Part shown: piece by piece, positions 1 through 64,000 of the stretch | Layout of the letters: the number at the start of each line of letters is the position of its first letter | Position numbering within the stretch: the stretch's first letter is position 1 | Assembly (NCBI RefSeq): GCF_037042905.1 | Contig: NC_087246.1 | Location: forward strand, 13,454,001-13,518,000 | Origin: Lytechinus pictus | Lineage: Eukaryota | Length of the DNA: 64,000 nucleotides | Direction of reading: 5' to 3' | Position numbers and translations under genes: made by a program | The notes under the pieces: model-generated | Database searches by the model: none | Seen by the model: the letters and a program-made list of their open reading frames with translations, nothing else | Told to the model about the DNA's origin: nothing

Positions 1-261
1 GTATACAATGTAAAATGCATGTTTGAAGAAGATCAAGATATGTGTGTCGAAGAAGCGTCAAGCTTCTATCATTTTGACCTTCGAAAAAACGATATAAAAT
101 CCCATTTAAAGGCAAAACTGAAAGAAATGTAATGGTCCAGAGAACTTAATGTGAATTCTACAAAATTTGATTTTTTTACTTGTCTCTCCCCCTCCCCTTG
201 GATATTGTGATGCTTATTTAACTAATTTTTGGTTCAAAACCAAAAGAGCCATCTTGAAATA

Positions 262-520
262 TTACTTTGATTTTTCTGATGTTTAACTTTATTGAACAAC
301 CTGTAAAGACATTTATTTGTTAGAATGATTTTGTTGTTGTTGATTTTCTGATGTTTAACTGATATTGAATAACCTGTAAAGACATTTATTTGTTAGAATG
401 ATTTTGTTAGTATGCAACTGCCAAAAAGACAAATATCAATTTTGAATCTAAAACCAAAAGAGCTATCTTGATATATTACTTTGATTTTCTGATGTTTAAC
501 TTTATGAATAACCTGTTAAA
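262..520. repeat. Short degenerate tandem repeat (~80 bp unit)
   Basis: TTTTCTGATGTTTAACT...AACCTGT(A/T)AA occurs three times, the first two continuing GACATTTATTTGTTAGAATGATTTT. Confidence 0.7.
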
Positions 521-991
521 AATGTTTTCCAGTCAGTTAGGATTGGTTTATTTTTCAACCTATCCTTTGTTAGTATACAACTGGTAAAAGATGATAATCA
601 ATTCTTTGTACTTTAAACAGAATTTCATTTATGTTTTCTTAATTTCGTTTGTATATGCACATATTTGGTTATTTTCCTTTGTTAATATTTTGTTTTAAAC
701 GCTGATTTCTTCCTTGCATTATCAGTAAATTTATTCGAGACAAAACATTTAATTAAGTATGAAATAATCTTTTCTTTGCAAAATTATTTAAAGTTTGTAT
801 AAAAAAAAGGGGGAAAAAGAAAATCAGGCCGAATTTAATAAGTTGTTATATCATGTTTAATCAGAATAACGTTGATCTTAAAACACTGAAGAAGAAAACA
901 GGGTATGTTTTTTGTTGTTGTTTAAAATGTTTTGATCATTTTTTTATGTTTATCAGTGTACATTTCATTTTGAGAATTTGGTTAATACATA

Positions 992-1330
992 ACCTCTATC
1001 AAGACCAAGAGCACCACAATCATCCATGAGCCACCATCTAGCTACCACTCCATACTCATCGTGTACTCCTGTGGTTGTACCAGTACCAACATTCAACCAC
1101 GCGCTTCATTCATCATCGTCACCACCCATGTTCGGGGTCTACCCTCATCATGATCAACCCATCCATGTTACGATGTCGTCAATGAAGGTCCGTTCTACAA
1201 GGAATCGACGATCACGCCGAGTGGTAATCAAGGATGAGGAAGAGGAGATCATCGACGTCGTATCGCTCTGAAGAATATGGACTTTGTTTTGATGTGGTAC
1301 ACTTGGATAATGTATTTGAGATTTGAAGTC
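992..1330 (+). pseudogene. 5'-truncated fragment (copy 1) of the zinc-finger-less Sp5-like gene
   Basis: Homology to exon 2 of the other copies starts abruptly at ACCTCTATCAAGACC (~992), runs through the stop at 1271 and ends at ~1330 before the polyA signal. No exon 1, promoter or Sp box. Confidence 0.85.
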
Positions 1331-1493
1331 ATATATGTTTCAAAGGTATTTTTACAAAAGAAAACACATTTTTCAGGGTGAACTTCCCCGATTTATGTCT
1401 CTCTCTCTCTCTTTATAACGAATTGTATTTTTATTTCCTCTCATCTCCTTTCCCTTCCTTTTCTTTCAACTGGTTGGCCAATCGAAGATATAA

Positions 1494-1944
1494 GTTGGAA
1501 GTTCACCCTGACAATTTTTTTATTGTACAAATGGCAGGAAAATGATCAAGAATATTAAAGGTTTGACGAAAATTCATCAAAATAACGAAAAAACCCACCA
1601 AAGTTAATAGAATGGCACTTAAACACAAATTGTGACGTCATATATCTTTTGGTAGGAAAATGAATGAAATATCATTTTCTAAAAAAATAAATGAAAATGC
1701 TTTGTTGGCACTTTATACATAATAGCTGACATTTTTGTTCACCCCCATTCAAACAAATATTTTAGTCATCATGAACCATTAAATGTAAATTATGGATTTC
1801 ATATTACAATATGGAGTAGCTGCTCGTATATGAAGTCAAATTAACAAATTTAAACTCTAAAAACTTACGTAATCTTTTATGGATTTTTCCTCAAACCTTC
1901 CCCAATATTTCTATTTTTTTATTCAGGGTGAACTTCCGCTTTAA
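1494..1944. mobile_element. Degenerate non-autonomous DNA element (Kolobok-like MITE)
   Basis: Inverted termini GGAAGTTCACCCTGA...TCAGGGTGAACTTCC followed by GCTTTAA; related copies at ~6950-7370, 14710-15158, 18382-18832 and 23575-23878. Superfamily is inferred. Confidence 0.55.
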
Positions 1945-3036
1945 GATTTGTGTCTTATTTTAGAAGGATATGAATTCTTATTTCCTTTTCCATCATTTGC
2001 ATCTCTTTCCTTCTTCCTTTACTTCATCATTTCTTTTTTTTCTTCCCTTTCTCTCCCTTTCCCCTCCCTTTTCTTTCACCTCTCCCTTTACATCTCCCTT
2101 TTGTGGGGGGGGGGGGGGTGGAACCAGGCCCCTTCAGCCCCCAAGGATCCCCAAAACACTTACGATGAGGCGGCATATGATAAAAAGGTTGCGTGTTATT
2201 TGATATAAATACAATTTTGAATATTTTGATATTTTTGAACACAATTTTCATGCATAGAATGGGCTGACAATTTTGGGATATAATTTTTGTATGTAGCCTT
2301 AAGATGTTTAAGGTGGTCAAAAGGGGAGGGGATATCAAAGGAAAAATATAAGCATTATAAAGAGAGAGCTTTCTGAAAGTATCAGTCATCAAAGAAGAAA
2401 AAAGGCCAATACATCTTCGTGAAATCGTAACATTATATTGTACTGAACTATTAATGACCTTGTACAAAAGTTTAACATAGGCTTTAAATCTCTAATTACA
2501 GATTTTCCTTCGTTATTATTTTTTTCAGCTGCAGAATTACCCCCACCTCTGATTCATTGTTCAGGGGCTTCCAAGAAACAACACATTTAGTCAATTCATT
2601 TCAAATTGTTTAAAGGGACATTATCACGGACGTAACAGAAGTTATACTAAAATAAAAAGTTTCTAAATAGATGAATATTTGCCACTCGAATATAGAAATT
2701 TCTTGTTTCAACAGGAATCTATTTGTGATAGAAATTCTATAGGACCCACTGAAAAAAATCTAGTATAATGATTTAGAGCAATCCACTTCATATACGTTTT
2801 TTACAGGCATTTTTTAAAAGTATCGTAATAAGTCTTTACTAAAGATGCTGTTACTATGTGTTCGTTCATATTCTTTGATGTATTAATAAAATAAATAAGT
2901 ATTCTGTGACTACTTAATCGAAATATGGCAATTTTGTGTCGAAAGTAACCATATCACTCTGTAACCTTTATGGACTAAAGAAAATCCCATCGAGATGGAT
3001 TGAGTACCCTAAAATAGACTTTGACTATAATTTCCC

Positions 3037-3559
3037 ATCCTACCTGTTAACAGTGTAGATCTATTCATTGATAAGTGTCACCCAGCTGGAGTATTCTTCT
3101 TTCTATTGCATTCTTACCTCCATGTCACTATTCAAAGCCGAGAGATGACCCGTCCGTTGTGACTGGTGAACGACCTGTCATTGATAAGCATCGGACAATG
3201 CCCGAAGATCCTCCTATTGGTCAGACTTTGTGATGGTTGAACTTGACAGATAGAAGCCCGGGATTAGCGGCATAGGATCAAGATCAGATGGATCTCTGAT
3301 CTTACCGGCTCATTGAGTCGTCCAGTGGTAGATGAAAGGATTCATGAACGAGTTTGGTCAGTTAGGATAAATAGCTATCAAATTCTCGACATAGCATCAT
3401 TTATGCTTTGAGCTTTCGCCAGTGCACAACTACTACAACTAACCCTGGACACTATCATTATTGGTCATCATTACTTCAGTTTATAAGAGTATATCATTAC
3501 AACTATACATCTTGGCATCTGTCTTGGACTTGATTTAAGTGGAATATTATATTGGCAGC
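3037..3559 (+). promoter_or_regulatory. Conserved proximal promoter/5'UTR of the Sp5-like genes
   Basis: About 520 bp shared by all three intact copies (also ~16258-16784 and ~20807-21349), while copy 4 diverges further upstream. Contains TGATAA x2, CAGCTG, ATTGG, GGATTA, an AAGATCAGA-N6-TCTGATCTT inverted repeat and TATA-like GATAAATA. Confidence 0.6.
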
Positions 3560-4454
3560 ATGGCTTCTCTGACTTCAAAGTACTTACAGGTATGTACACA
3601 TAGACATTAATTGTCGTTTCTCTCTTACAATATCAAATCTTACTTCTTTGGTTTCTCAAACAAGCTCAACTAAATGAAACTGTACAATTGTATAATAAAT
3701 ATTTAAAGCGTAGTGTGTTTGATAATGAGTCATGACATGAAGTGTATGGATATTTCGGTCTCATTGAATTAATTTTGATTTCTCCCTCTTTTCTTTAATT
3801 TCTCAGCTCCCTGAAGCTAGCTCGTGTGATATTGGCAAACCAAGTCCCCTGGCCATGTTAGCTGCAACCTGTCGAAAGATTGGCACATCACCAGGCGTGT
3901 CTTCCCGTCGAGTGCCGAGGATACTTTCACTACAACCACAGCTCACTCCCTTGTCGACGACCTCGTCTGCTTCTACATCGTCGTCCTGTTCGTATCTTCC
4001 ACCTACTCCACCACCGTCACCACACATGACCTCGTCATCTCCAGCGTTGTCGGTATCACCTCAGCCTACCGAGTTGTCATCTCTCCGATCAGTTAGCCCG
4101 ATCATCCCTGGTCATCAGCCATGCTACTATCCTCTATATCAACCTGTTATGCGGTATTCTCCTTACTCTACTACACCTCTATCAAGACCAAGAGTACCAC
4201 CCTCATCCATGAGCTACCATCTAGCTACCACTCCATACTCATCGTGTACTCCTGTGGTTGTACCAGTACCAACATTCAACCACACGCTTCATTCATCATC
4301 GTCGCCACCCAAGTTCGGGGTCTACCCTCATCATGATCAACCCATCCATGCTAAGATGTCGTCAATGAAGGTTCTTTCTACGCGGAATCGACGATCACGC
4401 CGAGTGGTAATCAAGGATGAGGAAGAGGAGATCATCGACGTCGTATCGCTCTGA
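3560..4454 (+). CDS. Sp5-like Sp-box protein lacking zinc fingers, copy 2 (225 aa); exons 3560-3589 and 3807-4454
   Basis: Exon 1 MASLTSKYLQ ends CAG|gtatgt; 217-bp intron with polypyrimidine tract ends ctcag; phase-0 exon 2 LPEASSCDIGKPSPLAMLAATCRKIG...IKDEEEEIIDVVSL*; AATAAA at 4536. Resembles vertebrate Sp5 N-terminus SLQAFLQ|DRTPSASPDLGKHSPLALLAATCSRIG (from memory). Confidence 0.85.
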
Positions 4455-6085
4455 AGAATATGGACTTTGTTTTGATATGGTACACTTGGATAATATATTT
4501 GAGATTTGAAGTCGCTTGTAGCGAACTCATGTTGAAATAAATCTTTTCGAAAATGCATTTCTTGTCTTAAAAGGACTTTAACTTTGGAGTCAAGCTGTTT
4601 GACTTCGAAAGAGTTAAGATAGGCGATGGGTTGCATTTGCTTGTATGTTTAGTGAGACAGTATCATATTGAGAGAGAGAGAGTGCATGAGGGGACGAGAA
4701 GAGGAAGACGAAGCACTGTGAAATATTTACTTAGTGTGAAAAAAAGTTTAATAAGTGAGGCATTGAGTGAGGGGGTAGTTCAGCAAGATATTTTGTTTGA
4801 TCCTTGATAAAGAGCGGAAGATATTTTGAAAAAAAAATCATTCACATAAATAGAAGAATGCTAGTCACTTCCTTCAGTGTTTAGAATTCAGATGGAACAT
4901 ATTTTTAAAATCATTTCTTTATTGTAAAAATAGCAGAAAAAAATATTTTCTTTTATTCAGTGTTCACTTCCCCTTTAAGATTTGTGTCTTTTCCAACATT
5001 TGCATCTCTTTCGAGTTTGAGTTTGAAAGTAAATAAGCTTGGTGAGTTCTATATAGACTCATCCAGGGAAATGAATAAATGAGGACCAGTGTAAATGATG
5101 GTTTTCTATTTAAATAATATTCTCAACAAAGGAAGGTAAAATGATGGTAATTGTCTTGTGGAATAACCATGAAAATTATCTTTTTATTTGTAAATAATAA
5201 ACTTAAAAGGGTTGGCAATTCACCGCGATTTAATTAGTATATAAAACAGCCAAGACAAAGATGATATAAGTCATTTATTTTCAAAATAATATTAAAGTAA
5301 AAAAGTTAAGCTGTGGAAACTAATCTATCTTCGTGACTTATAATTCTTATCATACGCTTTTGAATTAGCAATAGTCTGTCCAAATAAATTCTAGATCAGT
5401 TATCCCAATAATGATGAAATTAAAAAGGACATTTTTAGTTGTCAGGTTAGAATATAAAAAAAATTCAGCTCGCGCTTCTCATTCGCATAAAAACTGTCAG
5501 GACAGGATGCGTATATAACTAAACAATTGATCCGAATGCGAAGCACGAGCTAAAAATGTTTGATATTCTAACCTGACAACTGGAAACTTTTAGCATGTTT
5601 TAAAATAAACAAATAGCTGTGTATCTCGCGAATCAAGTAATACGAGCACAAAGCACGAGCTGGAATATTCTTTTTATTCCTATCAGAAAATTTGAACTTT
5701 TAAGCACGTTTTTAGATAAAGAACAATTTGTTTATCTCAATGAATGATTAATGCGAGCCCAAAGCGCAAGGTGAAATTTAATTGTACTGACCAGAAGTGG
5801 GAACCTTTTGAGCACTTTTTACCATGGAGGAAAATTGTTAAGAGAATACGTATCTCACTAATGATGAGAATTCAAAGCAAGGGCTAACTATTTTAAGTTA
5901 TCATGAACAGAATACATAAATACGATAAAATGCAAATACAATGCTTATGTGCAAGTTAAAAAAAATCCATATACTCAGGGGCAGATCCCGCTTTCGCCAA
6001 TGGGGGAGGGGGTGGGAGTTGGCAGAAAAATATTTTCATTTACATTTTACCCGATTGGACACCAAAACCTGTTTTTTGCCCTTCT

Positions 6086-6190
6086 AGTTCGAACATCAAA
6101 TCGGCGCCCCCAAATTCGAACATCAATTCGGCGCCCCCTAGTTCGAACATCATATCGGCGCCCCGTGGTCAACATCAAATGGGCGCTTCC
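6086..6190. repeat. 27-bp minisatellite inside a dispersed repeat
   Basis: (G/A)TTCGAACATCAA(A/T)TCGGCGCCCCC-like unit occurs about four times. Confidence 0.7.
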
Positions 6191-6839
6191 ACCCATTTAT
6201 TATTTATTCCCCCCTCTATTTCTTTCCCCCTTTTTTTCTCTCATCCTCTTTCCCCTTCTTTTTCATTCCTTTCTCCCCTTCCCTCTTTTTCCCTTCTTTC
6301 TTTCTTTCTTTCTTTCTTCCTTTCCCCCTCTTTCTCTTTCTTTTTATTTTCTTCCTTCCCCCTTTTCCTCTCTCCTTTTGTTCTCTTCATTTCCCCCTCT
6401 TCCTCCCTCTTTTTTTTTACCGGGGGGGGGGGAGGGGACCCAAACATCACATAATGTAATATCTAGTCAACCAAAAGTTGAGATCTTTGAAGATTTTTTA
6501 ATTACGGTTTATCATTTAATCCATTAAAGCCCCCCCCCCTAAAAAAAAAAATTCTTCGAGTTTGCCCTTTAAAATAATAATCCCGTATATCCTGATGCAT
6601 CTGAACAATATACTCTCTTACCAATGTCTCTCGGTCTATTGTCCAGTCATCAAGCTGGTCCAACCTTAGTATGGAATGGAGTCCCATCTAATCAGGTCAT
6701 TGGTCGATTTCCCCCACTCGACATATTTTCGCAATAAATCTAAAACACGAAAAGATCGCGCCACGACGTTTCATGACTTTTTCCTTCAAACTTCGAGATC
6801 TGAGGGCGTTTGGCAAAAAATAGGCCCCACCCTCGGGCT

Positions 6840-8200
6840 ATGCGATTTTACAATAGCATGGGCTTTATAGGGTTAAGACAAGTTGCACGTAATTCCTTCT
6901 TGATTTTTTTAATCCATATTTTCCCCGATTGGAAAATCGGAGACATAAGTTTGAAGTTCACCCTGACAATATTTTTAATTGTAAAATACATTTGTTAAGG
7001 TTTGAGGAAAACTCTTCAATATTAAAAAGTTATTAGAATGACACATAAACAAAAATTGACACGTCACATGCGAGCAGCTTCCCGATATATCTTGCACCAA
7101 GAAAATAAATGAAATTTTATTTTCTATAAAAAATAGATGAATATGTTTTTTATTGCCGTTAACATAAAAAGCTGACATTTTTCCAACCCTCTCCTAAGGA
7201 CCTAAAAAATCACCATTAACCATTGAATTAAAATTTATGCATTTCATATTATATAAGATATAGGGTAGCTCCTCGTATATGACGTCACATTGAAAAATTC
7301 TTAATCTTTGATGGATTTTTCGTCAAACCTTCGTCAATAATTTTACTTTTTTTATTAAGGGTGAACTTAAAGATTTGTGTCTTTTTTTCAGAAGGATGTG
7401 ACTTATTATATCCTTTTCCATCATTTGCATCTCTTTCCCCTTTCCTTTACTTCTCCTCCACTTTTTTTTCTCATTTTCTCTCTTTCCCCTTTCCCTGTAC
7501 ATGCTCCTTTTTAGAGGGGAGGGAGATTTTAAAATTACGGTAAATCCCCTCTCGTCAATTCAATGCAGGCATAAAAAATACAGCCCCATAATCTACATAT
7601 TTTTCCCCTCTGTACAAACTTCGACATTTTATCTATTGAAGCCCCCTCCCCCGAAAATCTGTGAGGTTGCCCCTTAAAATAATCGCCCCGTATATCCTGA
7701 TGTATCTGGAAAAATGCTCGCTCTTCCCAATATCATTCGGTCTATTGTCCGGTCATCAAGCTGGTCAAACCTTCCTATAGAATGGATTCCCTATCAGGTC
7801 ATTGGTCAGTGTCCTGTCACTGTAGGCAAAGCTGGACAATGGTCAAGGGTCTTTTGACTGGTCAATCATTTGATTGGTAAACTAGGTTTAACGCTAACGG
7901 GAAATCGGAAAAGATCAGACAACACTTTGATTCACAGACGTCTTGAAAGTCATTAAGTATTCTTTTAGTATACGTTTAGTATCCTTTTCAAACCTTAAAA
8001 ACCTTAATAAAGAGCAATTTAGCTATAGTTATTAGACTTGTAAGTAGAACTGACAGTTAATACATGTTGTGATGAGGCATATAGAAAAGTAATCTTTATT
8101 CCCCGCACCTCTTCCATTTATTTATAATATGCGATTGTTTTCGTCATTCTAAAAGATTGACCGTTTATTTTTTGTGGATTTGTAAAGAGAGTTCAACATT
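6840..8200 (+). repeat. Duplicated intergenic spacer block, paralogous to ~18280-19690 and ~23460-24800, and partly to 8940-9375 + 13111-13400
   Basis: Colinear shared sequence, e.g. ATAGGGTTAAGACAAGTTGCACGTAAT and GGATTCCCTATCAGGTCATTGGTCAGTG. Confidence 0.85.
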
Positions 8201-9382
8201 CGAAAGAGTTAAGATGGGTGATGGGTTTCTTTCGCTTGTATGTGCGAAGTTGATGGAGTGAAATAGTGCAAGGAGATGGAGGAAGAGAAAGAGAGAAAGC
8301 GAGAGAAAGTGTGTTTGTATGTGAGGAAATAGAAGGACAGAGTGCGTATTAAAGTTGAGAATTAAACGGGTGATGGTTCAGTTAAAACAGTGATATCGAC
8401 TCCAGACAGTGACATGTTGTGTCATTTGAAATACTAGTAGGCCGTAATGTGTTAACTATGATCATTCATGGGTCGGTTTAGTTAGTGAAACAGTAGCATA
8501 ATGATAAAGAAATGAGAGAATAGGGGGGGCAGCGCAGAAGGGATGTAAAGAGGAAGACGAAGCACAAAATAGATATTTACCAGTGTGAAATAAGTTTAAG
8601 TGATATATATATTTGAACAAAATCCTTTCAAGGGGGGCCCCTTCAGACCCTAAAGGTCCCCGCCTGAATTAAATCATAACAATACCAATATTTCAATAAA
8701 ATACATATCTAAAGGATTTCAGATTTTTTGCCGATTCTTACAAGAAATAACACTAATCTGAAAGATCAACTTGATACATTGGTTGCTTTCAAAATCCAGA
8801 AGGAACCCCCTCTCTTGATCTTTTCTCGATCTGACTTTTCCTCCAGTTTTGTTAAATTAAAGGTTAATTTAAAAACTATCAAAATCGTGTTTCTGTGATT
8901 ATTATGTACACCAAGGGCATCACATGATATAATATCTAGTCAACCAAAATTTGATATCTTTGCAGATCTTTAAATTACGGTAAAAGTCCCATCCCCGTCA
9001 ATCCAATTAATGCAGGCATAAAAAAGATCTAGCGCCAATATCTACTAATTTTTTTCGCTTTGTACAAATTTCGAAATTTAATCTATGAAAGCCCCCTCCC
9101 CCGATAATCTTCGAGTTTGCCCCTTAAAACGATCACCCCCGTATATCCTGATGCATCTCAACAATATACTCTCTTCCAAACGTCTCCCTGTCTATTGTCC
9201 GGTCATCAAGCTGGTCAAACCTTCCTATAATCATGATAATGGATTCCCTATCAGGTCATTGGTCAGTGCCCTGTCACTGTAGACAAATCTGGACAATGGT
9301 CAAGGGTATTTTTGATTGGTCAATCATTGATTGATAAACTTGGTTTAAAGCTAACTGGAAATCGGAAAAGATCAGCGCCAGT

Positions 9383-11557
9383 GTGTTGTTATCGTATTAT
9401 ACTGATGATTCGATGTTGCAACCGCAAAGTGTAAGCGCGCCACCTTGTGTTGGTCTCTTGGCCACATTATTTTACGATGGTTGTGAACTTTGGTTTGATG
9501 GTGTGGTAGTCCAAGATGATTACTTGAGAGGTTCTTGTAGCATTGTTGCTGGGGCTCCATTCATGGAGCAGAACGATATTTCGGTTCGCCCCTCCAAGCA
9601 GTTGATCATGTTTGGAGACGGTGCTACTTTCTGCTATGGTGTGTCATCTAGAGCAGCTCCGCCGTGTTTGTATGATGTTGATCTCGCTGGCATACATACG
9701 GTTACGAATCTCATTCTAAATGATCAGGAACGCGAGAAAAATGAGAGTCCAATTGATGATAGTCATGGAATTCATAATCATGTTACATTAAGGACCACAG
9801 TCATACCAGTAAACACTAACATACACAAAGAAGATGATGGATATGAGACGAGTGATAGTGAGATAGATGAATCTGAAAGTAATGATTGTAAATCTCGGAA
9901 TGAAGACCGAAGAGATGAGACTAGTGATGGTGAGGTGCATGAAACTAACAAAGGTGAAATGACACCATGCAATGTAGATGATGGTTATGAGAGTAGTGAT
10001 GGTGGAGGTAATGACTCTAACATAGTTCATGTGAAACAATGTAATGCAGTTGATGGATACATGAATTGTGATGGTGAGGTGAAAATATTAACAAACAGTG
10101 CTGACATGAAAGGATGGAATGAAGAGGTTGACTATGCAACTAGTGATAGTCTGGTTCATGAAAGTGACCAATGTGATGTGAAACAATGGAATGAAGAAAT
10201 TGGATATGAAGCTAATGTTGATGTGGTTGATAAAGCTAATGGAGATGATGTGCTTATTGGTCACATGAGAGATGTAAAAGAAACAAGGAAAGATAATGTA
10301 GGGTCTATTGTTAGTGATGTAATTGGTCAGGATACCGATGCCAATGTGCCTTCATTGTTCCAAGAGTGTACAGTTACAGACACTTATGAAAGCAGTTCAT
10401 GCTCTCCTCCAGTTTTACGTTTGAGTGATTTCAGAACTTCTTCACTCCATTGCATTGATTGTTGGCATGGTAATATTGCCTTTACTACTCTGAGTGGATT
10501 GAGTTGCTCTCCACTTTCTGCCGATGAGTTTGAGCCTTTGGTAATTTGGGATTGTTGCCAATCCAATGTGACCTGCAGTTTTACAGAGTCCCTTGATTTG
10601 GATCCTAGTCAGAACCATGGTCCTTGCTTTTTGTCAGATGTGACAATTTCACCTAACATGACTTTGCCTGATGTAACAGTTTTGCCTAACTTGTCTTTGC
10701 CTGATGTGACAGTTTCGCCTACCTTGACGTTGCCGGATGTGACAATTTTCCCTAACATGACTTTGCCTGATGAGACAGTTTTGCCTAACATATCACTCGA
10801 TATGCTACTGGATCGCTGCATAGGTAGCAACCTTGTCGTTGACCGTGGAGGTACCGTACTGCCTCTTGATCACATGTTTGACACTTCTAGTAGTGTTGAT
10901 ACTGTGTCCGTTACACCATCGGCCGATTCGGTGTTACCCTTCAACGCGAGTAACCGCCACAGAGCAAACACCGGGGTAACCGCTATGCCTCCGTGCCAGG
11001 CTAACGTCAGCAGCAGTAGCTCTACTACGCAAGTTATCCGTCCGGCGCGGGTACAATGTTTCGTGAACGGGTTGATCCCGCAGAGCTGTAAGTCGTTCAT
11101 CCCGCCAGCATCGTATCCTACCGAATGTAAGCACTCACCTAGCATCCCAGTCTCTAATAGCCATGTTCATTCAATCCGGACTGGTGTCGCTCCTCGTACT
11201 CGCCCTCCAAATCAGCCCCTTGCTACCCTAGAGCTTGGTCCTGCTGATCTGTCTGTCCTTGAAGGTGTTCATCATTGTCGTCCTCCAGATCAGCCCCATG
11301 CTATACCAGGGCATTGTCCTGCTGATCTGTCCAACCCTGAAGGATGTCTTCACACTCGTCCGCCAGACCGGCCCCATGCTACTCCAGGGTATGGTCCTGC
11401 TGGTCTGTCTATCCCAGTGGTAAAGTTTCATAGACCGTATGATGTTGGTCCCTACCTAGGACTTTTCTTCATGATTCTCGCCTATCAACGCTCCAGAGAC
11501 ATTTATTGTTTGATACAGTGTTCGCTCGCCTTGCTTTCAAGACCTATGATTACGTAG
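9383..11557 (+). CDS. 724-codon ORF of the LTR element: Gypsy protease-like C-terminal fragment followed by acidic and tandem-repeat regions
   Basis: FDGVVVQDD...IVAGAPFMEQNDISVRPSKQLIMFGDG resembles the end of Gypsy aspartic protease domains; then DDGYExSD repeats, 11-aa LPDVTVxPNxT repeats and 26-aa RPPDQPHA repeats; no RT, RNase H or integrase motifs. Confidence 0.55.
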   Translation: MLLSYYTDDSMLQPQSVSAPPCVGLLATLFYDGCELWFDGVVVQDDYLRGSCSIVAGAPFMEQNDISVRPSKQLIMFGDGATFCYGVSSRAAPPCLYDVDLAGIHTVTNLILNDQEREKNESPIDDSHGIHNHVTLRTTVIPVNTNIHKEDDGYETSDSEIDESESNDCKSRNEDRRDETSDGEVHETNKGEMTPCNVDDGYESSDGGGNDSNIVHVKQCNAVDGYMNCDGEVKILTNSADMKGWNEEVDYATSDSLVHESDQCDVKQWNEEIGYEANVDVVDKANGDDVLIGHMRDVKETRKDNVGSIVSDVIGQDTDANVPSLFQECTVTDTYESSSCSPPVLRLSDFRTSSLHCIDCWHGNIAFTTLSGLSCSPLSADEFEPLVIWDCCQSNVTCSFTESLDLDPSQNHGPCFLSDVTISPNMTLPDVTVLPNLSLPDVTVSPTLTLPDVTIFPNMTLPDETVLPNISLDMLLDRCIGSNLVVDRGGTVLPLDHMFDTSSSVDTVSVTPSADSVLPFNASNRHRANTGVTAMPPCQANVSSSSSTTQVIRPARVQCFVNGLIPQSCKSFIPPASYPTECKHSPSIPVSNSHVHSIRTGVAPRTRPPNQPLATLELGPADLSVLEGVHHCRPPDQPHAIPGHCPADLSNPEGCLHTRPPDRPHATPGYGPAGLSIPVVKFHRPYDVGPYLGLFFMILAYQRSRDIYCLIQCSLALLSRPMIT

Positions 11558-12932
11558 ACATACCTTCTTTCCATGGACAGTGATTACTCTACATCTTTCG
11601 TGAGCTTGGACACTGTGCTTTTATAATTGGACTGGCCATATTATGTGATTATGAAGAACATTCTATCAGGACTTTTATACATTTCATCACTTGATGTTGT
11701 TAGCCGATATGGACAGCCTGCTTACTTGGTCTTATATGTACTTTTGTGTTATGTTTATTTGCAGGTATATTTCTGTTCAATCAGGAAGGTTAGGAGTGCC
11801 ATGTAAATTTTATGACTTGTAATTTTCTGTCAGGATATTTTATTATAATTATTTGCAGGTATTTTGGGGTTCAATGATTTTTTGTATACAGTATAGTATG
11901 TTATTTTGATTGATCACAATAAACAGTTTCATGATGTAATTTGTGATGTGCTTTGGGTGAGTGATTCTGCCAGTTATGAGTGTTGTTGATTTTGTGGATG
12001 TGTATTTTTATGACGTTATACTGGACAGGTGATGATTATCTGACATTTGCTGATTCTTTAATGTGTGTCTACAGTGATATTTGAGAAGATGATTTGTGTT
12101 GTTTTGATATTAGTTAGTATACTTTTGTTCTGAATAATGATTTATATGCCTTGTTTTCAGACATTGTATAACTTGTGTGTATCATGCATTATACCTAGTA
12201 ATGTTACTCAGTTCCTTGTGTCAATTTTATGTAGTTAAACAGTCATATGTTGTGGGTAAGTGGCTGTTTCCTCTATTTGATCCATTTCCGTTTTTGCAAG
12301 TATTTTCTTATCTCATTGAGATGGTATGAGACTGCTCATAATTCAGTAATTTTTGTCCTGTTTTTTTGTGCCATCCTTTTTTATCATACACAGATGTTTT
12401 TGCTATTTAGGGTGACACCGTTCAACTGTGCATTTAATCTCTTTGCTATGTGGAAACTTTGCACTGAGGTCATTGTATTGCTTTTTGTTTTATTTGCCAA
12501 TATGCATGTTTTCTTTTTTAATGCAGGTTTATGCTTGTTTAATTTGTGTCGAGAATTGGCTATTAGTGCACAGCCTTAATTGAGCCTTGTGTTTTGGAGT
12601 AGTTTTGGGTCCAATTTTTGCAATCCGCTGTCTAGACGGGGATAATGATTTGCTGTCAATCCGTTTGTAAGCCCACCTATGTTTTTCGTCAATTTATATG
12701 ATGGAGAGAGATGAGAAGTGGTGCTGCCATTTGATGTTTTTTTTAAATTGTGACCTTTGTTGTGGTATGCCTGTTTAGTATTCAACTTGTTATGATACAT
12801 TGGTGCCTATATTTATGTCTTACACCAGTGAAGGTCTAACCCTTTTTATGTAATAGTGATTTAATTACGAATCATCATGATTTTGTCATACAGTTTTTGT
12901 TTTAAAAAGATGGGAAAAGTAAAAGGCAGTCA

Positions 12933-13110
12933 CGCCAGTGTGTTGTTATCGTATTATACTGATGATTCGATGTTGCAACCGCAAAGTGTAAGCGCGCCAC
13001 CTTGTGTTGGTCTATTGGCCATGGTTATTAAAGACAGTTACACGTAACCTCAAAGTTGTCTAGTATATTTACTTCTTGTATATTAAGTTGTGCCTTATTA
13101 ACCCATGGCG
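12933..13110 (+). repeat. 3' LTR (178 bp)
   Basis: Starts CGCCA and ends TGGCG; contains ATTAAA; preceded by AAAAAGATGGGAAAAGTAAAAGGCAGTCA. Confidence 0.75.
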
Positions 13111-16100
13111 CAGACAACTCTTTGATTCATTGACGTCTTGAAAGTCATAGTATTCTTTTAGTATCCCGTAAGTATCCTTTTCAAATCTTAAAAACCTTAA
13201 TAAAGAGCAATTTAGCTATCGTCATTCGATTTGGAAGTAGAACTGACAGTTCGTACATATTGTGATGAGGTATATAGACAAATAATCTTTATTTCCCGTA
13301 CCTCTTCCATTTTGTAATAATATGCGATTTCTTTCGTCATTCTAAAAGATTGACAGTTAAGTTTTTCTTGTATTTGTAAAGAAAAATCAAAATTTTTTGG
13401 AAAAAGTTTGATTGCTAATGAGAATACTTTATTGTAATGTTAAAAGTATATATGTAGATTTGAGAGAATACTGCATGAGAGTAATTACGGAATATCGAAG
13501 TGAAAAATTGTGGCTTTCTTTAAAATTTCACAAGTTTATTTGTTAAATTTAATGTCTCCCCTTGCATTACCTGCTCATAATGAATTTCTCATTTACTGTG
13601 GGGGGGGGGGGGGGGAGCTTTCTTGGGATTCATTTGATTGTTTATATATTATGGTTTTGAAAACTCAATCCTTAATCTTTAAAAAGACCCAGAGCTATCA
13701 TGTAACAACAACAACTTTAATAATACAACAAGTTGATAGGAATTAATATAAATTGTTTCTGATCGTTGGATGATACTCGACTATTAATTACCCTGTAACA
13801 AAATTTTACGAAGGCTTTAAATTATCTTTCTATATTATTTTTCACTGAGCAGCAGACATACCCCCACCTCTGATTCATCGTTCAAGGGCTTTCAAGAAAC
13901 ACTATAAAAGCAATCGGTAGGCCTACCAAAATTGATTGAAGAGATACATTACCACGGTAAGTAATAAAACTTATATTTAAATAAATAGTTTCTTATAAAA
14001 CAGAGGTTTGCCATTTGAATGTAGGAATCCCTTATTGGGACAATAATTCATTATCATTTTTAATAGATATTCAATAAGACCCACTTTGAAAGATATAAGA
14101 ATAATATTTTAGAGGAAAGATACCCCATGATGTGTTGTTTTTATAGGCAATTTAAAAGCATCGTAATTAAACATACTTTAAGATGTTGCCACTTGGCGTT
14201 TGATATTTTAAAAAAGGTTATTAGATTAATTTATTTTAAATTTGTGACACCATATGCGAGCAACTTCCCCATATATATTGTAGTAAAAAAATAATTAAAT
14301 GTCATTTTCTAACGAAAGAAAATGCTTTTTATTGTACCTTAAGAACATAAGCTGACATTTTCTTCCCCAGCTTCTGAAATATTATTTTGGGGCATCATGC
14401 TCGTGTACCATTAAAATTGAAATATATGCGTTTCATATTCCATAACATATGGGTAGCTGCCCATATATGAGATCACAGTGAAAATTCGAATTCTAATAAT
14501 TTTTTTAATCTTTAATAGATTTACTTAAACTTTAAGCAATATTCTTTGCATGTTTCAAAGGTATTTTTACAAAAGAAAACACATTTTTCAGGGTGAACTT
14601 CCCCGATTTATGTCTCTCTCTCTCTCTTTATAACGAATTGTATTTTTATTTCCTCTCATCTCCTTTCCCTTCCTTTTCTTTCAACTGGTTGGCCGATCGA
14701 AGATATAAGTTGGAAGTTCACCCTGACAATTTTTTTATTGTACAAATGGCAGGAAAATGATCAAGAATATTAAAGGTTTGACGAAAATTCATCAAAATAA
14801 CGAAAAAACCCACCAAAGTTAATAGAATGGCACTTAAACACAAATTGTGACGTCATATATCTTTTGGTAGGAAAATGAATGAAATATCATTTTCTAAAAA
14901 AATAAATGAAAATGCTTTGTTGGCACTTTATACATAATAGCTGACATTTTTTTTCACCCCCATTCAAACAAATATTTTAGTCATCATGAACCATTAAATG
15001 TAAATTATGGATTTTATATTACAATATGGAGTAGCTGCTCGTATATGAAGTCAAATTAACAAATTTAAACTCTAAAAACTTACGTAATCTTTTATGGATT
15101 TTTCCTCAAACCTTCCCCAATATTTCTATTTTTTTATTCAGGGTGAACTTCCGCTTTAAGATTTGTGTCTTATTTTAGAAGGATATGACTTCTTATTTCC
15201 TTTTCCATCATTTGCATCTCTTTCCTTCTTCCTTTACTTCATCATTTCTTTTTTTTTCTTCCCTTTCTCTCCCTTTCCCCTCCCTTTTCTTTCACCTCTC
15301 CCTTTACATCTCCCTTTTATGGGGGGGGGGGGGTGGAACCAGGCCCCTTCAGCCCCCAAGGATCCCCAAAACACTTACGATGAGGCGGCATATGATAAAA
15401 AGGTTGCGTGTTATTTGATATAAATACAATTTTGAATATTTTGATATTTTTAAACACAATTTTCATGCATGGAATGGGCTGACAATTTTGGGATATAATT
15501 TTTGTATGTAGCCTTAAGATGTTTAAGGTGGTCAAAAGGGGAGGGGATATCAAAGGAAAAATATAAGCATTATAAAGAGAGAGCTTTCTGAAAGTATCAG
15601 TCATCAAAGAAGAAAAAAGGCCAATACATCTTCGTGAAATCGTAACATTATATTGTACTGAACTATTAATGACCTTGTACAAAAGTTTAACATAGGCTTT
15701 AAATCTCTAATTACAGATTTTCCTTCGTTATTATTTTTTTCAGCTGCAGAATTACCCCCATCTCTGTTTTATTGTTCAGGGGCTTCCAAGAAGCAACACA
15801 TTTAATCAATTCAATTCAAATTGTTTGAAGGGACATTATCACGGACGTTACAGAAGTTATACTAAAATAAAAAGTTTCTAAATAGATGAATATTTGCCAC
15901 TTGAATATAGACATTTCTTGTTTCAACAGGAATCTATTTGTGATAGAAATTCCATAGGACCCACTGAAAAAAATCTAGTATAATGATTTAGAGGAATCCA
16001 CTTCATATACGTTTTTTACAGGCATTTTTTAAAGTATCCTAATAAGTCTTTACTAAAGATGCTGTTACTATGTGTTCGTTCATATTCTTTGATGTATTAA

Positions 16101-16784
16101 CCAAATGAATAAGTATTATGTGACTACTTAATCGAAATATGGCAATTTTTGTGTCGAAAGTAACCATATCACTCTGTAACCTTTATGGCAAAGACTAAAG
16201 AAAATCCCATCGAGATGGATTGAGTACCCTAAAATAGACTTTGACTATAATTTCCCGTCCTACCTGTTAACAGTGTAGATCTATTCATTGATAAGTGTCA
16301 CCCAGCTGGACGAGTATTGTCATTCTTTCTATTGTGTTCTTGTCTCCATGTCACTATTCAAAGCCGAGAGATGACCCGTCCGTTGTGACTGGTGAACGAC
16401 CTGCCATTGATAAGCAGCGGACAATGGCCAAAGATCCTCCTATTGGTCAGACTTTGTGATGGTTGAACTTGACAGATAGAAGCCCGGGATTAGCGGCATA
16501 GGATCAAGATCAGACGGATCTCTGATCTTACCGGCTCATTAAGTCATCCAGTGGTAGATGAAAGGATTCATGAACGAGTTTGGTCAGTTAGGATAAATAG
16601 CTATCAAATTCTCGACATAACATCATTTATGCTTTGAGCTTTCGCCAGTGCACAACTACTACAACTAGCCCTGAACACTATCATTATTGGTCAGCATTAC
16701 TTCATGTTATAAGAGTATATCATTACAACTATACACCTTTGCATCTGTCTTGGACTTGATTAAGTGGAATATTATATTGGCAGC

Positions 16785-17649
16785 ATGGCTTCTCTGACTT
16801 CAAAGTACTTACAGGTATGTACACATAGACATTAATTGTCGTTTCTCTCTTACAATATCAAATCTTACTTCTTTGGTTTCTCAAACAAGCTCAACTAAAT
16901 GAAACTGTACAATTGTATAATAAGTCATAATATGTAGTTTATGGATATTACGGTTTCATTAAACTAATTTTGATTTCTCCCTCTTTTCTCTATTTTTTCA
17001 GCTCCCTGATGCTAGCTCGTGTGATATTGGCAAACCAAGTCCACTGGCCATGTTAGCTGCTACCTGTCGAAAGATTGGCACATCACCAGGCGTGTCTTCT
17101 CGTCGAGTGCCGAGGATACCTTCACCACAACCCCAGCTCACTCCCTTGTCGACGACCTCGCCTGTTTCTACATCGTCGTCCTGTTCGTATCTTCCACCTA
17201 CTCCACCACCGTCACCACACATGACATCGTCATCTCCAGCGTTGTCGGTATCACCTGAGCCTACCGAGTTTTCACCTCTCCGATCAGTTAGCCCGATCAT
17301 CCCTGGTCATCAGCCATGCTACTATTCTCTATATCAACCTGTTATGCGGTACTCTCCTTACTCTACTACACCTCTATCAAGACCAAGAGTACCACCATCA
17401 TCCATGAGCTACCATCTAGCTACCACTCCATACTCATCGTGTACTCCTGTGGTTGTACGAGTACCAACATTCAACCACACGCTTTATTCATCATCGTCAC
17501 CACCCATGTTCGGGGTCTACCCTCATCACGATCAACCCATCCATGCTACGACGTCGTCAATGAAGGTCCGTTCTACAAGGAATCGACGATCACGCCGAGT
17601 GGTAATCAAGGATGAGGAAGAGGAGATCATCGACGTCGTATCACTTTGA
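16785..17649 (+). CDS. Sp5-like Sp-box protein lacking zinc fingers, copy 3 (225 aa); exons 16785-16814 and 17002-17649
   Basis: MASLTSKYLQ|LPDASSCDIGKPSPLAMLAATCRKIG; 187-bp GT-AG intron; intact frame; AATAAA at 17745. Confidence 0.85.
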
Positions 17650-20600
17650 AGTGAAGAGTGTGGACTTAATTATGATTTTGTAAACATGAATTATATATTT
17701 GATATTTGAAGTCGCTTGTGGCGTTCCTGTTGCATCAATTGTGAAATAAATCTGTTTGAAAGTGCACATCATTTGTCTTAAAATGACTTTGATTTTGTTT
17801 TCAATCTATTTAGAAGAAGGGCGCAATTGCGGTTGTATAAATAATTATGATGGGTGGTTTGCTTTTTCTTGTTTGTGTTTATAGTTGTTGGAGTGAAATG
17901 TGATATTGGGCGAGTGGAGAGGGGGGGGGGGGGTAGAGATAGTATGTTTGAGTGTGTGAGGAGAGGGCCAATGAGAAGAGATTCATAGGGTTTCGTTATT
18001 TTGTATGACAGTAGCATGATGCTAAAAAAAGAGGTAGAGAGAGAGAGAGAGAGAGAGAGCGCGTATGATATGAGAGGATAAGGAGAAGAAAAATCATTTA
18101 GAGATGAGACATAAAGCAAGATACGTGAGGTGAGGGTGTAAAATAGGAAGGGATTTTGTGTGATTCACGTTACAGAATCAAAGTATATTAGAAAATATAT
18201 TTTCATTCAAATGAAACTAAGAATGGTAATCACGTATTCCAGTGTTAACCATATCTAGCCCGATTGACGGTCTATGCGAATTTACAATAGCCTGTGCTGT
18301 ATAGGGTTAAGACAAGTTGCACGTAATTTCTTCTTGATTTTTTTATCCACATTTTCCCCGGTTGGAAAATCGAAGACATAAGTTGGAAGTTCACCCTGAC
18401 AATATTTTTAATTGTAAAATTAGCAGGAAATTGATAAAGAATATTGTTAAGGCTTGAGGAAAACTCTTCAATATTAAAAAGTTATTAGAATGACACATAA
18501 ACAAAAATTGTGTCGTCACATGCAAACAGCTTCCCGATATATCTTGCAGCAAGAAAATAAATGAAATTTTATTTTCTATAAAAGAAAAAAGATGAATATG
18601 TTTTTTATTGCACGTTAACATAAAAGCTGACATTTTCTCCACCCCTCTCCCAAAGACTTAAAAAATCAACATGAACCATTGAATTAAAATGTATGCATTT
18701 TATATTATATAAGATATAGGGTAGCTCCTCATATATGACGTCACATTGAAAAATTCTTAATCTTTGATGGATTTTTCGTCAAACCTTCGTCAATAATTTT
18801 ACTTTTTTTTTTTTTACTAAGGGTGAACTTAAAGATTTGTGTCTTTTTTAGAAGGATGTTACTTATTATTTCTTTTTCCATCATTTGCATCTCTTTCCCC
18901 CTTCCTTTACTTCCCATCCAATATCTTTTTTTCTTCTCATTTTTTCTCTTTCCCCTCTCCCAGTACATACTCTTTTTTTTAGAGGGGGGGGGGGGGGTTT
19001 ATAATTACGGTAAAGCCTCGTCAATTCAATGCAGGCATCAAAATACAGCCCCCAAATCTACATATTTTTTCCCTCTGTACAAACGTCGACATTTTATCTA
19101 TTGAAGCCCCCTCCCCCGATAAATCTGTGAGGTTGCCCTTTAAATAATCGCCTCGTATATCCTGATGTATCTGAATAATGATCACTCTTCCCAATATCAT
19201 TAGGTCTATTGTCCGGTCATCAAGATGGTCCATCCTTCCTATAGAATGGATTATCTATCAGGTCATTGGTCAGTGTCCTGTCACTGTAGACCAGTCTGGA
19301 CAATGGTCAAGGGTCTTTTGATTGGTCAATCATTTGATTGATAAACTTGGTTTTAAGCTAACGGGAAGTCGGAAAAGATCAGAAAACTCTTTGATTCATT
19401 GACGTCTTGAAATTCATTTAGTATTCTTTTCATATACCTTTAGTACCCTTTTCAAGCCTTTAATATCTTAATTAAGGGCAAATTAGCTATCGTTACTCGA
19501 TTTGGAAGTAGAATTGACAGTTAGTACATATTGTGATGAGGCATATAGAAAAGTAGTTTTTATTCCCCGCTTCCATCTATTCATAATATGCGATTGTTTT
19601 CGCCATTCTAAAAGATTGACAGTTTTAGTTTTTCATGGATATGTAAAGAGAATTCAACATTCTTTGAAAAAGTTTGATTGCTTCAGATCTATTTGATTGG
19701 TTGCATATTATGTTTTTGAAAATCGAATCCATAAATCATTGAAATAATAAAGAGCTATCAAGTTACTAGCAACAACTATCGAAGACAAAAAGTTCATACA
19801 GTAATAATTCGTTTCTGATCATTTGATGATATTTGACTATTAATAACTCTGTAACGAAGTTTTGCATAGTCTTTAAATGTGTAATTACAGATTATCCTTC
19901 GATATCATTTTTCAGCTGTAGACTTACCCCACCTATGATTTAGTGTTTAGGGGCTTCCAAGAAACAATAAAAAAAAATTGGGTAGGCCTACCAAATTTGT
20001 TTGAAGAGATATATTATCACGTTAGGTTTATCAAAATAAATCGTTTCTTACAAAATAGTTTTGGGGGCAATTTGAATATTAGGCATAATCCCTTATTTTT
20101 ACAATAATCTGGTAATTTTTTATAGAAATAGAGCTTTTTTCTCTCCCTCTCTATCTCTCTCTGCTATGATTTCCCTCTATCTTCTTCACTCACTTTCCTT
20201 CTCTACTTTGTCCACTTTTGTTTCTATCCAACTAATTCTTTCTCTTCTTGCTTGCAAGGTCTCTTCCACCTATCTCTTAGTTAACTCTCAGCCGTTTCTC
20301 ACTCCTTGTCTTTAATTGGTAAATTATTTGACATCTCCCTTCTATGTTGTATTGAATATATGTTTGAATTGTTTATGTATATTTTCTGTCAATATATTCG
20401 CCCAATGTATATGTCGTTTGTGTTTGTATATATACTTTATATCATTTGTATGTACAGCCAGTGGAGGCCAAATTTATATGTATTTTATCATGGATCAACA
20501 ATAAATGAATCTGAATCTGAAAGATTTAAAAATAATGTTTTAGAGGACAGATACCCCATGATACGGTGTTTTTGATAGGCAATCCAAAATCATCGTGATT

Positions 20601-21349
20601 AAATATGTTTTAAGATGTCACTGAGTGTTTGATCTAATTAGTCTCTGATAAACGAATAAAAAAAAGGTATTTTGTTAATAATTAATCGAAGTGTACGAAT
20701 TTATATATACTAAGAAAATCTCACTAAGTTGAATTCAATGCGTAGTACCTGGGTTGAGAACCCTAAAAGCGTAAAACCATAGAGCTATTTCGATTCTTAT
20801 TTCCTGTCCTACCCGTTAACAGTGTAGATCTGTTCATTAATAAGTGTCACCCAGCTGGACGAGTATTGTCATTCTTTCTATTGTGTTCTTGTCTCCATGT
20901 CACTATTCAAACCCGAGAGATGACCCGTCCGTTGTGATTGGTAAACGACCTGTCATTGATAAGCATCGGACAATGGCCAAAGATCCTCCTATTGGTCAGA
21001 CTTTGTGATGGTTGAACTTGACAGATAGAAGCCCGGGATTAGCGGCATAAGATCAAGATCAGACGGATCTCTGATCTTACCGGTTCATTAAGTCATCATG
21101 ACTATTGATATCCAGTGGTAGATGAAAGGATTCATGAACGAGTTTGGTCAGTGAGGATAAGTAGCTATCAAATTCTCGACATAACATCATTTATGCTTTG
21201 AGCTTTCACCAGTGCACAACTACTACAACTAACCCTGGACACTATCATTATTGGTCATCAGTACTTCAGGTTATAAGAGTATATCATTACAACTATACGC
21301 CTTGGCATCTGTCTTGGACTTGATTTAAGTGGAATATTATATTGGCAGC

Positions 21350-22244
21350 ATGGCTTTCCTGACTTCAAAGTACTTACAGGTATGTACACATTGACATTAA
21401 TTGTCGTTTCTCTCTTACAATATCAAATCTTACTTCTTTGGTTTCTCAATCAAGCTCAACTAAATGAAACTGTACAGTTGTATAATAAATATTAAAAGCG
21501 TAGTGTGTTTGATAATGAGTCATGACATGAAGTGTATGGATATTTCGGTCTCATTGAACTAATTTTGATTTCTCCCTCTTTTCTTTCATTTCTCAGCTCA
21601 CTGAAGCTAGCTCGTGTGATATTGGCAAACCAAGTCCACTGGCCATGTTAGCTGCAACCTGTCGAAAGATTGGCACATCACCAGGCGTGTCTTCTCGTCG
21701 AGTGCCGAGGATACCTTCACCACAACCCCAGCTCACTCCCTTGTTGACGACCTCGCCTGTTTCTACACCATCATCCTGTTCGTATCTTCCACCTACTCCA
21801 CCACCGTCACCACACATGACCTCGTCATCTCCAGCGTTGTCGGTATCACCTCAGCCTACCGAGTTGTCACCTCTCCGATCAGTTAGCCCGATCATCCCTG
21901 GTCATCAGCCATGCTACTATCCTCTATATAAACCTGTTATGCGGTACTCTCCTTACTCTTCTACACCTCTATCAAGACCAAGAGTAAAACCATCATCCAT
22001 GAGCTACCATCTAGCTACCACTCCATACTCATCGTGTACTCCTGTGGTTGTACCAGTACAAACATTCAACCACACGCTTCATTCATCATCGTCACCACCC
22101 ATGTTCGGGGTCTACCCTCATCACGATCAACCCATCCATGCTACGATGTCGTCAATGAAGGTTCGTTCTACAAGGAATCGACGATCACGCCGAGTGGTAA
22201 TCAATGATGAGGAAGAGGAGATCATCGACGTCGTATCGCTTTGA
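21350..22244 (+). CDS. Sp5-like Sp-box protein lacking zinc fingers, copy 4 (225 aa); exons 21350-21379 and 21597-22244
   Basis: MAFLTSKYLQ|LTEASSCDIGKPSPLAMLAATCRKIG; 217-bp GT-AG intron; ends INDEEEEIIDVVSL*; AATAAA at 22340. Confidence 0.85.
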
Positions 22245-22519
22245 AGTGAAGAGTGTGGACTTTATTATGATTTTGTATACATGAATTATATATTTGAGAT
22301 TTGAAGTCGCTTGTGGCGTTCCTGTTGCATCAATTGTGAAATAAATATGTTTGAAAGTGCACATAATTTGTCTTAAAATGACTTTGATTTTGTTTTCAAT
22401 CTATTTAGAAGAAGAGCGCAATTGTGGTTGTATAAATAATTAAGATGGGTGGTTTGCTATTACTTGTTTGTGTTTATAGTTGCTAGAGTGATATTGGGCG
22501 AGTGGAGGGGGTGGACATA

Positions 22520-22997
22520 AGGTGGTTTCAGACCGCCTCGAAGTTCGCCAGTCCCAGGTATTCTCTGATCGGGAAATTTACCCCGATCAGAAAATACCAG
22601 GTATTTTGGCGGTGTGAAAGCAAACTACGCGTAATATCCCCGAAAGAAAATACCCGATAAATAGTAGGTACTTGGCGAAATTACGAGAACTTTCGCGGGG
22701 ATTTTTCCAAGGTCGTGGGTATTTTGGCGGTCTGAAAGCAAATTACGGGAACTTTTAGCCCAGCGTGTCGTTGGGTGCGGCGCCGTGCATGGGTTGCTGC
22801 TGGGCTAGTGATTTTGAATTTCGCGCCTTGCTGCTTATCAGACCATACTGCGCATGCTCGTAACTTCAGGAACTTATCCCGAAGGGTATGTTTCAGGGCG
22901 GTGTGAATGCAGGAATAATTAATGGGTATTTTTCAGCCTAAAAAAGTTCTCGTAATTTAACGGGGATTCTTGTGATCGAGGCGGTTTGAAACCACCT
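22520..22997. mobile_element. MITE, probably PIF/Harbinger-like
   Basis: TIR AGGTGGTTTCAGACCGCCTCGA / TCGAGGCGGTTTGAAACCACCT with 3-bp TSD ATA; absent from the paralogous site downstream of copy 3 (~17940). Confidence 0.85.
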
Positions 22998-25109
22998 ATA
23001 GTGTGTTTGTGTGTGTGAGGAGAGGGCCAATGAGAAGAGATGTAGAGGGTTTCGTTATTTTGTATGACAGTAGCATGATGCTAAAAAAGAGGTAGAGAGA
23101 AAGAGAGCGCGTATAATATGAGAGGATGAGAAGGATAAGAAGAAACATTTAGAGATGAAACATAAAGCAAGATACGAGAGGTGAGGGGTGTAAAATAGGA
23201 AGGGAATTTCTTTGATTCACGTTACAGAATCAAAGTATATTAGAAAAGATATTTTCATTGAAATGAAGTTAAGAATGGTAATCACTTATTCCAATGTTAA
23301 CCATATCTAGCCCGATTGAGGAGGGGGGGGGGGGGGGCTTTCGCCCCCTCGACGTTTTTCGAAACAAATATAAAACACGAAAAGATCGCACAACGACGTT
23401 TTATGACTTTTTCCTTCAAACTTTGAGATCTAAGGGGGCTTGGCAAAAAATATCCCCACCCTCGGGCTATGCGATTTCACAATAACCTGGGCTATATAGG
23501 GTTAAGACAAGTTGCACGTAATTTCATCTTGATTTTTTTCTCCACCTTTTCCCCGGGTGGAAAATCGAAGACATAAGTTGGAAGGTCACCCTGACAATAT
23601 TTTTAATTGTAAAATTAGCAGGAAAATGATAAAAAAAGATGAAAATGTTTTTTTATTGCACGTTAAACATAAAATCTGACATTTTTTCCACCCCGCTTCT
23701 AAGGACCTAAAAAAATTATCATGAACAATTGAATTAAAATTCATGCGTTTCATATTATATAAGATATAGGGTAGCTCCTCGTATATGACGTCACATTGAA
23801 CATTTCTTTATCGTTGATGGATTTTTCGTCAAACCTTCGTCAATAATTTTACAATTTTTTTATTTAGGGTGAACTTAAAGATTTGTGTCTTTTTAGAATG
23901 ATATATCCTCTTATAATCTCCTTTCCCTTCATTTGCATCTCTTCCCCCTTCCTTTACTTCCCCTCCACTTTATTTTTTCTTCTCATTTTCTCTCTCCCCT
24001 CTCCCAGTACATACTCCTTTTATTAAGGGGGGGGGGGAGATTTTGAAATTACGGTAAAGCCCTCCCTCATCAATTCAATACAGGCATCAAAATACAGCCC
24101 CAAACTCTATATATTTTCCCCCTCTGTACAAACTTCGACATTTTATCTATTGAAGCCCCCTCCCCCCAAAAATCTATGAGGTTGCCCCTTAAAATAATCG
24201 CCCCGTATATCCTGATGTATCTGAATAATGCTCACTCTTCCCAATATCATAAGGTCTGTTGTCCGGACATCAAGCTGGTCCACCCTTCCTATAGAATGGA
24301 TTCCCTATCAGGTCATTGGTCAGTGTCCTGTCACTGTAGACCAGTCTGGACAATGGTCAAGGGTCTTTTGACTGGTCAATCATTTGATTGATAAACGTGG
24401 TTTTAAGCTAACGGGAAATCGGAAAAGATCAGAAAACTCTTTGATTCATTGACGTCTTGAAATTTATTTAGTATTCTTTTCGTATACATTTCGTATCCTT
24501 TTCAAGCCTTTAACATCTTAATTAAGGGCAAATTGGCTATCGTTACTCGATTTGGAAGTAGAATTGACAGTTGTGATGAGGCATATAGAAAAGTAGTTTT
24601 TATTCCCCGTACCTCTTCCATTTATTTATAATATGCGATTGTTTTCGCCATTCTAAAAGATTGACAGTTTAGTTTTTCATGGATATGTAAAGAGAATTCA
24701 ACATTCTTTGAAAAAGTTTGATTGCTTCAGATCCATTTGATTGGTTGCATATTATGTTTTTGAAAATCGTATCCGTAAAACATTGAAAAAATAAAGAGCT
24801 ATAAGTAATACCTTGGTCACATTTGTTCTACGGCGGCCGTACGGCGAGTCGAAAACAGCCGTTTTAACATTTTTTGTACCAGCTACATATAGGTGCTTTG
24901 GATGAAAGAGCAAGTGTGTTTGTATGTGAGGGAGGGTCATTCGAGGGACAGAGTGCGTAAAGTTGATAATTAAACGGGTGATGGTTCACTTAAAACAGTG
25001 ATACCGACTGCAGACAGACAAATGTTGTGTCATTTGAAATAGGCCGTAATGTGTTAACTTTGATCGATCATGGGTCGGTTTAGTGAGACAGTATCATAAT
25101 GATGATAAA

Positions 25110-25440
25110 AGAAATGAGAGAGAGAGAGAGAGGGGGGGGGGGGGGAGGGATAAGAAGATAAAGCGTGAGTGAAATCAAGAGAAAGAGGGAAAGAGATAGA
25201 GAAAAAGAAAGAAAGTGGAAGGAGAAGAGATAAAGAGAGAGGGAGAGCAAAATAGAGAAATTTAATTCTTAGCTCTATGCGCACTGAGCACTGTCAAGAA
25301 TAGATTTGGCGCTTTATAAGTCACATTATTATTACTGTTATTATTATTATTGTTGTTGTCATTATTACCATTGTTGTTTTTAGTATTATTATTATTATTA
25401 CAATCATCATAATTATTGTTATTATTATCATTATTATCAA
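25110..25440. repeat. GA-rich and (ATT/GTT)n microsatellite region
   Basis: Simple-sequence runs visible directly. Confidence 0.85.
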
Positions 25441-25952
25441 AAAGTAGGGGCAAAGCAAAAAGACTTGAGGGGTGGGGGGTATACGAAAAAAAATTAGCAC
25501 TTTTAAATAGCAATTCACTTCATGAGCCTTTTCTAAGACCCCCTGTGTATCATTTTTATTGTTTTATATATGCCCTCATTCATTTTACTATATACATATA
25601 TATATATATTTATTCATATCACTCCTAATTACTCCTAATTTATCCCACCATCTTAGACAATTTCCTTGGGATTGAGACTATTTATACTGTATATATTATC
25701 TTCCGTAGCCGATCATTATTATATTTCCCATATTCGGAACAGCACGTATTCAGGTATACGGTGCGCACTGATATTTTCAAGGTGCATTTATCAACAGGTG
25801 GAAGTGCCCACTTTTATCTAAGCATTATTCTATCACGAGCAACTGATCTACACTTGTCTTGTCCGTTCTTGCTGCTACCAGAGGCTTGCAAAGAAAAGAA
25901 GATTGAACACAGAAGAAGAAAAAGATCAATGATAGCGGCTTAACTTCGTGAA

Positions 25953-26046
25953 ATGATGACGACAATAATCAACCTGGTATTGGTTGCTATGATCTGCTAT
26001 TTCAGGAGAGCAGAGAGCAAAGAAATGTCTTGTGATGCTTACCCAG
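25953..26046 (+). CDS. Putative first (signal peptide) exon of the GPCR
   Basis: MMTTIINLVLVAMICYFRRAESKEMSCDAYP followed by a strong CAG|gtgag donor, phase 1. Confidence 0.6.
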
Positions 26047-29000
26047 GTGAGACTAAGAGTTATTCACACGTTGTTTCGGGGACTTATACATACTTAACAG
26101 TATAATTTATTCTTAAAGAGTTATAAAAACATGGGGAATCATTAAAAATGTTATAACGAAGTTACAAAAGACTACTTCAATAATGATGATGAAATTAATA
26201 CCAACTACTCTGCAAAGCTTACGGACCAAATGACCGAAAACGTCTGGATGCGCACCATTTTCAACAACTAATATCCTACCTATAACAACACATGATATTG
26301 CCAAAAATATGTAGACATTTTTACTATTTAAGCGGAATCAGCATTTTTTAAAAGTGTATTTGTAACGTAATGATACACTGTAAAAAATGAAGTGCTAATT
26401 TAACACATACAGTGCTTGTTTAGTGACTGCACGACGAGTGCTGATTTTCTAGTTCAAATTTAAACTAGAAAATCAGCACTCGTAGTGCAGTCACTCTACA
26501 AGCACTATAAGTGCTAAATTAGCACTTCATTTTTTACAGTGTATGAGTGGTCTAAGTGCAGTGTCTGATACTACAGCACGTTTGTGAAACCGACTCCAGA
26601 CCGACATAAGCTACGTTACGTTATTACCAATTACTATCCATCGGTCGATTCGGAGTCGGTTTCATCTGTGTGACTGCAGATCAACAGTGATTCTGAATAA
26701 GTACAATCCTTTACTATTGAATTAGACAGTTACGACATAATAATGATACATAATTATCGTTGAAGAAACCTTCAAATACTAAATGATATTTTGCCTGTTA
26801 AAGGTCGCAGCTAAAAAAAAAACGGCAACAACTCTGCAATCTGAAGCGAGGACAAAAGACGTATCACCATGATTAGACCCATGCCATGCATACATCATTT
26901 CATACTATAAAGAGTAAAAGGTAGGTTAATACACAGTTCCGTCATCATATCCCGGTGAATGGATTGTTCAGTAAACTAAACAAAGATCAACGGCAAAAAT
27001 TGACACGATTATTCTATATAGCTTCACGGGCCAATAAAAATGGAATTTATGCCATTGTAAGACTTAAATCCATGTTTGATGAAATCCGACCGATCTCAAC
27101 ACACTCCTGCCTGCTTCTAGAGCTGGAGGTTTATTTGCCATTTCTATGCAGAAAGCTCTCCTGAAATGAATTTGCTCCTGTGATCCTTGCACTTAAGCTG
27201 CCCAGCACTGCCTTTGTTATCTGAGAACACCCAAATGAATCTTATTAGCATACAGTTATTCATTTTTGATACTTTTATTTCGTTGTATCACATTCCACAA
27301 AATATACGTGTAATGTATATACATTCACCCATCTTGAATATAAACATAAAAACAAAAATACAAAATAAAAAATTTTATTAAACAAAGAAAATGGGAATCC
27401 CCCCAAAAGAGGAACCTATTAATAGCAGTCTGTAAAACGAAGGTTCCCAGAAAACATAAAAACAGTAACGCAATCAATAAAGAGAGATGAGGCAAAGGAA
27501 GAATAATATGCATAAAAAGAGATCTATAATGATAGCCACTTGAACGATGCATTTAACGTACAAACAAGCGAACGTAAAAAAAAACTTTCAGTCCAATTTG
27601 CATGATTTGAAAGAACATAATGAGGGATATTGAACTGCACCATTGGTGTCTAAACCGGCCCCCAAAACCGATCTATATGTAACTTTGGAAGGCAAAAATG
27701 GTATGAAGTAGGAAAATTTGAAAATTTTATAATCCTCGATGGTCGCATAAGAATTTATTTCTTGAGTTTTTAAGTTGATGTATGAAAATAACAGCAAAGC
27801 AATGATATAAACCTGTCACTTTCAATGGTTTGTTGAATGAAATGACGGATTTGAAAACGACATCGTCCTCACAGTTCTCTTGTGAATTTTAATCATGGAT
27901 TAGAATTTCTCTTTTTAACACTAGAGTTAAAATTCCACTATTTATATATGGTGACAATAAATTAGTAGAATACAATGATTTTTAAATATGTTGAGAAAAT
28001 GAGGTATACGTTTTATCAATGAGCGCAATATTCTTCAAGAGCAATCAACATTATTAGCGGTCAATAGGAACTTTCCTGGATAATTTACAACCAATAAAGA
28101 TTTCCAGATTTTTTGTTTACACTGAGTTAGTTCTGAAACATTACAAATCATTAAAATTTGACCTGGCGAATTACTATTTTATTTAAACTCATTTATTAAT
28201 TTGCTTGAACCAATAAGCTGCAAACAAAAGCATAATTCAGCATTTAGGACCTGATGATTGTTGTGTTAAAATGAACTCGGATCATCTGCAAAAACAAAAA
28301 GAAATGAAAGTAGAGGATGCGTCTGGAGAATTTGTGATGTATAAAATAGATAGTAACGGGCCAAACAGTAACCTTGAGATAACAATAATACGTTGGATTT
28401 CAGAATTGGAGCCATCAATGGCCACAATGGTTTTTTTTCTCATAATAGGGTAATATCTGAACCACTTCGAGGCCTTTCCACAAATTCATATATCAAGAGA
28501 ATTTATGTAAAAGCATATTAAGGTTGATCTTGTGAAAGGCCTTGGATAATTCAGAAGGATACCAGCAACATAGTATTTTCTATTATAGCCTTGTTAACTA
28601 TATTGCATATATTCACTGACGTAGACAGCAGTGGGCAAGGGGGGGGGGGGTCCCCTATTCATCCCCTTAAAATGGACTGATAAATCTGTCCCCTCCTTTT
28701 CCCAAAGACAACGGTTACACTCCGTAATTCGGAAGGTTCGTAATTCTGAAGATTCGTTATTCCGAATGTTTGTAATTCCGAAACACGTAAATTGCCTATA
28801 CCTATATAGACGTTCGTTGATCCGAAATTGAAAAGGATTCGTTAATCCGAACATTAGCGGCGTTTTTCCGAAGGTCGTTAAAATAGGGCTCGTTATTTCG
28901 AAGGTGTGTTAGTCTGAAAACGAAATAAGGTTCGTTATTCCGAAGGTTCGTTAATCCGAAAAATGAAATAATCTGTGGCAATGTCGGGGAAACCGGAAGG

Positions 29001-32000
29001 GGCAAGCGTGGTGGCGGGGGGTAGAAACACCCTTGCTGTATTATTGCTATGAGGATGTGCAGGCAGGCGCGGCGGAACGTATTTTCGTTTGGGGGGAAGC
29101 CCAAAAAGGGCACTTATATATTAAAAAGGTCATTTTGGTGATATTCTCACTATAAGATTATCATGTGCATGAAGTCGTTGTGTTATTTAAAGTAATTTCA
29201 GTTGAGCAAAGCCTTTTTGAAGTGATTTCTGATGATTATTTTAAGATTATATTTAGGTTTTTTTACGCGGTTTGGAAAAAATGTCAAATCTGAAGTTCTA
29301 AACTCGCTTTTTGCAAATTATGGGGCTAATTAGGCCCTACTATTAATCTATCCCTGCGAGATGTTGCGAGCGCTAATCGCAAGCTCAAACGTTTGGACAT
29401 TTCAATAAGAAATGAAAATTAAATATTCCAAGCAGTTCATTTTATTATGAAAAATATGTGTATCTAACTAAAGAATTAACGCCAGCGCGAAGCGCGAGCT
29501 GATGTTTTTTATATACTGACCAGGAATGGAAGCTAAAAATTTATGATATTCCAAACTGAAAACTGGACATTCTAAGCATTTTTATAGCCAGAAACAGCAT
29601 GAATACCTTACTACATAATAACTAAGGCAAGCGCGAAGCGCGAAAAAATGGTTTCCTAACATAAAGTGTATTATGTTGTACTTCAGAAAGGTTATCTAAT
29701 TTCAAAAAGGGCACATTTCATTTTTTTAAAAGGCATTGCATAATATCCTATTATTTTTGGATTACAACACCGTTTTTGTTACTAAAATAAATAAATTTCA
29801 TTTTCAGAGAAAACGCACCTTATTCATTTTCGGACTATCGACCCTTATTTCGTTTTTGGACTAACAAACCTTCAGATTAAAGAACCTTTATTTCGTTTTC
29901 GGACTAACGAACCTTTGGATTAATTAACCTTATTTCGTTTTCAGACTAACGAACTTTCCGAGTAACGAACCTTATTTCGTTTTCGGATTAACGAACCTTT
30001 AGAATTACGAATGTAACCCAAGACAACACCAACATGCGTCATGCATGTCATGTGTATGAAGGTTATTGATCATAGAACAATTAACAGAAAATATTTTTAA
30101 AAACAATTCAAGTCATAGTAGCACTTTGATCAATATTGGCCCCAATTCTGAAATCAAACGTATTACATGTTATCTCAAGTTTACTGATTGGCCTGTTGCT
30201 ATCATTTAATACACCAGCGATTTTCCAGACTCATCCTCTACTTTAATTTCTCCGTTTTTGCAGATGATTCTCCATGAAATGGATGCGGAAAAAGGTAATT
30301 GCTACGACACTTCTCGATCTGTTTTCCGTCTTTGATACGGTGAACCACAAAATTTTGTTCAACACTCTAATGTCTCTTGGTAAAGGGTAAAGCTATCGAT
30401 TGGTTTACATCATACCTGTCATGTTACTCACAAGCTGTTTTGGTAAATGACTGTCCTTCTGATTTCCTACCGTTTACCCGCGGGGTTCCGCGGGGATACG
30501 CATCCTGTTCATAATTACCAAAAAGTGCTGAATATAAATATATTCTAGCTCGCGCTACGCGCTACCAAAATTTGATCAATAGCAGGCCCACATCAAATAT
30601 TTTCAACGCTTTCTTTTCACATTGATTGTTTGTTTAGATACTCATCCAATTTAAAAAGGGTTCCTTTTTAAATTGTACAAAGAACATGAAGAATGTTCTG
30701 TTTGCAGGTCATTATCAAAAAAGGTTCAGCTTGCGCTTCGCGCTCGCACCATGCCATTCATATCGTCTTCGTGATAATCCTACATGTTTACAGAAATTGC
30801 TCAGAATTTTAGATTTTCAGGTCTGAATGCTTGAAATAACCCAAAATTTGAGCTTGCCCATTTGCGCTCGCATTATTGATTTGGGCTTCATTAAAAAAAC
30901 TTATCCCCTAAAAAAACAAAAGGCCGATGAAGTTTGTCAGCAAATCTAGTTCTGTAATAGCATTAAACCTAATCAAACTAAAACGACCGCCCTTTTTTTT
31001 TTTATATACATATCGGATAAAGAAAATCTGCTCATAATTTATTGCCTCCGACATTACTGTAATTAATTTAAAGGGTCTGGCGCTCTGACAAAGTAAAATA
31101 ATTATGAGATGCCTGCATGTTTCATTTATTAATCTATAAAAATGAGTAAAATGAAAATGCCTTCGATTGGTGATCAGGAATTCTTCCCCATTACTATGGG
31201 CACTATGAATTTACACAAGACACAAATCTGCTCATAGTTTATTGCCCCCGACATTACTGTAATTAATTTAAAGGGTCTGGCGCTCTGACAAAGTAAAATA
31301 ATTATGAGATGCCTGCATGTTTCATTTATTAATCTATAAAAATGAGTAAAATGAAAATGCCTTCGATTGGTGATCAGGAATTCTTCCCCATTACTATGGG
31401 CACTATGAATTTACACAAGACATCCAAAAAATTACGTTTTTTGTAATTAGTAATATAGTAATGTAATATATTTTTTGTAATCAGTAATATTGAAACAGAC
31501 TGACTAATACTTTGGAAGTTTTGTAACTTCCGTTTACCACAACGTGGCAACTCTATTTTCAACCCAACTTTCAAGTAAGATGTCCAAGCACTAGCGTACC
31601 TACGGGGGGGGGGGGGGGACAGAGGGGGCAGACTGCCCCCCCCTGACGAGTCACAACCCATGCAAGGGACATATCCCTGCCCCCTTGACGACCTTGACTT
31701 TTTTTTTTTTTTTGCTTGTCAAATTTTTTCTGGTACGAAATCCTTTATTTGTGGTTGAAGACTTTTTTTTTTGCTTGTCAAATTTTTGGGCGGATGAATT
31801 TGCCACCCCCTGTGGAAAATCATAGGTACGCCACTGTGTCCAAGTATAGGTCTCTATTTTTTTCTTATTCATTAACCGCTTTTATCATCAGCACTCGTAA
31901 AGAGACCTTGAAAAGATATCACTTAATACTTTATATGATTGGTAATGTAAGGCCATTTTCATAGAAAACAATTTAGTGCGCTCTTCCATTTTTTCATTTA

Positions 32001-35000
32001 AAAGGCCGGAACGGCAGTATATACGTGAGGCAGGCTTTTTTTTAAATCTTCAAATGAGATTGCTTACCGATACAATCATAGATCAAGGTTCTAAATAGTT
32101 TTCAGCGCTAAAAAAATCCTTAAAGGTGAGAAACAAAATTGCATTGTGTAGTGCGCCTTTTTGTAGGACAGTTCATTATGCTAGTGATTTTATTGCAATG
32201 TCTTGTAATGAAAAATGCAAAAGGTTTGTTGCTATCTAGTACCTTCATAGCCCCCCCCCCCTGTATTTCGTGCAAGCGACAAAGTCGACCATCCCGTGTT
32301 GGTCTTCAGCATGCCGAACGTATGCGAGTACTTTGCAGGGGCAATTTAATTGCTTATCAATATTTATTTGAAGTCATAATGGCACAAGGCGTTCAAGGCC
32401 TAATGTTTATCAATGAAGAATATTTCTTTTCTATCATGGTGACCATAATTTTTGTTTCGGGTGGAAAGCAGTAATGGAAATTAAAAAAAGGCAAGGCTGA
32501 AATGGGAGAAACATTCTGACTGAAATTACAAAGTATAACCTTGCTGGATACAATTAAATTGCTTAGTGTACTGTTGTCATGGCCAAGTATGATGTGGTAA
32601 CTGTGAATCAGGTGATCAGTGTTTCGTATATCCATTTGCCTTTTCGAGGAATACATAATATACATGTGGTTATCTCATGATGTTCCATTTACGAAATAAG
32701 AAAGGCAAACACTCTCTTATGGATAGGCATGTTTGGCAGCCCTGATATTTCGATTAAAATCACGACGAATGATATGGATATTTATTATTCATGCAAGATT
32801 TGAGGCAGTTTAAACATGTTAAAAGAGGATACACACTCTAGACACGGAAATGTTCGAACTGGTTTGAAAAGGTTGAGGAGTGACAGCGTTTTCCACCTTT
32901 TTAAAGCTCGCTGTCAATCTCGCGACCCTTTTAAGGGACTATTTACCCTTTCCACTGCTTCATTTTTAGAATGTGAAATACATTGAATTGATTGCAATTA
33001 AGAGTCTATAGCAAACAAAAAATAACAGGGACGATTGAATGTATCTCTGTACATCAATAACTGCCCTTATTTTGAAACAACATAAAATTTAATTTGTAAG
33101 AAATATATAAATTTGCAATAAAAGTTAACAAATACCCGCAATTATATCTAGAGATGTAATGAAAGTGTACATCTTGCATGGGCTATCAACCTGGGGGTCT
33201 AAGATCATTGTTTCTGGTACGGATCTTGTCCCAATTGGAGATATCTCTGTAGCAATCATAGCCGCAGCCGTAATGATTTGCTTTGTTTTTTTTTTATTGC
33301 ACCTGTGTCATGACTTGTATGTGAACAAATGGGCAAATTTGAACTGTAAAATAATAAATGAAGAATAAAATCGTGTCACGGGACTTGTCATTTTAGCCGT
33401 TTTTCGCAATTTTAGGAAGTTATATATCATTACGGGAATTTCCGTCTGAATAGAATTAAAATATCGTAAAGAGATGTGTTTCTTTTGATTGTTAATAGCT
33501 TTCGACCGCTAATCGTTCCCCATATCTCATGCCCCGGCATCAACTATTGATTGCTTTATATGTCGTTATAAAAGTCGCGATAGTTAACTACAGATAAAGC
33601 AATCACTAAGTAATGCCCGAGGTATGGTTCATTACATCATGGAACTATTAGCAGTCGTAACCTTTTAACAATTTTTAAACGCATTTTAATCTCTATCTTC
33701 CCATCTTCTTGCTTTTATGTAACCGTTTTGTTTATGTAATGAATTTGTACACCATGTGATCCATTTCAGTTCATCGCTAGCGAAGTCGTCCTATTAACAA
33801 TGTTATTAAACTCAACTTGCTTGCAATATGAAGTACACGCCTGAAAAATAGAAATATGCATTCTTACACGATAACACACACCTGATTCCTATGTGCAATT
33901 GAAATTTCGTTCCAAAAACACCGACCTACAATGTAAACACAAAAATCTTACGACTTCAACAAATTAATGCTAATAAAGCCTGATATGTGAATGACTTCAT
34001 CTGCCCCGATGCAATGAGTTTAGAGCTACTAGCTCTCCGATGATAGGGGAGGGGGGGGGGTGTCTTGAAAGAATCACCAAAATATTAGGTTGATATCGTG
34101 ATAAACGTAAACATAATAACTAAAATGCAACATCAAATTAATATAAAAACAACTACAGGTGAACTAAAGAATGAAGTGAAATAGGATATAAAAACATTGT
34201 ATAAAAACATTGAAAGTAAAACTAAAAAAAGGAAATGGAAAACATGTGATGCAATACAATAAGATGAAAATGAATTAAAAGTCACGAAATATAATAATAG
34301 TCGAAGAATTAAAAGAGAAATAGGGTGTGTCACCATCGCGATAGAGATTACAAAAGTTGCTTGTCCTACGATGGATCTATTATCAAATTCACATAATACA
34401 TCCATGGTCATATCCAGTGGCGTAACTACGGTGCCCCCCACCTCAATCGGCTGGCAAAAAAAAGGGGAAAGGAGAAAAATAGGGAGGAAGAAAGAGAAAC
34501 GTGTGGGGGAAGAAGAAATTATATTATATTTTATCATATTATACTATATTACATTACATGAGAATTTTTTTTAAATACTTTAGGAAGCATATTATTCTTA
34601 GTACCTATGTGTTTATCATTCCTGGTGCTCGCATTGTCTGCTTAATGAGATATATAACCCTGTTGTACTAAACATCCCGTTTTCAAGTCAATATATACCA
34701 AATATATTTTCTCGCACTTCGAATTAGTATTGTTTTGTGTAGCGACATAATATGTTTCTTTTTCATGACTAATTAAAGTTATTACCCCTTTTTAAGGTCT
34801 GAATATAAACAAATTTCCAGATCGTGCTTACGTTCGCCTTAGTAGATTGGTGAGATGTGTCTGCTTTTCATGAATTCCTAAAAACTGTTCCTAAAATGTC
34901 CCTTTTCTGGCCTGATCGCCTGAATATAAAAAAATTTCAGCTCGCGCTTCGCGCACGCAATATTTGATTAGTGAGATACGTATCATGTTCATGATTACAA

Positions 35001-38000
35001 TGACTGCAAACAGTGCTTCATGTGTTTAGGTTTAATTCTAACATAATGTCTCTATTAGGTCAGTATACCTGGCAATTGAGCGCGCTTCGAGCGCCCACTA
35101 AGTGACTCAAAATTTTCGCTGGTGACCCACGGTACGCCACTGGTCATATCATTTAAAATTTAACGAATTCTTGCACTCACTGAACGTGTTATAATCATTC
35201 GAACCATATCTTTATACTGTAAATGTTGTAAAGTAGTACTTACTGTCAGAGATTACTAGTATTAGGCGCATATAGGAAAGAGAATCGTTAGAAGAATAAA
35301 GACTTTCTTTTGTTAAAGATAATTACAATGATTTTCACCAGTTCAAGGGGAAGTCTACCATGACTGAATATTTCAAATGAAACAGAATAATGAGAGAAAC
35401 ACTGTCGGATCAGTGATTATATATATTTGTTTGACGTCATTCGCAAAGTGCCACACTCTCCCATCTTTCTCTCTCTCTCTCATACCTTTTTTATTTCTAT
35501 TTTTTTAACACGTGCATATACGTTGGTATCAATAATGCATTCATCATTTCTCAATTATCTAATGAAAGATGAAAGAGCAATGGAGAAAAAATGCCTTGTT
35601 CAAGGGCCGTGCCGTGAATTGAATCCCGGGCTTCTACACTGTAAAAAATGAAGTGCCAATTTAGCACTTACAGTGCATGTATATATAGTGACTGCACTAC
35701 GAGTGCTGATTTTCTAGTTCAAATTTAAACTAGAAAATCAGCACTCGTAGTGCAGTCACTATACAAGCACTGTAAGTGCTAAATAAGCTTTTCATTTTTT
35801 ACAGTGTATGGCGCCTTTGACCCCCCGGCCACGGCACCTCACACACACCCACACGCCAACACTTTAGAGTAATTGTAATAATAACCCACACTTTACACAC
35901 TATACAGTGCGTCCCAGAAAAAACGAAACAGAGATTAAGCGATGATTTATCATCACAAATACAATAGACAAGTGACCTACCAATGTAAAGCTTAGAATCT
36001 CCTCTTTCATCTGATATTACTTAGATTATTCCTCATTCACGCATGAGTGAGCAAAAACAATTTGAAGAAAGGATACCAAAAACTCATTTGGCGGGGGGTA
36101 TCTGAATTTCAAAAAGAAAATCACATGCCTAAAAAGTTCAATATCTGCTCTTTTATTTGATACCTTAATCACAAAAAATGGTCTACAAGTAAAACAGTCG
36201 GTATCCCTCTTCAAATTGTTTTTGCTCACTCTATTGTATTTGTGATTAAGTTATGATAAATCATCGATAAATCTCGGTTTCGTTTTTTGTGGGACGCACT
36301 GTACACTTAATTTTCCTATCTTCCCATTTCTCTCCATCTCGTCCACTGATCATTTCAGTTCAATGATTGATATACAGAATTCAGTGGTCTCGCACCCTCT
36401 CTCTCTCTCTTTCTCTCCCCCTCTTCCTTCATTCTCTATCATAGATCTACATACTGTATGCTTTCATAAACTTCTATGCCATGAATACCGCGCGAACTGT
36501 TCTCTAACAATAAACCTCGAAATTAAAGTAGGCCCATTTAATATAGGAATCAACGTTCAAACACATTGATACTATTCCTATCATGTACTGTATATTAGGT
36601 AATTGAGATTGACAGTTTATTGAAGTTATGGTACGCAATATTTGAAAGAGAAGCTCGTTACCTTGGATCATATTGATGGATTTGTTTCAAGCGTTGTTGA
36701 CGCCTTTCCATAATTTTCTTATTTTTATTAAAACAAAGTGCGTCAGGTTTGACTGTCATTTCCATTAAAAAAACTAATAACTGTTGGGATTCGGAAAAAT
36801 GATAACTGGAGACCGTTTCATAAAGCTGTTCGTAAGTTAAGAGCGACTTTCAGAACGACTGGTGATCCTTTCTTGTGGTTAGTGACGGTTCATCATTATG
36901 TTCATTAGTGATTATTCAGCGCGTAAGAAAGGTTCACCAGTCGTTCTTAAAGTCGCTCTTAACTTACGAACAGCTTTATGAAACACCCACCAGGTCATTA
37001 AAGGCTTCTCATCTGTCAGAGGATTATCAATATCAGTTCATTAAATTGCCTTTTATCACAAAATAACTAGGTCAGTGATCGTCAGTATAGAGAGTTGGTA
37101 AATGACGTGACATGATCATCGAGTAATATTATCTTATTACTAGAAGTGCCAGTCATCCATATCAGTGACTCTAAAATGTCAACAATTTAAGAAAAATCTA
37201 TAAATTTTTGGATGATTCGTTGACAGGCAACGGCAAAAAATGCCTGCAAAATGCACTTGCCCTATATGGAAAATATATGTTTAGGTATATCAGGTTTTAT
37301 CAGATTCAGTAAAATGACATATGAAAACAATTGTGTCATTATGTATATTTACTGTCCCGGAAGAAGCAAACACTTGTTTTCATCATAAAAGTCTTCAATT
37401 CTTTTACGAGAAGGGCAATTCAGAGGAGTCTAAAAACAAGATATGGTAAATGGTGGTGATGTTTTACCTGATTTCTAAGAAAGCATGAATGCTTGTAAGC
37501 AAGCAACCCGAGGACCGACCGCTTAGGGTCCTCTCCGACGGACCGATATTTCTCATTTCCTTCAGATCTTACATAACTTACTTGACACTGGTTATTTACC
37601 CTTCACCCTACATTTTAAACACTATATCATTGACTTTGCATTTCGTGTATTCATTTTTTTCATGTTTTCTTTATAAATCTAACTTAATTCCTGACATCTT
37701 GAGAACTTAATCACGGACGGTGTTTTCCTTGAACAGGTCTGAATGTGCGATTATCAACCGGCAACAATATGCGTGAAGGGATCGTAGAGGTTTGTGTAAA
37801 CGGGACCCGTGGACACATTTGCGGTGCATCCTGGGAGAAAGCTGATGCTGATGTAGTCTGCTCAAGTCTTGGTTTTACCAGGGCGCGAAGAGCATTTAGC
37901 TTTTATAGAGACGCGCCGACTGAACCAGTCAGCGACGAGATGGTTCTTTATGACGTGACATGCACCGGAGATGAATCCACTTTGTTTGAATGCTCGTATG

Positions 38001-41000
38001 GAGTAAATCTCACAGGAGGTTGCCACTTGGGAGAAATAGCTGGAATCGAGTGTTTACAAGATAATGGTAATTCGAACTCAGTCATCTTCAATAAGAATTA
38101 AAAATTGATGCATTTGTATACAAATTTTCATGTAGCATTAAAATGCAAATGAAAAAATAAAAAAACCCAGAAAAACATATACGATCTAAGCGCATTGCCT
38201 ATTTCTCAGACTTTGTGTGAGTAAAATTTATATTCATGAATGATGCATTTAATCATCGAACGAGGAGCCTTCCGCTATAAATGTTGAATAAATCAATCGA
38301 TAAATCATCGTGGCAACATCAGTCTATTGTGGCTGTTTCCCATTTCTTTTTCTCCTTTCCCCTTCCATCATGTTCATAGAATACGATTTTAGCCATTGAT
38401 GTCAAAGGCAAGTGTCCATAACAAATTTTATGTCGTATTAATAAACAAATGAAAATTGAAAAAAAAACAGAAAAACTTATACGATCTCAGTGCATTGCCT
38501 ATTCATCAGACTTTCTTTGACTCAAATAAAACATTCCTGATTGATGCATTTAATCATCGAACGAGCCTTCCGCTATAAATGTTGAATAAATCAATCGATA
38601 AACTATCGTGGCAACATCAGTCTATCATGGCTGTTTTCCATTTCTTTTTCTCCTTTCCCCTTTCATCATGTTCATAGAATACGATTTTAGCCACTGATTG
38701 ATGCATTTAATCATCGAACGAGGAGCCTTCCGCTATAAATGTTGATCAGTTGGTAAATTGCCAATTCGTCCACTGCCAACTCGTCCACTCACTACATGGT
38801 CCACCTTCATTTAGTTTAATGCCATTCCGTCCACAAACATTTAGGCTAACAACAATTTGGTCCAATAACCATTTGGACCAATCATCATTTCGTCTAATCA
38901 TAAGTTGGTCTATTACCATTTCGTATCATAACCAGTTGGTCTAATACTCGTTTTATTTTCATTCATTTTGCCCAATTAACACTTAGTCCAATCAGACCAA
39001 ATGGTATATGGACTAAATAGCTATTGGACCAACTAGTTATTATACGAAATGCTGAGTGTACGAAATGGCAATGAGACCATGTGGATATTGGACGAACTGT
39101 AGACAAGTTGTCAATTGGACGAATTGGCATTTGACCACATGAAAATAAACCGATTAGTTGATAAATGATCGTGGTAATAGCAGGCTTTGATGTTGTCAAT
39201 GTCTGTTTCTCCTTTTTCCTATCATCATGTTCATGGAATACAGTTTTAGCCAATGATGGCAAAGGCAAGTGTCCATTAAGAGGTTATTAATTTAATCAAA
39301 TGACTGACGACGGCAGTTATGAGACGATTATAGGTAAATAATTCGAATAATGAAAAAAAATTGATCGAGAAAATGAGCTACATGTATATTATTCCCTTAA
39401 TGGCAAAATAACAACATTGAGGCAGTGGCTTGAGATATAAATAGTAATTTAGTTATCATTAAAGAAGTTAATTATAAATCTGATTTTCGTTTCACCTCTT
39501 TTTTTATAGGAGATGTGTGTATTCCTGGCTTGTGTCATGGGGACAAAGATATGGAAGGTAAGATTTACGTTTCTTCAAGTTTATATAGTGAGGTTTTATT
39601 TTCATTTTCCTTCATATTTCAAATCAGGTTTATTTTATTTTTATTTTTACTTTATTTTATTTCATTTCCAGGTACACATACTCATAACAATAGTCAAATT
39701 CATTACATTGAAAATAATCATCATACAACATCCAATATACAATATCAAATAAAAATAAACACTCAAGAAAACATCAGCGAATGCCTGGTGATTATCAAAA
39801 GAAATCAAGTTTCTGTTAAAAGACTCTCCTCATTAGCTGGTACTAAAAAAAGAACATTAACATTAAAATACAGTTCAACAAATAACAAATAAAAATGACA
39901 TTTGAATACATAATTTNNNNNNNNNNNNNNNNNNNNNNNNNNNNNNNNNNNNNNNNNNNNNNNNNNNNNNNNNNNNNNNNNNNNNNNNNNNNNNNNNNNN
40001 NNNNNNNNNNNNNNNNNNNNNNNNNNNNNNNNNNNNNNNNNNNNNNNNNNNNNNNNNNNNNNNNNNNNNNNNNNNNNNNNNNNNNNNNNNNNNNNNNNNN
40101 NNNNNNNNNNNNNNNNNNNNNNNNNNNNNNNNNNNNNNNNNNNNNNNNNNNNNNNNNNNNNNNNNNNNNNNNNNNNNNNNNNNNNNNNNNNNNNNNNNNN
40201 NNNNNNNNNNNNNNNNNNNNNNNNNNNNNNNNNNNNNNNNNNNNNNNNNNNNNNNNNNNNNNNNNNNNNNNNNNNNNNNNNNNNNNNNNNNNNNNNNNNN
40301 NNNNNNNNNNNNNNNNNNNNNNNNNNNNNNNNNNNNNNNNNNNNNNNNNNNNNNNNNNNNNNNNNNNNNNNNNNNNNNNNNNNNNNNNNNNNNNNNNNNN
40401 NNNNNNNNNNNNNNNNNNNNNNNNNNNNNNNNNNNNNNNNNNNNNNNNNNAAATGAAAACTTTATTTACAAATTATAATCACAAAAGTCAGGTATATAAT
40501 AAAAGAATAGTTTGACATAAACATTCAAATGAGATCAGGTTGATTACAAGCACAGAGTTATAAAACCAAATGTTAAATGAGCCATGCAATGCTGCCCTCG
40601 TTAATTGTAAAAAGTAATCTATTCATACACCATTTACGTAAAAAGGCATCAATATTAGAACATAATTTGTAATAAGTAAATTCATAGAGTATTCTGTTTT
40701 TGAGACGATGTAACCAAATAATAAGTGGATCGGTGAAATTTGAGGTACGGTACATAAAATAAATGGTACTTTTTAAACTAATAATAAGAAAATTAGCAAG
40801 CCGGATAACCTTTCTGTCACGCCCTCTGGCATGCGGAATGAGTGCCCAGTATAGGTCAAAATTAAGTTTGAGAGAGGGGAGGAGATTGTTCAACAGTCTA
40901 TGAAGAAGATTGAGAGAAGGTTGGATTCCTTTACATTCGATGAACAGATGTTGAATGGTTCCTAGTTCTCCGCACCATCCGCAAAAAGAAGAAATGTCTG

Positions 41001-44000
41001 TATTAAGATGATGGAGTATAGTGAGCGACGGTAAAATATTGTGAAGGAGTCTGTATTGAATATCAGCCTCTTTTTTAGGTGTTGGTAATTGATAGATAGA
41101 TAGCCAGTTCACTTTTGTAGATGGATCGAGAAATCCAGTATCATGCCAATGTGAGCTTGATAAGATTGTCGTATTATCTAGTTCTTTCCTGTAGATTCTG
41201 TAGATAGCTTTAGAAGAAGCAATAAGTCCATTTTCGGAAGAAGCCAGAGTGAAGTTGATCGGAGTAACTGGAGCAGACAATAGATCAGAGTATTTGTGTT
41301 GACAGCCTGAGTCATTAAAATATGTAGGGAAAACTTTAGAGAGTGCAGTTCGAATGAGTAATGTTTCACGTTCGATGAGACGCGATGATGGTTGTCGAAG
41401 TCCTCTTGGAAAGTTCTTTTGAAGACAGCTACTCTCAATCCAAAGACCAGTTGAGTGGTTTATCAAATGGCGAACTAGTTTCACTCCGCATGCCATCAGG
41501 CGCGTCGGAAAAAAATTATCAACATCAATTGCATCAATAATATGAAAACTATTTAAGGGCATGTTAATTGCATGGCTGAAAGAGAGGGATTGTGTCACAA
41601 TTCGAGCTCCAGATGTCAACCAAGCTCGCAGAACTTCACTATAGTAAACTGGAAGACTTGTGTAAAACTTAGGATCAATTCTTGTAAAGAACAATTGGTA
41701 ATCAAATCCTAATTTACAATACTGTCTCAGAAAATGAGCCATAAAGTCGTTTACTGGATGAGAATTTAAGGAAAGAAACCGTTGAATAATCGAAAATCTG
41801 TAAGTTAGAACACGAGCTTGGAGACAAGCTAGCCCCAGCCCTCCTTCGTCAGGTTTTTCATACAACACTTCTTTCTTTAACCAGTGCCGCTTATTTGACC
41901 AGATAAAATTCACAATTAAATTCTGAAGTTCGTTTAATACATTTTCAGGAGGAGAAAGAACTGCAAGAACATGAAATATTTTTGATGCAGCGAGCTGGTT
42001 TGCAATCAATACCTTGCCTTTAAATGAGAGTGAGTTCGATAAACGAGACCACGAAATGAAAGTCTTATTAAGTCTTTCTTTACATTTAATCCAGTTTTGT
42101 TTAGAATAATTAAACGTGTTCCCTAAATGAACTCCTAAAAAGGGGAGACCTTCACTATTCCAAGAAAAGTTGAGGGGTTTATCATTCCGCCCTTTCCAAC
42201 GGCCGACCCAAAGGCCTTGTGATTTTTTTGTATTTAAACATGCAGCAGAGGCCAGACTAAACATATTGTAAGTTTGTTCAACTAATTCAAAGCCAGCATC
42301 GGCTGTGACAAATATCGATACATCGTCTGCATATGCAGATACTACACAAGGTTTGTTAATAGCAGGGATATTTAATGCATGATTTGACACGTTCTCTCTT
42401 AGTGAGTTCAGGAGAGGCTCAATGGCGAGAGTATATAGCAACCCTGATAGAGGGCATCCCTGTCGTATTCCTTTCTCAAAGGGGAAAGGAGCTGTCAGGG
42501 ATCCACACACTTTAATGAGGCTTTCAGCCCCTTCATACAAAATTCGTATATAGGATATAAAATGACTTCCAAAGCCCATGCGTTTCATAACATTGAATAA
42601 ATAAACGTGATCTACATTATCAAATGCCTTTTTCTGGTCCAAGTTCAATACAGCCAAAGAAATATTATCAGTGTTTGCATAGAACAAAATATCTCTAATG
42701 AGATTAATGTTGTCATAAATAGAACGACCGGGGATACAATAACTTTGGTCTCTTCCAATAACATGATCAATGCATGATTTTAGCCTACTGGCAAGCAGCC
42801 TAGCAAAAATTTTATAGTCTGTGTTGAGGAGGGAGACGGGACGCCAATTTGAAATATCAGCGAGGTCTCCTTTTTTGGGGAGTAAAGTAATGACCGCCCT
42901 CCTAAAGGAGTATGGTAAAAATCCAGATTCAAGAGAGGAGGTAAGAACTTCGAGAAAATCATCTTTGAGCATGGGCCAAAAGACATGATAAAATTCAGAG
43001 GTAAGTCCATCGATACCAGGAGACTTATTTTTACCTAGCTGCTTGACAGCATTATCAAGTTCTTCTACGGATATTGGATTCTCAAGGTCCTTTGATAAGG
43101 ACGGATCAAGCGTTTTGATATTTACAAGTAAACTATTGATGGCGCTTTTGTCAGTTGGCTTTCGAGTGTAAAGAGATTCATAAAAATCCCGAACATGATT
43201 TTTTATCTCAGAAGGGTTCTCCGAAATACGTCCCGAAGCGAGCCGAATGCGGGATATACTTTTTGATAAGGAATTCGTTTTTTCTAAGTTGAAGAAAAAA
43301 TTGGAGCATGAGTCTGTTTCATTTGTGTATTTAAAGCGAGACCTCACAAGAGCTCCGCGTGCTTCATTTTTCAGTAACGAGTTTAATGCATTTCTATGCT
43401 CGTCGAGAGTATATTTATCTTGTGGGCTAGATTCTTTTGCGCTCTGAAGTTTATCAATCTCCTTGTTAATTTCTATGAGAGCTTGCCTTTTCCTTTGTAC
43501 TATTTTTTTACTATACATTTGAGTAATTGATTTTATATGAACCTTTCCGAAATCCCACCAAGATGCAAGATTCGGGAAGTCATTTCTTTCTTTTTGCCAA
43601 TCTGACCAAAAAAGACGAATAATATCAATGTAACTTTCGTCTTCCAAAAGGGTGTTATTGAAAATCCAATATGCACTTTTTCCTTTAGCCCGTATTGGGA
43701 ATTTCAAAGTAAGAGAAACTGCAGAGTGGTCAGATAAGGAACAAGGTATAATTTCACACGTATGAATAGAAGAAACTAGACACGATGGTACATAAAATCG
43801 ATCTAATCTAGACTTTGAAAAGCCATGTGCACTGGCTGGATTGTGCCGTTGCCAGGTAAATTTCTTTTCATTTGGATTTAGAAAACGCCATGCATCGCAA
43901 AGAGAAGATTTATTCAGAACATTTTGCAAAGCCGTAACAAGTTTAGGTCTGCGTTCTGTGAGCGTGCACAAACGATCAATGGCAGGATTTTCAGTGCAAT

Positions 44001-47000
44001 TAAAATCACCCACAATCACAATATTATCTTCGCAACAGGTGGAGATATGACAATTAAGGGCATTAATAGCTTTAATTGCCATTTCATCAGATTGAGGAAT
44101 GAGTGTGTTGTATACATGATAAATACAGTTATTATGGGAGAGCTTGTTATACAATATATAGCTATCAAAAACAATAAAAGTAGATAAAATATCGACTTGA
44201 GAATTATTGACCAAAGTTGTCACTCCTGACCCTCGAGTAATACCGGGTGAGCAAAAAGGTTTATGGGACCAGTTGCTCCAGCAAGGATTGCTATCTTTAA
44301 GGTGGTAAGTTTCCTGTAAAAATACAACGAGCGGGTTGCATGCAATTTGCTCAACATAAACTCGGAAGGAGGCGTTTTGAGTTTGGGAGGAGCATCCTCC
44401 GGTGTTGAGGGTCAGCATTGACAGTGCCATTATGGCTATAGCAACTTGAGCGTACGTAATGAATGGAGAGAAGGTAAAAAGGAATTAGCTCTCCAGAGTG
44501 CTGATCAATTTGTATATCCTCTGCTGCATGTTACGTTTTACTAGGGGGCTGTTTTTCAGGGGCTTTAATTGTTTAACTAGCCCTGGAATATTTGATGTAT
44601 ATTTCCGTGCAATCTGGGCAGGCTTTTTCCGCCCTTTCACGTTTGATAGAAATTTCACAATTTGGCCTTGGGAGAGGGGGCCTTGAGTCAATGGGAGTGC
44701 ATCTTCCTTCGGGATATCTTCATCCGTTTGGGCATCTTCCCAAGTCATGGAGTCAGTGTCTGTAGATGAATCTCCAACTGTGGAGGATGGGGTAGGAGGG
44801 ATATTGGGGGTTTGGGAGTCAAGGACTTGTGTTAGGGTTGGAGAGTCTACGGTTTCGGTTTGGGAGGAGGGAGCTTTCCTGGCCACTTTCCGAAGAGGAA
44901 AGGGGGCCTTCAGTGTAGTAAGAGTAGTATTGTTTTCGTTTGATTCGGGTGTTAGTTGCTTACGTTTTGAAACAACTTCAGAGAAAGTTCGGACAGGTGA
45001 TGGGGGAGTTTTCCACACAGGCGAAGGGCACGCAGAAATAGATTTGGGGGGAGGGGACTTGGAGGACACGACTATGGGCGTGGTAGTTGAATTGCTGGAC
45101 GGTTGAGCAGGTGATGTCAGAGGTATGTGCAGTGGGGAGGATTGAGGCTTCCTAATGCGCGAGGGGGTGGCTGAGGTTGAAAAGGGCCCACGATCACGAG
45201 GTGGTAAACTAGGGAAATCAAAGGAGGTGGGTACAGGTGGGGGCATTGTAGTTGCCGCCAAGGGGGGAGGTGATGGTGGCATGGGGTCCGAAACCGTAGT
45301 GAGAGGCGGGGAGGATCCGCGCTGGCGCACTCTCGTGTCATTTGAAACTGGGGCAGCGTTTGTCTTTGACTGATTAGTATTTGTGCTTGATTGAGGTTTC
45401 TTACAATTGCGGGAAATATGACCAAATTCACCACAGTTAAAACATCTAACTGACTCAGTTGAAATAAATACACGATAGTTCATACCTGAAAACACGAAAT
45501 TAATGTTATCTGGAAGTGTTGTGTTAGGTTTCACTAACACTTGAACGTGCCTTCTAAAACTCATAATATGGTTTAGACGCTTGTCTTTAAATCCTAGAGG
45601 TATTGGTTTGCAGTCGGACACAACTTTGCAAAAAGGTGCTAGATTTTCAGTCAAGACAGAATTCGGTAGTTCTGGGTATACATTAGATAAAATGACTCGA
45701 GTAGTGGGCCGTACAAGGGGGGTTAGTTCAAGAAAGGCCCCCTCATACTCAAGGCCTTGTTGTACAGCATTGATAACAGCTTCTTTGGATTTTAGGTACA
45801 CAGCTATGCGACCATTAGAGATGCGAGAGGCAGATATTACGTCATTAGCGGGTATCGTTGTAGTAAAGACATTGATATAAGATTGTATCGTTACATTTTC
45901 AATAGCTTGAAAGCTTACACCATTGTGACGGGTGACATTTTTAAAATGTCCTACATTGTTTAACAAAGGGCCAGCTGCACTTGTGGTACGCTGGCCCTGT
46001 ACACTACGTTGGTTTGCTTGACTGGCCATGTACGAACCAGTCTAGAAACCTTACAAAAAATAACAGAAAATGTGTTTAAAAAACACTAAAATTGGTAAAC
46101 TTGACGAAGGAGGATCGAGTCTATATTAATCTATAACCCAACACAATTTTAATGGTACAAAATCAAGGACCAAATGGTCATATAAATCAGTGAAAAACCA
46201 GAAAAACCGGAGCTCGANNNNNNNNNNNNNNNNNNNNNNNNNNNNNNNNNNNNNNNNNNNNNNNNNNNNNNNNNNNNNNNNNNNNNNNNNNNNNNNNNNN
46301 NNNNNNNNNNNNNNNNNNNNNNNNNNNNNNNNNNNNNNNNNNNNNNNNNNNNNNNNNNNNNNNNNNNNNNNNNNNNNNNNNNNNNNNNNNNNNNNNNNNN
46401 NNNNNNNNNNNNNNNNNNNNNNNNNNNNNNNNNNNNNNNNNNNNNNNNNNNNNNNNNNNNNNNNNNNNNNNNNNNNNNNNNNNNNNNNNNNNNNNNNNNN
46501 NNNNNNNNNNNNNNNNNNNNNNNNNNNNNNNNNNNNNNNNNNNNNNNNNNNNNNNNNNNNNNNNNNNNNNNNNNNNNNNNNNNNNNNNNNNNNNNNNNNN
46601 NNNNNNNNNNNNNNNNNNNNNNNNNNNNNNNNNNNNNNNNNNNNNNNNNNNNNNAACAAGAAGGAAAGAAAGAAAACAAAAGCTGGATAAAAGTGAAAAA
46701 GGAGAAATGGTGAAAGCAAAGTAAGAAGAGAGGTTGGGAGCTTGAATGGAAATAGAGAGAGATAGAATTAGTGTAGAGGGGGGGGGGTGGGGTGGCAGAA
46801 TTACTGATATGCATTTTATTTTTCTTAAACGATTGATGGCTAGAATGAAGAAATTGCAATGTTTAAATTAAAAAAAAAGTTTAAAATGCCTTTTCAATTG
46901 GTGGCATGTTACATAAGAGCTCTCGAAGAGCATTAAGAATTATGTCGACATTTGGTTCCAGGCACAGGTCTCTCTCAGCCCTAGGAATCGTTTCCCAGAA

Positions 47001-50000
47001 GCGGGCAAAGCTATGAAAGCAAGTATATTTTAAAGCATTGCATCGTTTGATGATTAATATACTCTGAAACAATACATTTATTTTTTTTCCAGCAGATTTC
47101 AGATGCAACCCACTGACAGATGGATGCTTCGTTTTGCCTTGGAATGGTAAGATAGTAACCAACAAGACTATTAGTAGTTTTCACAAATAAATGATATTTT
47201 CTAAGAAGCATTGTTCTTAAATTATTGTGAGTTTTGATTTTTAGTTTTGTTGTCATTTTTTAAATCAAGAAAATAGGTATGATCTGTTCCTCTTATTCAT
47301 CTTAAAAAATAATTCACGGTAATATATTTCTTAGGGAGCCATATCGTAATTTACCTCAGTAATTTTCCTTTTGGAGAGGATTAATAGGCATATTTATAAT
47401 CAATATACAGTTTTTGTTCGCATATTTCATTCATGTTCAGAGAGAAGTTATTTTGCCATCATCAATTACAACTCTAATTGATTCAATCTCTCCCACTCTC
47501 ACCCCTCTCTCTCTCTCTCTCCGTCTGTCTGTCTATGGCATTCTCTCTCTCTCTCTCTTACTATCTCCCTCTCTGTATATCCTCCTCATCAGGTCAGTTA
47601 CACTGTTCTTTTTACGACTTTGGATTGTTCTCATTGGAGTGCATGTAAGTATGCAACATCCCCCGAGATTGGGTCAGGTTAGCTGACGTCATCACACGCC
47701 AGCAGTCATGGCAGTGGAGAATGTGCTTGCGGGCAACACCAGACCTTATAACTAAGAGTCTTCAATGGTTTATCTAGTCAATTCTTAAAGTAGAATATTA
47801 ATCCCAACACTTTGAATTCATTTGAAAAAAAAGCACTTATTATTATCATAAATTTAATCGTTGTTATAATACTTAATTGCTTAAACATGTTAAAGCCAGC
47901 CTGAAGATTCAGTAAGGTTCAGTAATGCAATTTATGTAATCTCGTTCCTATATAGTATTTCATATTTCTAACTAAATGAAGGTTTTGATTTTTTTAACAG
48001 AAGCTGGGACGAACTAGGTTCTTCGCTTAGCTCTGAAGGAATAAAAGACGAAGAGCGTGCTGAGCTTCTGTAAGTATCTTTGCTCTGGGTTTCGTTGAGC
48101 AAATTAATTTCCAAGCAACGATTTTGATTTGCCAAAGATAAGTTCATAATCATGATAATGGCTTTATTTGCCACTGTAAAGGCCCGGTCACATCGCCAGA
48201 ACTTTGCTGGAGCGTTCCTGGAGCGGTGAAAAAAAAAAGAATCATCACCGCTCGTTACCGTTCACCACCGTTTAACAAAAGTTGGCCCTCTTTAAGGCAA
48301 CGCCGTAAACGCTAGGCTAACGCGGATGGTCCCTCCTATCGCTCCGAAATTTTTGAGCCGCACAAATATTGCGAGCGGTGAGGAGTGGGCAATTTTCCGC
48401 TCCAGCAAAGTTCACCACAGCTCTAACAACGCCCAGCCAAAGTTCGGCACCGCTATATGCAAGTTCGTGGACGCTTGGGTCCGCTTGGCCAAAGCAGTAA
48501 TCGTGAACGCTGGACCACCGCTGCTTCGCCAGCTTTGCCTGGGCGGTGACTAAACGTTGCGCAAATTTTGCATGGTAGAGCGGTTGTAATAGTTTTTCGA
48601 GCGGCAAATGGATCGCTGGTACGGTGTCGGGCGTTGAAGCAGCGATCCATTGCGGTTATGAGCTTTCGTTACCGTTAAACCAACACTATAGCAACGCCGG
48701 CTTCAGCGGTGCACCGCTAAGGCAACGCCCGTGTTTTCGAAATAGACTATTAGAAAAAAAAACCCAGAAGATTTTACAGAAGAAAGAATAAAAACAGATT
48801 TCACAGAAAGAAATATCCAAATCATTCTGTAAATTGTTATACAGGAAAGATTTTTATTACAATAAATTTGTAAGGTTACATACACCAAATACCAATTTCT
48901 GTAATTTTGCACAAAAATGCTTGTAAGATTACACAGTGCAGTAAGGTTACAGGTGTTCTTGAGACTCTGCTACAAGAATCTTTTATTAAGTAGAAATTTT
49001 CTAACAATGTAGACTGAATGTACAAAAAGGATTTTCACACAAGCTTGATATAATTCATTTCAAATAAACATTTATTTTCTCCCATTTCACGATTTTCTAA
49101 ATTTTTCGTAAACATAAATTCATACAAAATCATTTTGTCATGAAGAATGTTAATATGTATAAGTTATGTTTATAGAAGGTGTAATACAATAATACAGTAA
49201 ACAACACAAAGAAAAGAAACTATATGGATTTAAGCTTGAATAGAAGTCTGATGGGCTCGATAAGTTAAACCGTGAAATAAGATTTGATAAGTATAATGTG
49301 TAATTATATTATGTATAATTCTATCCTACCTGCAGCAATCATTAATCGTTGGATTCTCAATGTCATTTTACCTCAATGTACTTTCTATCTAACTACAGTG
49401 TCTTCGATGGCGACGTTGTCCTCGTCTCAATTGATAGCAGAATTTTTAGAGGATTTGAAAACTTGCATTTTCTGTAAGTTCGGCGTTGTTTATTATTATC
49501 ATTTAGGAAATATTTACTTAGACACGACACAAATCGAATTCTTCTCTGGGACAAATGCCCAGTGACATACTGGAACATTGCAAATATTACTTGGAAATAA
49601 AATGCAAAGAAATATAAAGAACTGTGAAAAATATGCTGTTTATTTTAACGTAAGTTTGACGTTTTTGGAAAATGCATATATGTGTTGATCATTGTGTATA
49701 GATGTTGATAAAAAGTAACTGTATTCTTGTTGTAATACGATGATAACTAAGATTTATGGCAGGGCTAACACATTTATGTCGATCGGAATATAAATCTGTG
49801 ATTCAGATTATTCTTATTATTGCAGATATTTTGATAACAACAGCCTTACAGAAATCCAACCTGGAATGTTTGAAGGGTTGTCTTCTTTACGAATTTTGTA
49901 AGTTCATGAGTTTTTTTCTTTTCTTCACAGATGAACATAAAAAGGGTAAATCCTGGCCTTCATTTTTGGAATTACTGTTGTTGTTGTTGCAAACCTGTTG

Positions 50001-53000
50001 TAATAATTGGTTTTAACACGTTAGAACAACGTTTGAAACGTAAATCATTATCTTTCAAAGCGTTAGAGATAAAATCTTATTTTTCTAACTTCATATCTAT
50101 CATCTAGCGAATTTTTCAAAAGAAAACTATGATCTCGTTCACACCTTCCTGAATTGATCCGCGAAATAAAATAACAACACATCCCTTCGTTCTGCAGATC
50201 GAACTCTCCTGTCCATCAAAGAAAATGTATTTTGATGAAAGGTCCTTAGCAATCTCCACCCTACATCTGTGTCATTATCGTGTAGTCTTCATCCTTTGTA
50301 TCTCTGATATAAAATCATTATCTAATGGAAAATACATAATCAACTAAGTTCTTAACGTAAATCATTAATATCCTCATTGGAGATCAAACAAGGTGTATGA
50401 AGTTATATGAATGATACATGTTGTAGTTTGATGTATAATAAACGCCCCGCAATCAAATTATCTACATAGTAAATATGTTTCTGACTTTTAATCATATACT
50501 TTACAGAAATCTATCATCTAATGCTATCAATTACATACCGAATAGAGCATTTGATGGACTAGAAAGCCTGGTGATGTTGTAAGTATTAATTGTAAACAGC
50601 TGTATCAAGAGTTTGGTTGCAAAAAGGGTTAGATCCAGTTTGGACCATTCCAAGAAAAATCATGTTTTTTTAATTCTCCCATATTGCAATATTCCTATGA
50701 GAAACTAAATTGTCATGATGTACTACCCTGTCGTCTGAACCTAAAATTGGGTATAAAAGAAATATACCTGTCTTCAATTCTTTTAAATTGTGGATCTAAC
50801 CTCTTTTGCAAGTAAACGGAAATGGATCCAATCCCTTTTGAAAAATGGGGATTTTTCTTTGCCCCTTTTATTCACGTTGTAATGGAATTTCCAATTTTAT
50901 TTGGTATCATCAGAGCGACCAGAAATCTATAGGTTTTGAGGCAAAAAACAATAAAATTTTATGAAAAATGGATCTAACCTCTTTTGACAAATGAGCTCTT
51001 CAGAAGAGTTTGTTTGTAAAAGGGGTTAGATCCGCTCCAAGAAAATAATTTTTTTTAATTCTCCCATATTTCAATATTCTTATGCGAAGCTAAATTTTGA
51101 TCATAACCTACCACATGAACATAAAATTGGGTATAAAAGAAATATACCTGTCTTCATATTTTTAAAGCATTCTTTCCCAAAAATCCCTTTGTGGATTTAA
51201 CCCCTTTTGAAAACAAACTGAAATGGATCTAACCCTTTTTGGAAAAAAACGATTTTTCTTAGCTATTTTTGTTCAATTTTAATGGGAATTCAACTTTTCT
51301 TTGGTATCATCTTCATGATCGTATACAGTTACTAAAAGTCTATACATTGAAAAAAAAATCAAGTTTGATGAAAAATTGATCTATCCCCTTTTGCAATTAA
51401 GCTCTTCATATCAAGGTATAATTGAGGAAAAGTGGAATTGCTAATGGAACGGGGGAACAGACAGATTAAATAAGGGGGGGGGGGGTGCTGCCCATATAAT
51501 CTATGAATGTAATTTTACTTTGATTTTCCATTCGATTTCTATATACCAAGGGAAACAAAGGAAACCCATTTTAGGTAGAATTCAAATCCATGGCGGTAGC
51601 CAGGTTAGATGGTAACAACTAGTGATAATATCTTGACTGTGTGATCCACTTCGCCTATGTTGACGTCAGTTTTATCCCTTTTAAATATTTGCTTCCTTAA
51701 ACTGACTATCGAGGGGTTTGTGGAATTTGTGATATGAATTTTTGTTGGATTTTGACAATTTGTTTCGGTCAGACAGTCATAGTTTACCAACGCACTGCTC
51801 ATTTTGACCAAAGTATTTTTAAGTAAAGGCACAAGTTAACGCTAAAATGCAATTTTGTTAGATCACAATTTCAAACAATCATATTCAAAGAGTTTACCGT
51901 TCTCATTTCGAAAATTCTTTTTTATTATCATTTAACATAACATAGAAATTACCAACAGAAATGCATATTTCGGCTCCAAACAGATACAGGTATTATTTTT
52001 AATTCAAAAAATATTCTTGAAGAAGAAAGGACCTTTTATGCTAATTTGTATTCATCTCAAGAGAACATTCTGAATAGGAATATATCAATGAAAAACTTAA
52101 ATATACCAACTGTAAATGAGAGTGACATAAATATGTTGGGATCAATGATAACAGAGAAGGAGTGTTTTGATTCAATTATGTCTTTTGCAAATGACAAGTC
52201 ACCAGGGAGTGACGGGTTGCCAATTGAGTTCTACAAGACTTTTTGGAATGAAATAAATCCTTTACTATGTTTAGTTTTTAATGAAAGTTTTGAAAAAAAT
52301 GTATTAACTCATTCAATGAGGAGAAGTATTATTACACTGTTGCCTAAAAAAGGGAAAAATTTACTTTTACTGAAAAATTGGCGTCCAATCTCTTTATTAA
52401 ATAGTGATTATAAGATTCTCGCAAAAATAATTTCTTTCCGAATAAAAAAAGTAATATCACCTCTCATAAATCATGATCGATGTGGTTTTCTCAAAGGACG
52501 TTATATTGGCGAAAATATAAGACTTTTTATTGATATTCAAAATTATTGCAAAAAGCACAATGTTGGCGGTCTTGCATTCTGTATTGACTTTGAAAAAGCG
52601 TTGGATACAGTAGAGTGGTCTTTTATATACAAAACTATAAGAAGGTTCGGTTTCAGTGAAAAATTTGTTCGTTGGGTTCAACTTCTTTATGTTGATATTA
52701 AAGGTTGTGTAATAAATAATGGCTATTCCTGAAATATTTTTGAAATACACCGCGGGGTAAGACAAGGTTGTCCGCTCTCGCCATATCTCTTTATTTTAGT
52801 TGTTGAAATTTTAGGTTGTTTAGTTCGAGAAAATCAAGAAATTCGTGGTTTAAAAATATATGATAATACTGAAATAAAGATAAGTCAATACGCAGACGAC
52901 ACAACCATTTACCTTGAACCCAACGAACAAAACTTAAGAAAATGCATATCTGTATTAAATACTTTTAAAGAAATGTCTGGATTGAAAGTCAATGTTTAAA

Positions 53001-56000
53001 AGTGTAATGTTATTCAACTTGTGAATTGAACGATGTATTTATGCCAAGACATTCCTTTTCAATGGCCCGTAGATTATTTTTCTTATTTAGGCATAAAAAT
53101 CCCATTAAGCGATAAACATACTTTTTTTTTATTTAAACTTTATACCAAAATTGGATGAGATCAAATCTCTGTTAAACATTTGGAATGGTAGATCTCTTAC
53201 ATTGTATGGAAAGATAGTAGTAATAAAAACATTGGTCATTCCAAAACTAATATATCTTTTAAGCATTATTTAAGACCCACCACCGACCTTCTTTATCGAA
53301 ATGCAACAGCAATTATTTAATTTTTTATGGAGTAAAAAAGGTGATAGGATTAAGCGTTCTCTTTTATACAATGACTACAAAGATGGTGGTCTAAAAATGT
53401 TACATTTGTCATGTTTTAATCAAGCACTTAAAGTATCATGGGTCAAAAGATTTTTAGATGATGATAACAATGGGAAATGGAAGTGTTTATTTTTAAGAAT
53501 CTGTTCGTTTCATTGGTGAGAGCAAATTTACGATTTGGAATATTAGCAAAAGTCATATATTATTCAATCCATGTACCGAAACTTTTTGGAATGATGTATT
53601 GAGTTCATGGTCATATTACAGATACTATAATCCTGTTAAGTTTAAGGAAATACTGTCGCAACCTCTGTGGTTCAATTCACACATTCTATTTGATGGAAAA
53701 CCTCTTTATATTCAAAGATGGTCAGAATCTTCTTTAAACACTATTTACGATTTTCTAACAGAAGATGGACTTTTTAAGTCTTTTGAAGTTATAGTTAAAA
53801 ACTACGGTTACACATCCATCATGATGTATAAATCATTATTATCTGCCATACCAAATGAATGGAAAAGAGTTATTAGAAAAAAATACATAAAACAGAATAC
53901 ACCTTTTGAACCATACGACGATCGATTACGTAATTTCCTTAAACACAAAAAAGTTTCTAAACTATGTTATTCTCATTTTATAAATAATTATACTTTGGAC
54001 GTGTCAGAGACAGATCAACGTTACAAATGGGAAAACGATCTTTCACTGCAATTATCAAATAATGAAATTTGGAATTCTCGTTTTACCCTGATATACAAAT
54101 CGTCAATAGATAACAAACTAAGGAATTTCCAATTTAAATTTATACACAGAAAAGTGTCGACAAATCGTTATTTATATAAAATCGGAATTTTTTATCAAGA
54201 CATATGTGATTTTTGTAATGAACAAAATCAAACATTGATGCATCTGTTTTTTGAATGCCAATTTGTTTCGAACTTTTGGAACGATTTGTGTACTTGGTTG
54301 ACTTTAAAAAATATCCGTTCTTATAAGTTATCTAATTTAGAAATTTGTTTTGGAACATTGGAAAGAGAACATTTTTATTTGGTAAATACCATAATACTAT
54401 ACGGCAAATATTTCATTTTTTCATGCAAATATAGTAAAACAATTCCTCTTTTTAAATCGTTTCTATGTACTCTAACACAGTTAGAAAAAACAGAACGCTA
54501 CATTTCTTTTAAACATAATCGTTCGGAGTTTCACAGAAAAAAGTGGAATATTATTACTATGAAAGAGTAAAGGGCATAGATCTATTTTTTGTTGTTTTGA
54601 ATTAGATCTGTTGTATATTACTTTAACCTAGCATGGTGTCTATCTATATGAATGTAATAGAATCATGTATCTGTTTCTGAGATATTTTTGTTAAAATGTG
54701 AATTGCAAATAAAACTCATTAAAAAAAAAAAAAAAAAAAAACATATTTCTATTTTTCAGGGACTTGAGTTACAATCCCCTATTTCATATAGACGACAATT
54801 CACTTGGAAACTTGTGGAACCTTGAATATCTGTAAGTAGTACCTTTCATGATTTTCAATTGAAATAGAGTAAATACCTTTCCTAATAATTCTCGGATTGG
54901 TCTCTACATCTACTCCAAGACACATACATTTTATGCAATCAGACATCATTATGCTATTTAGATGGATATGTAAGAGAGAGAGAGAAAGAGAGAGCGAGAG
55001 AGAAAGAGAGAGGGGGGAGATCTCGGATGCAACAGTTCAATGTTGCCTGACATACACTACAGCATGTTAGCATACAATACCTACATTCACGATCATATCT
55101 TTTTTCAGTTGATTAGAGAGAATGGCATATAACGAGATGTAACACGAGGGTATTGGAGTGCACTGAGTTGCTTATAAGAACACTTGAGTCGTTTGAAGTG
55201 AGAATCAGATTTAAACGTAATTCATACTATTTCTCAAGGTCTTGCTAATATCCTGGCTGTGGCTTTGGTCTAACAATGTAATATAAAGACACTCTGAGCA
55301 TACATTATGACCTTGTGACAGGGTTGAAACGTATTTGAAAATGTAGTTTGTGATTTTTTTAACTTGAAGTTCAGCCATGGTCACTCTTATTCCCTCTTCA
55401 GGTTTCTTATTGACATATACCTACCATCTTTGGAAGCAGGTATAGCGCATAACCTGTCTTCTCTGACAGCCGTGTAAGTTTATTTTTCTTTTACATATTT
55501 CTGTGATGAATAACAACAATGTGCGAAGAATTTGTTGACATTATCTATTAAAAATAATGAACCATAATCCTAGGTCTGTTCGACTATTGAGGATATGCAG
55601 ACATTTTCAATGAACCAATAAATTTATTGTCGTGTGTAAATAAATGATTTTTTTCTGGATGGTGTTCATCCGGCTTACGATGACCGCTCTTAAGGGAGAT
55701 AAAACAGATATTATGTAAATGTGTAACTTAAAGAACACACATGACGTCTCATTTTTTGCAACAAATCCTAATTTATAATGTGTTTTGCATGTATCATATT
55801 GCAGGAGATGCAGTATTTTGATAACAAAATATTTTGTTCGTTCATTTTCATCTGATAGATCCGCATCAGATAGTAGGATATGCTGTCTTGTATCGCGTGA
55901 GATGAACAATGTCAGCTGTGCCATGACAGCTCCCAAAAGTCCGTTGGACACGTGCGGTAGACTCTATCCAAACGTCGTGCTAAGAATCTTTGGCTGGATC

Positions 56001-56993
56001 ATAGGTCTTACCGCTCTGGTTGGAAATATCACGGTACTCGCTCTAAGATTTCGTCTGAACCAGAAAATAACTGTCCAAACTCTACTGATTATTAATCTAG
56101 CTGTTGTTGACTGTCTCATGGGTGTTTACATGATTTTTGTAACATCAGCTGATGTTCATTTTGGTGATAATTACTTTCTAAGAGCACCATGGTGGCGGGA
56201 TTCAATCGTCTGCAAAGTGGCTGGTTTCCTTGCCTTTCTGTCCAGTGAACTCTCTGTTCTAACATTAACCTTGATCACCCTTGACCGAATGATATGCATA
56301 GTCTATCCTTTTGGGAAACATCGGATGAGCATCAAGGTATCCGCGGTACTTCTAATCGTTATCTGGATATCCGTCTCATTAATTGGTATTGCGCCATTCC
56401 TCGTCAACTCCTCCGATATCTATGGTCTCTCCGACGTCTGTCTTGGATTGCCACTCCATGTTGATTCAGGGGAAACTGGCGTCTTACGATTTCTAAGAGA
56501 ATCTGCCTGGTCTGAAGAATTCATTGTTGTCTACGATGTGATTAGTAGCGAAATTAGACCATCTTGGATATACTCCGTGGTAATCTTCATTGGTGTTAAC
56601 ATGGTGTTGTTCATATTGATGTTGGTCTCCTATATCGTAATGTTCGTTGAAGTTAAGCGATCCACTCGGTCGGTTGGAAACACTGCCGAGACCAGAGGGA
56701 GGGAAATTAAGGTCGCCAGAAAGATGGCGTTTATCGTAGGAACCGATTTTGCTTGCTGGATGCCCATAATAATCATGGGTATCCTTACTCAGACGGGGCT
56801 GGTGGTCTTGCCAAGTTCATTGTATGCATGGGTCGTTATATTTATTTTACCAATTAATTCCTCGATAAATCCATTGATCTATACCTTTATGAATATAAAC
56901 GAAAAGAAGAGGAAACTTAAACAAAGTGCATCTAATACCACAGTTACAAACATTAGTAACTCGCATAACAGCGGAAAGGATACTTCTATTTAA
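25953..56993 (+). CDS. SRCR- and LRR-containing class A GPCR (LGR/GRL101/RXFP-like), ~713 aa; exons 25953-26046, 37737-38066, 39510-39557, 47096-47146, 47593-47644, 48001-48069, 49399-49473, 49826-49897, 50507-50578, 54760-54831, 55402-55473, 55859-56993
   Basis: All modelled junctions are GT-AG with compatible phases (2142 nt). Signal peptide MMTTIINLVLVAMICYFRRAES, SRCR exon, Cys-rich mini-exons, 72-nt phase-2 LRR exons, hinge ICCL...C...PLDTC, and 7TM with DRM, TDFACWMP and LPINSSINPLIY. More exons may lie in the N gaps; the exon 1 linkage is inferred. Confidence 0.75.
26376..26541. mobile_element. Palindromic (hairpin) MITE with CACTG termini
   Basis: The whole element is an inverted repeat, CACTGTAAAAAATGAAGTGC...GCACTTCATTTTTTACAGTG, flanked by TA; second copy at 35637-35806. 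Confidence 0.85.
28713..30018. mobile_element. Foldback/MULE-like element with arrays of inverted subterminal repeats
   Basis: GGTTACA...TGTAACC termini; many AAGGTTCGTTA(A/T)TCCGAA units on the left and their reverse complements on the right; approximate 9-bp TSD AAAGACAAC/CAAGACAAC; another repeat nested in the middle. Confidence 0.65.
31024..31422. repeat. 200-bp tandem duplication
   Basis: AAATCTGCTCATA...TTACACAAGACA occurs twice, nearly identical. Confidence 0.9.
31589..31836. mobile_element. hAT-like MITE
   Basis: Termini CACTAGCGTACCTA / TAGGTACGCCACTG with 8-bp TSD TGTCCAAG. Confidence 0.8.
34415..35142. mobile_element. hAT-like non-autonomous element
   Basis: CAGTGGCGTA...TACGCCACTG with 8-bp TSD GTCATATC; same family as 62233-63137 in the opposite orientation. 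Confidence 0.85.
35585..35845 (-). mobile_element. Degenerate tRNA-derived SINE head interrupted by the hairpin MITE
   Basis: Minus strand reads GAGGTGCCGTGGCCGGGGGGTCAAAGGCGCC...CCCGGGATTCAATTC...CCTTGAACAAGGCA, resembling A/B boxes. Confidence 0.45.
35637..35806. mobile_element. Palindromic MITE, second copy
   Basis: Same hairpin as 26376-26541, flanked by TA. Confidence 0.85.
35905..36301. mobile_element. Tc1/mariner-like MITE
   Basis: TA|CAGTGCGTCCCAGAAAAAACGAAAC...GTTTCGTTTTTTGTGGGACGCACTG|TA. Confidence 0.85.
36810..36990. mobile_element. MITE with long TIRs
   Basis: GTTTCATAAAGCTGTTCGTAAGTTAAGAGCGACTT and its exact reverse complement. Confidence 0.8.
37737..38066 (+). CDS. SRCR domain exon of the GPCR
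   Basis: VRLSTG...EGIVEV...GHICGASW...DADVVCSSLGF...VTCTGDESTLFEC...AGIEC; phase 1-1 exon with aacag|g and g|gtaat. Confidence 0.92.
38150..38745. repeat. Local tandem duplication (~300 bp, partly triplicated)
   Basis: GATGCATTTAATCATCGAACGAG...CCTTCCGCTATAAATGTTGA occurs three times. Confidence 0.8.
40573..44430 (-). CDS. LINE ORF2: APE endonuclease, reverse transcriptase, C-terminal zinc finger
   Basis: FLQETY, VGDFN, RLDRFY, SDHSAV; KSPGIDG, WRPVSLLN, GIRQGCPLS, YADD; CGWC...HLFIEC. Confidence 0.95.
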   Translation of the reverse strand: MALSMLTLNTGGCSSQTQNASFRVYVEQIACNPLVVFLQETYHLKDSNPCWSNWSHKPFCSPGITRGSGVTTLVNNSQVDILSTFIVFDSYILYNKLSHNNCIYHVYNTLIPQSDEMAIKAINALNCHISTCCEDNIVIVGDFNCTENPAIDRLCTLTERRPKLVTALQNVLNKSSLCDAWRFLNPNEKKFTWQRHNPASAHGFSKSRLDRFYVPSCLVSSIHTCEIIPCSLSDHSAVSLTLKFPIRAKGKSAYWIFNNTLLEDESYIDIIRLFWSDWQKERNDFPNLASWWDFGKVHIKSITQMYSKKIVQRKRQALIEINKEIDKLQSAKESSPQDKYTLDEHRNALNSLLKNEARGALVRSRFKYTNETDSCSNFFFNLEKTNSLSKSISRIRLASGRISENPSEIKNHVRDFYESLYTRKPTDKSAINSLLVNIKTLDPSLSKDLENPISVEELDNAVKQLGKNKSPGIDGLTSEFYHVFWPMLKDDFLEVLTSSLESGFLPYSFRRAVITLLPKKGDLADISNWRPVSLLNTDYKIFARLLASRLKSCIDHVIGRDQSYCIPGRSIYDNINLIRDILFYANTDNISLAVLNLDQKKAFDNVDHVYLFNVMKRMGFGSHFISYIRILYEGAESLIKVCGSLTAPFPFEKGIRQGCPLSGLLYTLAIEPLLNSLRENVSNHALNIPAINKPCVVSAYADDVSIFVTADAGFELVEQTYNMFSLASAACLNTKKSQGLWVGRWKGRNDKPLNFSWNSEGLPFLGVHLGNTFNYSKQNWIKCKERLNKTFISWSRLSNSLSFKGKVLIANQLAASKIFHVLAVLSPPENVLNELQNLIVNFIWSNKRHWLKKEVLYEKPDEGGLGLACLQARVLTYRFSIIQRFLSLNSHPVNDFMAHFLRQYCKLGFDYQLFFTRIDPKFYTSLPVYYSEVLRAWLTSGARIVTQSLSFSHAINMPLNSFHIIDAIDVDNFFPTRLMACGVKLVRHLINHSTGLWIESSCLQKNFPRGLRQPSSRLIERETLLIRTALSKVFPTYFNDSGCQHKYSDLLSAPVTPINFTLASSENGLIASSKAIYRIYRKELDNTTILSSSHWHDTGFLDPSTKVNWLSIYQLPTPKKEADIQYRLLHNILPSLTILHHLNTDISSFCGWCGELGTIQHLFIECKGIQPSLNLLHRLLNNLLPSLKLNFDLYWALIPHARGRDRKVIRLANFLIISLKSTIYFMYRTSNFTDPLIIWLHRLKNRILYEFTYYKLCSNIDAFLRKWCMNRLLFTINEGSIAWLI
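44485..46029 (-). CDS. LINE ORF1 with CCHC zinc knuckle (Tx1-type)
   Basis: ASRISNGRIAVYL and HIMSFRRHV motifs, CFNCGEFGHISRNC, Pro/Ser-rich C-terminus. Confidence 0.9.
   Translation of the reverse strand: MASQANQRSVQGQRTTSAAGPLLNNVGHFKNVTRHNGVSFQAIENVTIQSYINVFTTTIPANDVISASRISNGRIAVYLKSKEAVINAVQQGLEYEGAFLELTPLVRPTTRVILSNVYPELPNSVLTENLAPFCKVVSDCKPIPLGFKDKRLNHIMSFRRHVQVLVKPNTTLPDNINFVFSGMNYRVFISTESVRCFNCGEFGHISRNCKKPQSSTNTNQSKTNAAPVSNDTRVRQRGSSPPLTTVSDPMPPSPPPLAATTMPPPVPTSFDFPSLPPRDRGPFSTSATPSRIRKPQSSPLHIPLTSPAQPSSNSTTTPIVVSSKSPPPKSISACPSPVWKTPPSPVRTFSEVVSKRKQLTPESNENNTTLTTLKAPFPLRKVARKAPSSQTETVDSPTLTQVLDSQTPNIPPTPSSTVGDSSTDTDSMTWEDAQTDEDIPKEDALPLTQGPLSQGQIVKFLSNVKGRKKPAQIARKYTSNIPGLVKQLKPLKNSPLVKRNMQQRIYKLISTLES
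48179..48735. mobile_element. GC-rich DNA transposon fragment (Harbinger-like left end)
   Basis: Begins TAAAGGCCCGGTCACA with an abrupt GC shift in an AT-rich intron; no matching right TIR seen. Confidence 0.45.
49399..50578 (+). CDS. LRR exons of the GPCR (49399-49473, 49826-49897, 50507-50578)
   Basis: LYFDNNSLTEIQPGMFEGLSSLRIL and LNLSSNAINYIPNRAFDGLESLVML; phase-2 exons with cag|...|gtaagt. Confidence 0.9.
50607..51407. mobile_element. Head-to-tail pair of ~400-bp MITE-like units
   Basis: Each begins AAGAGTTTG...AGGG(G)TTAGATCC and ends GATCTA...CTTTTG...AGCTCTT. Confidence 0.6.
51972..54741 (+). mobile_element. 5'-truncated, degenerate Tx1/L1-like LINE (RT to 3' end) with polyA tail
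   Basis: KSPGSDG, WRPISLLN, GVRQGCPLSP, QYADD, CDFC...HLFFEC with stops and frameshifts; AATAAA at 54708; A21 tail; 8-bp TSD CATATTTC at 51964 and 54742. Confidence 0.92.
55859..56993 (+). CDS. Terminal hinge + 7TM exon of the LGR-like GPCR
   Basis: Seven hydrophobic segments; NLAVVDCLMGVY, CKVAGFLAFLSSELS, TLDRM, VCLGLP, MAFIVGTDFACWMP, LPINSSINPLIYT, typical of GRL101/RXFP-type receptors. Confidence 0.95.
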
Positions 56994-57167
56994 AGCGTGG
57001 GTTAAAAAATAGAAATGTTATCACTGATTGACAGAAATCAAAGATATCAAGCTTTTGAGATCATCACATTAATGCTAACAGCCTTAATCTGTTAATGGGT
57101 GAAGAGCGAAGAGAGAAAATGTGATAATTATGGGAATAGGTAAGAATGAGTGAAAAATAAACATAAA

Positions 57168-57458
57168 GGCCCGTATTCTGAAGTCAGGTTTAACTTAGAC
57201 CATGTTCTAAATCTGTGCTAAAATTATGGAGGGGGGGGGGAACTAAAAAAAATATGCTTATATTGTATATGTCTTTTAATTTGTTTCCCTTTGCGTTCAA
57301 AATGAAGAAAATATTTCAGTTCTCATTCTGTGACAGCTATAAATGATTTGAGTGTCATAGTTAATAAATAGAATATGACAGATTTGTGCACCAGTTGGCT
57401 CTCCATAGTTAAACTTTAAACCAAGGTTCAATTTAAACCCGAGTTCAGAATACGGGCC
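57168..57458. mobile_element. Harbinger-like MITE
   Basis: GGCCCGTATTCTGAA...TTCAGAATACGGGCC with 3-bp TSD AAA. Confidence 0.8.
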
Positions 57459-58719
57459 AAAGTGATTGGCGCTTCGGTTGTCTGTTGTGACCATCAGGCA
57501 AACTATATGGGTGATATATACGATCTCCCTACATCCAAATGCAAAAGTGGCACTGTCCCGAACTTTACATGCTGTGTTTCTTTACACCTTCATGTATCGC
57601 AAACATGGATCATCCCGGATCTCAATCCGTGATGTTCAGGGGTACAACGTCGTGATTCTCGTCATTCAATACGATCACAACTAGGTCCCATTGATCCCAA
57701 CATGGATGGGTACGAGTCTGTACGAGGTCTACGTGGACTGGGAACGCCTGTAACACGGACCTAGCCGAAATAGTCCCCGGAATGAACACGAAGGGCCAGA
57801 ATTAGCACGGATGTTACTGGATCATCCTTACACGGCCCTTTAAACTTGGATATCCCCAGAATTTTGACGGATGATGTAAACATCAGACCCTATACTCGTA
57901 ATCTATATTAGAGTCTTTCCGTCCTATTTGCCCTTATATCTCTGTAAAAATATGAAATATAAAAGAAAGCTTAAATCAAAACTAGATGGGAGGTATATGC
58001 TATTTTAACCTTCAACCATCCATTCACGAATATCACATTAAAACTTAGTCATTCATGTAGTAAACAAACGCGAATTTCGAATCCGGATGGAATTTGTATT
58101 CGTATATTCGTGCGGACGTATCGGTGTCTACACGGATATACCTTCGGATGCATTCGGTGACTTTACGCGATGGTACATAGTGGCTATACTGCTTAGAGGC
58201 TCCACGTCCCACTAGCAGTACTTGCTATTTCTGTGGAGTCCTTTTACCAATGAAGTTTATATGACAATTTACCCTGTATCAATGTATTTTGACATTATTT
58301 GGTAATAAATTCAGTTCAGGATGATGCTGGGTAAGTCCCCTGCACATACATCCTGATGCCGAAGTGACTGTCTTGCACCGACAACAGTCGCATTTGAAAG
58401 AGAAGACGCCAGTTCATGCAAAAACATTCGCTGTGATTTGCTCATTTTCCCTAAGTATTTACGTAACTACTTAACATCATATATTTGAATTTATCCGATT
58501 GATTCAGTTGAAAGTCGCTTTAATCCGTTTGCCCCCTCCTTAACTTTGTTGCATCTCTGTATATAGGCCTATGCATAAAGCGATTCTTTCAAGGATCTAT
58601 ACTGATGGTAATACTGATCATGATACTGAAAATTATGTAATGATATATAAATCAAATAAAATCTAGTAAATATAGTATATAATACGCCTTCAGTCTAGTA
58701 TCAGGGTACGGATGTACTG

Positions 58720-58851
58720 ATCATCGTCATCACCATCACATCACAATCATCATCATCATCACATCATCATCATCGTCATCATCATCATCATCATCATCAT
58801 CACAATCATCACAATCATCATCATCGTCATCACCATCATTCTCATCATCAT
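58720..58851. repeat. (CAT)n microsatellite
   Basis: Imperfect CAT run. Confidence 0.9.
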
Positions 58852-58923
58852 TCTTTTTCCTATTATTAATGTTATCTTCAAAAGATCATATTATTGTCGC
58901 ATCATTTATTGCCTCTTCGCTAT

Positions 58924-61900
58924 GGCCCGTATTCTGATAGCAGGTTTAATTTAACCCTAGTCTAAAGTTAACCCTGGTTTAACTAAACCTCCTCTAAACA
59001 TCACCACTGGTCTAAGTGTAGTTTAATTATTTTGGTATTCTGATAGCCGGGTTTAACTAAACCTGGGTTAAACCCGGGTTTAAAATTCTTTTTGGAAATA
59101 ATAACCCTCTTTTAACCAAGACTAGCACTTTTTGGTAAATTACTGCTGCAGGGATGACTGCAACAAAGTTTTAAAAATGTCACTAAAGTTGTTTTTTCTT
59201 AAAAATTTGGATTTTATGGAAACTAATTCCAACTATTGTAGTGAAAGAAAAGCATTCATCATCCATATATGGTAAGAAATTTCCATTCACATTATCTTAA
59301 TTTTTGTTAATTACTAAAACATTTCAACCCCAAACCGAGTGACCTGCACAGTTTTTTGTGTATCAGTCCCATTTATTGCTTTTCATGTTTGTCAATATCT
59401 AAATTGACTAGATTCCCCTCACCCACTCTAGACTAGAGTCTAGACTCTAGTCCTAGATCTAAAACAATAAGTTAAATGGTCGACATCTTTATTCTAACTT
59501 TAAGTAAGGGAAATTTTTTATAACTTTTGAGAGTAGTCTTGGGTCTAACATTAGGCTTATAGTTAGATCTAGCCTAGGCCAATTGTTTGGAGGAGAATTG
59601 AACATTGTTTTGACTTTTTTACTTTCCTGAACTGAAGCAAAACGTACCGTACTGTAGCCTAGGCCTAGTCTATTTAGTAATTTAGTGGAGCAACCGAGAC
59701 TGAAGCTACATATTGGTCTAGCCTAAGCCTAATTACAACATTCAGGACTTAGGCTGGCTTAGCCTTGGAACAGGGATAGATATAGATTGCTTTTCTAACC
59801 TTAGTTAGATCTAGTGAAATAGATCTGATTTGTCTTACATAGACAAAAAGCTTTGAACAGTCTCTGCATTGGTTTTTCCGCTGATCTATACCGTATGACA
59901 GTCTACGTTGGCCTCTCTCACCAAGGCAATGTGATATGACAGTAAAATGTCAGAATTTTAAAAATAAATCCCGTTAGATCTGACTATCGCTGCATTGCTT
60001 GACAAGTAACTAGGCCTGGCAAAAGTTAGAATTAGTCATAGACATCTCTCTACTCCTGTTTTAGGTCCATATCTGTTTCTTTGAAGTTTTTTATTTAAAC
60101 ATTTTTGGGGACTCGTTTAGGTTTCCAGGTCCAGCACTAGAAAATAGGCCTAAACCTAGGCCAACGGCTCAGTCTTGACTAGACTAGGCCTGACCTAGAT
60201 TTAAAAAGAATTTAGATCTAACGTTAGGCCTAACGTTAGTCTGTGCTATCTATTCATTCTAGATTCTATTTCTAGCCTAACCGGTAGCCCTAACGTTAAT
60301 AGGATTGGCTGATCTAGTCTATTGTATGATCTAGAATCTCTAATGCTGGCCTAGGCTAGATCTAGACTAAATAACTTAGACTAAAAGTTAGACCCTATCT
60401 AGACCTAGAACTAGATATATCTAGGTCTACATGTAATAGGTCTAGACATTTGTAGACTCTCAACATGCTCAATGTAGATTCCTAAATCAAAAAATAATAA
60501 ATGTAGGCTAGTCTACACTAGATCTAACGTTACTCATCTAATATGCCTTTACTAGGCTTTAAAGGAAGTAACGTTAGGCTAGAGCCTAGAGATCTAAATA
60601 ATAAAGGGGTTCAGATTTTCACCTAATTTCTTTATAATATGTTGTTACCATGGCAACACGATTTCTGATACATACTTTATGTCTCGCACATCTTCAACTC
60701 AAGACTAATGTGTGTGCCAAATTTTATGAGCATTGGTTGAAAAAAGATGAATGAGTTCGAACTACAAAATTTTCACCTTAGTTTAGTTATTTGATATGTT
60801 GTTGCCATGGCAACAGAATTTCTGATACAGGCAAAAATATGTCTTAGACATCTTCACCTCAACATGAATGTATGTGCCAATTTTTTAAGAGAATCGACCA
60901 GTTGGAAACTGATACAGTAGTTCAAATCACTAGATTTTCATCTAACTTTGATATTTGATTTGTTACCATGGCAACATGATTTTTTTATTAAGTCATAAAA
61001 TATATTTTGCACATCTTCACATCAAGACTTATGTTTGTGCCACATTTCATGAGAATTGGTTAAAAACTGAGGAAGTAGTTGGAACAGCAAGATTTTTAAA
61101 TAGTTTTTGCCGTAATATTCCGTTACCATGGCAACACAATTTCCGACACATGCAAAAATGTGTATTGCAAATCTTCACCTCAAGACTTATGTATGTGCCA
61201 AATATCATGAGAAATGGTTTCAGAATTATATAGGCCTAGTAATTAAAACCACACGTTTTTAACCTAATTTTCGATATTTAATATGTTGTTACCATGGCAA
61301 CGCAATTATATACTTTAGGCATAGAATATGTTTTGCACATCTTCACAATAAGACTAATGTATGTGCCAAATTTCATGAGAATTGGTTAAAAACTGAGGAA
61401 GTAGTTGGAACAGCAAGGTTTATACATAGTTTTTGCCATAATATACTGTTACCATGGCAACACAATTTCAAACACATGAAAAAATGTGTCTTGGACATCT
61501 TTACCTCAAAACCAATGTGTGAGCCAACTTTCTTGAGAATTGGCAGAAAACTGATGAAAGTATTTTAAACGGCAAAATTTTGGCCATGATATACTGTTAC
61601 CATGGCAACACAATTTCCAAAAAAGGGGGAAAAAACTTCTCACACCTCATTACCTTGAGAACAATCTATGTTCCAAATTTCATGAAAATCGGTTAAAAAC
61701 TGAGGAAGTAGCTTGTAATGCAATATAGGCATACATTCTAAAAAAATTGTCGGCCATGATTTGTTGGATTTAAACCAGGCTTAAACTACCCCCAGCGCGA
61801 GTTTAACTTTTTGAGGATTTATTACCACACTTAGACCAGGGCTAACTTAAACCTTGCTATCGGAATACGAAACTTAAACCTAGGTTTAAATATGGCAGTT

Positions 61901-62035
61901 TATTACCACACTTAGACCAGGGTTAACTTAAACCTTGCTATCGGAATACGAAACTTAAACCTAGGTTTAAATATGGCAGTTTATTACCACACTTAGACCA
62001 GGGTTAAGTTAAACCACGCTATCAGAATACGGGCC
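58924..62035. mobile_element. 3.1-kb non-autonomous Harbinger-like element
   Basis: TIR GGCCCGTATTCTGATAGC / GCTATCAGAATACGGGCC with TSD TAT; 82-bp tandem subterminal repeats at ~61820-62030; no transposase ORF. Confidence 0.85.
60600..61720. repeat. ~160-bp tandem repeat, seven units, each containing GTT(A/G)CCATGGCAAC
   Basis: Motif starts at 60644, 60801, 60962, 61122, 61288, 61448 and 61596. Confidence 0.9.
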
Positions 62036-62232
62036 TATGTGTTTTATTTGGGAATAAATAGGAAGTACACTTTAACAAAAATTGTCTTGTGATTTTGTAA
62101 TATTTTCTTAAATTCTTTATTGAACCCACTGGCGAAAATCCGTGTTGATGGGTGAGGGGATGACTGAAATATTTTGGCATTTTTTTGCAATCATGTTTTT
62201 AGATATGCAAGGAATTGTCATTGATATGTCCA

Positions 62233-63137
62233 CAGTGGCGACCGTGGGTCACGGCATTGGGGGGGGGGGGGGGGCACCAGCAAAAATTTTGAATGACTGA
62301 GTGAGTGACCTAATAGAGACATTTTAAGGACAATGTTTACGGATATGTATCTCACTGATCAAATAATGCGAGCGAAATTTTTTTATATTCACACCTAAAA
62401 AGGGACATTATAATCAAATTTGTGTAATCATGATAGGTACCTGTCTCGCTTAACAATGCGAGCGCGAAGCGCGAGCTGAAAACTTAGATAATTCAGACCT
62501 GAAGTGGGGCATTCTAAGGTTTCTTTGTAGGAATTAACTAGGACCATACGTAATTCAATATCCAAATGATGCGAGCGCGAAGCGCGAGCTGAAAATGTTT
62601 GATATTCAGATCAGAAGAAGGGACATTTTAAGGACTGATTTTAGGAATTCATGAAGAACAGACATATCTCACCAATCCACTAATGCGAACGTAATCACGG
62701 ACAGGAAATATTTCATATATACGAAGACCTTAACATGGGGCAATCACTTTTGAGTCATGAAAAAGAAGCATATGTCACTACATAAAACAATGATAACTCA
62801 AGTGCTAGGAAATATATTTGGTTTATATTGACTTGAAAACGGGATGTTTTAGTACAACAGGATTATATATCTCGTTAAACAGACAATGCGAGCACCAGGA
62901 ACAATGAAGACGTAGGCCCTGGGCAAATTATGTTTCATAAAGTTATGATAAAAATGTTTCTTATGTAATGTAACTTAACATAGTTATAATATAATATAAC
63001 ATTCTAATGAATAATATTTTCTTCTTTCCCACTACGTTTCTCTTCCCTTTCCCCCTTTCCCCGTTTTTTTTTGGGGGGTCAGCCGATGGGGGGGGGGGGG
63101 GGATGTGCCCCCCATGTCCCCCGTAGTTTCGCCACTG
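62233..63137. mobile_element. hAT-like non-autonomous element
   Basis: CAGTGGCGA...TCGCCACTG with 8-bp TSD TATGTCCA. Confidence 0.85.
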
Positions 63138-64000
63138 TATGTCCATATGGAAAATACCCCTCCAATATTATTATATTTTTTACCCCATGATGGTTTAATG
63201 GTTTTATTAGAGATTACATTAAACAAATTTTTGACATTCCATCTTAATCCCTTCCCAAAGACCCCAACATTGATGAATTGGAAGAAACGGGGGTTTCTCT
63301 TCAATGTTATAATAAGGACATAAGTATTTCGTTTGGAAATGGTGAACTGGCTCTTTATTTGCATTTTATGATTCAATAATATTATTTTATTTGTTAAGCG
63401 GTATTTTTGGAGGAATTTTCACCAATAAAACAATTATCGCTTGTGATTTTTTTTTCATTTCTTTCGTAAAAAGTGGGGGGGGGGGGATGTTTGTACAGAC
63501 CATCCCCCCCTCCTCGAAAAGTGTGGGGGGGGATATATCCCCCCTCCCCCCCCCCGGGATTTACGCCAATGATTGAACCTGAACAGTTTCAATCATACAT
63601 AAACAGTTTTGTCTTGTACTGGTGTCATTATTTTCAAATCCACATCGCGAGGTTTTTCTGAAAGAATTTAAAAAATCAAATTACAAAAGGGACTTGAACT
63701 ATGAGACTTTTTCCTGTTTAATGAATTGACCTGAAAAATAATCTAATGTATGGGAGAGAGGGGGAGAAAAGAGGGAATTTCCCGTGGTTTATTTTCAAAT
63801 GAATGGGAGAGATAAGGAGAGGAAGAGATATAAAGAGAGAGAGAGAGAAACAAAAAGAAACAGATAGGGAGAGGGTGTGTGTGTGTGGGGAAGAGAAATC
63901 GGAGAGATTTCCGTCATTGAAACCCCATCCTAAATGTCCTACGATTTGTTTCTTCTATTGCTAAGTAACATCAAAAGTACAAACATAAGTATGCTGAATC

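What the first reader, a model, noticed from the sequence alone, without database searches (positions are those of the whole stretch)
992..22345. Tandem cluster of zinc-finger-less Sp5-derived genes: candidate decoy or cofactor-adaptor family
Seen: three intact two-exon copies (225 aa) plus a fragment, each intact copy with its own conserved upstream region, GT-AG intron, stop and AATAAA. The 10-codon first exon is missed by the ORF track. Known: GKPSPLAMLAATCRKIG is an Sp box, and YLQ|intron|...DIGKxSPLA matches my recollection of the Sp5 N-terminus and its phase-0 intron. Sp factors normally have a Btd box and three C2H2 fingers in that same large exon; none occur in these genes or anywhere in the window. 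Inference: a lineage-specific amplified Sp5 derivative that keeps the cofactor-binding Sp box but cannot bind DNA, acting as a dominant-negative or tethered co-regulator. Compact tandem copies recall rapidly transcribed early-zygotic clusters such as sea-urchin pmar1/micro1 (analogy only).
Basis: partly seen in the sequence, partly recalled or inferred. Interest (0 to 1): 0.92.

Follow-up and report, generated by a model that had tools for sequence, protein, structure and literature searches.

The report
Zinc-finger-less Sp5 paralogue gene cluster
Sea urchins carry a tandem array of expressed genes that are copies of the Wnt-pathway transcription factor Sp5 with the DNA-binding part cut out, so they probably act by competing for Sp5's protein partners rather than by binding DNA.

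Summary
The window (Lytechinus pictus, C2:13454001-13518000) holds three intact two-exon 225-aa genes and one 3' fragment. The whole array has five intact copies and two fragments. RNA reads show the 3589/3807 GT-AG splice, + strand transcripts that end just after AATAAA, and no onward splicing.

The Sp5 origin is strongly supported, beyond the Sp box. The proteins are collinear with echinoderm Sp5 in exon 1, the same phase-0 intron, the Sp box, LPPTPP, GxYPHH, the basic stretch before the Btd box, and an acidic EI[IV]DV[VT]S C-terminus. Only CxCPxC and the three fingers are missing.

The family was found only in echinoids (Lytechinus, Strongylocentrotus, Diadema, one unnamed ENA assembly). 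It has two subfamilies and is under purifying selection (dN/dS about 0.3). It is predicted disordered.

The C-terminus resembles the WDR5-binding motif of MYC and RbBP5. A complex model docks it in WDR5's WBM cleft (0.76; best control 0.01).

Function is inferred, not shown. The most likely role is a DNA-binding-incompetent competitor or adaptor for Sp5 cofactors.

RefSeq already models the genes, some as "Sp5-like". I found no paper describing them. First readers of this scan noted the same family in the adjoining window.

The parts
990..1271 (+). 3' fragment of a family member (last ~93 codons and stop), cut off upstream by a TAA and unrelated sequence. It is a pseudogene remnant.
3090..3420 (+). 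Copy A upstream block conserved with S. purpuratus. It holds TTCAAAG (3131), an ATTGG/CCAAT box (3213-3224), GGATTA (3261-3266), the palindrome AAGATCAGA-n6-TCTGATCTT (3280-3303) and the TATA-like GGATAAATAG (3365).
3560..3589 (+). Copy A exon 1, 10 codons (MASLTSKYLQ), followed by GT.
3590..3806 (+). Copy A intron, 217 nt, GT..AG, phase 0. It sits at the same position as the Sp5 intron.
3807..4454 (+). Copy A exon 2, 215 codons and stop. In order it holds the Sp box, LPPTPPPSP, FGVYPHH, a basic stretch and the EEEEIIDVVSL C-terminus.
4536..4541 (+). Copy A AATAAA. RNA coverage ends within about 110 nt downstream.
16785..16814 (+). Copy B exon 1.
17002..17649 (+). Copy B exon 2 (intron 16815-17001, 187 nt). 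AATAAA is at 17745.
21350..21379 (+). Copy C exon 1 (MAFLTSKYLQ).
21597..22244 (+). Copy C exon 2 (intron 21380-21596, 217 nt). AATAAA is at 22340-22345.

Best explanation
These genes are a tandemly amplified family of Sp5 paralogues, found so far only in echinoids. An internal loss removed exactly the CxCPxC core of the Btd box and the three C2H2 fingers. Every other conserved short motif of echinoderm Sp5 was kept, and so was its two-exon structure. That much is shown. The products are Ser/Pro/Thr-rich, basic, intrinsically disordered proteins. They carry a likely nuclear-localisation stretch (RNRRSRR, the remnant of the Btd-box flank). They also carry a TPPxSP site of the Cdc4/Fbw7 phosphodegron type and an acidic C-terminal EIIDVVSL. 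These roles are inferred. Because they cannot bind GC boxes, they most likely work purely through protein-protein contacts. They would occupy the same partners as Sp5 and so titrate or redirect Sp5-dependent (Wnt-dependent) transcription. The partners would be whatever binds the N-terminal motif and Sp box, plus WDR5 through its WBM cleft for the C-terminus. A multicopy array would give high dosage and the degron rapid turnover. My confidence in the identity (Sp5-derived, finger-less, expressed, selected) is about 0.9. My confidence that the C-terminus is a WDR5 WBM ligand is about 0.4. My confidence in competition or decoy as the net mode of action is about 0.4.
For: Structure and expression are covered. 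Collinearity with Sp5 shows in alignment A3. BLASTP gives E 1e-8 for the N-terminus and 0.013 for the C-terminus. hhalign gives E 7.8e-20 over 94 columns. The C-terminal half hits Sp5 twice, on either side of the Btd/finger block, at E 2.4e-3 and 1.9e-4. The phase-0 intron follows [RK][FY]LQ in Sp5 (RFLQ|HSE), in the array genes (KYLQ|LPE) and in the chromosome-3 paralogue (KYLQ|LPA). In the own genome, the best hit outside the family for the Sp-box segment is Sp5. In a profile search of 1.84 billion proteins, the only hits outside the finger-less family are Sp5 (full-length Asterias Sp5 at E 1.4e-5, plus two Sp5 fragments) and one repeat protein I take as spurious. Neither search returned NocA/ZNF503-type proteins. 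No C2H2 finger or CxCPxC occurs in the window. On selection, L. pictus versus S. purpuratus gives dN/dS 0.27-0.34 at dS about 0.47. Invariant residues cluster in the motifs across Lytechinus, Strongylocentrotus and Diadema. On disorder, the AF2 model has pLDDT 52.8 and pTM 0.14, with one helix at residues 24-31, which is the Sp box. For the C-terminus, the published WBM core is acidic-acidic-[VIL]-D-V, as in RbBP5 ...EDEEVDVTSVD and MYC SEEEIDVVSV (PMC10583817; PMC10279693). Acidic xDV tails are widespread in invertebrate Sp5. The complex model of animal WDR5 with the last 40 aa scores 0.76 against a best control of 0.01. That mark was reached by 51 of 78 solved complexes and 2 of 108 mismatched pairs. 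The runs agree in at least 43% of contacts and the partner's pLDDT is at least 44. The interface is peptide residues EIIDVVSL against WDR5 residues equivalent to human N225, Y228, L240, K250, F266, V268, K272 and Q289. Tandem arrays also exist in S. purpuratus. Sp5 and the finger-less transcripts occur in runs of the same study, and run X4 holds both.
Against: No binding, localisation or phenotype data exist. The Sp box has no established partner. The C-terminal motif has Ile where known WBM ligands have an acidic residue (E-I-I-D-V, not E-E-I-D-V). It also fits a SUMO-interaction motif. The complex pass may reflect the model's memory of solved WDR5-MYC and WDR5-RbBP5 structures. The test was not calibrated on peptides or disordered chains. 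It used a metagenomic animal WDR5 (about 90% identical to the urchin exons I could read), not the L. pictus protein. Artificial Sp5 constructs lacking the DNA-binding domain served as inert controls in Hydra and zebrafish Sp5 work (PMC6338789), which does not suggest a strong dominant-negative effect in that setting. The developmental stage and tissue of expression are unknown. Within the array, some copy pairs have dN/dS near 1 (L003 versus L005, 0.97).
Confidence: 0.5

Rival explanations
1. The protein is a tethered co-regulator rather than a decoy. A DNA-bound partner such as TCF/beta-catenin, Sp5 itself or another Sp-box reader would bring it to chromatin. It would then deliver WDR5-containing or SUMO-dependent complexes through its C-terminus. 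In that case it has a positive function of its own, like NET-family co-repressors or the plant miP1a/b bridge to TOPLESS.
For: Two separate conserved interaction modules sit at opposite ends of a disordered chain. The WDR5 docking model passed. Hydra and mammalian Sp5 co-precipitate with beta-catenin and TCF (PMC6338789). There is a microProtein precedent for bridging to a co-repressor (PMC4807768).
Against: It is not known which part of Sp5 contacts TCF or beta-catenin. No partner is known for the Sp box. The sequence evidence is the same as for the decoy reading, so the two cannot be separated in silico.
Confidence: 0.3
2. The family is neofunctionalised and its role is unrelated to Sp5 or Wnt patterning. 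The retained motifs would serve only generic purposes such as nuclear import and phospho-dependent turnover.
For: The family has been separate from Sp5 since before the Diadema-camarodont split. The promoter block conserved with S. purpuratus was not compared with the Sp5 promoter. The best-holding samples for Sp5 and for the array genes differ, except for X4.
Against: All of Sp5's conserved non-DNA-binding motifs are retained in order, including ones with no obvious generic role (SKYLQLP, Sp box, GVYPHH).
Confidence: 0.15
3. The copies are transcribed pseudogenes or decaying duplicates with no function.
For: The window holds one fragment and the array two. Some within-array pairs have dN/dS near 1.
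Against: All five full-length copies keep open frames, splice sites and poly(A) signals. Cross-species dN/dS is about 0.3. The motifs are invariant from Lytechinus to Diadema. Spliced RNA is abundant, with exon depth far above intron depth.
Confidence: 0.03
4. The genes are relatives of the NET family (NocA/Elbow/Tlp, ZNF503/703) rather than of Sp5.
For: NET proteins also carry an Sp motif and act without classical DNA binding (general knowledge).
Against: The own-genome search with the Sp-box segment returned only the family, Sp5 and Sp1-4. The profile search returned Sp5 and no NET protein. Collinearity extends to the Sp5-specific exon 1, intron, LPPTPP, YPHH and C-terminus. No Btd box and no finger is present.
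Confidence: 0.02

Closest known systems
Canonical Sp5 (L. pictus gene at C1:36435290-36438793; echinoderm Sp5 in general)
   Same: Both have a two-exon structure with a phase-0 intron after [RK][FY]LQ. The Sp box PSPLAMLAATCRKIG is identical. Both have LPPTPP, G[VLI]YPHH, the S-x-x-K-[LV]-x-x-R-R basic flank and an acidic EI[IVL]DV[VT]S C-terminus.
   Different: The array genes lack CxCPxC and all three C2H2 fingers. They are 225 aa rather than 411 aa. They are multicopy in a tandem array on another chromosome (C2, against C1 for Sp5). The degron-like site reads TPPPSP instead of TPPAE.
NET family (NocA/Elbow/Tlp; ZNF503/ZNF703)
   Same: Both have an Sp motif near the N-terminus and are thought to act as co-regulators without sequence-specific DNA binding (general knowledge).
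   Different: NET proteins keep a Btd box and one atypical finger, and these proteins have neither. Sequence searches link this family to Sp5 and not to NET proteins.
MicroProteins and Id-type dominant negatives (Id, LITTLE ZIPPER, miP1a/b)
   Same: Each is a paralogue of a transcription factor that has lost its DNA-binding part and keeps only interaction modules (PMC4807768, PMC9638782).
   Different: Classical microProteins keep a folded dimerisation domain and trap the parent factor. Here only short linear motifs in a disordered chain are kept, so the likely targets are the parent's cofactors and not the parent itself.
WDR5 WBM-site ligands: MYC box IIIb, RbBP5, KANSL2, PER2
   Same: Both have an acidic run followed by [IV]-D-V-[VT]-S. 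The motif is predicted to dock in the cleft lined by N225 and Q289. PER2 offers a precedent for regulation by competition at this site (PMC13649712).
   Different: The position before the [VIL] is Ile and not acidic. The motif sits at the very C-terminus. No binding has been measured.
pmar1/micro1 tandem arrays of sea urchins
   Same: Both are compact tandem multicopy regulatory genes in echinoids whose array state is conserved between species.
   Different: There is no sequence relationship. pmar1 is a DNA-binding homeodomain repressor. Early-zygotic expression of the present family was not tested.

Membership tests
SP subfamily of KLF/SP transcription factors | SP box S/T-P-L-X-phi-L-X-X-X-C-X-R/K-phi near the N-terminus | tested here: met
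   SPLAMLAATCRKI at residues 23-35 fits every position of the consensus quoted in PMC4558859.
SP subfamily of KLF/SP transcription factors | Btd box C-X-C-P-X-C just before the fingers | tested here: not met
   No CxCPxC occurs in any frame of the window. Only the basic flank survives, with RNRRSRR aligned to RRCRRCR.
SP subfamily of KLF/SP transcription factors | Three C2H2 zinc fingers (KLF-type DNA-binding domain) | tested here: not met
   Pfam finds no zinc-finger family. The six-frame regex scan finds no C2H2 pattern in the window. Transcripts end after the AATAAA of the same gene.
Sp5 lineage (descent, not function) | Collinear Sp5-specific motifs and a shared intron position and phase | tested here: met
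   hhalign gives E 7.8e-20, 2.4e-3 and 1.9e-4 for three collinear blocks. The phase-0 intron follows [RK][FY]LQ in all three gene types.
NET family (NocA/Elbow/ZNF503/703) | Sp motif plus Btd box plus a single atypical C2H2 finger, with sequence affinity to NET proteins | tested here: not met
   There is no Btd box and no finger. No NET protein appears among the hits of the own-genome or 1.84-billion-protein searches, whereas Sp5 does.
WDR5 WBM-site ligands | Core acidic-acidic-[V/I/L]-D-V | tested here: inconclusive
   The sequence reads E-E-E-E-I-I-D-V-V-S-L. The IDVV core is identical to MYC, but Ile replaces the acidic residue directly before it.
WDR5 WBM-site ligands | Docking in the WBM cleft (N225, Q289 and neighbours) | tested here: met
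   This is in silico only. The score is 0.76 against a best control of 0.01 (mark reached by 51 of 78 solved complexes and 2 of 108 mismatches). The runs agree in at least 43% of contacts and the partner's pLDDT is at least 44. The contacts are to the equivalents of N225, Y228, L240, K250, F266, V268, K272 and Q289. The pass may come from the model's memory of solved complexes.
WDR5 WBM-site ligands | Measured binding to WDR5 that is lost on mutation of the IDVV core | not testable with these tools
   This needs a peptide binding assay.
MicroProtein / dominant-negative transcription-factor paralogues | Derived from a multi-domain factor, keeps interaction modules and lacks the DNA-binding domain | tested here: met
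MicroProtein / dominant-negative transcription-factor paralogues | Sequesters the parent factor or its partners into inactive complexes | not testable with these tools
   This needs interaction and perturbation experiments.
Cdc4/Fbw7 phosphodegron substrates | Hydrophobic-hydrophobic-T-P-P-x-S/E, phosphorylated and bound by Fbw7 | tested here: inconclusive
   LPPTPPPSP is nearly invariant in the family, and Sp5 has LPPTPPAE. The consensus is from my own knowledge. Phosphorylation and turnover were not tested.

The most novel reading that the evidence does not exclude
Invertebrate Sp5 recruits WDR5 through a previously unrecognised C-terminal WBM-type motif. Echinoids then evolved a dosage-amplified array of finger-less Sp5 copies, each an Sp box plus a degron plus a WBM motif. 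These act as short-lived competitive inhibitors for WDR5 and the Sp-box partner. That would add a new negative-feedback layer to Wnt/Sp5 anterior-posterior patterning.
Probability: 0.2. Interest if true: 0.85.

Novelty: new variant of a known kind. Interest (0 to 1): 0.66.

Why it matters
Sp5 is a conserved Wnt target. In sea urchins it restricts the anterior neuroectoderm gene network (PMC10765061). This family is an old, selected, multicopy set of natural Sp5 proteins without the DNA-binding domain. It would be an unrecognised node in one of the best-mapped developmental gene networks. It would also be a natural experiment showing which parts of Sp5 matter apart from DNA binding. The retained motifs give function-blind evidence that the Sp box, the LPPTPP site, GxYPHH and the acidic IDV tail are working modules of Sp5. 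The acidic xDV tail recurs in mollusc, annelid, priapulid and cnidarian Sp5. It points to WDR5 as a candidate cofactor that can be tested directly with peptides.

Tried and rejected
- **Pfam.** The scan of the three proteins gave nothing except a sub-threshold FXR_C1 hit on the basic-acidic tail.
- **ESM Atlas.** The feature search gave only chance-level hits (0.82 or less).
- **Tree for dating.** A maximum-likelihood tree of the N-terminal region (100 columns) was too poorly resolved to date the duplication. Hemichordate Sp5 fell inside the finger-less polytomy, and only the grouping of copies by species and a weak B-subfamily pair were usable. Single characters conflict: KPSPL and LQLP look ancestral, while GxYPHH is shared only with echinoid Sp5.
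- **L. pictus WDR5.** I could not give the L. pictus protein to the complex test. The gene (C15, around 29.21 Mb) is split into exons of about 30 aa. A WD40 Pfam scan of the genome found other WD40 genes instead. Two locus searches failed as 'query too short'. I used an intact animal WDR5 reading frame from a metagenome contig, which I confirmed against PDB WDR5/Wds.
- **KLF/SP paper.** No supplements are held for it.
- **Literature.** Searches for Sp5-like plus urchin names, and for Sp5 plus WDR5, found no description of this family or of an Sp5-WDR5 link.
- **TCF-type site.** One TTCAAAG per promoter is within chance (about 0.4 expected per 800 bp by my estimate), and copy C lacks it. I record it only because it lies in the block conserved with S. 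purpuratus.
- **S. purpuratus LOC115923589.** The divergent S. purpuratus member LOC115923589 has no separate orthologue in L. pictus.
Full report
**What is there**

The window is Lytechinus pictus DNA (C2:13454001-13518000). Source names for identical proteins give the species.

It holds three intact copies of a two-exon gene:
- Copy A: exon 1 at 3560-3589 and exon 2 at 3807-4454.
- Copy B: exon 1 at 16785-16814 and exon 2 at 17002-17649.
- Copy C: exon 1 at 21350-21379 and exon 2 at 21597-22244.

Each copy encodes 225 aa. Each has a GT..AG intron of 187-217 nt and an AATAAA 82-96 nt after the stop. A 3' remnant lies at about 990-1271.

A six-frame search of the whole assembly finds five intact copies and two fragments. 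All lie within 36 kb at C2:13440243-13476241.

The copies are 92-96% identical over the upstream region, the intron and the coding sequence alike. Their mutual similarity therefore reflects recent duplication or gene conversion, not constraint.

**Are they real genes?**

Stranded raw RNA-seq reads of this species show the predicted 3589/3807 junction. There are 16 such reads with 12 start positions in run X21 and one read in X22. The junction is also in assembled contigs of two other runs at depth about 210.

Exon depth is tens to hundreds of times intron depth. Coverage stops within about 110 nt after the AATAAA. No joint leaves exon 2 for a downstream exon.

Variant letters and loose ends in the reads match the other copies and the 5' fragment upstream of the window, so several copies are transcribed.

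RefSeq independently models 225-aa products on another assembly. It names some "transcription factor Sp5-like" and others "uncharacterized".

**Relatives**

Sequence search finds the family in L. pictus, L. variegatus and S. purpuratus. The S. purpuratus proteins are auto-named "extensin" or "RPB1-like". The family is also in Diadema setosum and in an unnamed ENA assembly with at least nine distinct members.

S. purpuratus has three copies within 8 kb.

A longer subfamily of about 280 aa is single-copy on L. pictus chromosome 3 (LOC129256558). It has a Diadema orthologue.

A profile of the family, run against 1.84 billion representative proteins, returned ten proteins:
- Six finger-less echinoid members.
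- Three Sp5 hits: full-length Asterias Sp5 (E 1.4e-5) and two Sp5 fragments, from an ENA urchin assembly and from Asterias.
- One repeat protein, which I take as spurious.

No asteroid, holothuroid, ophiuroid, hemichordate or NocA/ZNF503-type finger-less relative appeared.

**Relation to Sp5**

The canonical L. pictus Sp5 lies on another chromosome (C1:36435290-36438793), 205 kb from Sp1-4.

Aligned with echinoderm Sp5, the finger-less proteins match block by block, in the same order:
- Exon 1 ends in [RK][FY]LQ.
- The Sp box matches, with PSPLAMLAATCRKIG identical to L. pictus Sp5.
- LPPTPP follows.
- G[VLI]YPHH follows, shared only with echinoid Sp5.
- SS-x-x-K-[LV]-x-x-RR-x-RR follows, which in Sp5 runs straight into RRCRRCRCPNC.
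- The acidic C-terminus matches: EEEIIDVVSL against SEDEIVDVTSE.

Profile-profile comparison gives E 7.8e-20 for the first 94 columns. The C-terminal half hits Sp5 at two places that flank the Btd/finger block, at E 2.4e-3 and 1.9e-4.

The intron is phase 0 at the same codon boundary in Sp5 (RFLQ|HSE, 2265 nt), in the array genes (KYLQ|LPE) and in the chromosome-3 paralogue (KYLQ|LPA, 229 nt).

What is missing is exactly CxCPxC and the three fingers. Neither pattern occurs anywhere in the window.

It is therefore upheld by independent evidence. Its stated refutations (no splicing, onward splicing, a better NocA/Elbow match, assembly artefact) all fail.

**Selection and history**

Between L. 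pictus and S. purpuratus, dN/dS is 0.27-0.34 at dS about 0.47. Within the array it ranges from 0.19 to 0.97.

Across 18 family members the invariant residues sit in the motifs.

Copies group by species in the tree. The array state is conserved while the copies turn over or homogenise.

Both subfamilies are present in Diadema and in camarodonts. The loss of the fingers therefore predates that split, which is Triassic or earlier by my own knowledge.

The timing relative to other echinoderm classes is unresolved.

**Properties of the protein**

Ser, Pro and Thr make up 43% of the residues. There are 13 [ST]P sites and the pI is 9.6.

AlphaFold2 with the family alignment gives pLDDT 52.8 and pTM 0.14. 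The only helix covers the Sp box at residues 24-31. The protein is best read as a disordered chain of short linear motifs.

RNRRSRR is a plausible nuclear-localisation signal (inference).

LPPTPPPSP has the form of a Cdc4/Fbw7 phosphodegron, like MYC box I (my knowledge). Sp5 itself has LPPTPPAE.

**The C-terminus**

An earlier first-reader note (s1-317524) pointed to a likeness with MYC box IIIb.

The literature gives the WDR5-binding-motif core as acidic-acidic-[V/I/L]-D-V. It gives the RbBP5 peptide AAEDEEVDVTSVD and the MYC peptide SEEEIDVVSV. It names N225 and Q289 as key pocket residues (PMC10583817; "IDVV" in PMC10279693).

The family ends in EEEEIIDVVSL and echinoderm Sp5 in DEI[VL]DVTS. 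The IDVV or VDVT core and the following Ser match. An Ile replaces the acidic residue directly before the core.

Acidic tails with EDIDV, DSDIDVE or ENVDVTS also close Sp5 in molluscs, annelids, a priapulid and a jellyfish. They do not occur in vertebrates or hemichordates.

I modelled the last 40 residues of copy A with an animal WDR5. That WDR5 comes from a metagenome contig and scores 674 bits against Drosophila Wds and 666 bits against human WDR5 in the PDB. The result:
- The score is 0.76 and the best of three controls is 0.01.
- That mark was reached by 51 of 78 solved complexes and 2 of 108 mismatched pairs.
- The runs agree in at least 43% of contacts, and the partner's pLDDT is at least 44.
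- The confident interface is EIIDVVSL against the equivalents of human S223-N225, K227, Y228, L240, L249, K250, F266, V268, K272, L288 and Q289, which is the WBM cleft.

This shows that the motif looks like a WBM ligand to the model. Solved WDR5-MYC and WDR5-RbBP5 complexes exist, so the pass may be memory. The test is not calibrated on peptides. The motif also fits a SUMO-interaction motif.

**Promoter**

About 350 bp upstream (3090-3420 in copy A) aligns with two of the three S. purpuratus copies, despite dS of about 0.5. One 65-bp stretch is roughly 95% identical by eye.

The block holds TTCAAAG, a CCAAT box, GGATTA, a 9+9 palindrome and a TATA-like element. This conservation across species is real evidence of a cis-regulatory module. 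Which factors use it is not known.

**How it most likely works**

*Shown:* the genes are Sp5-derived, finger-less, spliced, expressed, multicopy and under selection.

*Inferred:* the protein is a nuclear, unstable, non-DNA-binding mimic of Sp5's interaction surface. It would compete with Sp5, and at WDR5's WBM cleft perhaps with RbBP5 or MYC, for cofactors. That would dampen or redirect Wnt/Sp5 outputs.

PER2 gives a precedent for regulation by WBM-site competition. MicroProteins give precedents for transcription-factor paralogues without a DNA-binding domain.

The main rival is a tethered adaptor with a positive role of its own. The two cannot be separated without experiments.

One point weighs against a strong dominant-negative effect. 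Engineered Sp5 constructs lacking the DNA-binding domain behaved as inert controls in heterologous assays (PMC6338789).

Sp5 and the array genes are both held by runs of one study, and one run holds both. The stages are coded, so the pmar1-like early-zygotic idea stays untested.

**Novelty**

The gene models exist in RefSeq. I found no paper that describes the family, the loss of the fingers, or an Sp5-WDR5 link.

It is a new variant of a known kind: a natural paralogue of a transcription factor that lacks the DNA-binding domain.

Noticed in passing
outside the window: Sp5 proteins P0042-P0142: Sp5 of molluscs, annelids, a priapulid, amphioxus and a jellyfish ends in acidic tails carrying one or more [ED][ED]x[IV]DV motifs (for example EDEDIDVD and ENVDVTSI). 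Vertebrate and hemichordate Sp5 lack them. This may be an ancient, undescribed Sp5 motif of the WDR5-binding type.
   Followed up: partly
window 9383-11557 (+): A 724-aa open reading frame lies between copies A and B. It has no Pfam match, is acidic, and carries DGYE-type and LPDVT(V/I) repeats. It could be a single-exon gene or transposon-derived.
   Followed up: partly
window 40573-46029 (-): An apparently intact non-LTR retrotransposon. ORF2 is 1285 aa with endonuclease, reverse-transcriptase and zf-RVT domains. ORF1 is 514 aa with a CCHC knuckle. It is flanked by N runs at 39917-40450 and 46218-46654.
   Followed up: partly
window 55785-56993 (+): A single-exon 402-aa rhodopsin-family GPCR reading frame (7tm_1, E 1.9e-27).
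   Followed up: partly
window 37745-38101 (+): An exon-sized reading frame encoding one SRCR domain (E 9e-19).
   Followed up: partly
window 1335-2396 and 14550-15611: Two stretches 98-100% identical, 13215 bp apart, each with a minus-strand reading frame beginning MYKVINSSVQ. They are either a very recent segmental duplication inside the array or a young repeat.
   Followed up: no
window 7672-8173, 13149-13366, 19136-19637, 24186-24677: A further repeat family lies 2.3-4.1 kb downstream of each gene copy's exon 1 (65-95% identical). The tandem unit is therefore larger than the gene.
   Followed up: no
L014 (G000:C3:8305543-8308629), exon 1 at 1239-1271 and exon 2 at 1501-2307: A single-copy finger-less Sp5 paralogue of a second subfamily (LOC129256558, 276-279 aa), with the same intron position and a DEEIIDVVSV end. 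It has a Diadema orthologue.
   Followed up: partly
G000:C2:13451464-13451565 (2.5 kb before the window): A 5' fragment of exon 2 (34 codons) appears to be transcribed. Three RNA reads leave copy A's sequence at 3903 and run into unrelated sequence.
   Followed up: no

What the first reader, a model, noticed from the sequence alone, without database searches (positions are those of the whole stretch)
4380..4454. Near-invariant C-terminal module RNRRSRR-VVIKDEEEEIIDVVSL in place of the DNA-binding domain
Seen: DEEEEIIDVVSL is identical in all four copies although the middle of the protein varies. Known: MYC box IIIb (EEEIDVVS) binds WDR5; acidic + IIDV also fits a SUMO-interacting motif; IKDE + acidic run fits a negatively charged SUMOylation consensus; RNRRSRR is NLS-like. 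Inference: a disordered two-headed adaptor linking an Sp-box partner to WDR5/COMPASS or SUMO machinery. These alternatives cannot be separated from sequence alone.
Basis: partly seen in the sequence, partly recalled or inferred. Interest (0 to 1): 0.8.

Follow-up and report, generated by a model that had tools for sequence, protein, structure and literature searches.

The report
Ancestral Sp5 tail on fingerless copies
The conserved acidic ...EEIIDVVSL ending of these sea-urchin proteins is not a new module: it is the old C-terminal docking motif of the Wnt-pathway factor Sp5, kept under strong selection in transcribed tandem copies that have lost the zinc fingers, and it fits the published consensus for binding the chromatin scaffold WDR5, though no binding has been tested.

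Summary
The sequence facts hold. RNRRSRR-VVIKDEEEEIIDVVSL ends a two-exon gene at 3560-4454, with full copies ending at 17649 and 22244 and a 3' fragment at 993-1271. The gene is transcribed and spliced. Identity among the four copies is not evidence, because they are recent duplicates (7% variable sites, and longer invariant runs lie elsewhere). Copy 4 also has K203N.

The real evidence comes from other species. Against Strongylocentrotus and Diadema, the last 10 codons show 4 synonymous and 0 non-synonymous changes, while the rest of the protein reaches dN 0.17 and 0.66.

The tail does not replace the DNA-binding domain. Canonical echinoderm Sp5 proteins, which have fingers, end in the same acidic E-Φ-[IVL]-D-V-[TV]-S motif and share the intron position. 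The fingerless genes are a single echinoid clade of Sp5 with the Btd cysteines and three fingers deleted inside exon 2. RNRRSRR most likely derives from the basic flank of the Btd box.

The tail fits the WDR5 WBM consensus [LIV]-D-V-[VT] exactly. It also fits SIM patterns, but only the [LIV]DV core is shared across echinoderm classes, scyphozoans and most protostome Sp5 tails. The ψKxE lysine is not conserved. WDR5 is the favoured partner, at about 0.4, and is untested. The scan noted this family before on adjacent DNA.

The parts
3560..3589 (+). Exon 1 of copy 2 (MASLTSKYLQ), followed by a phase-0 GT..AG intron at 3590-3806
   Evidence: Sequence. The splice joint 3589|3807 is seen in 6 stranded RNA reads and in contigs of two other runs. 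Canonical Sp5 of L. variegatus has its intron at the same place, after ...FLQ.
3807..4454 (+). Exon 2 of copy 2: 215 codons plus the stop. It encodes a disordered, S/P-rich, fingerless Sp5 derivative.
   Evidence: ORF. RNA coverage runs from about 3350 to 4620. AF2 gives mean pLDDT 53 and one helix at residues 14-21. No Pfam domain.
3843..3884 (+). Sp box, SPLAMLAATCRKIG
   Evidence: BLASTP to L. pictus Sp5 gives E=8e-9 over the Sp box through LPPTPP. hhalign probability is 97%.
4383..4403 (+). Basic patch RNRRSRR, probably a relic of the basic flank of the Btd box and possibly an NLS
   Evidence: MAFFT aligns SSMKV..TRNRRSRR with SSITKLAARRCRRCR of canonical Sp5, just downstream of the shared G[VL]YPHH block. 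An alternative BLASTP alignment exists. The reading is inferred.
4404..4430 (+). VVIK linker and acidic run DEEEE. The lysine of the ψKxE pattern is not conserved.
   Evidence: K203N in copy 4. The lysine is absent in Diadema and other homologues.
4431..4451 (+). Terminal motif IIDVVSL. The core IDVV (4434-4445) matches the WDR5 WBM consensus.
   Evidence: D and V are invariant in 18 echinoderm tails. 0 non-synonymous against 4 synonymous changes versus S. purpuratus and Diadema. Consensus from PMC13649712.
16785..17649 (+). Copy 3: exon 1 at 16785-16814, exon 2 at 17002-17649, IDVV at 17629-17640
21350..22244 (+). Copy 4: exon 1 at 21350-21379, exon 2 at 21597-22244, IDVV at 22224-22235. It carries K203N.
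993..1271 (+). 3' fragment: the last 92 codons plus the stop, with IDVV at 1251-1262. Homology begins abruptly at about 992.

Best explanation
What is shown. The module is the C-terminal end of a transcribed, tandemly duplicated, zinc-finger-less derivative of echinoderm Sp5. These genes kept Sp5's short first exon and its intron position. They also kept the Sp box, the LPPTPP block, the G[VL]YPHH block and the pre-Btd basic patch. The Btd cysteines and all three C2H2 fingers are missing from within exon 2. Sp5's own acidic tail, E-Φ-[IVL]-D-V-[VT]-S, now follows the basic patch directly. The tail is a short linear motif in a disordered protein. It has been under strong purifying selection since before Diadema and the camarodont urchins split.

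What is inferred. The motif docks a conserved nuclear partner. The best candidate is the WBM cleft of WDR5, which is used by RbBP5 (EEVDVT), MYC (EEIDVV) and PER2 (IDVT). Without fingers, the proteins would act away from DNA, in one of two ways. They could act as decoys that compete with Sp5 (and possibly RbBP5 or MYC) for that partner. Or they could act as bridges between it and whatever binds the Sp box, which would tune Wnt/Sp5 output.

My confidence that this is a selected docking motif derived from Sp5 is about 0.9. My confidence that the partner is WDR5 is about 0.4. The figure given for this field is for the whole statement.
For: Orthologues and paralogues in Lytechinus, Strongylocentrotus, Diadema and unnamed ENA echinoid-like contigs all end in [ED]Φ[IV]DVVS[LIV].

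Canonical Sp5 proteins with fingers end in similar tails:
- L. pictus, L. variegatus and Diadema: ...SEDEIVDVTS[ED]
- Asterias and Patiria: ...DEILDVTS
- Holothuria: ...EEEYIDVTN
- Amphiura: ...EFVDVMS

In the joint alignment I, D and V of the tail are invariant, and the gap spans exactly the Btd box and fingers. The phase-0 intron after ...LQ is the same. The fingerless proteins form one clade (100/99) inside echinozoan Sp5.

Selection: the tail has 0 non-synonymous against 4 synonymous changes, while the rest has dN 0.17-0.66. The gene is transcribed and spliced and the protein is predicted disordered.

The tail matches the WBM consensus exactly; the ELM class LIG_WD40_WDR5_VDV_1 exists. The [LIV]DV core is present in all echinoderm tails, in 10/10 scyphozoan-like tails and in 8/10 named protostome Sp5 tails.
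Against: There are no binding data of any kind, and no complex modelling was possible with these tools.

All echinoderm tails have a hydrophobic residue (I/L/F/Y) where MYC and RbBP5 have glutamate, just before [IVL]DV. The effect of this on WBM-cleft binding is unknown.

Protostome tails have D/E rather than V/T at the fourth position, and ophiuroids have M, so the strict WBM consensus is not universal.

Vertebrate and hemichordate Sp5 lack the motif altogether, so it is dispensable for core Sp5 function.

The same tails fit SIM patterns. From my recollection of the RNF4 sequence, the echinoid Sp5 tail resembles its second SIM.

No paper linking Sp5 and WDR5 was found.
Confidence: 0.4

Rival explanations
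1. The tail is a SUMO-interacting motif. A ΦΦDΦ[VT] strand flanked by acidic and serine residues would pair with the SUMO β2 strand, so that Sp5 and its fingerless derivatives bind SUMOylated chromatin proteins.
For: The SIM patterns I used (typed from my memory of ELM's SIM classes) match 22/22 fingerless tails (parallel form), 19/22 (antiparallel form), and all canonical echinoid and asteroid tails. The hydrophobic residue before [IVL]DV, conserved across echinoderms, gives the four-to-five-residue hydrophobic core typical of SIMs. From memory, the echinoid Sp5 tail closely resembles RNF4 SIM2, and Daxx has a SIM at its extreme C-terminus.
Against: The patterns fail in holothuroid Sp5 (Y-I-D-V-T-N) and in all named protostome Sp5 tails. 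Ophiuroids pass only the antiparallel form. D and V are strictly invariant. That fits the WBM description, where the Asp makes intramolecular H-bonds and Val enters a pocket, better than it fits the looser SIM core. No binding data.
Confidence: 0.2
2. The tail is an acidic-hydrophobic docking or activation motif for some other partner, specific to Sp5 and not yet identified (for example a co-activator or a Sin3/HDAC-type co-repressor). The fit to the WBM and SIM patterns is then a coincidence of composition.
For: Outside echinoderms, Sp5 tails are long acidic stretches with repeated [IV]D[VI][DE] units. These look like generic acidic modules. Hydrozoan and anthozoan tails end in ΦNVE[NH] instead. 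A tail profile found only PHF12 (a SIN3B complex subunit) residues 175-190...DEDIIDV, at a chance-level E of 0.78. Short motifs of this composition are promiscuous.
Against: Generic acidic activation modules tolerate much sequence change. Here D-V is invariant, the whole 7-residue end is fixed over very divergent proteins (33% overall identity with Diadema), and there are no non-synonymous changes.
Confidence: 0.3
3. The free C-terminus matters. V-S-[LIV]-COOH would be a class II PDZ ligand or a C-terminal degron acquired by the fingerless family.
For: In 20 of 22 complete fingerless proteins the motif lies exactly two residues from the end, and the last residue is always L, I or V.
Against: Canonical Sp5 tails end in S, SE, SD, SN or TN, so the C-terminal hydrophobic residue is not ancestral. 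These proteins look nuclear, which fits PDZ partners poorly.
Confidence: 0.05
4. The invariance only reflects very recent duplication or gene conversion within the array, and the tail has no function of its own.
For: Within the window the copies differ at only 7% of coding sites. Longer invariant runs occur elsewhere, and the overall N:S ratio of 31:14 is near neutral.
Against: The tail is conserved across genera and orders, with synonymous changes only. It is also present in canonical Sp5 of four echinoderm classes.
Confidence: 0.02

Closest known systems
Canonical Sp5 (Sp5/Btd clade of Sp/KLF factors), e.g. L. pictus XP_054755957 and L. variegatus XP_041467394
   Same: Short first exon and phase-0 intron after ...LQ. 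Sp box, LPPTPP block, G[VL]YPHH block, basic pre-Btd patch, and the acidic C-terminal E-Φ-[IVL]-D-V-x-S tail.
   Different: No CxCPxC Btd box and no C2H2 fingers. About 225 aa instead of about 410. Position 4 of the motif is V rather than T, and the final residue is hydrophobic. The genes lie in tandem arrays in Lytechinus, S. purpuratus and Diadema.
WDR5-binding motifs (WBM, or ELM LIG_WD40_WDR5_VDV): MYC box IIIb EEIDVV, RbBP5 EEVDVT, PER2 IDVT
   Same: Exact fit to -L/I/V-D-V-V/T with an acidic N-terminal flank and a following serine. The fingerless tails carry the MYC form (IDVV). Canonical echinoid, asteroid and holothuroid Sp5 carry the RbBP5/PER2 forms (VDVT, LDVT, IDVT).
   Different: The residue just before the core is hydrophobic, not glutamate. 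The motif is at the extreme C-terminus. No binding has been shown. Protostome and ophiuroid Sp5 tails deviate at position 4.
SUMO-interacting motifs of the ΦΦD[LV]T type (PIAS, RNF4; recalled from memory)
   Same: A hydrophobic-hydrophobic-Asp-hydrophobic-[T/V] core with acidic/Ser flanks. SIM patterns match most echinoid and asteroid tails.
   Different: The match is not kept in holothuroid or protostome Sp5 tails. The strict invariance of D-V is not a SIM requirement.
DNA-binding-domain-less competitors of transcription factors (Id proteins for bHLH factors, plant microProteins; general knowledge)
   Same: A paralogue that keeps the partner-binding parts and lacks the DNA-binding part. Competition or titration is the expected outcome.
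   Different: Id proteins and microProteins work through a folded dimerisation domain. Here only short linear motifs in a disordered chain are kept, and the partners are unknown.

Membership tests
Sp5/Btd clade of the Sp family | N-terminal Sp box (S/T-P-L-x-Φ-L-x-x-x-C-x-R/K-Φ; pattern quoted in PMC4558859) | tested here: met
   SPLAMLAATCRKI at 3843-3881. BLASTP E=8e-9 and hhalign probability 97% to L. pictus Sp5.
Sp5/Btd clade of the Sp family | Btd box C-x-C-P-x-C just before the fingers | tested here: not met
   There is no CxCPxC in any fingerless protein. Only the basic flank remains.
Sp5/Btd clade of the Sp family | Three C2H2 zinc fingers | tested here: not met
   No Pfam zf-C2H2 hit. 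The alignment gap spans all three fingers. By descent this is therefore an Sp5 derivative, not a functional member of the DNA-binding family.
Sp5/Btd clade of the Sp family | Descent: groups with Sp5 in a tree and shares its gene structure | tested here: met
   The fingerless clade (100/99) lies inside echinozoan Sp5 (95/98), in a tree built on the shared columns only. The intron position and phase are the same. Long branches are a caveat.
WDR5 WBM / VDV-motif ligands | Sequence consensus -L/I/V-D-V-V/T with an acidic flank | tested here: met
   IDVV is preceded by DEEEEI in all four window copies. The consensus is met in 20/22 fingerless homologues and in 10/12 canonical echinoderm Sp5 tails. 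Consensus from PMC13649712.
WDR5 WBM / VDV-motif ligands | [quoted passage not shown] | not testable with these tools
   No complex prediction or binding assay was available. The PDB sequence search with the tail found no WDR5-ligand chains.
   22/22 fingerless tails match the parallel form. The patterns are not met in holothuroid or protostome Sp5 tails.
SUMO-interacting motifs | Binding to SUMO | not testable with these tools
   No assay or complex model was possible.
Negatively-charged-residue-dependent sumoylation site (ψKxE plus an acidic patch) | A conserved acceptor lysine in ψKxE | tested here: not met
   K is replaced by N in copy 4 and in L. pictus and S. purpuratus paralogs. There is no ψKxE in Diadema, in the class B proteins or in the ENA homologues.

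The most novel reading that the evidence does not exclude
Invertebrate Sp5, the conserved Wnt feedback factor, recruits WDR5 (and so COMPASS/MLL- or NSL-type complexes) through a C-terminal VDV/WBM motif that vertebrates and hemichordates lost. Echinoids then evolved an expressed, tandemly amplified family of fingerless Sp5 decoys. These keep the motif in its MYC-like form and compete at the WBM cleft with Sp5, RbBP5 or MYC, giving a dosage-tunable brake on Wnt/Sp5-dependent axis patterning.
Probability: 0.25. Interest if true: 0.75.

Novelty: new variant of a known kind. Interest (0 to 1): 0.55.

Why it matters
Sp5 is a conserved Wnt target and feedback regulator of axis patterning in Hydra, sea urchins and vertebrates. 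How it recruits chromatin machinery is poorly defined. None of the papers I could search described a conserved C-terminal [LIV]DV motif in invertebrate Sp5.

If the motif binds WDR5, it would connect Wnt/Sp5 output to H3K4 methylation complexes through the cleft that MYC uses.

The fingerless echinoid genes keep only short motifs and have persisted since before the Diadema-camarodont split. They offer a simple way to find what the Sp box and the tail bind: peptide pull-downs and embryo injections, with and without the tail.

Tried and rejected
- Paralogue invariance as evidence. Rejected: 45 of 648 sites vary, invariant runs elsewhere are longer, and in the 23 tail codons the 1 N: 3 S split against 30 N: 11 S elsewhere is only suggestive.
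- Pfam scan. No domain; only a sub-threshold FXR_C1 hit at E about 0.1, which I take as compositional.
- PDB sequence search with the 24-residue tail found nothing. A tail profile found only PHF12 residues 175-190 at E=0.78. The SIN3B-complex paper says nothing about that segment, so I dropped it as chance.
- ψKxE sumoylation site. Rejected because the lysine is not conserved.
- PDZ or C-terminal degron reading. Judged unlikely because canonical Sp5 tails end differently.
- Literature searches for Sp5 with WDR5, for Sp-family motif papers, and for the NCBI gene and protein identifiers of these genes. I found no description of the fingerless family or of the tail motif. Presnell et al. (PMC4558859) only remark that a few non-SP genes carry an Sp box.
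- The sample behind the ENA homologues (P0011-P0022) could not be named, because no DNA was served.
- AF2 of the monomer gives disorder, so no fold search was worth running.

Full report
**What is at the coordinates.** Window 4380-4454 is the end of a 215-codon second exon (3807-4454) on the + strand. It reads ...STRNRRSRRVVIKDEEEEIIDVVSL, then stop.

A 30-nt first exon (3560-3589, MASLTSKYLQ) is joined to it across a GT..AG intron (3590-3806). The joint is seen in 6 stranded RNA-seq reads of one run and in contigs of two other runs. Coverage runs from about 3350 to about 4620, past an AATAAA at 4536. The gene is therefore transcribed and spliced as modelled. A second raw-read run had no reads over it, so expression is not uniform between samples.

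Full copies lie at 16785-17649 and 21350-22244. A 3' fragment (the last 92 codons) lies at 993-1271. The nearest database proteins are Lytechinus pictus and L. variegatus models named 'Sp5-like', 'FLO11-like' or 'uncharacterized'.

**Checking the observation.** DEEEEIIDVVSL is identical in all four places. The rest of the module differs only by K203N in copy 4. This identity carries little weight on its own:
- The copies are 93-97% identical in DNA, intron and UTRs included.
- Only 45 of 648 coding sites vary (31 non-synonymous, 14 synonymous).
- The 31-32 nt invariant runs in the tail are shorter than invariant runs of 47-50 nt elsewhere.
- Within the 23 tail codons there are 3 synonymous changes and 1 non-synonymous change. 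That is suggestive, no more.

**Conservation across species.** This is where the weight lies. Homologues from S. purpuratus (about 70% identity), Diadema setosum (33%), a divergent S. purpuratus paralogue (33%), a second class of fingerless proteins in L. pictus and Diadema, and unnamed ENA contigs (35-40%) all end in [ED]-Φ-[IV]-D-V-V-S-[LIV]. In 20 of 22 complete sequences [LIV]DV[VT] sits exactly two residues from the end, and all 22 keep the [LIV]DV core.

Codon-level comparison of window copy 2 with the S. purpuratus and Diadema genes gives these results:

| Region | vs S. purpuratus | vs Diadema |
|---|---|---|
| Last 10 codons | 4 syn, 0 non-syn | 4 syn, 0 non-syn |
| Rest of protein | dN 0.17, omega about 0.33 | dN 0.66, dS saturated |

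The Sp box is similarly constrained (omega 0.03-0.17). The two ends are the selected parts of an otherwise fast-evolving protein. AF2 predicts that protein to be disordered (mean pLDDT 53, pTM 0.14), with the Sp box (residues 14-21) as its only helix.

**What the tail really is.** A profile search of 1.84 billion representatives found only echinoid fingerless proteins and, more weakly, bona fide Sp5 proteins. The canonical Sp5 proteins have a Btd box and three fingers, and they end in the same kind of tail:
- L. pictus, L. variegatus and Diadema: ...SEDEIVDVTS[ED]
- Asterias and Patiria: ...DEILDVTS
- Holothuria: ...EEEYIDVTN
- Amphiura: ...EFVDVMS

A joint alignment shows collinear shared blocks: SKYLQ/Sp box, LPPTPP, SPY, G[VL]YPHH and SS..K..RR. 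A single gap then covers the Btd cysteines and all three fingers, followed by the tail, in which I, D and V are invariant.

In L. variegatus the canonical gene has the same architecture: a 12-codon first exon ending ...FLQ, a phase-0 intron, and everything else (fingers and tail) in exon 2. The fingerless genes are therefore Sp5 with the DNA-binding domain missing from within exon 2. They are not Sp-box proteins that gained a new C-terminal module.

In a tree built on the shared columns, the fingerless proteins form one clade (100/99). It lies inside echinozoan Sp5, next to echinoid Sp5 and Holothuria (95/98), and has two subfamilies that each contain Diadema and camarodont members. The long branches call for caution. 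A single origin before the Diadema-camarodont split is the simplest reading. Arrays of copies also exist in S. purpuratus and Diadema.

**The basic patch.** MAFFT places TRNRRSRR opposite ARRCRRCR, the basic first half of the Btd box, a fixed distance after the shared YPHH and SS residues. One S. purpuratus copy still has a cysteine there. BLASTP instead aligns this stretch weakly (E=0.006) with the linker after finger 3. The assignment is therefore inferred. A role as an NLS is plausible but untested.

**What the tail might bind.** The published WBM consensus for the WDR5 cleft is -L/I/V-D-V-V/T. Known instances are RbBP5 EEVDVT, PER2 IDVT and MYC IDVV. In the PER2 complex the first hydrophobic residue and the Val enter two sub-pockets, and the Asp makes intramolecular H-bonds (PMC13649712; PMC10279693; ELM class).

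The fingerless tails carry IDVV. Canonical echinoid, asteroid and holothuroid Sp5 carry VDVT, LDVT and IDVT. All have the acidic flank and a following Ser or Asn.

The comparative table helps to separate the two readings. The [LIV]DV core is present in every echinoderm tail, in 10/10 scyphozoan-like Sp5 tails (NDENVDVTS) and in 8/10 named protostome tails ([DE][IV]DV[DE]). The SIM patterns fail in holothuroids and in all the protostomes. Vertebrate and hemichordate Sp5 lack the motif, and hydrozoan and anthozoan tails end in ΦNVE[NH].

The strict invariance of D-V favours a VDV-type ligand over a SIM. Two features count against a simple WBM reading. A hydrophobic residue conserved across echinoderms sits where MYC and RbBP5 have glutamate. 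Position 4 also deviates in ophiuroids and protostomes.

The ψKxE lysine is not conserved, so I reject that site. My estimates are WDR5 about 0.4, another unidentified partner about 0.3, and SUMO about 0.2.

**How it most likely works.** The fingerless proteins cannot bind GC boxes, yet they keep the two most constrained Sp5 motifs. They are expected either to titrate the partners of those motifs away from Sp5, or to bridge those partners off DNA. Their copy number gives a way to adjust dose. This step is inference from anatomy and has not been tested.

**Novelty.** I found no paper describing the fingerless genes or a C-terminal Sp5 motif. The scan had already noted the family and the Myc-like tail on adjacent DNA. 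What is new here:
- The tail is the ancestral Sp5 C-terminus.
- Cross-species selection on the tail has been measured.
- The phyletic pattern favours the VDV core over a SIM.

Noticed in passing
window 40573-46029 (- strand): Two long intact ORFs in tandem: 514 aa at 44485-46029 and 1285 aa at 40573-44430. The larger one has reverse-transcriptase-like motifs (YADD). Together they look like a young non-LTR retrotransposon. N runs at 39917-40450 and 46218-46654 bracket it.
   Followed up: no
window 52046-54570 (+ strand): Two ORFs (228 and 323 aa) that resemble the middle and C-terminal parts of another non-LTR reverse transcriptase, probably a broken element.
   Followed up: no
window 55785-56993 (+ strand): A single-exon 402-aa ORF with a rhodopsin-family 7TM domain (Pfam 7tm_1, E=1.9e-27). 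It is a GPCR gene next to the array.
   Followed up: partly
window 9383-11557 (+ strand): A 724-aa ORF with no Pfam hit lies between copies 2 and 3. An earlier scan note calls this region an LTR element, which would explain the 13.2 kb spacing between copies 2 and 3 against 4.6 kb between copies 3 and 4.
   Followed up: no
window 2027-2467 and 15317-15682 (- strand): The same ORF (MYKVINSS...) occurs upstream of copy 2 and of copy 3. The duplicated unit therefore extends well beyond the gene.
   Followed up: no
window 1-992: Homology of the 3' fragment starts abruptly at about 992. The DNA upstream is AT-rich, with repeated units of roughly 120 nt (e.g. 280-345 and 345-415). The fragment keeps an open tail reading frame, but an in-frame stop lies at 990.
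   Followed up: partly
window 16815-17001 (intron of copy 3): The intron of copy 3 lacks 30 nt that are present in copies 2 and 4 (alignment A2).
   Followed up: no
P0004 (L. pictus LOC129284289) and L003:15372: Not every array member keeps the tail. One L. pictus model ends ...VVVIKDRL. One Diadema copy has a 158-aa ORF with an unrelated end, which looks like a frameshifted pseudogene or a model error.
   Followed up: no
P0158-P0167, P0181, P0230, P0242 (cnidarian Sp5 proteins): Scyphozoan-like Sp5 tails carry NDEN[VI]DVTS followed by about 12 more residues. Hydrozoan and anthozoan Sp5 end in [LIV]NVE[NH]. A short C-terminal motif therefore seems to be an old feature of Sp5 whose form varies.
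   Followed up: partly
PDB 8bpb chain C (PHF12), residues 175-190: The only PDB chain matched by a profile of the tails is PHF12 of the SIN3B deacetylase complex (...NDVDEDIIDV), at E=0.78, which is chance level. The structure paper does not discuss that segment.
   Followed up: partly
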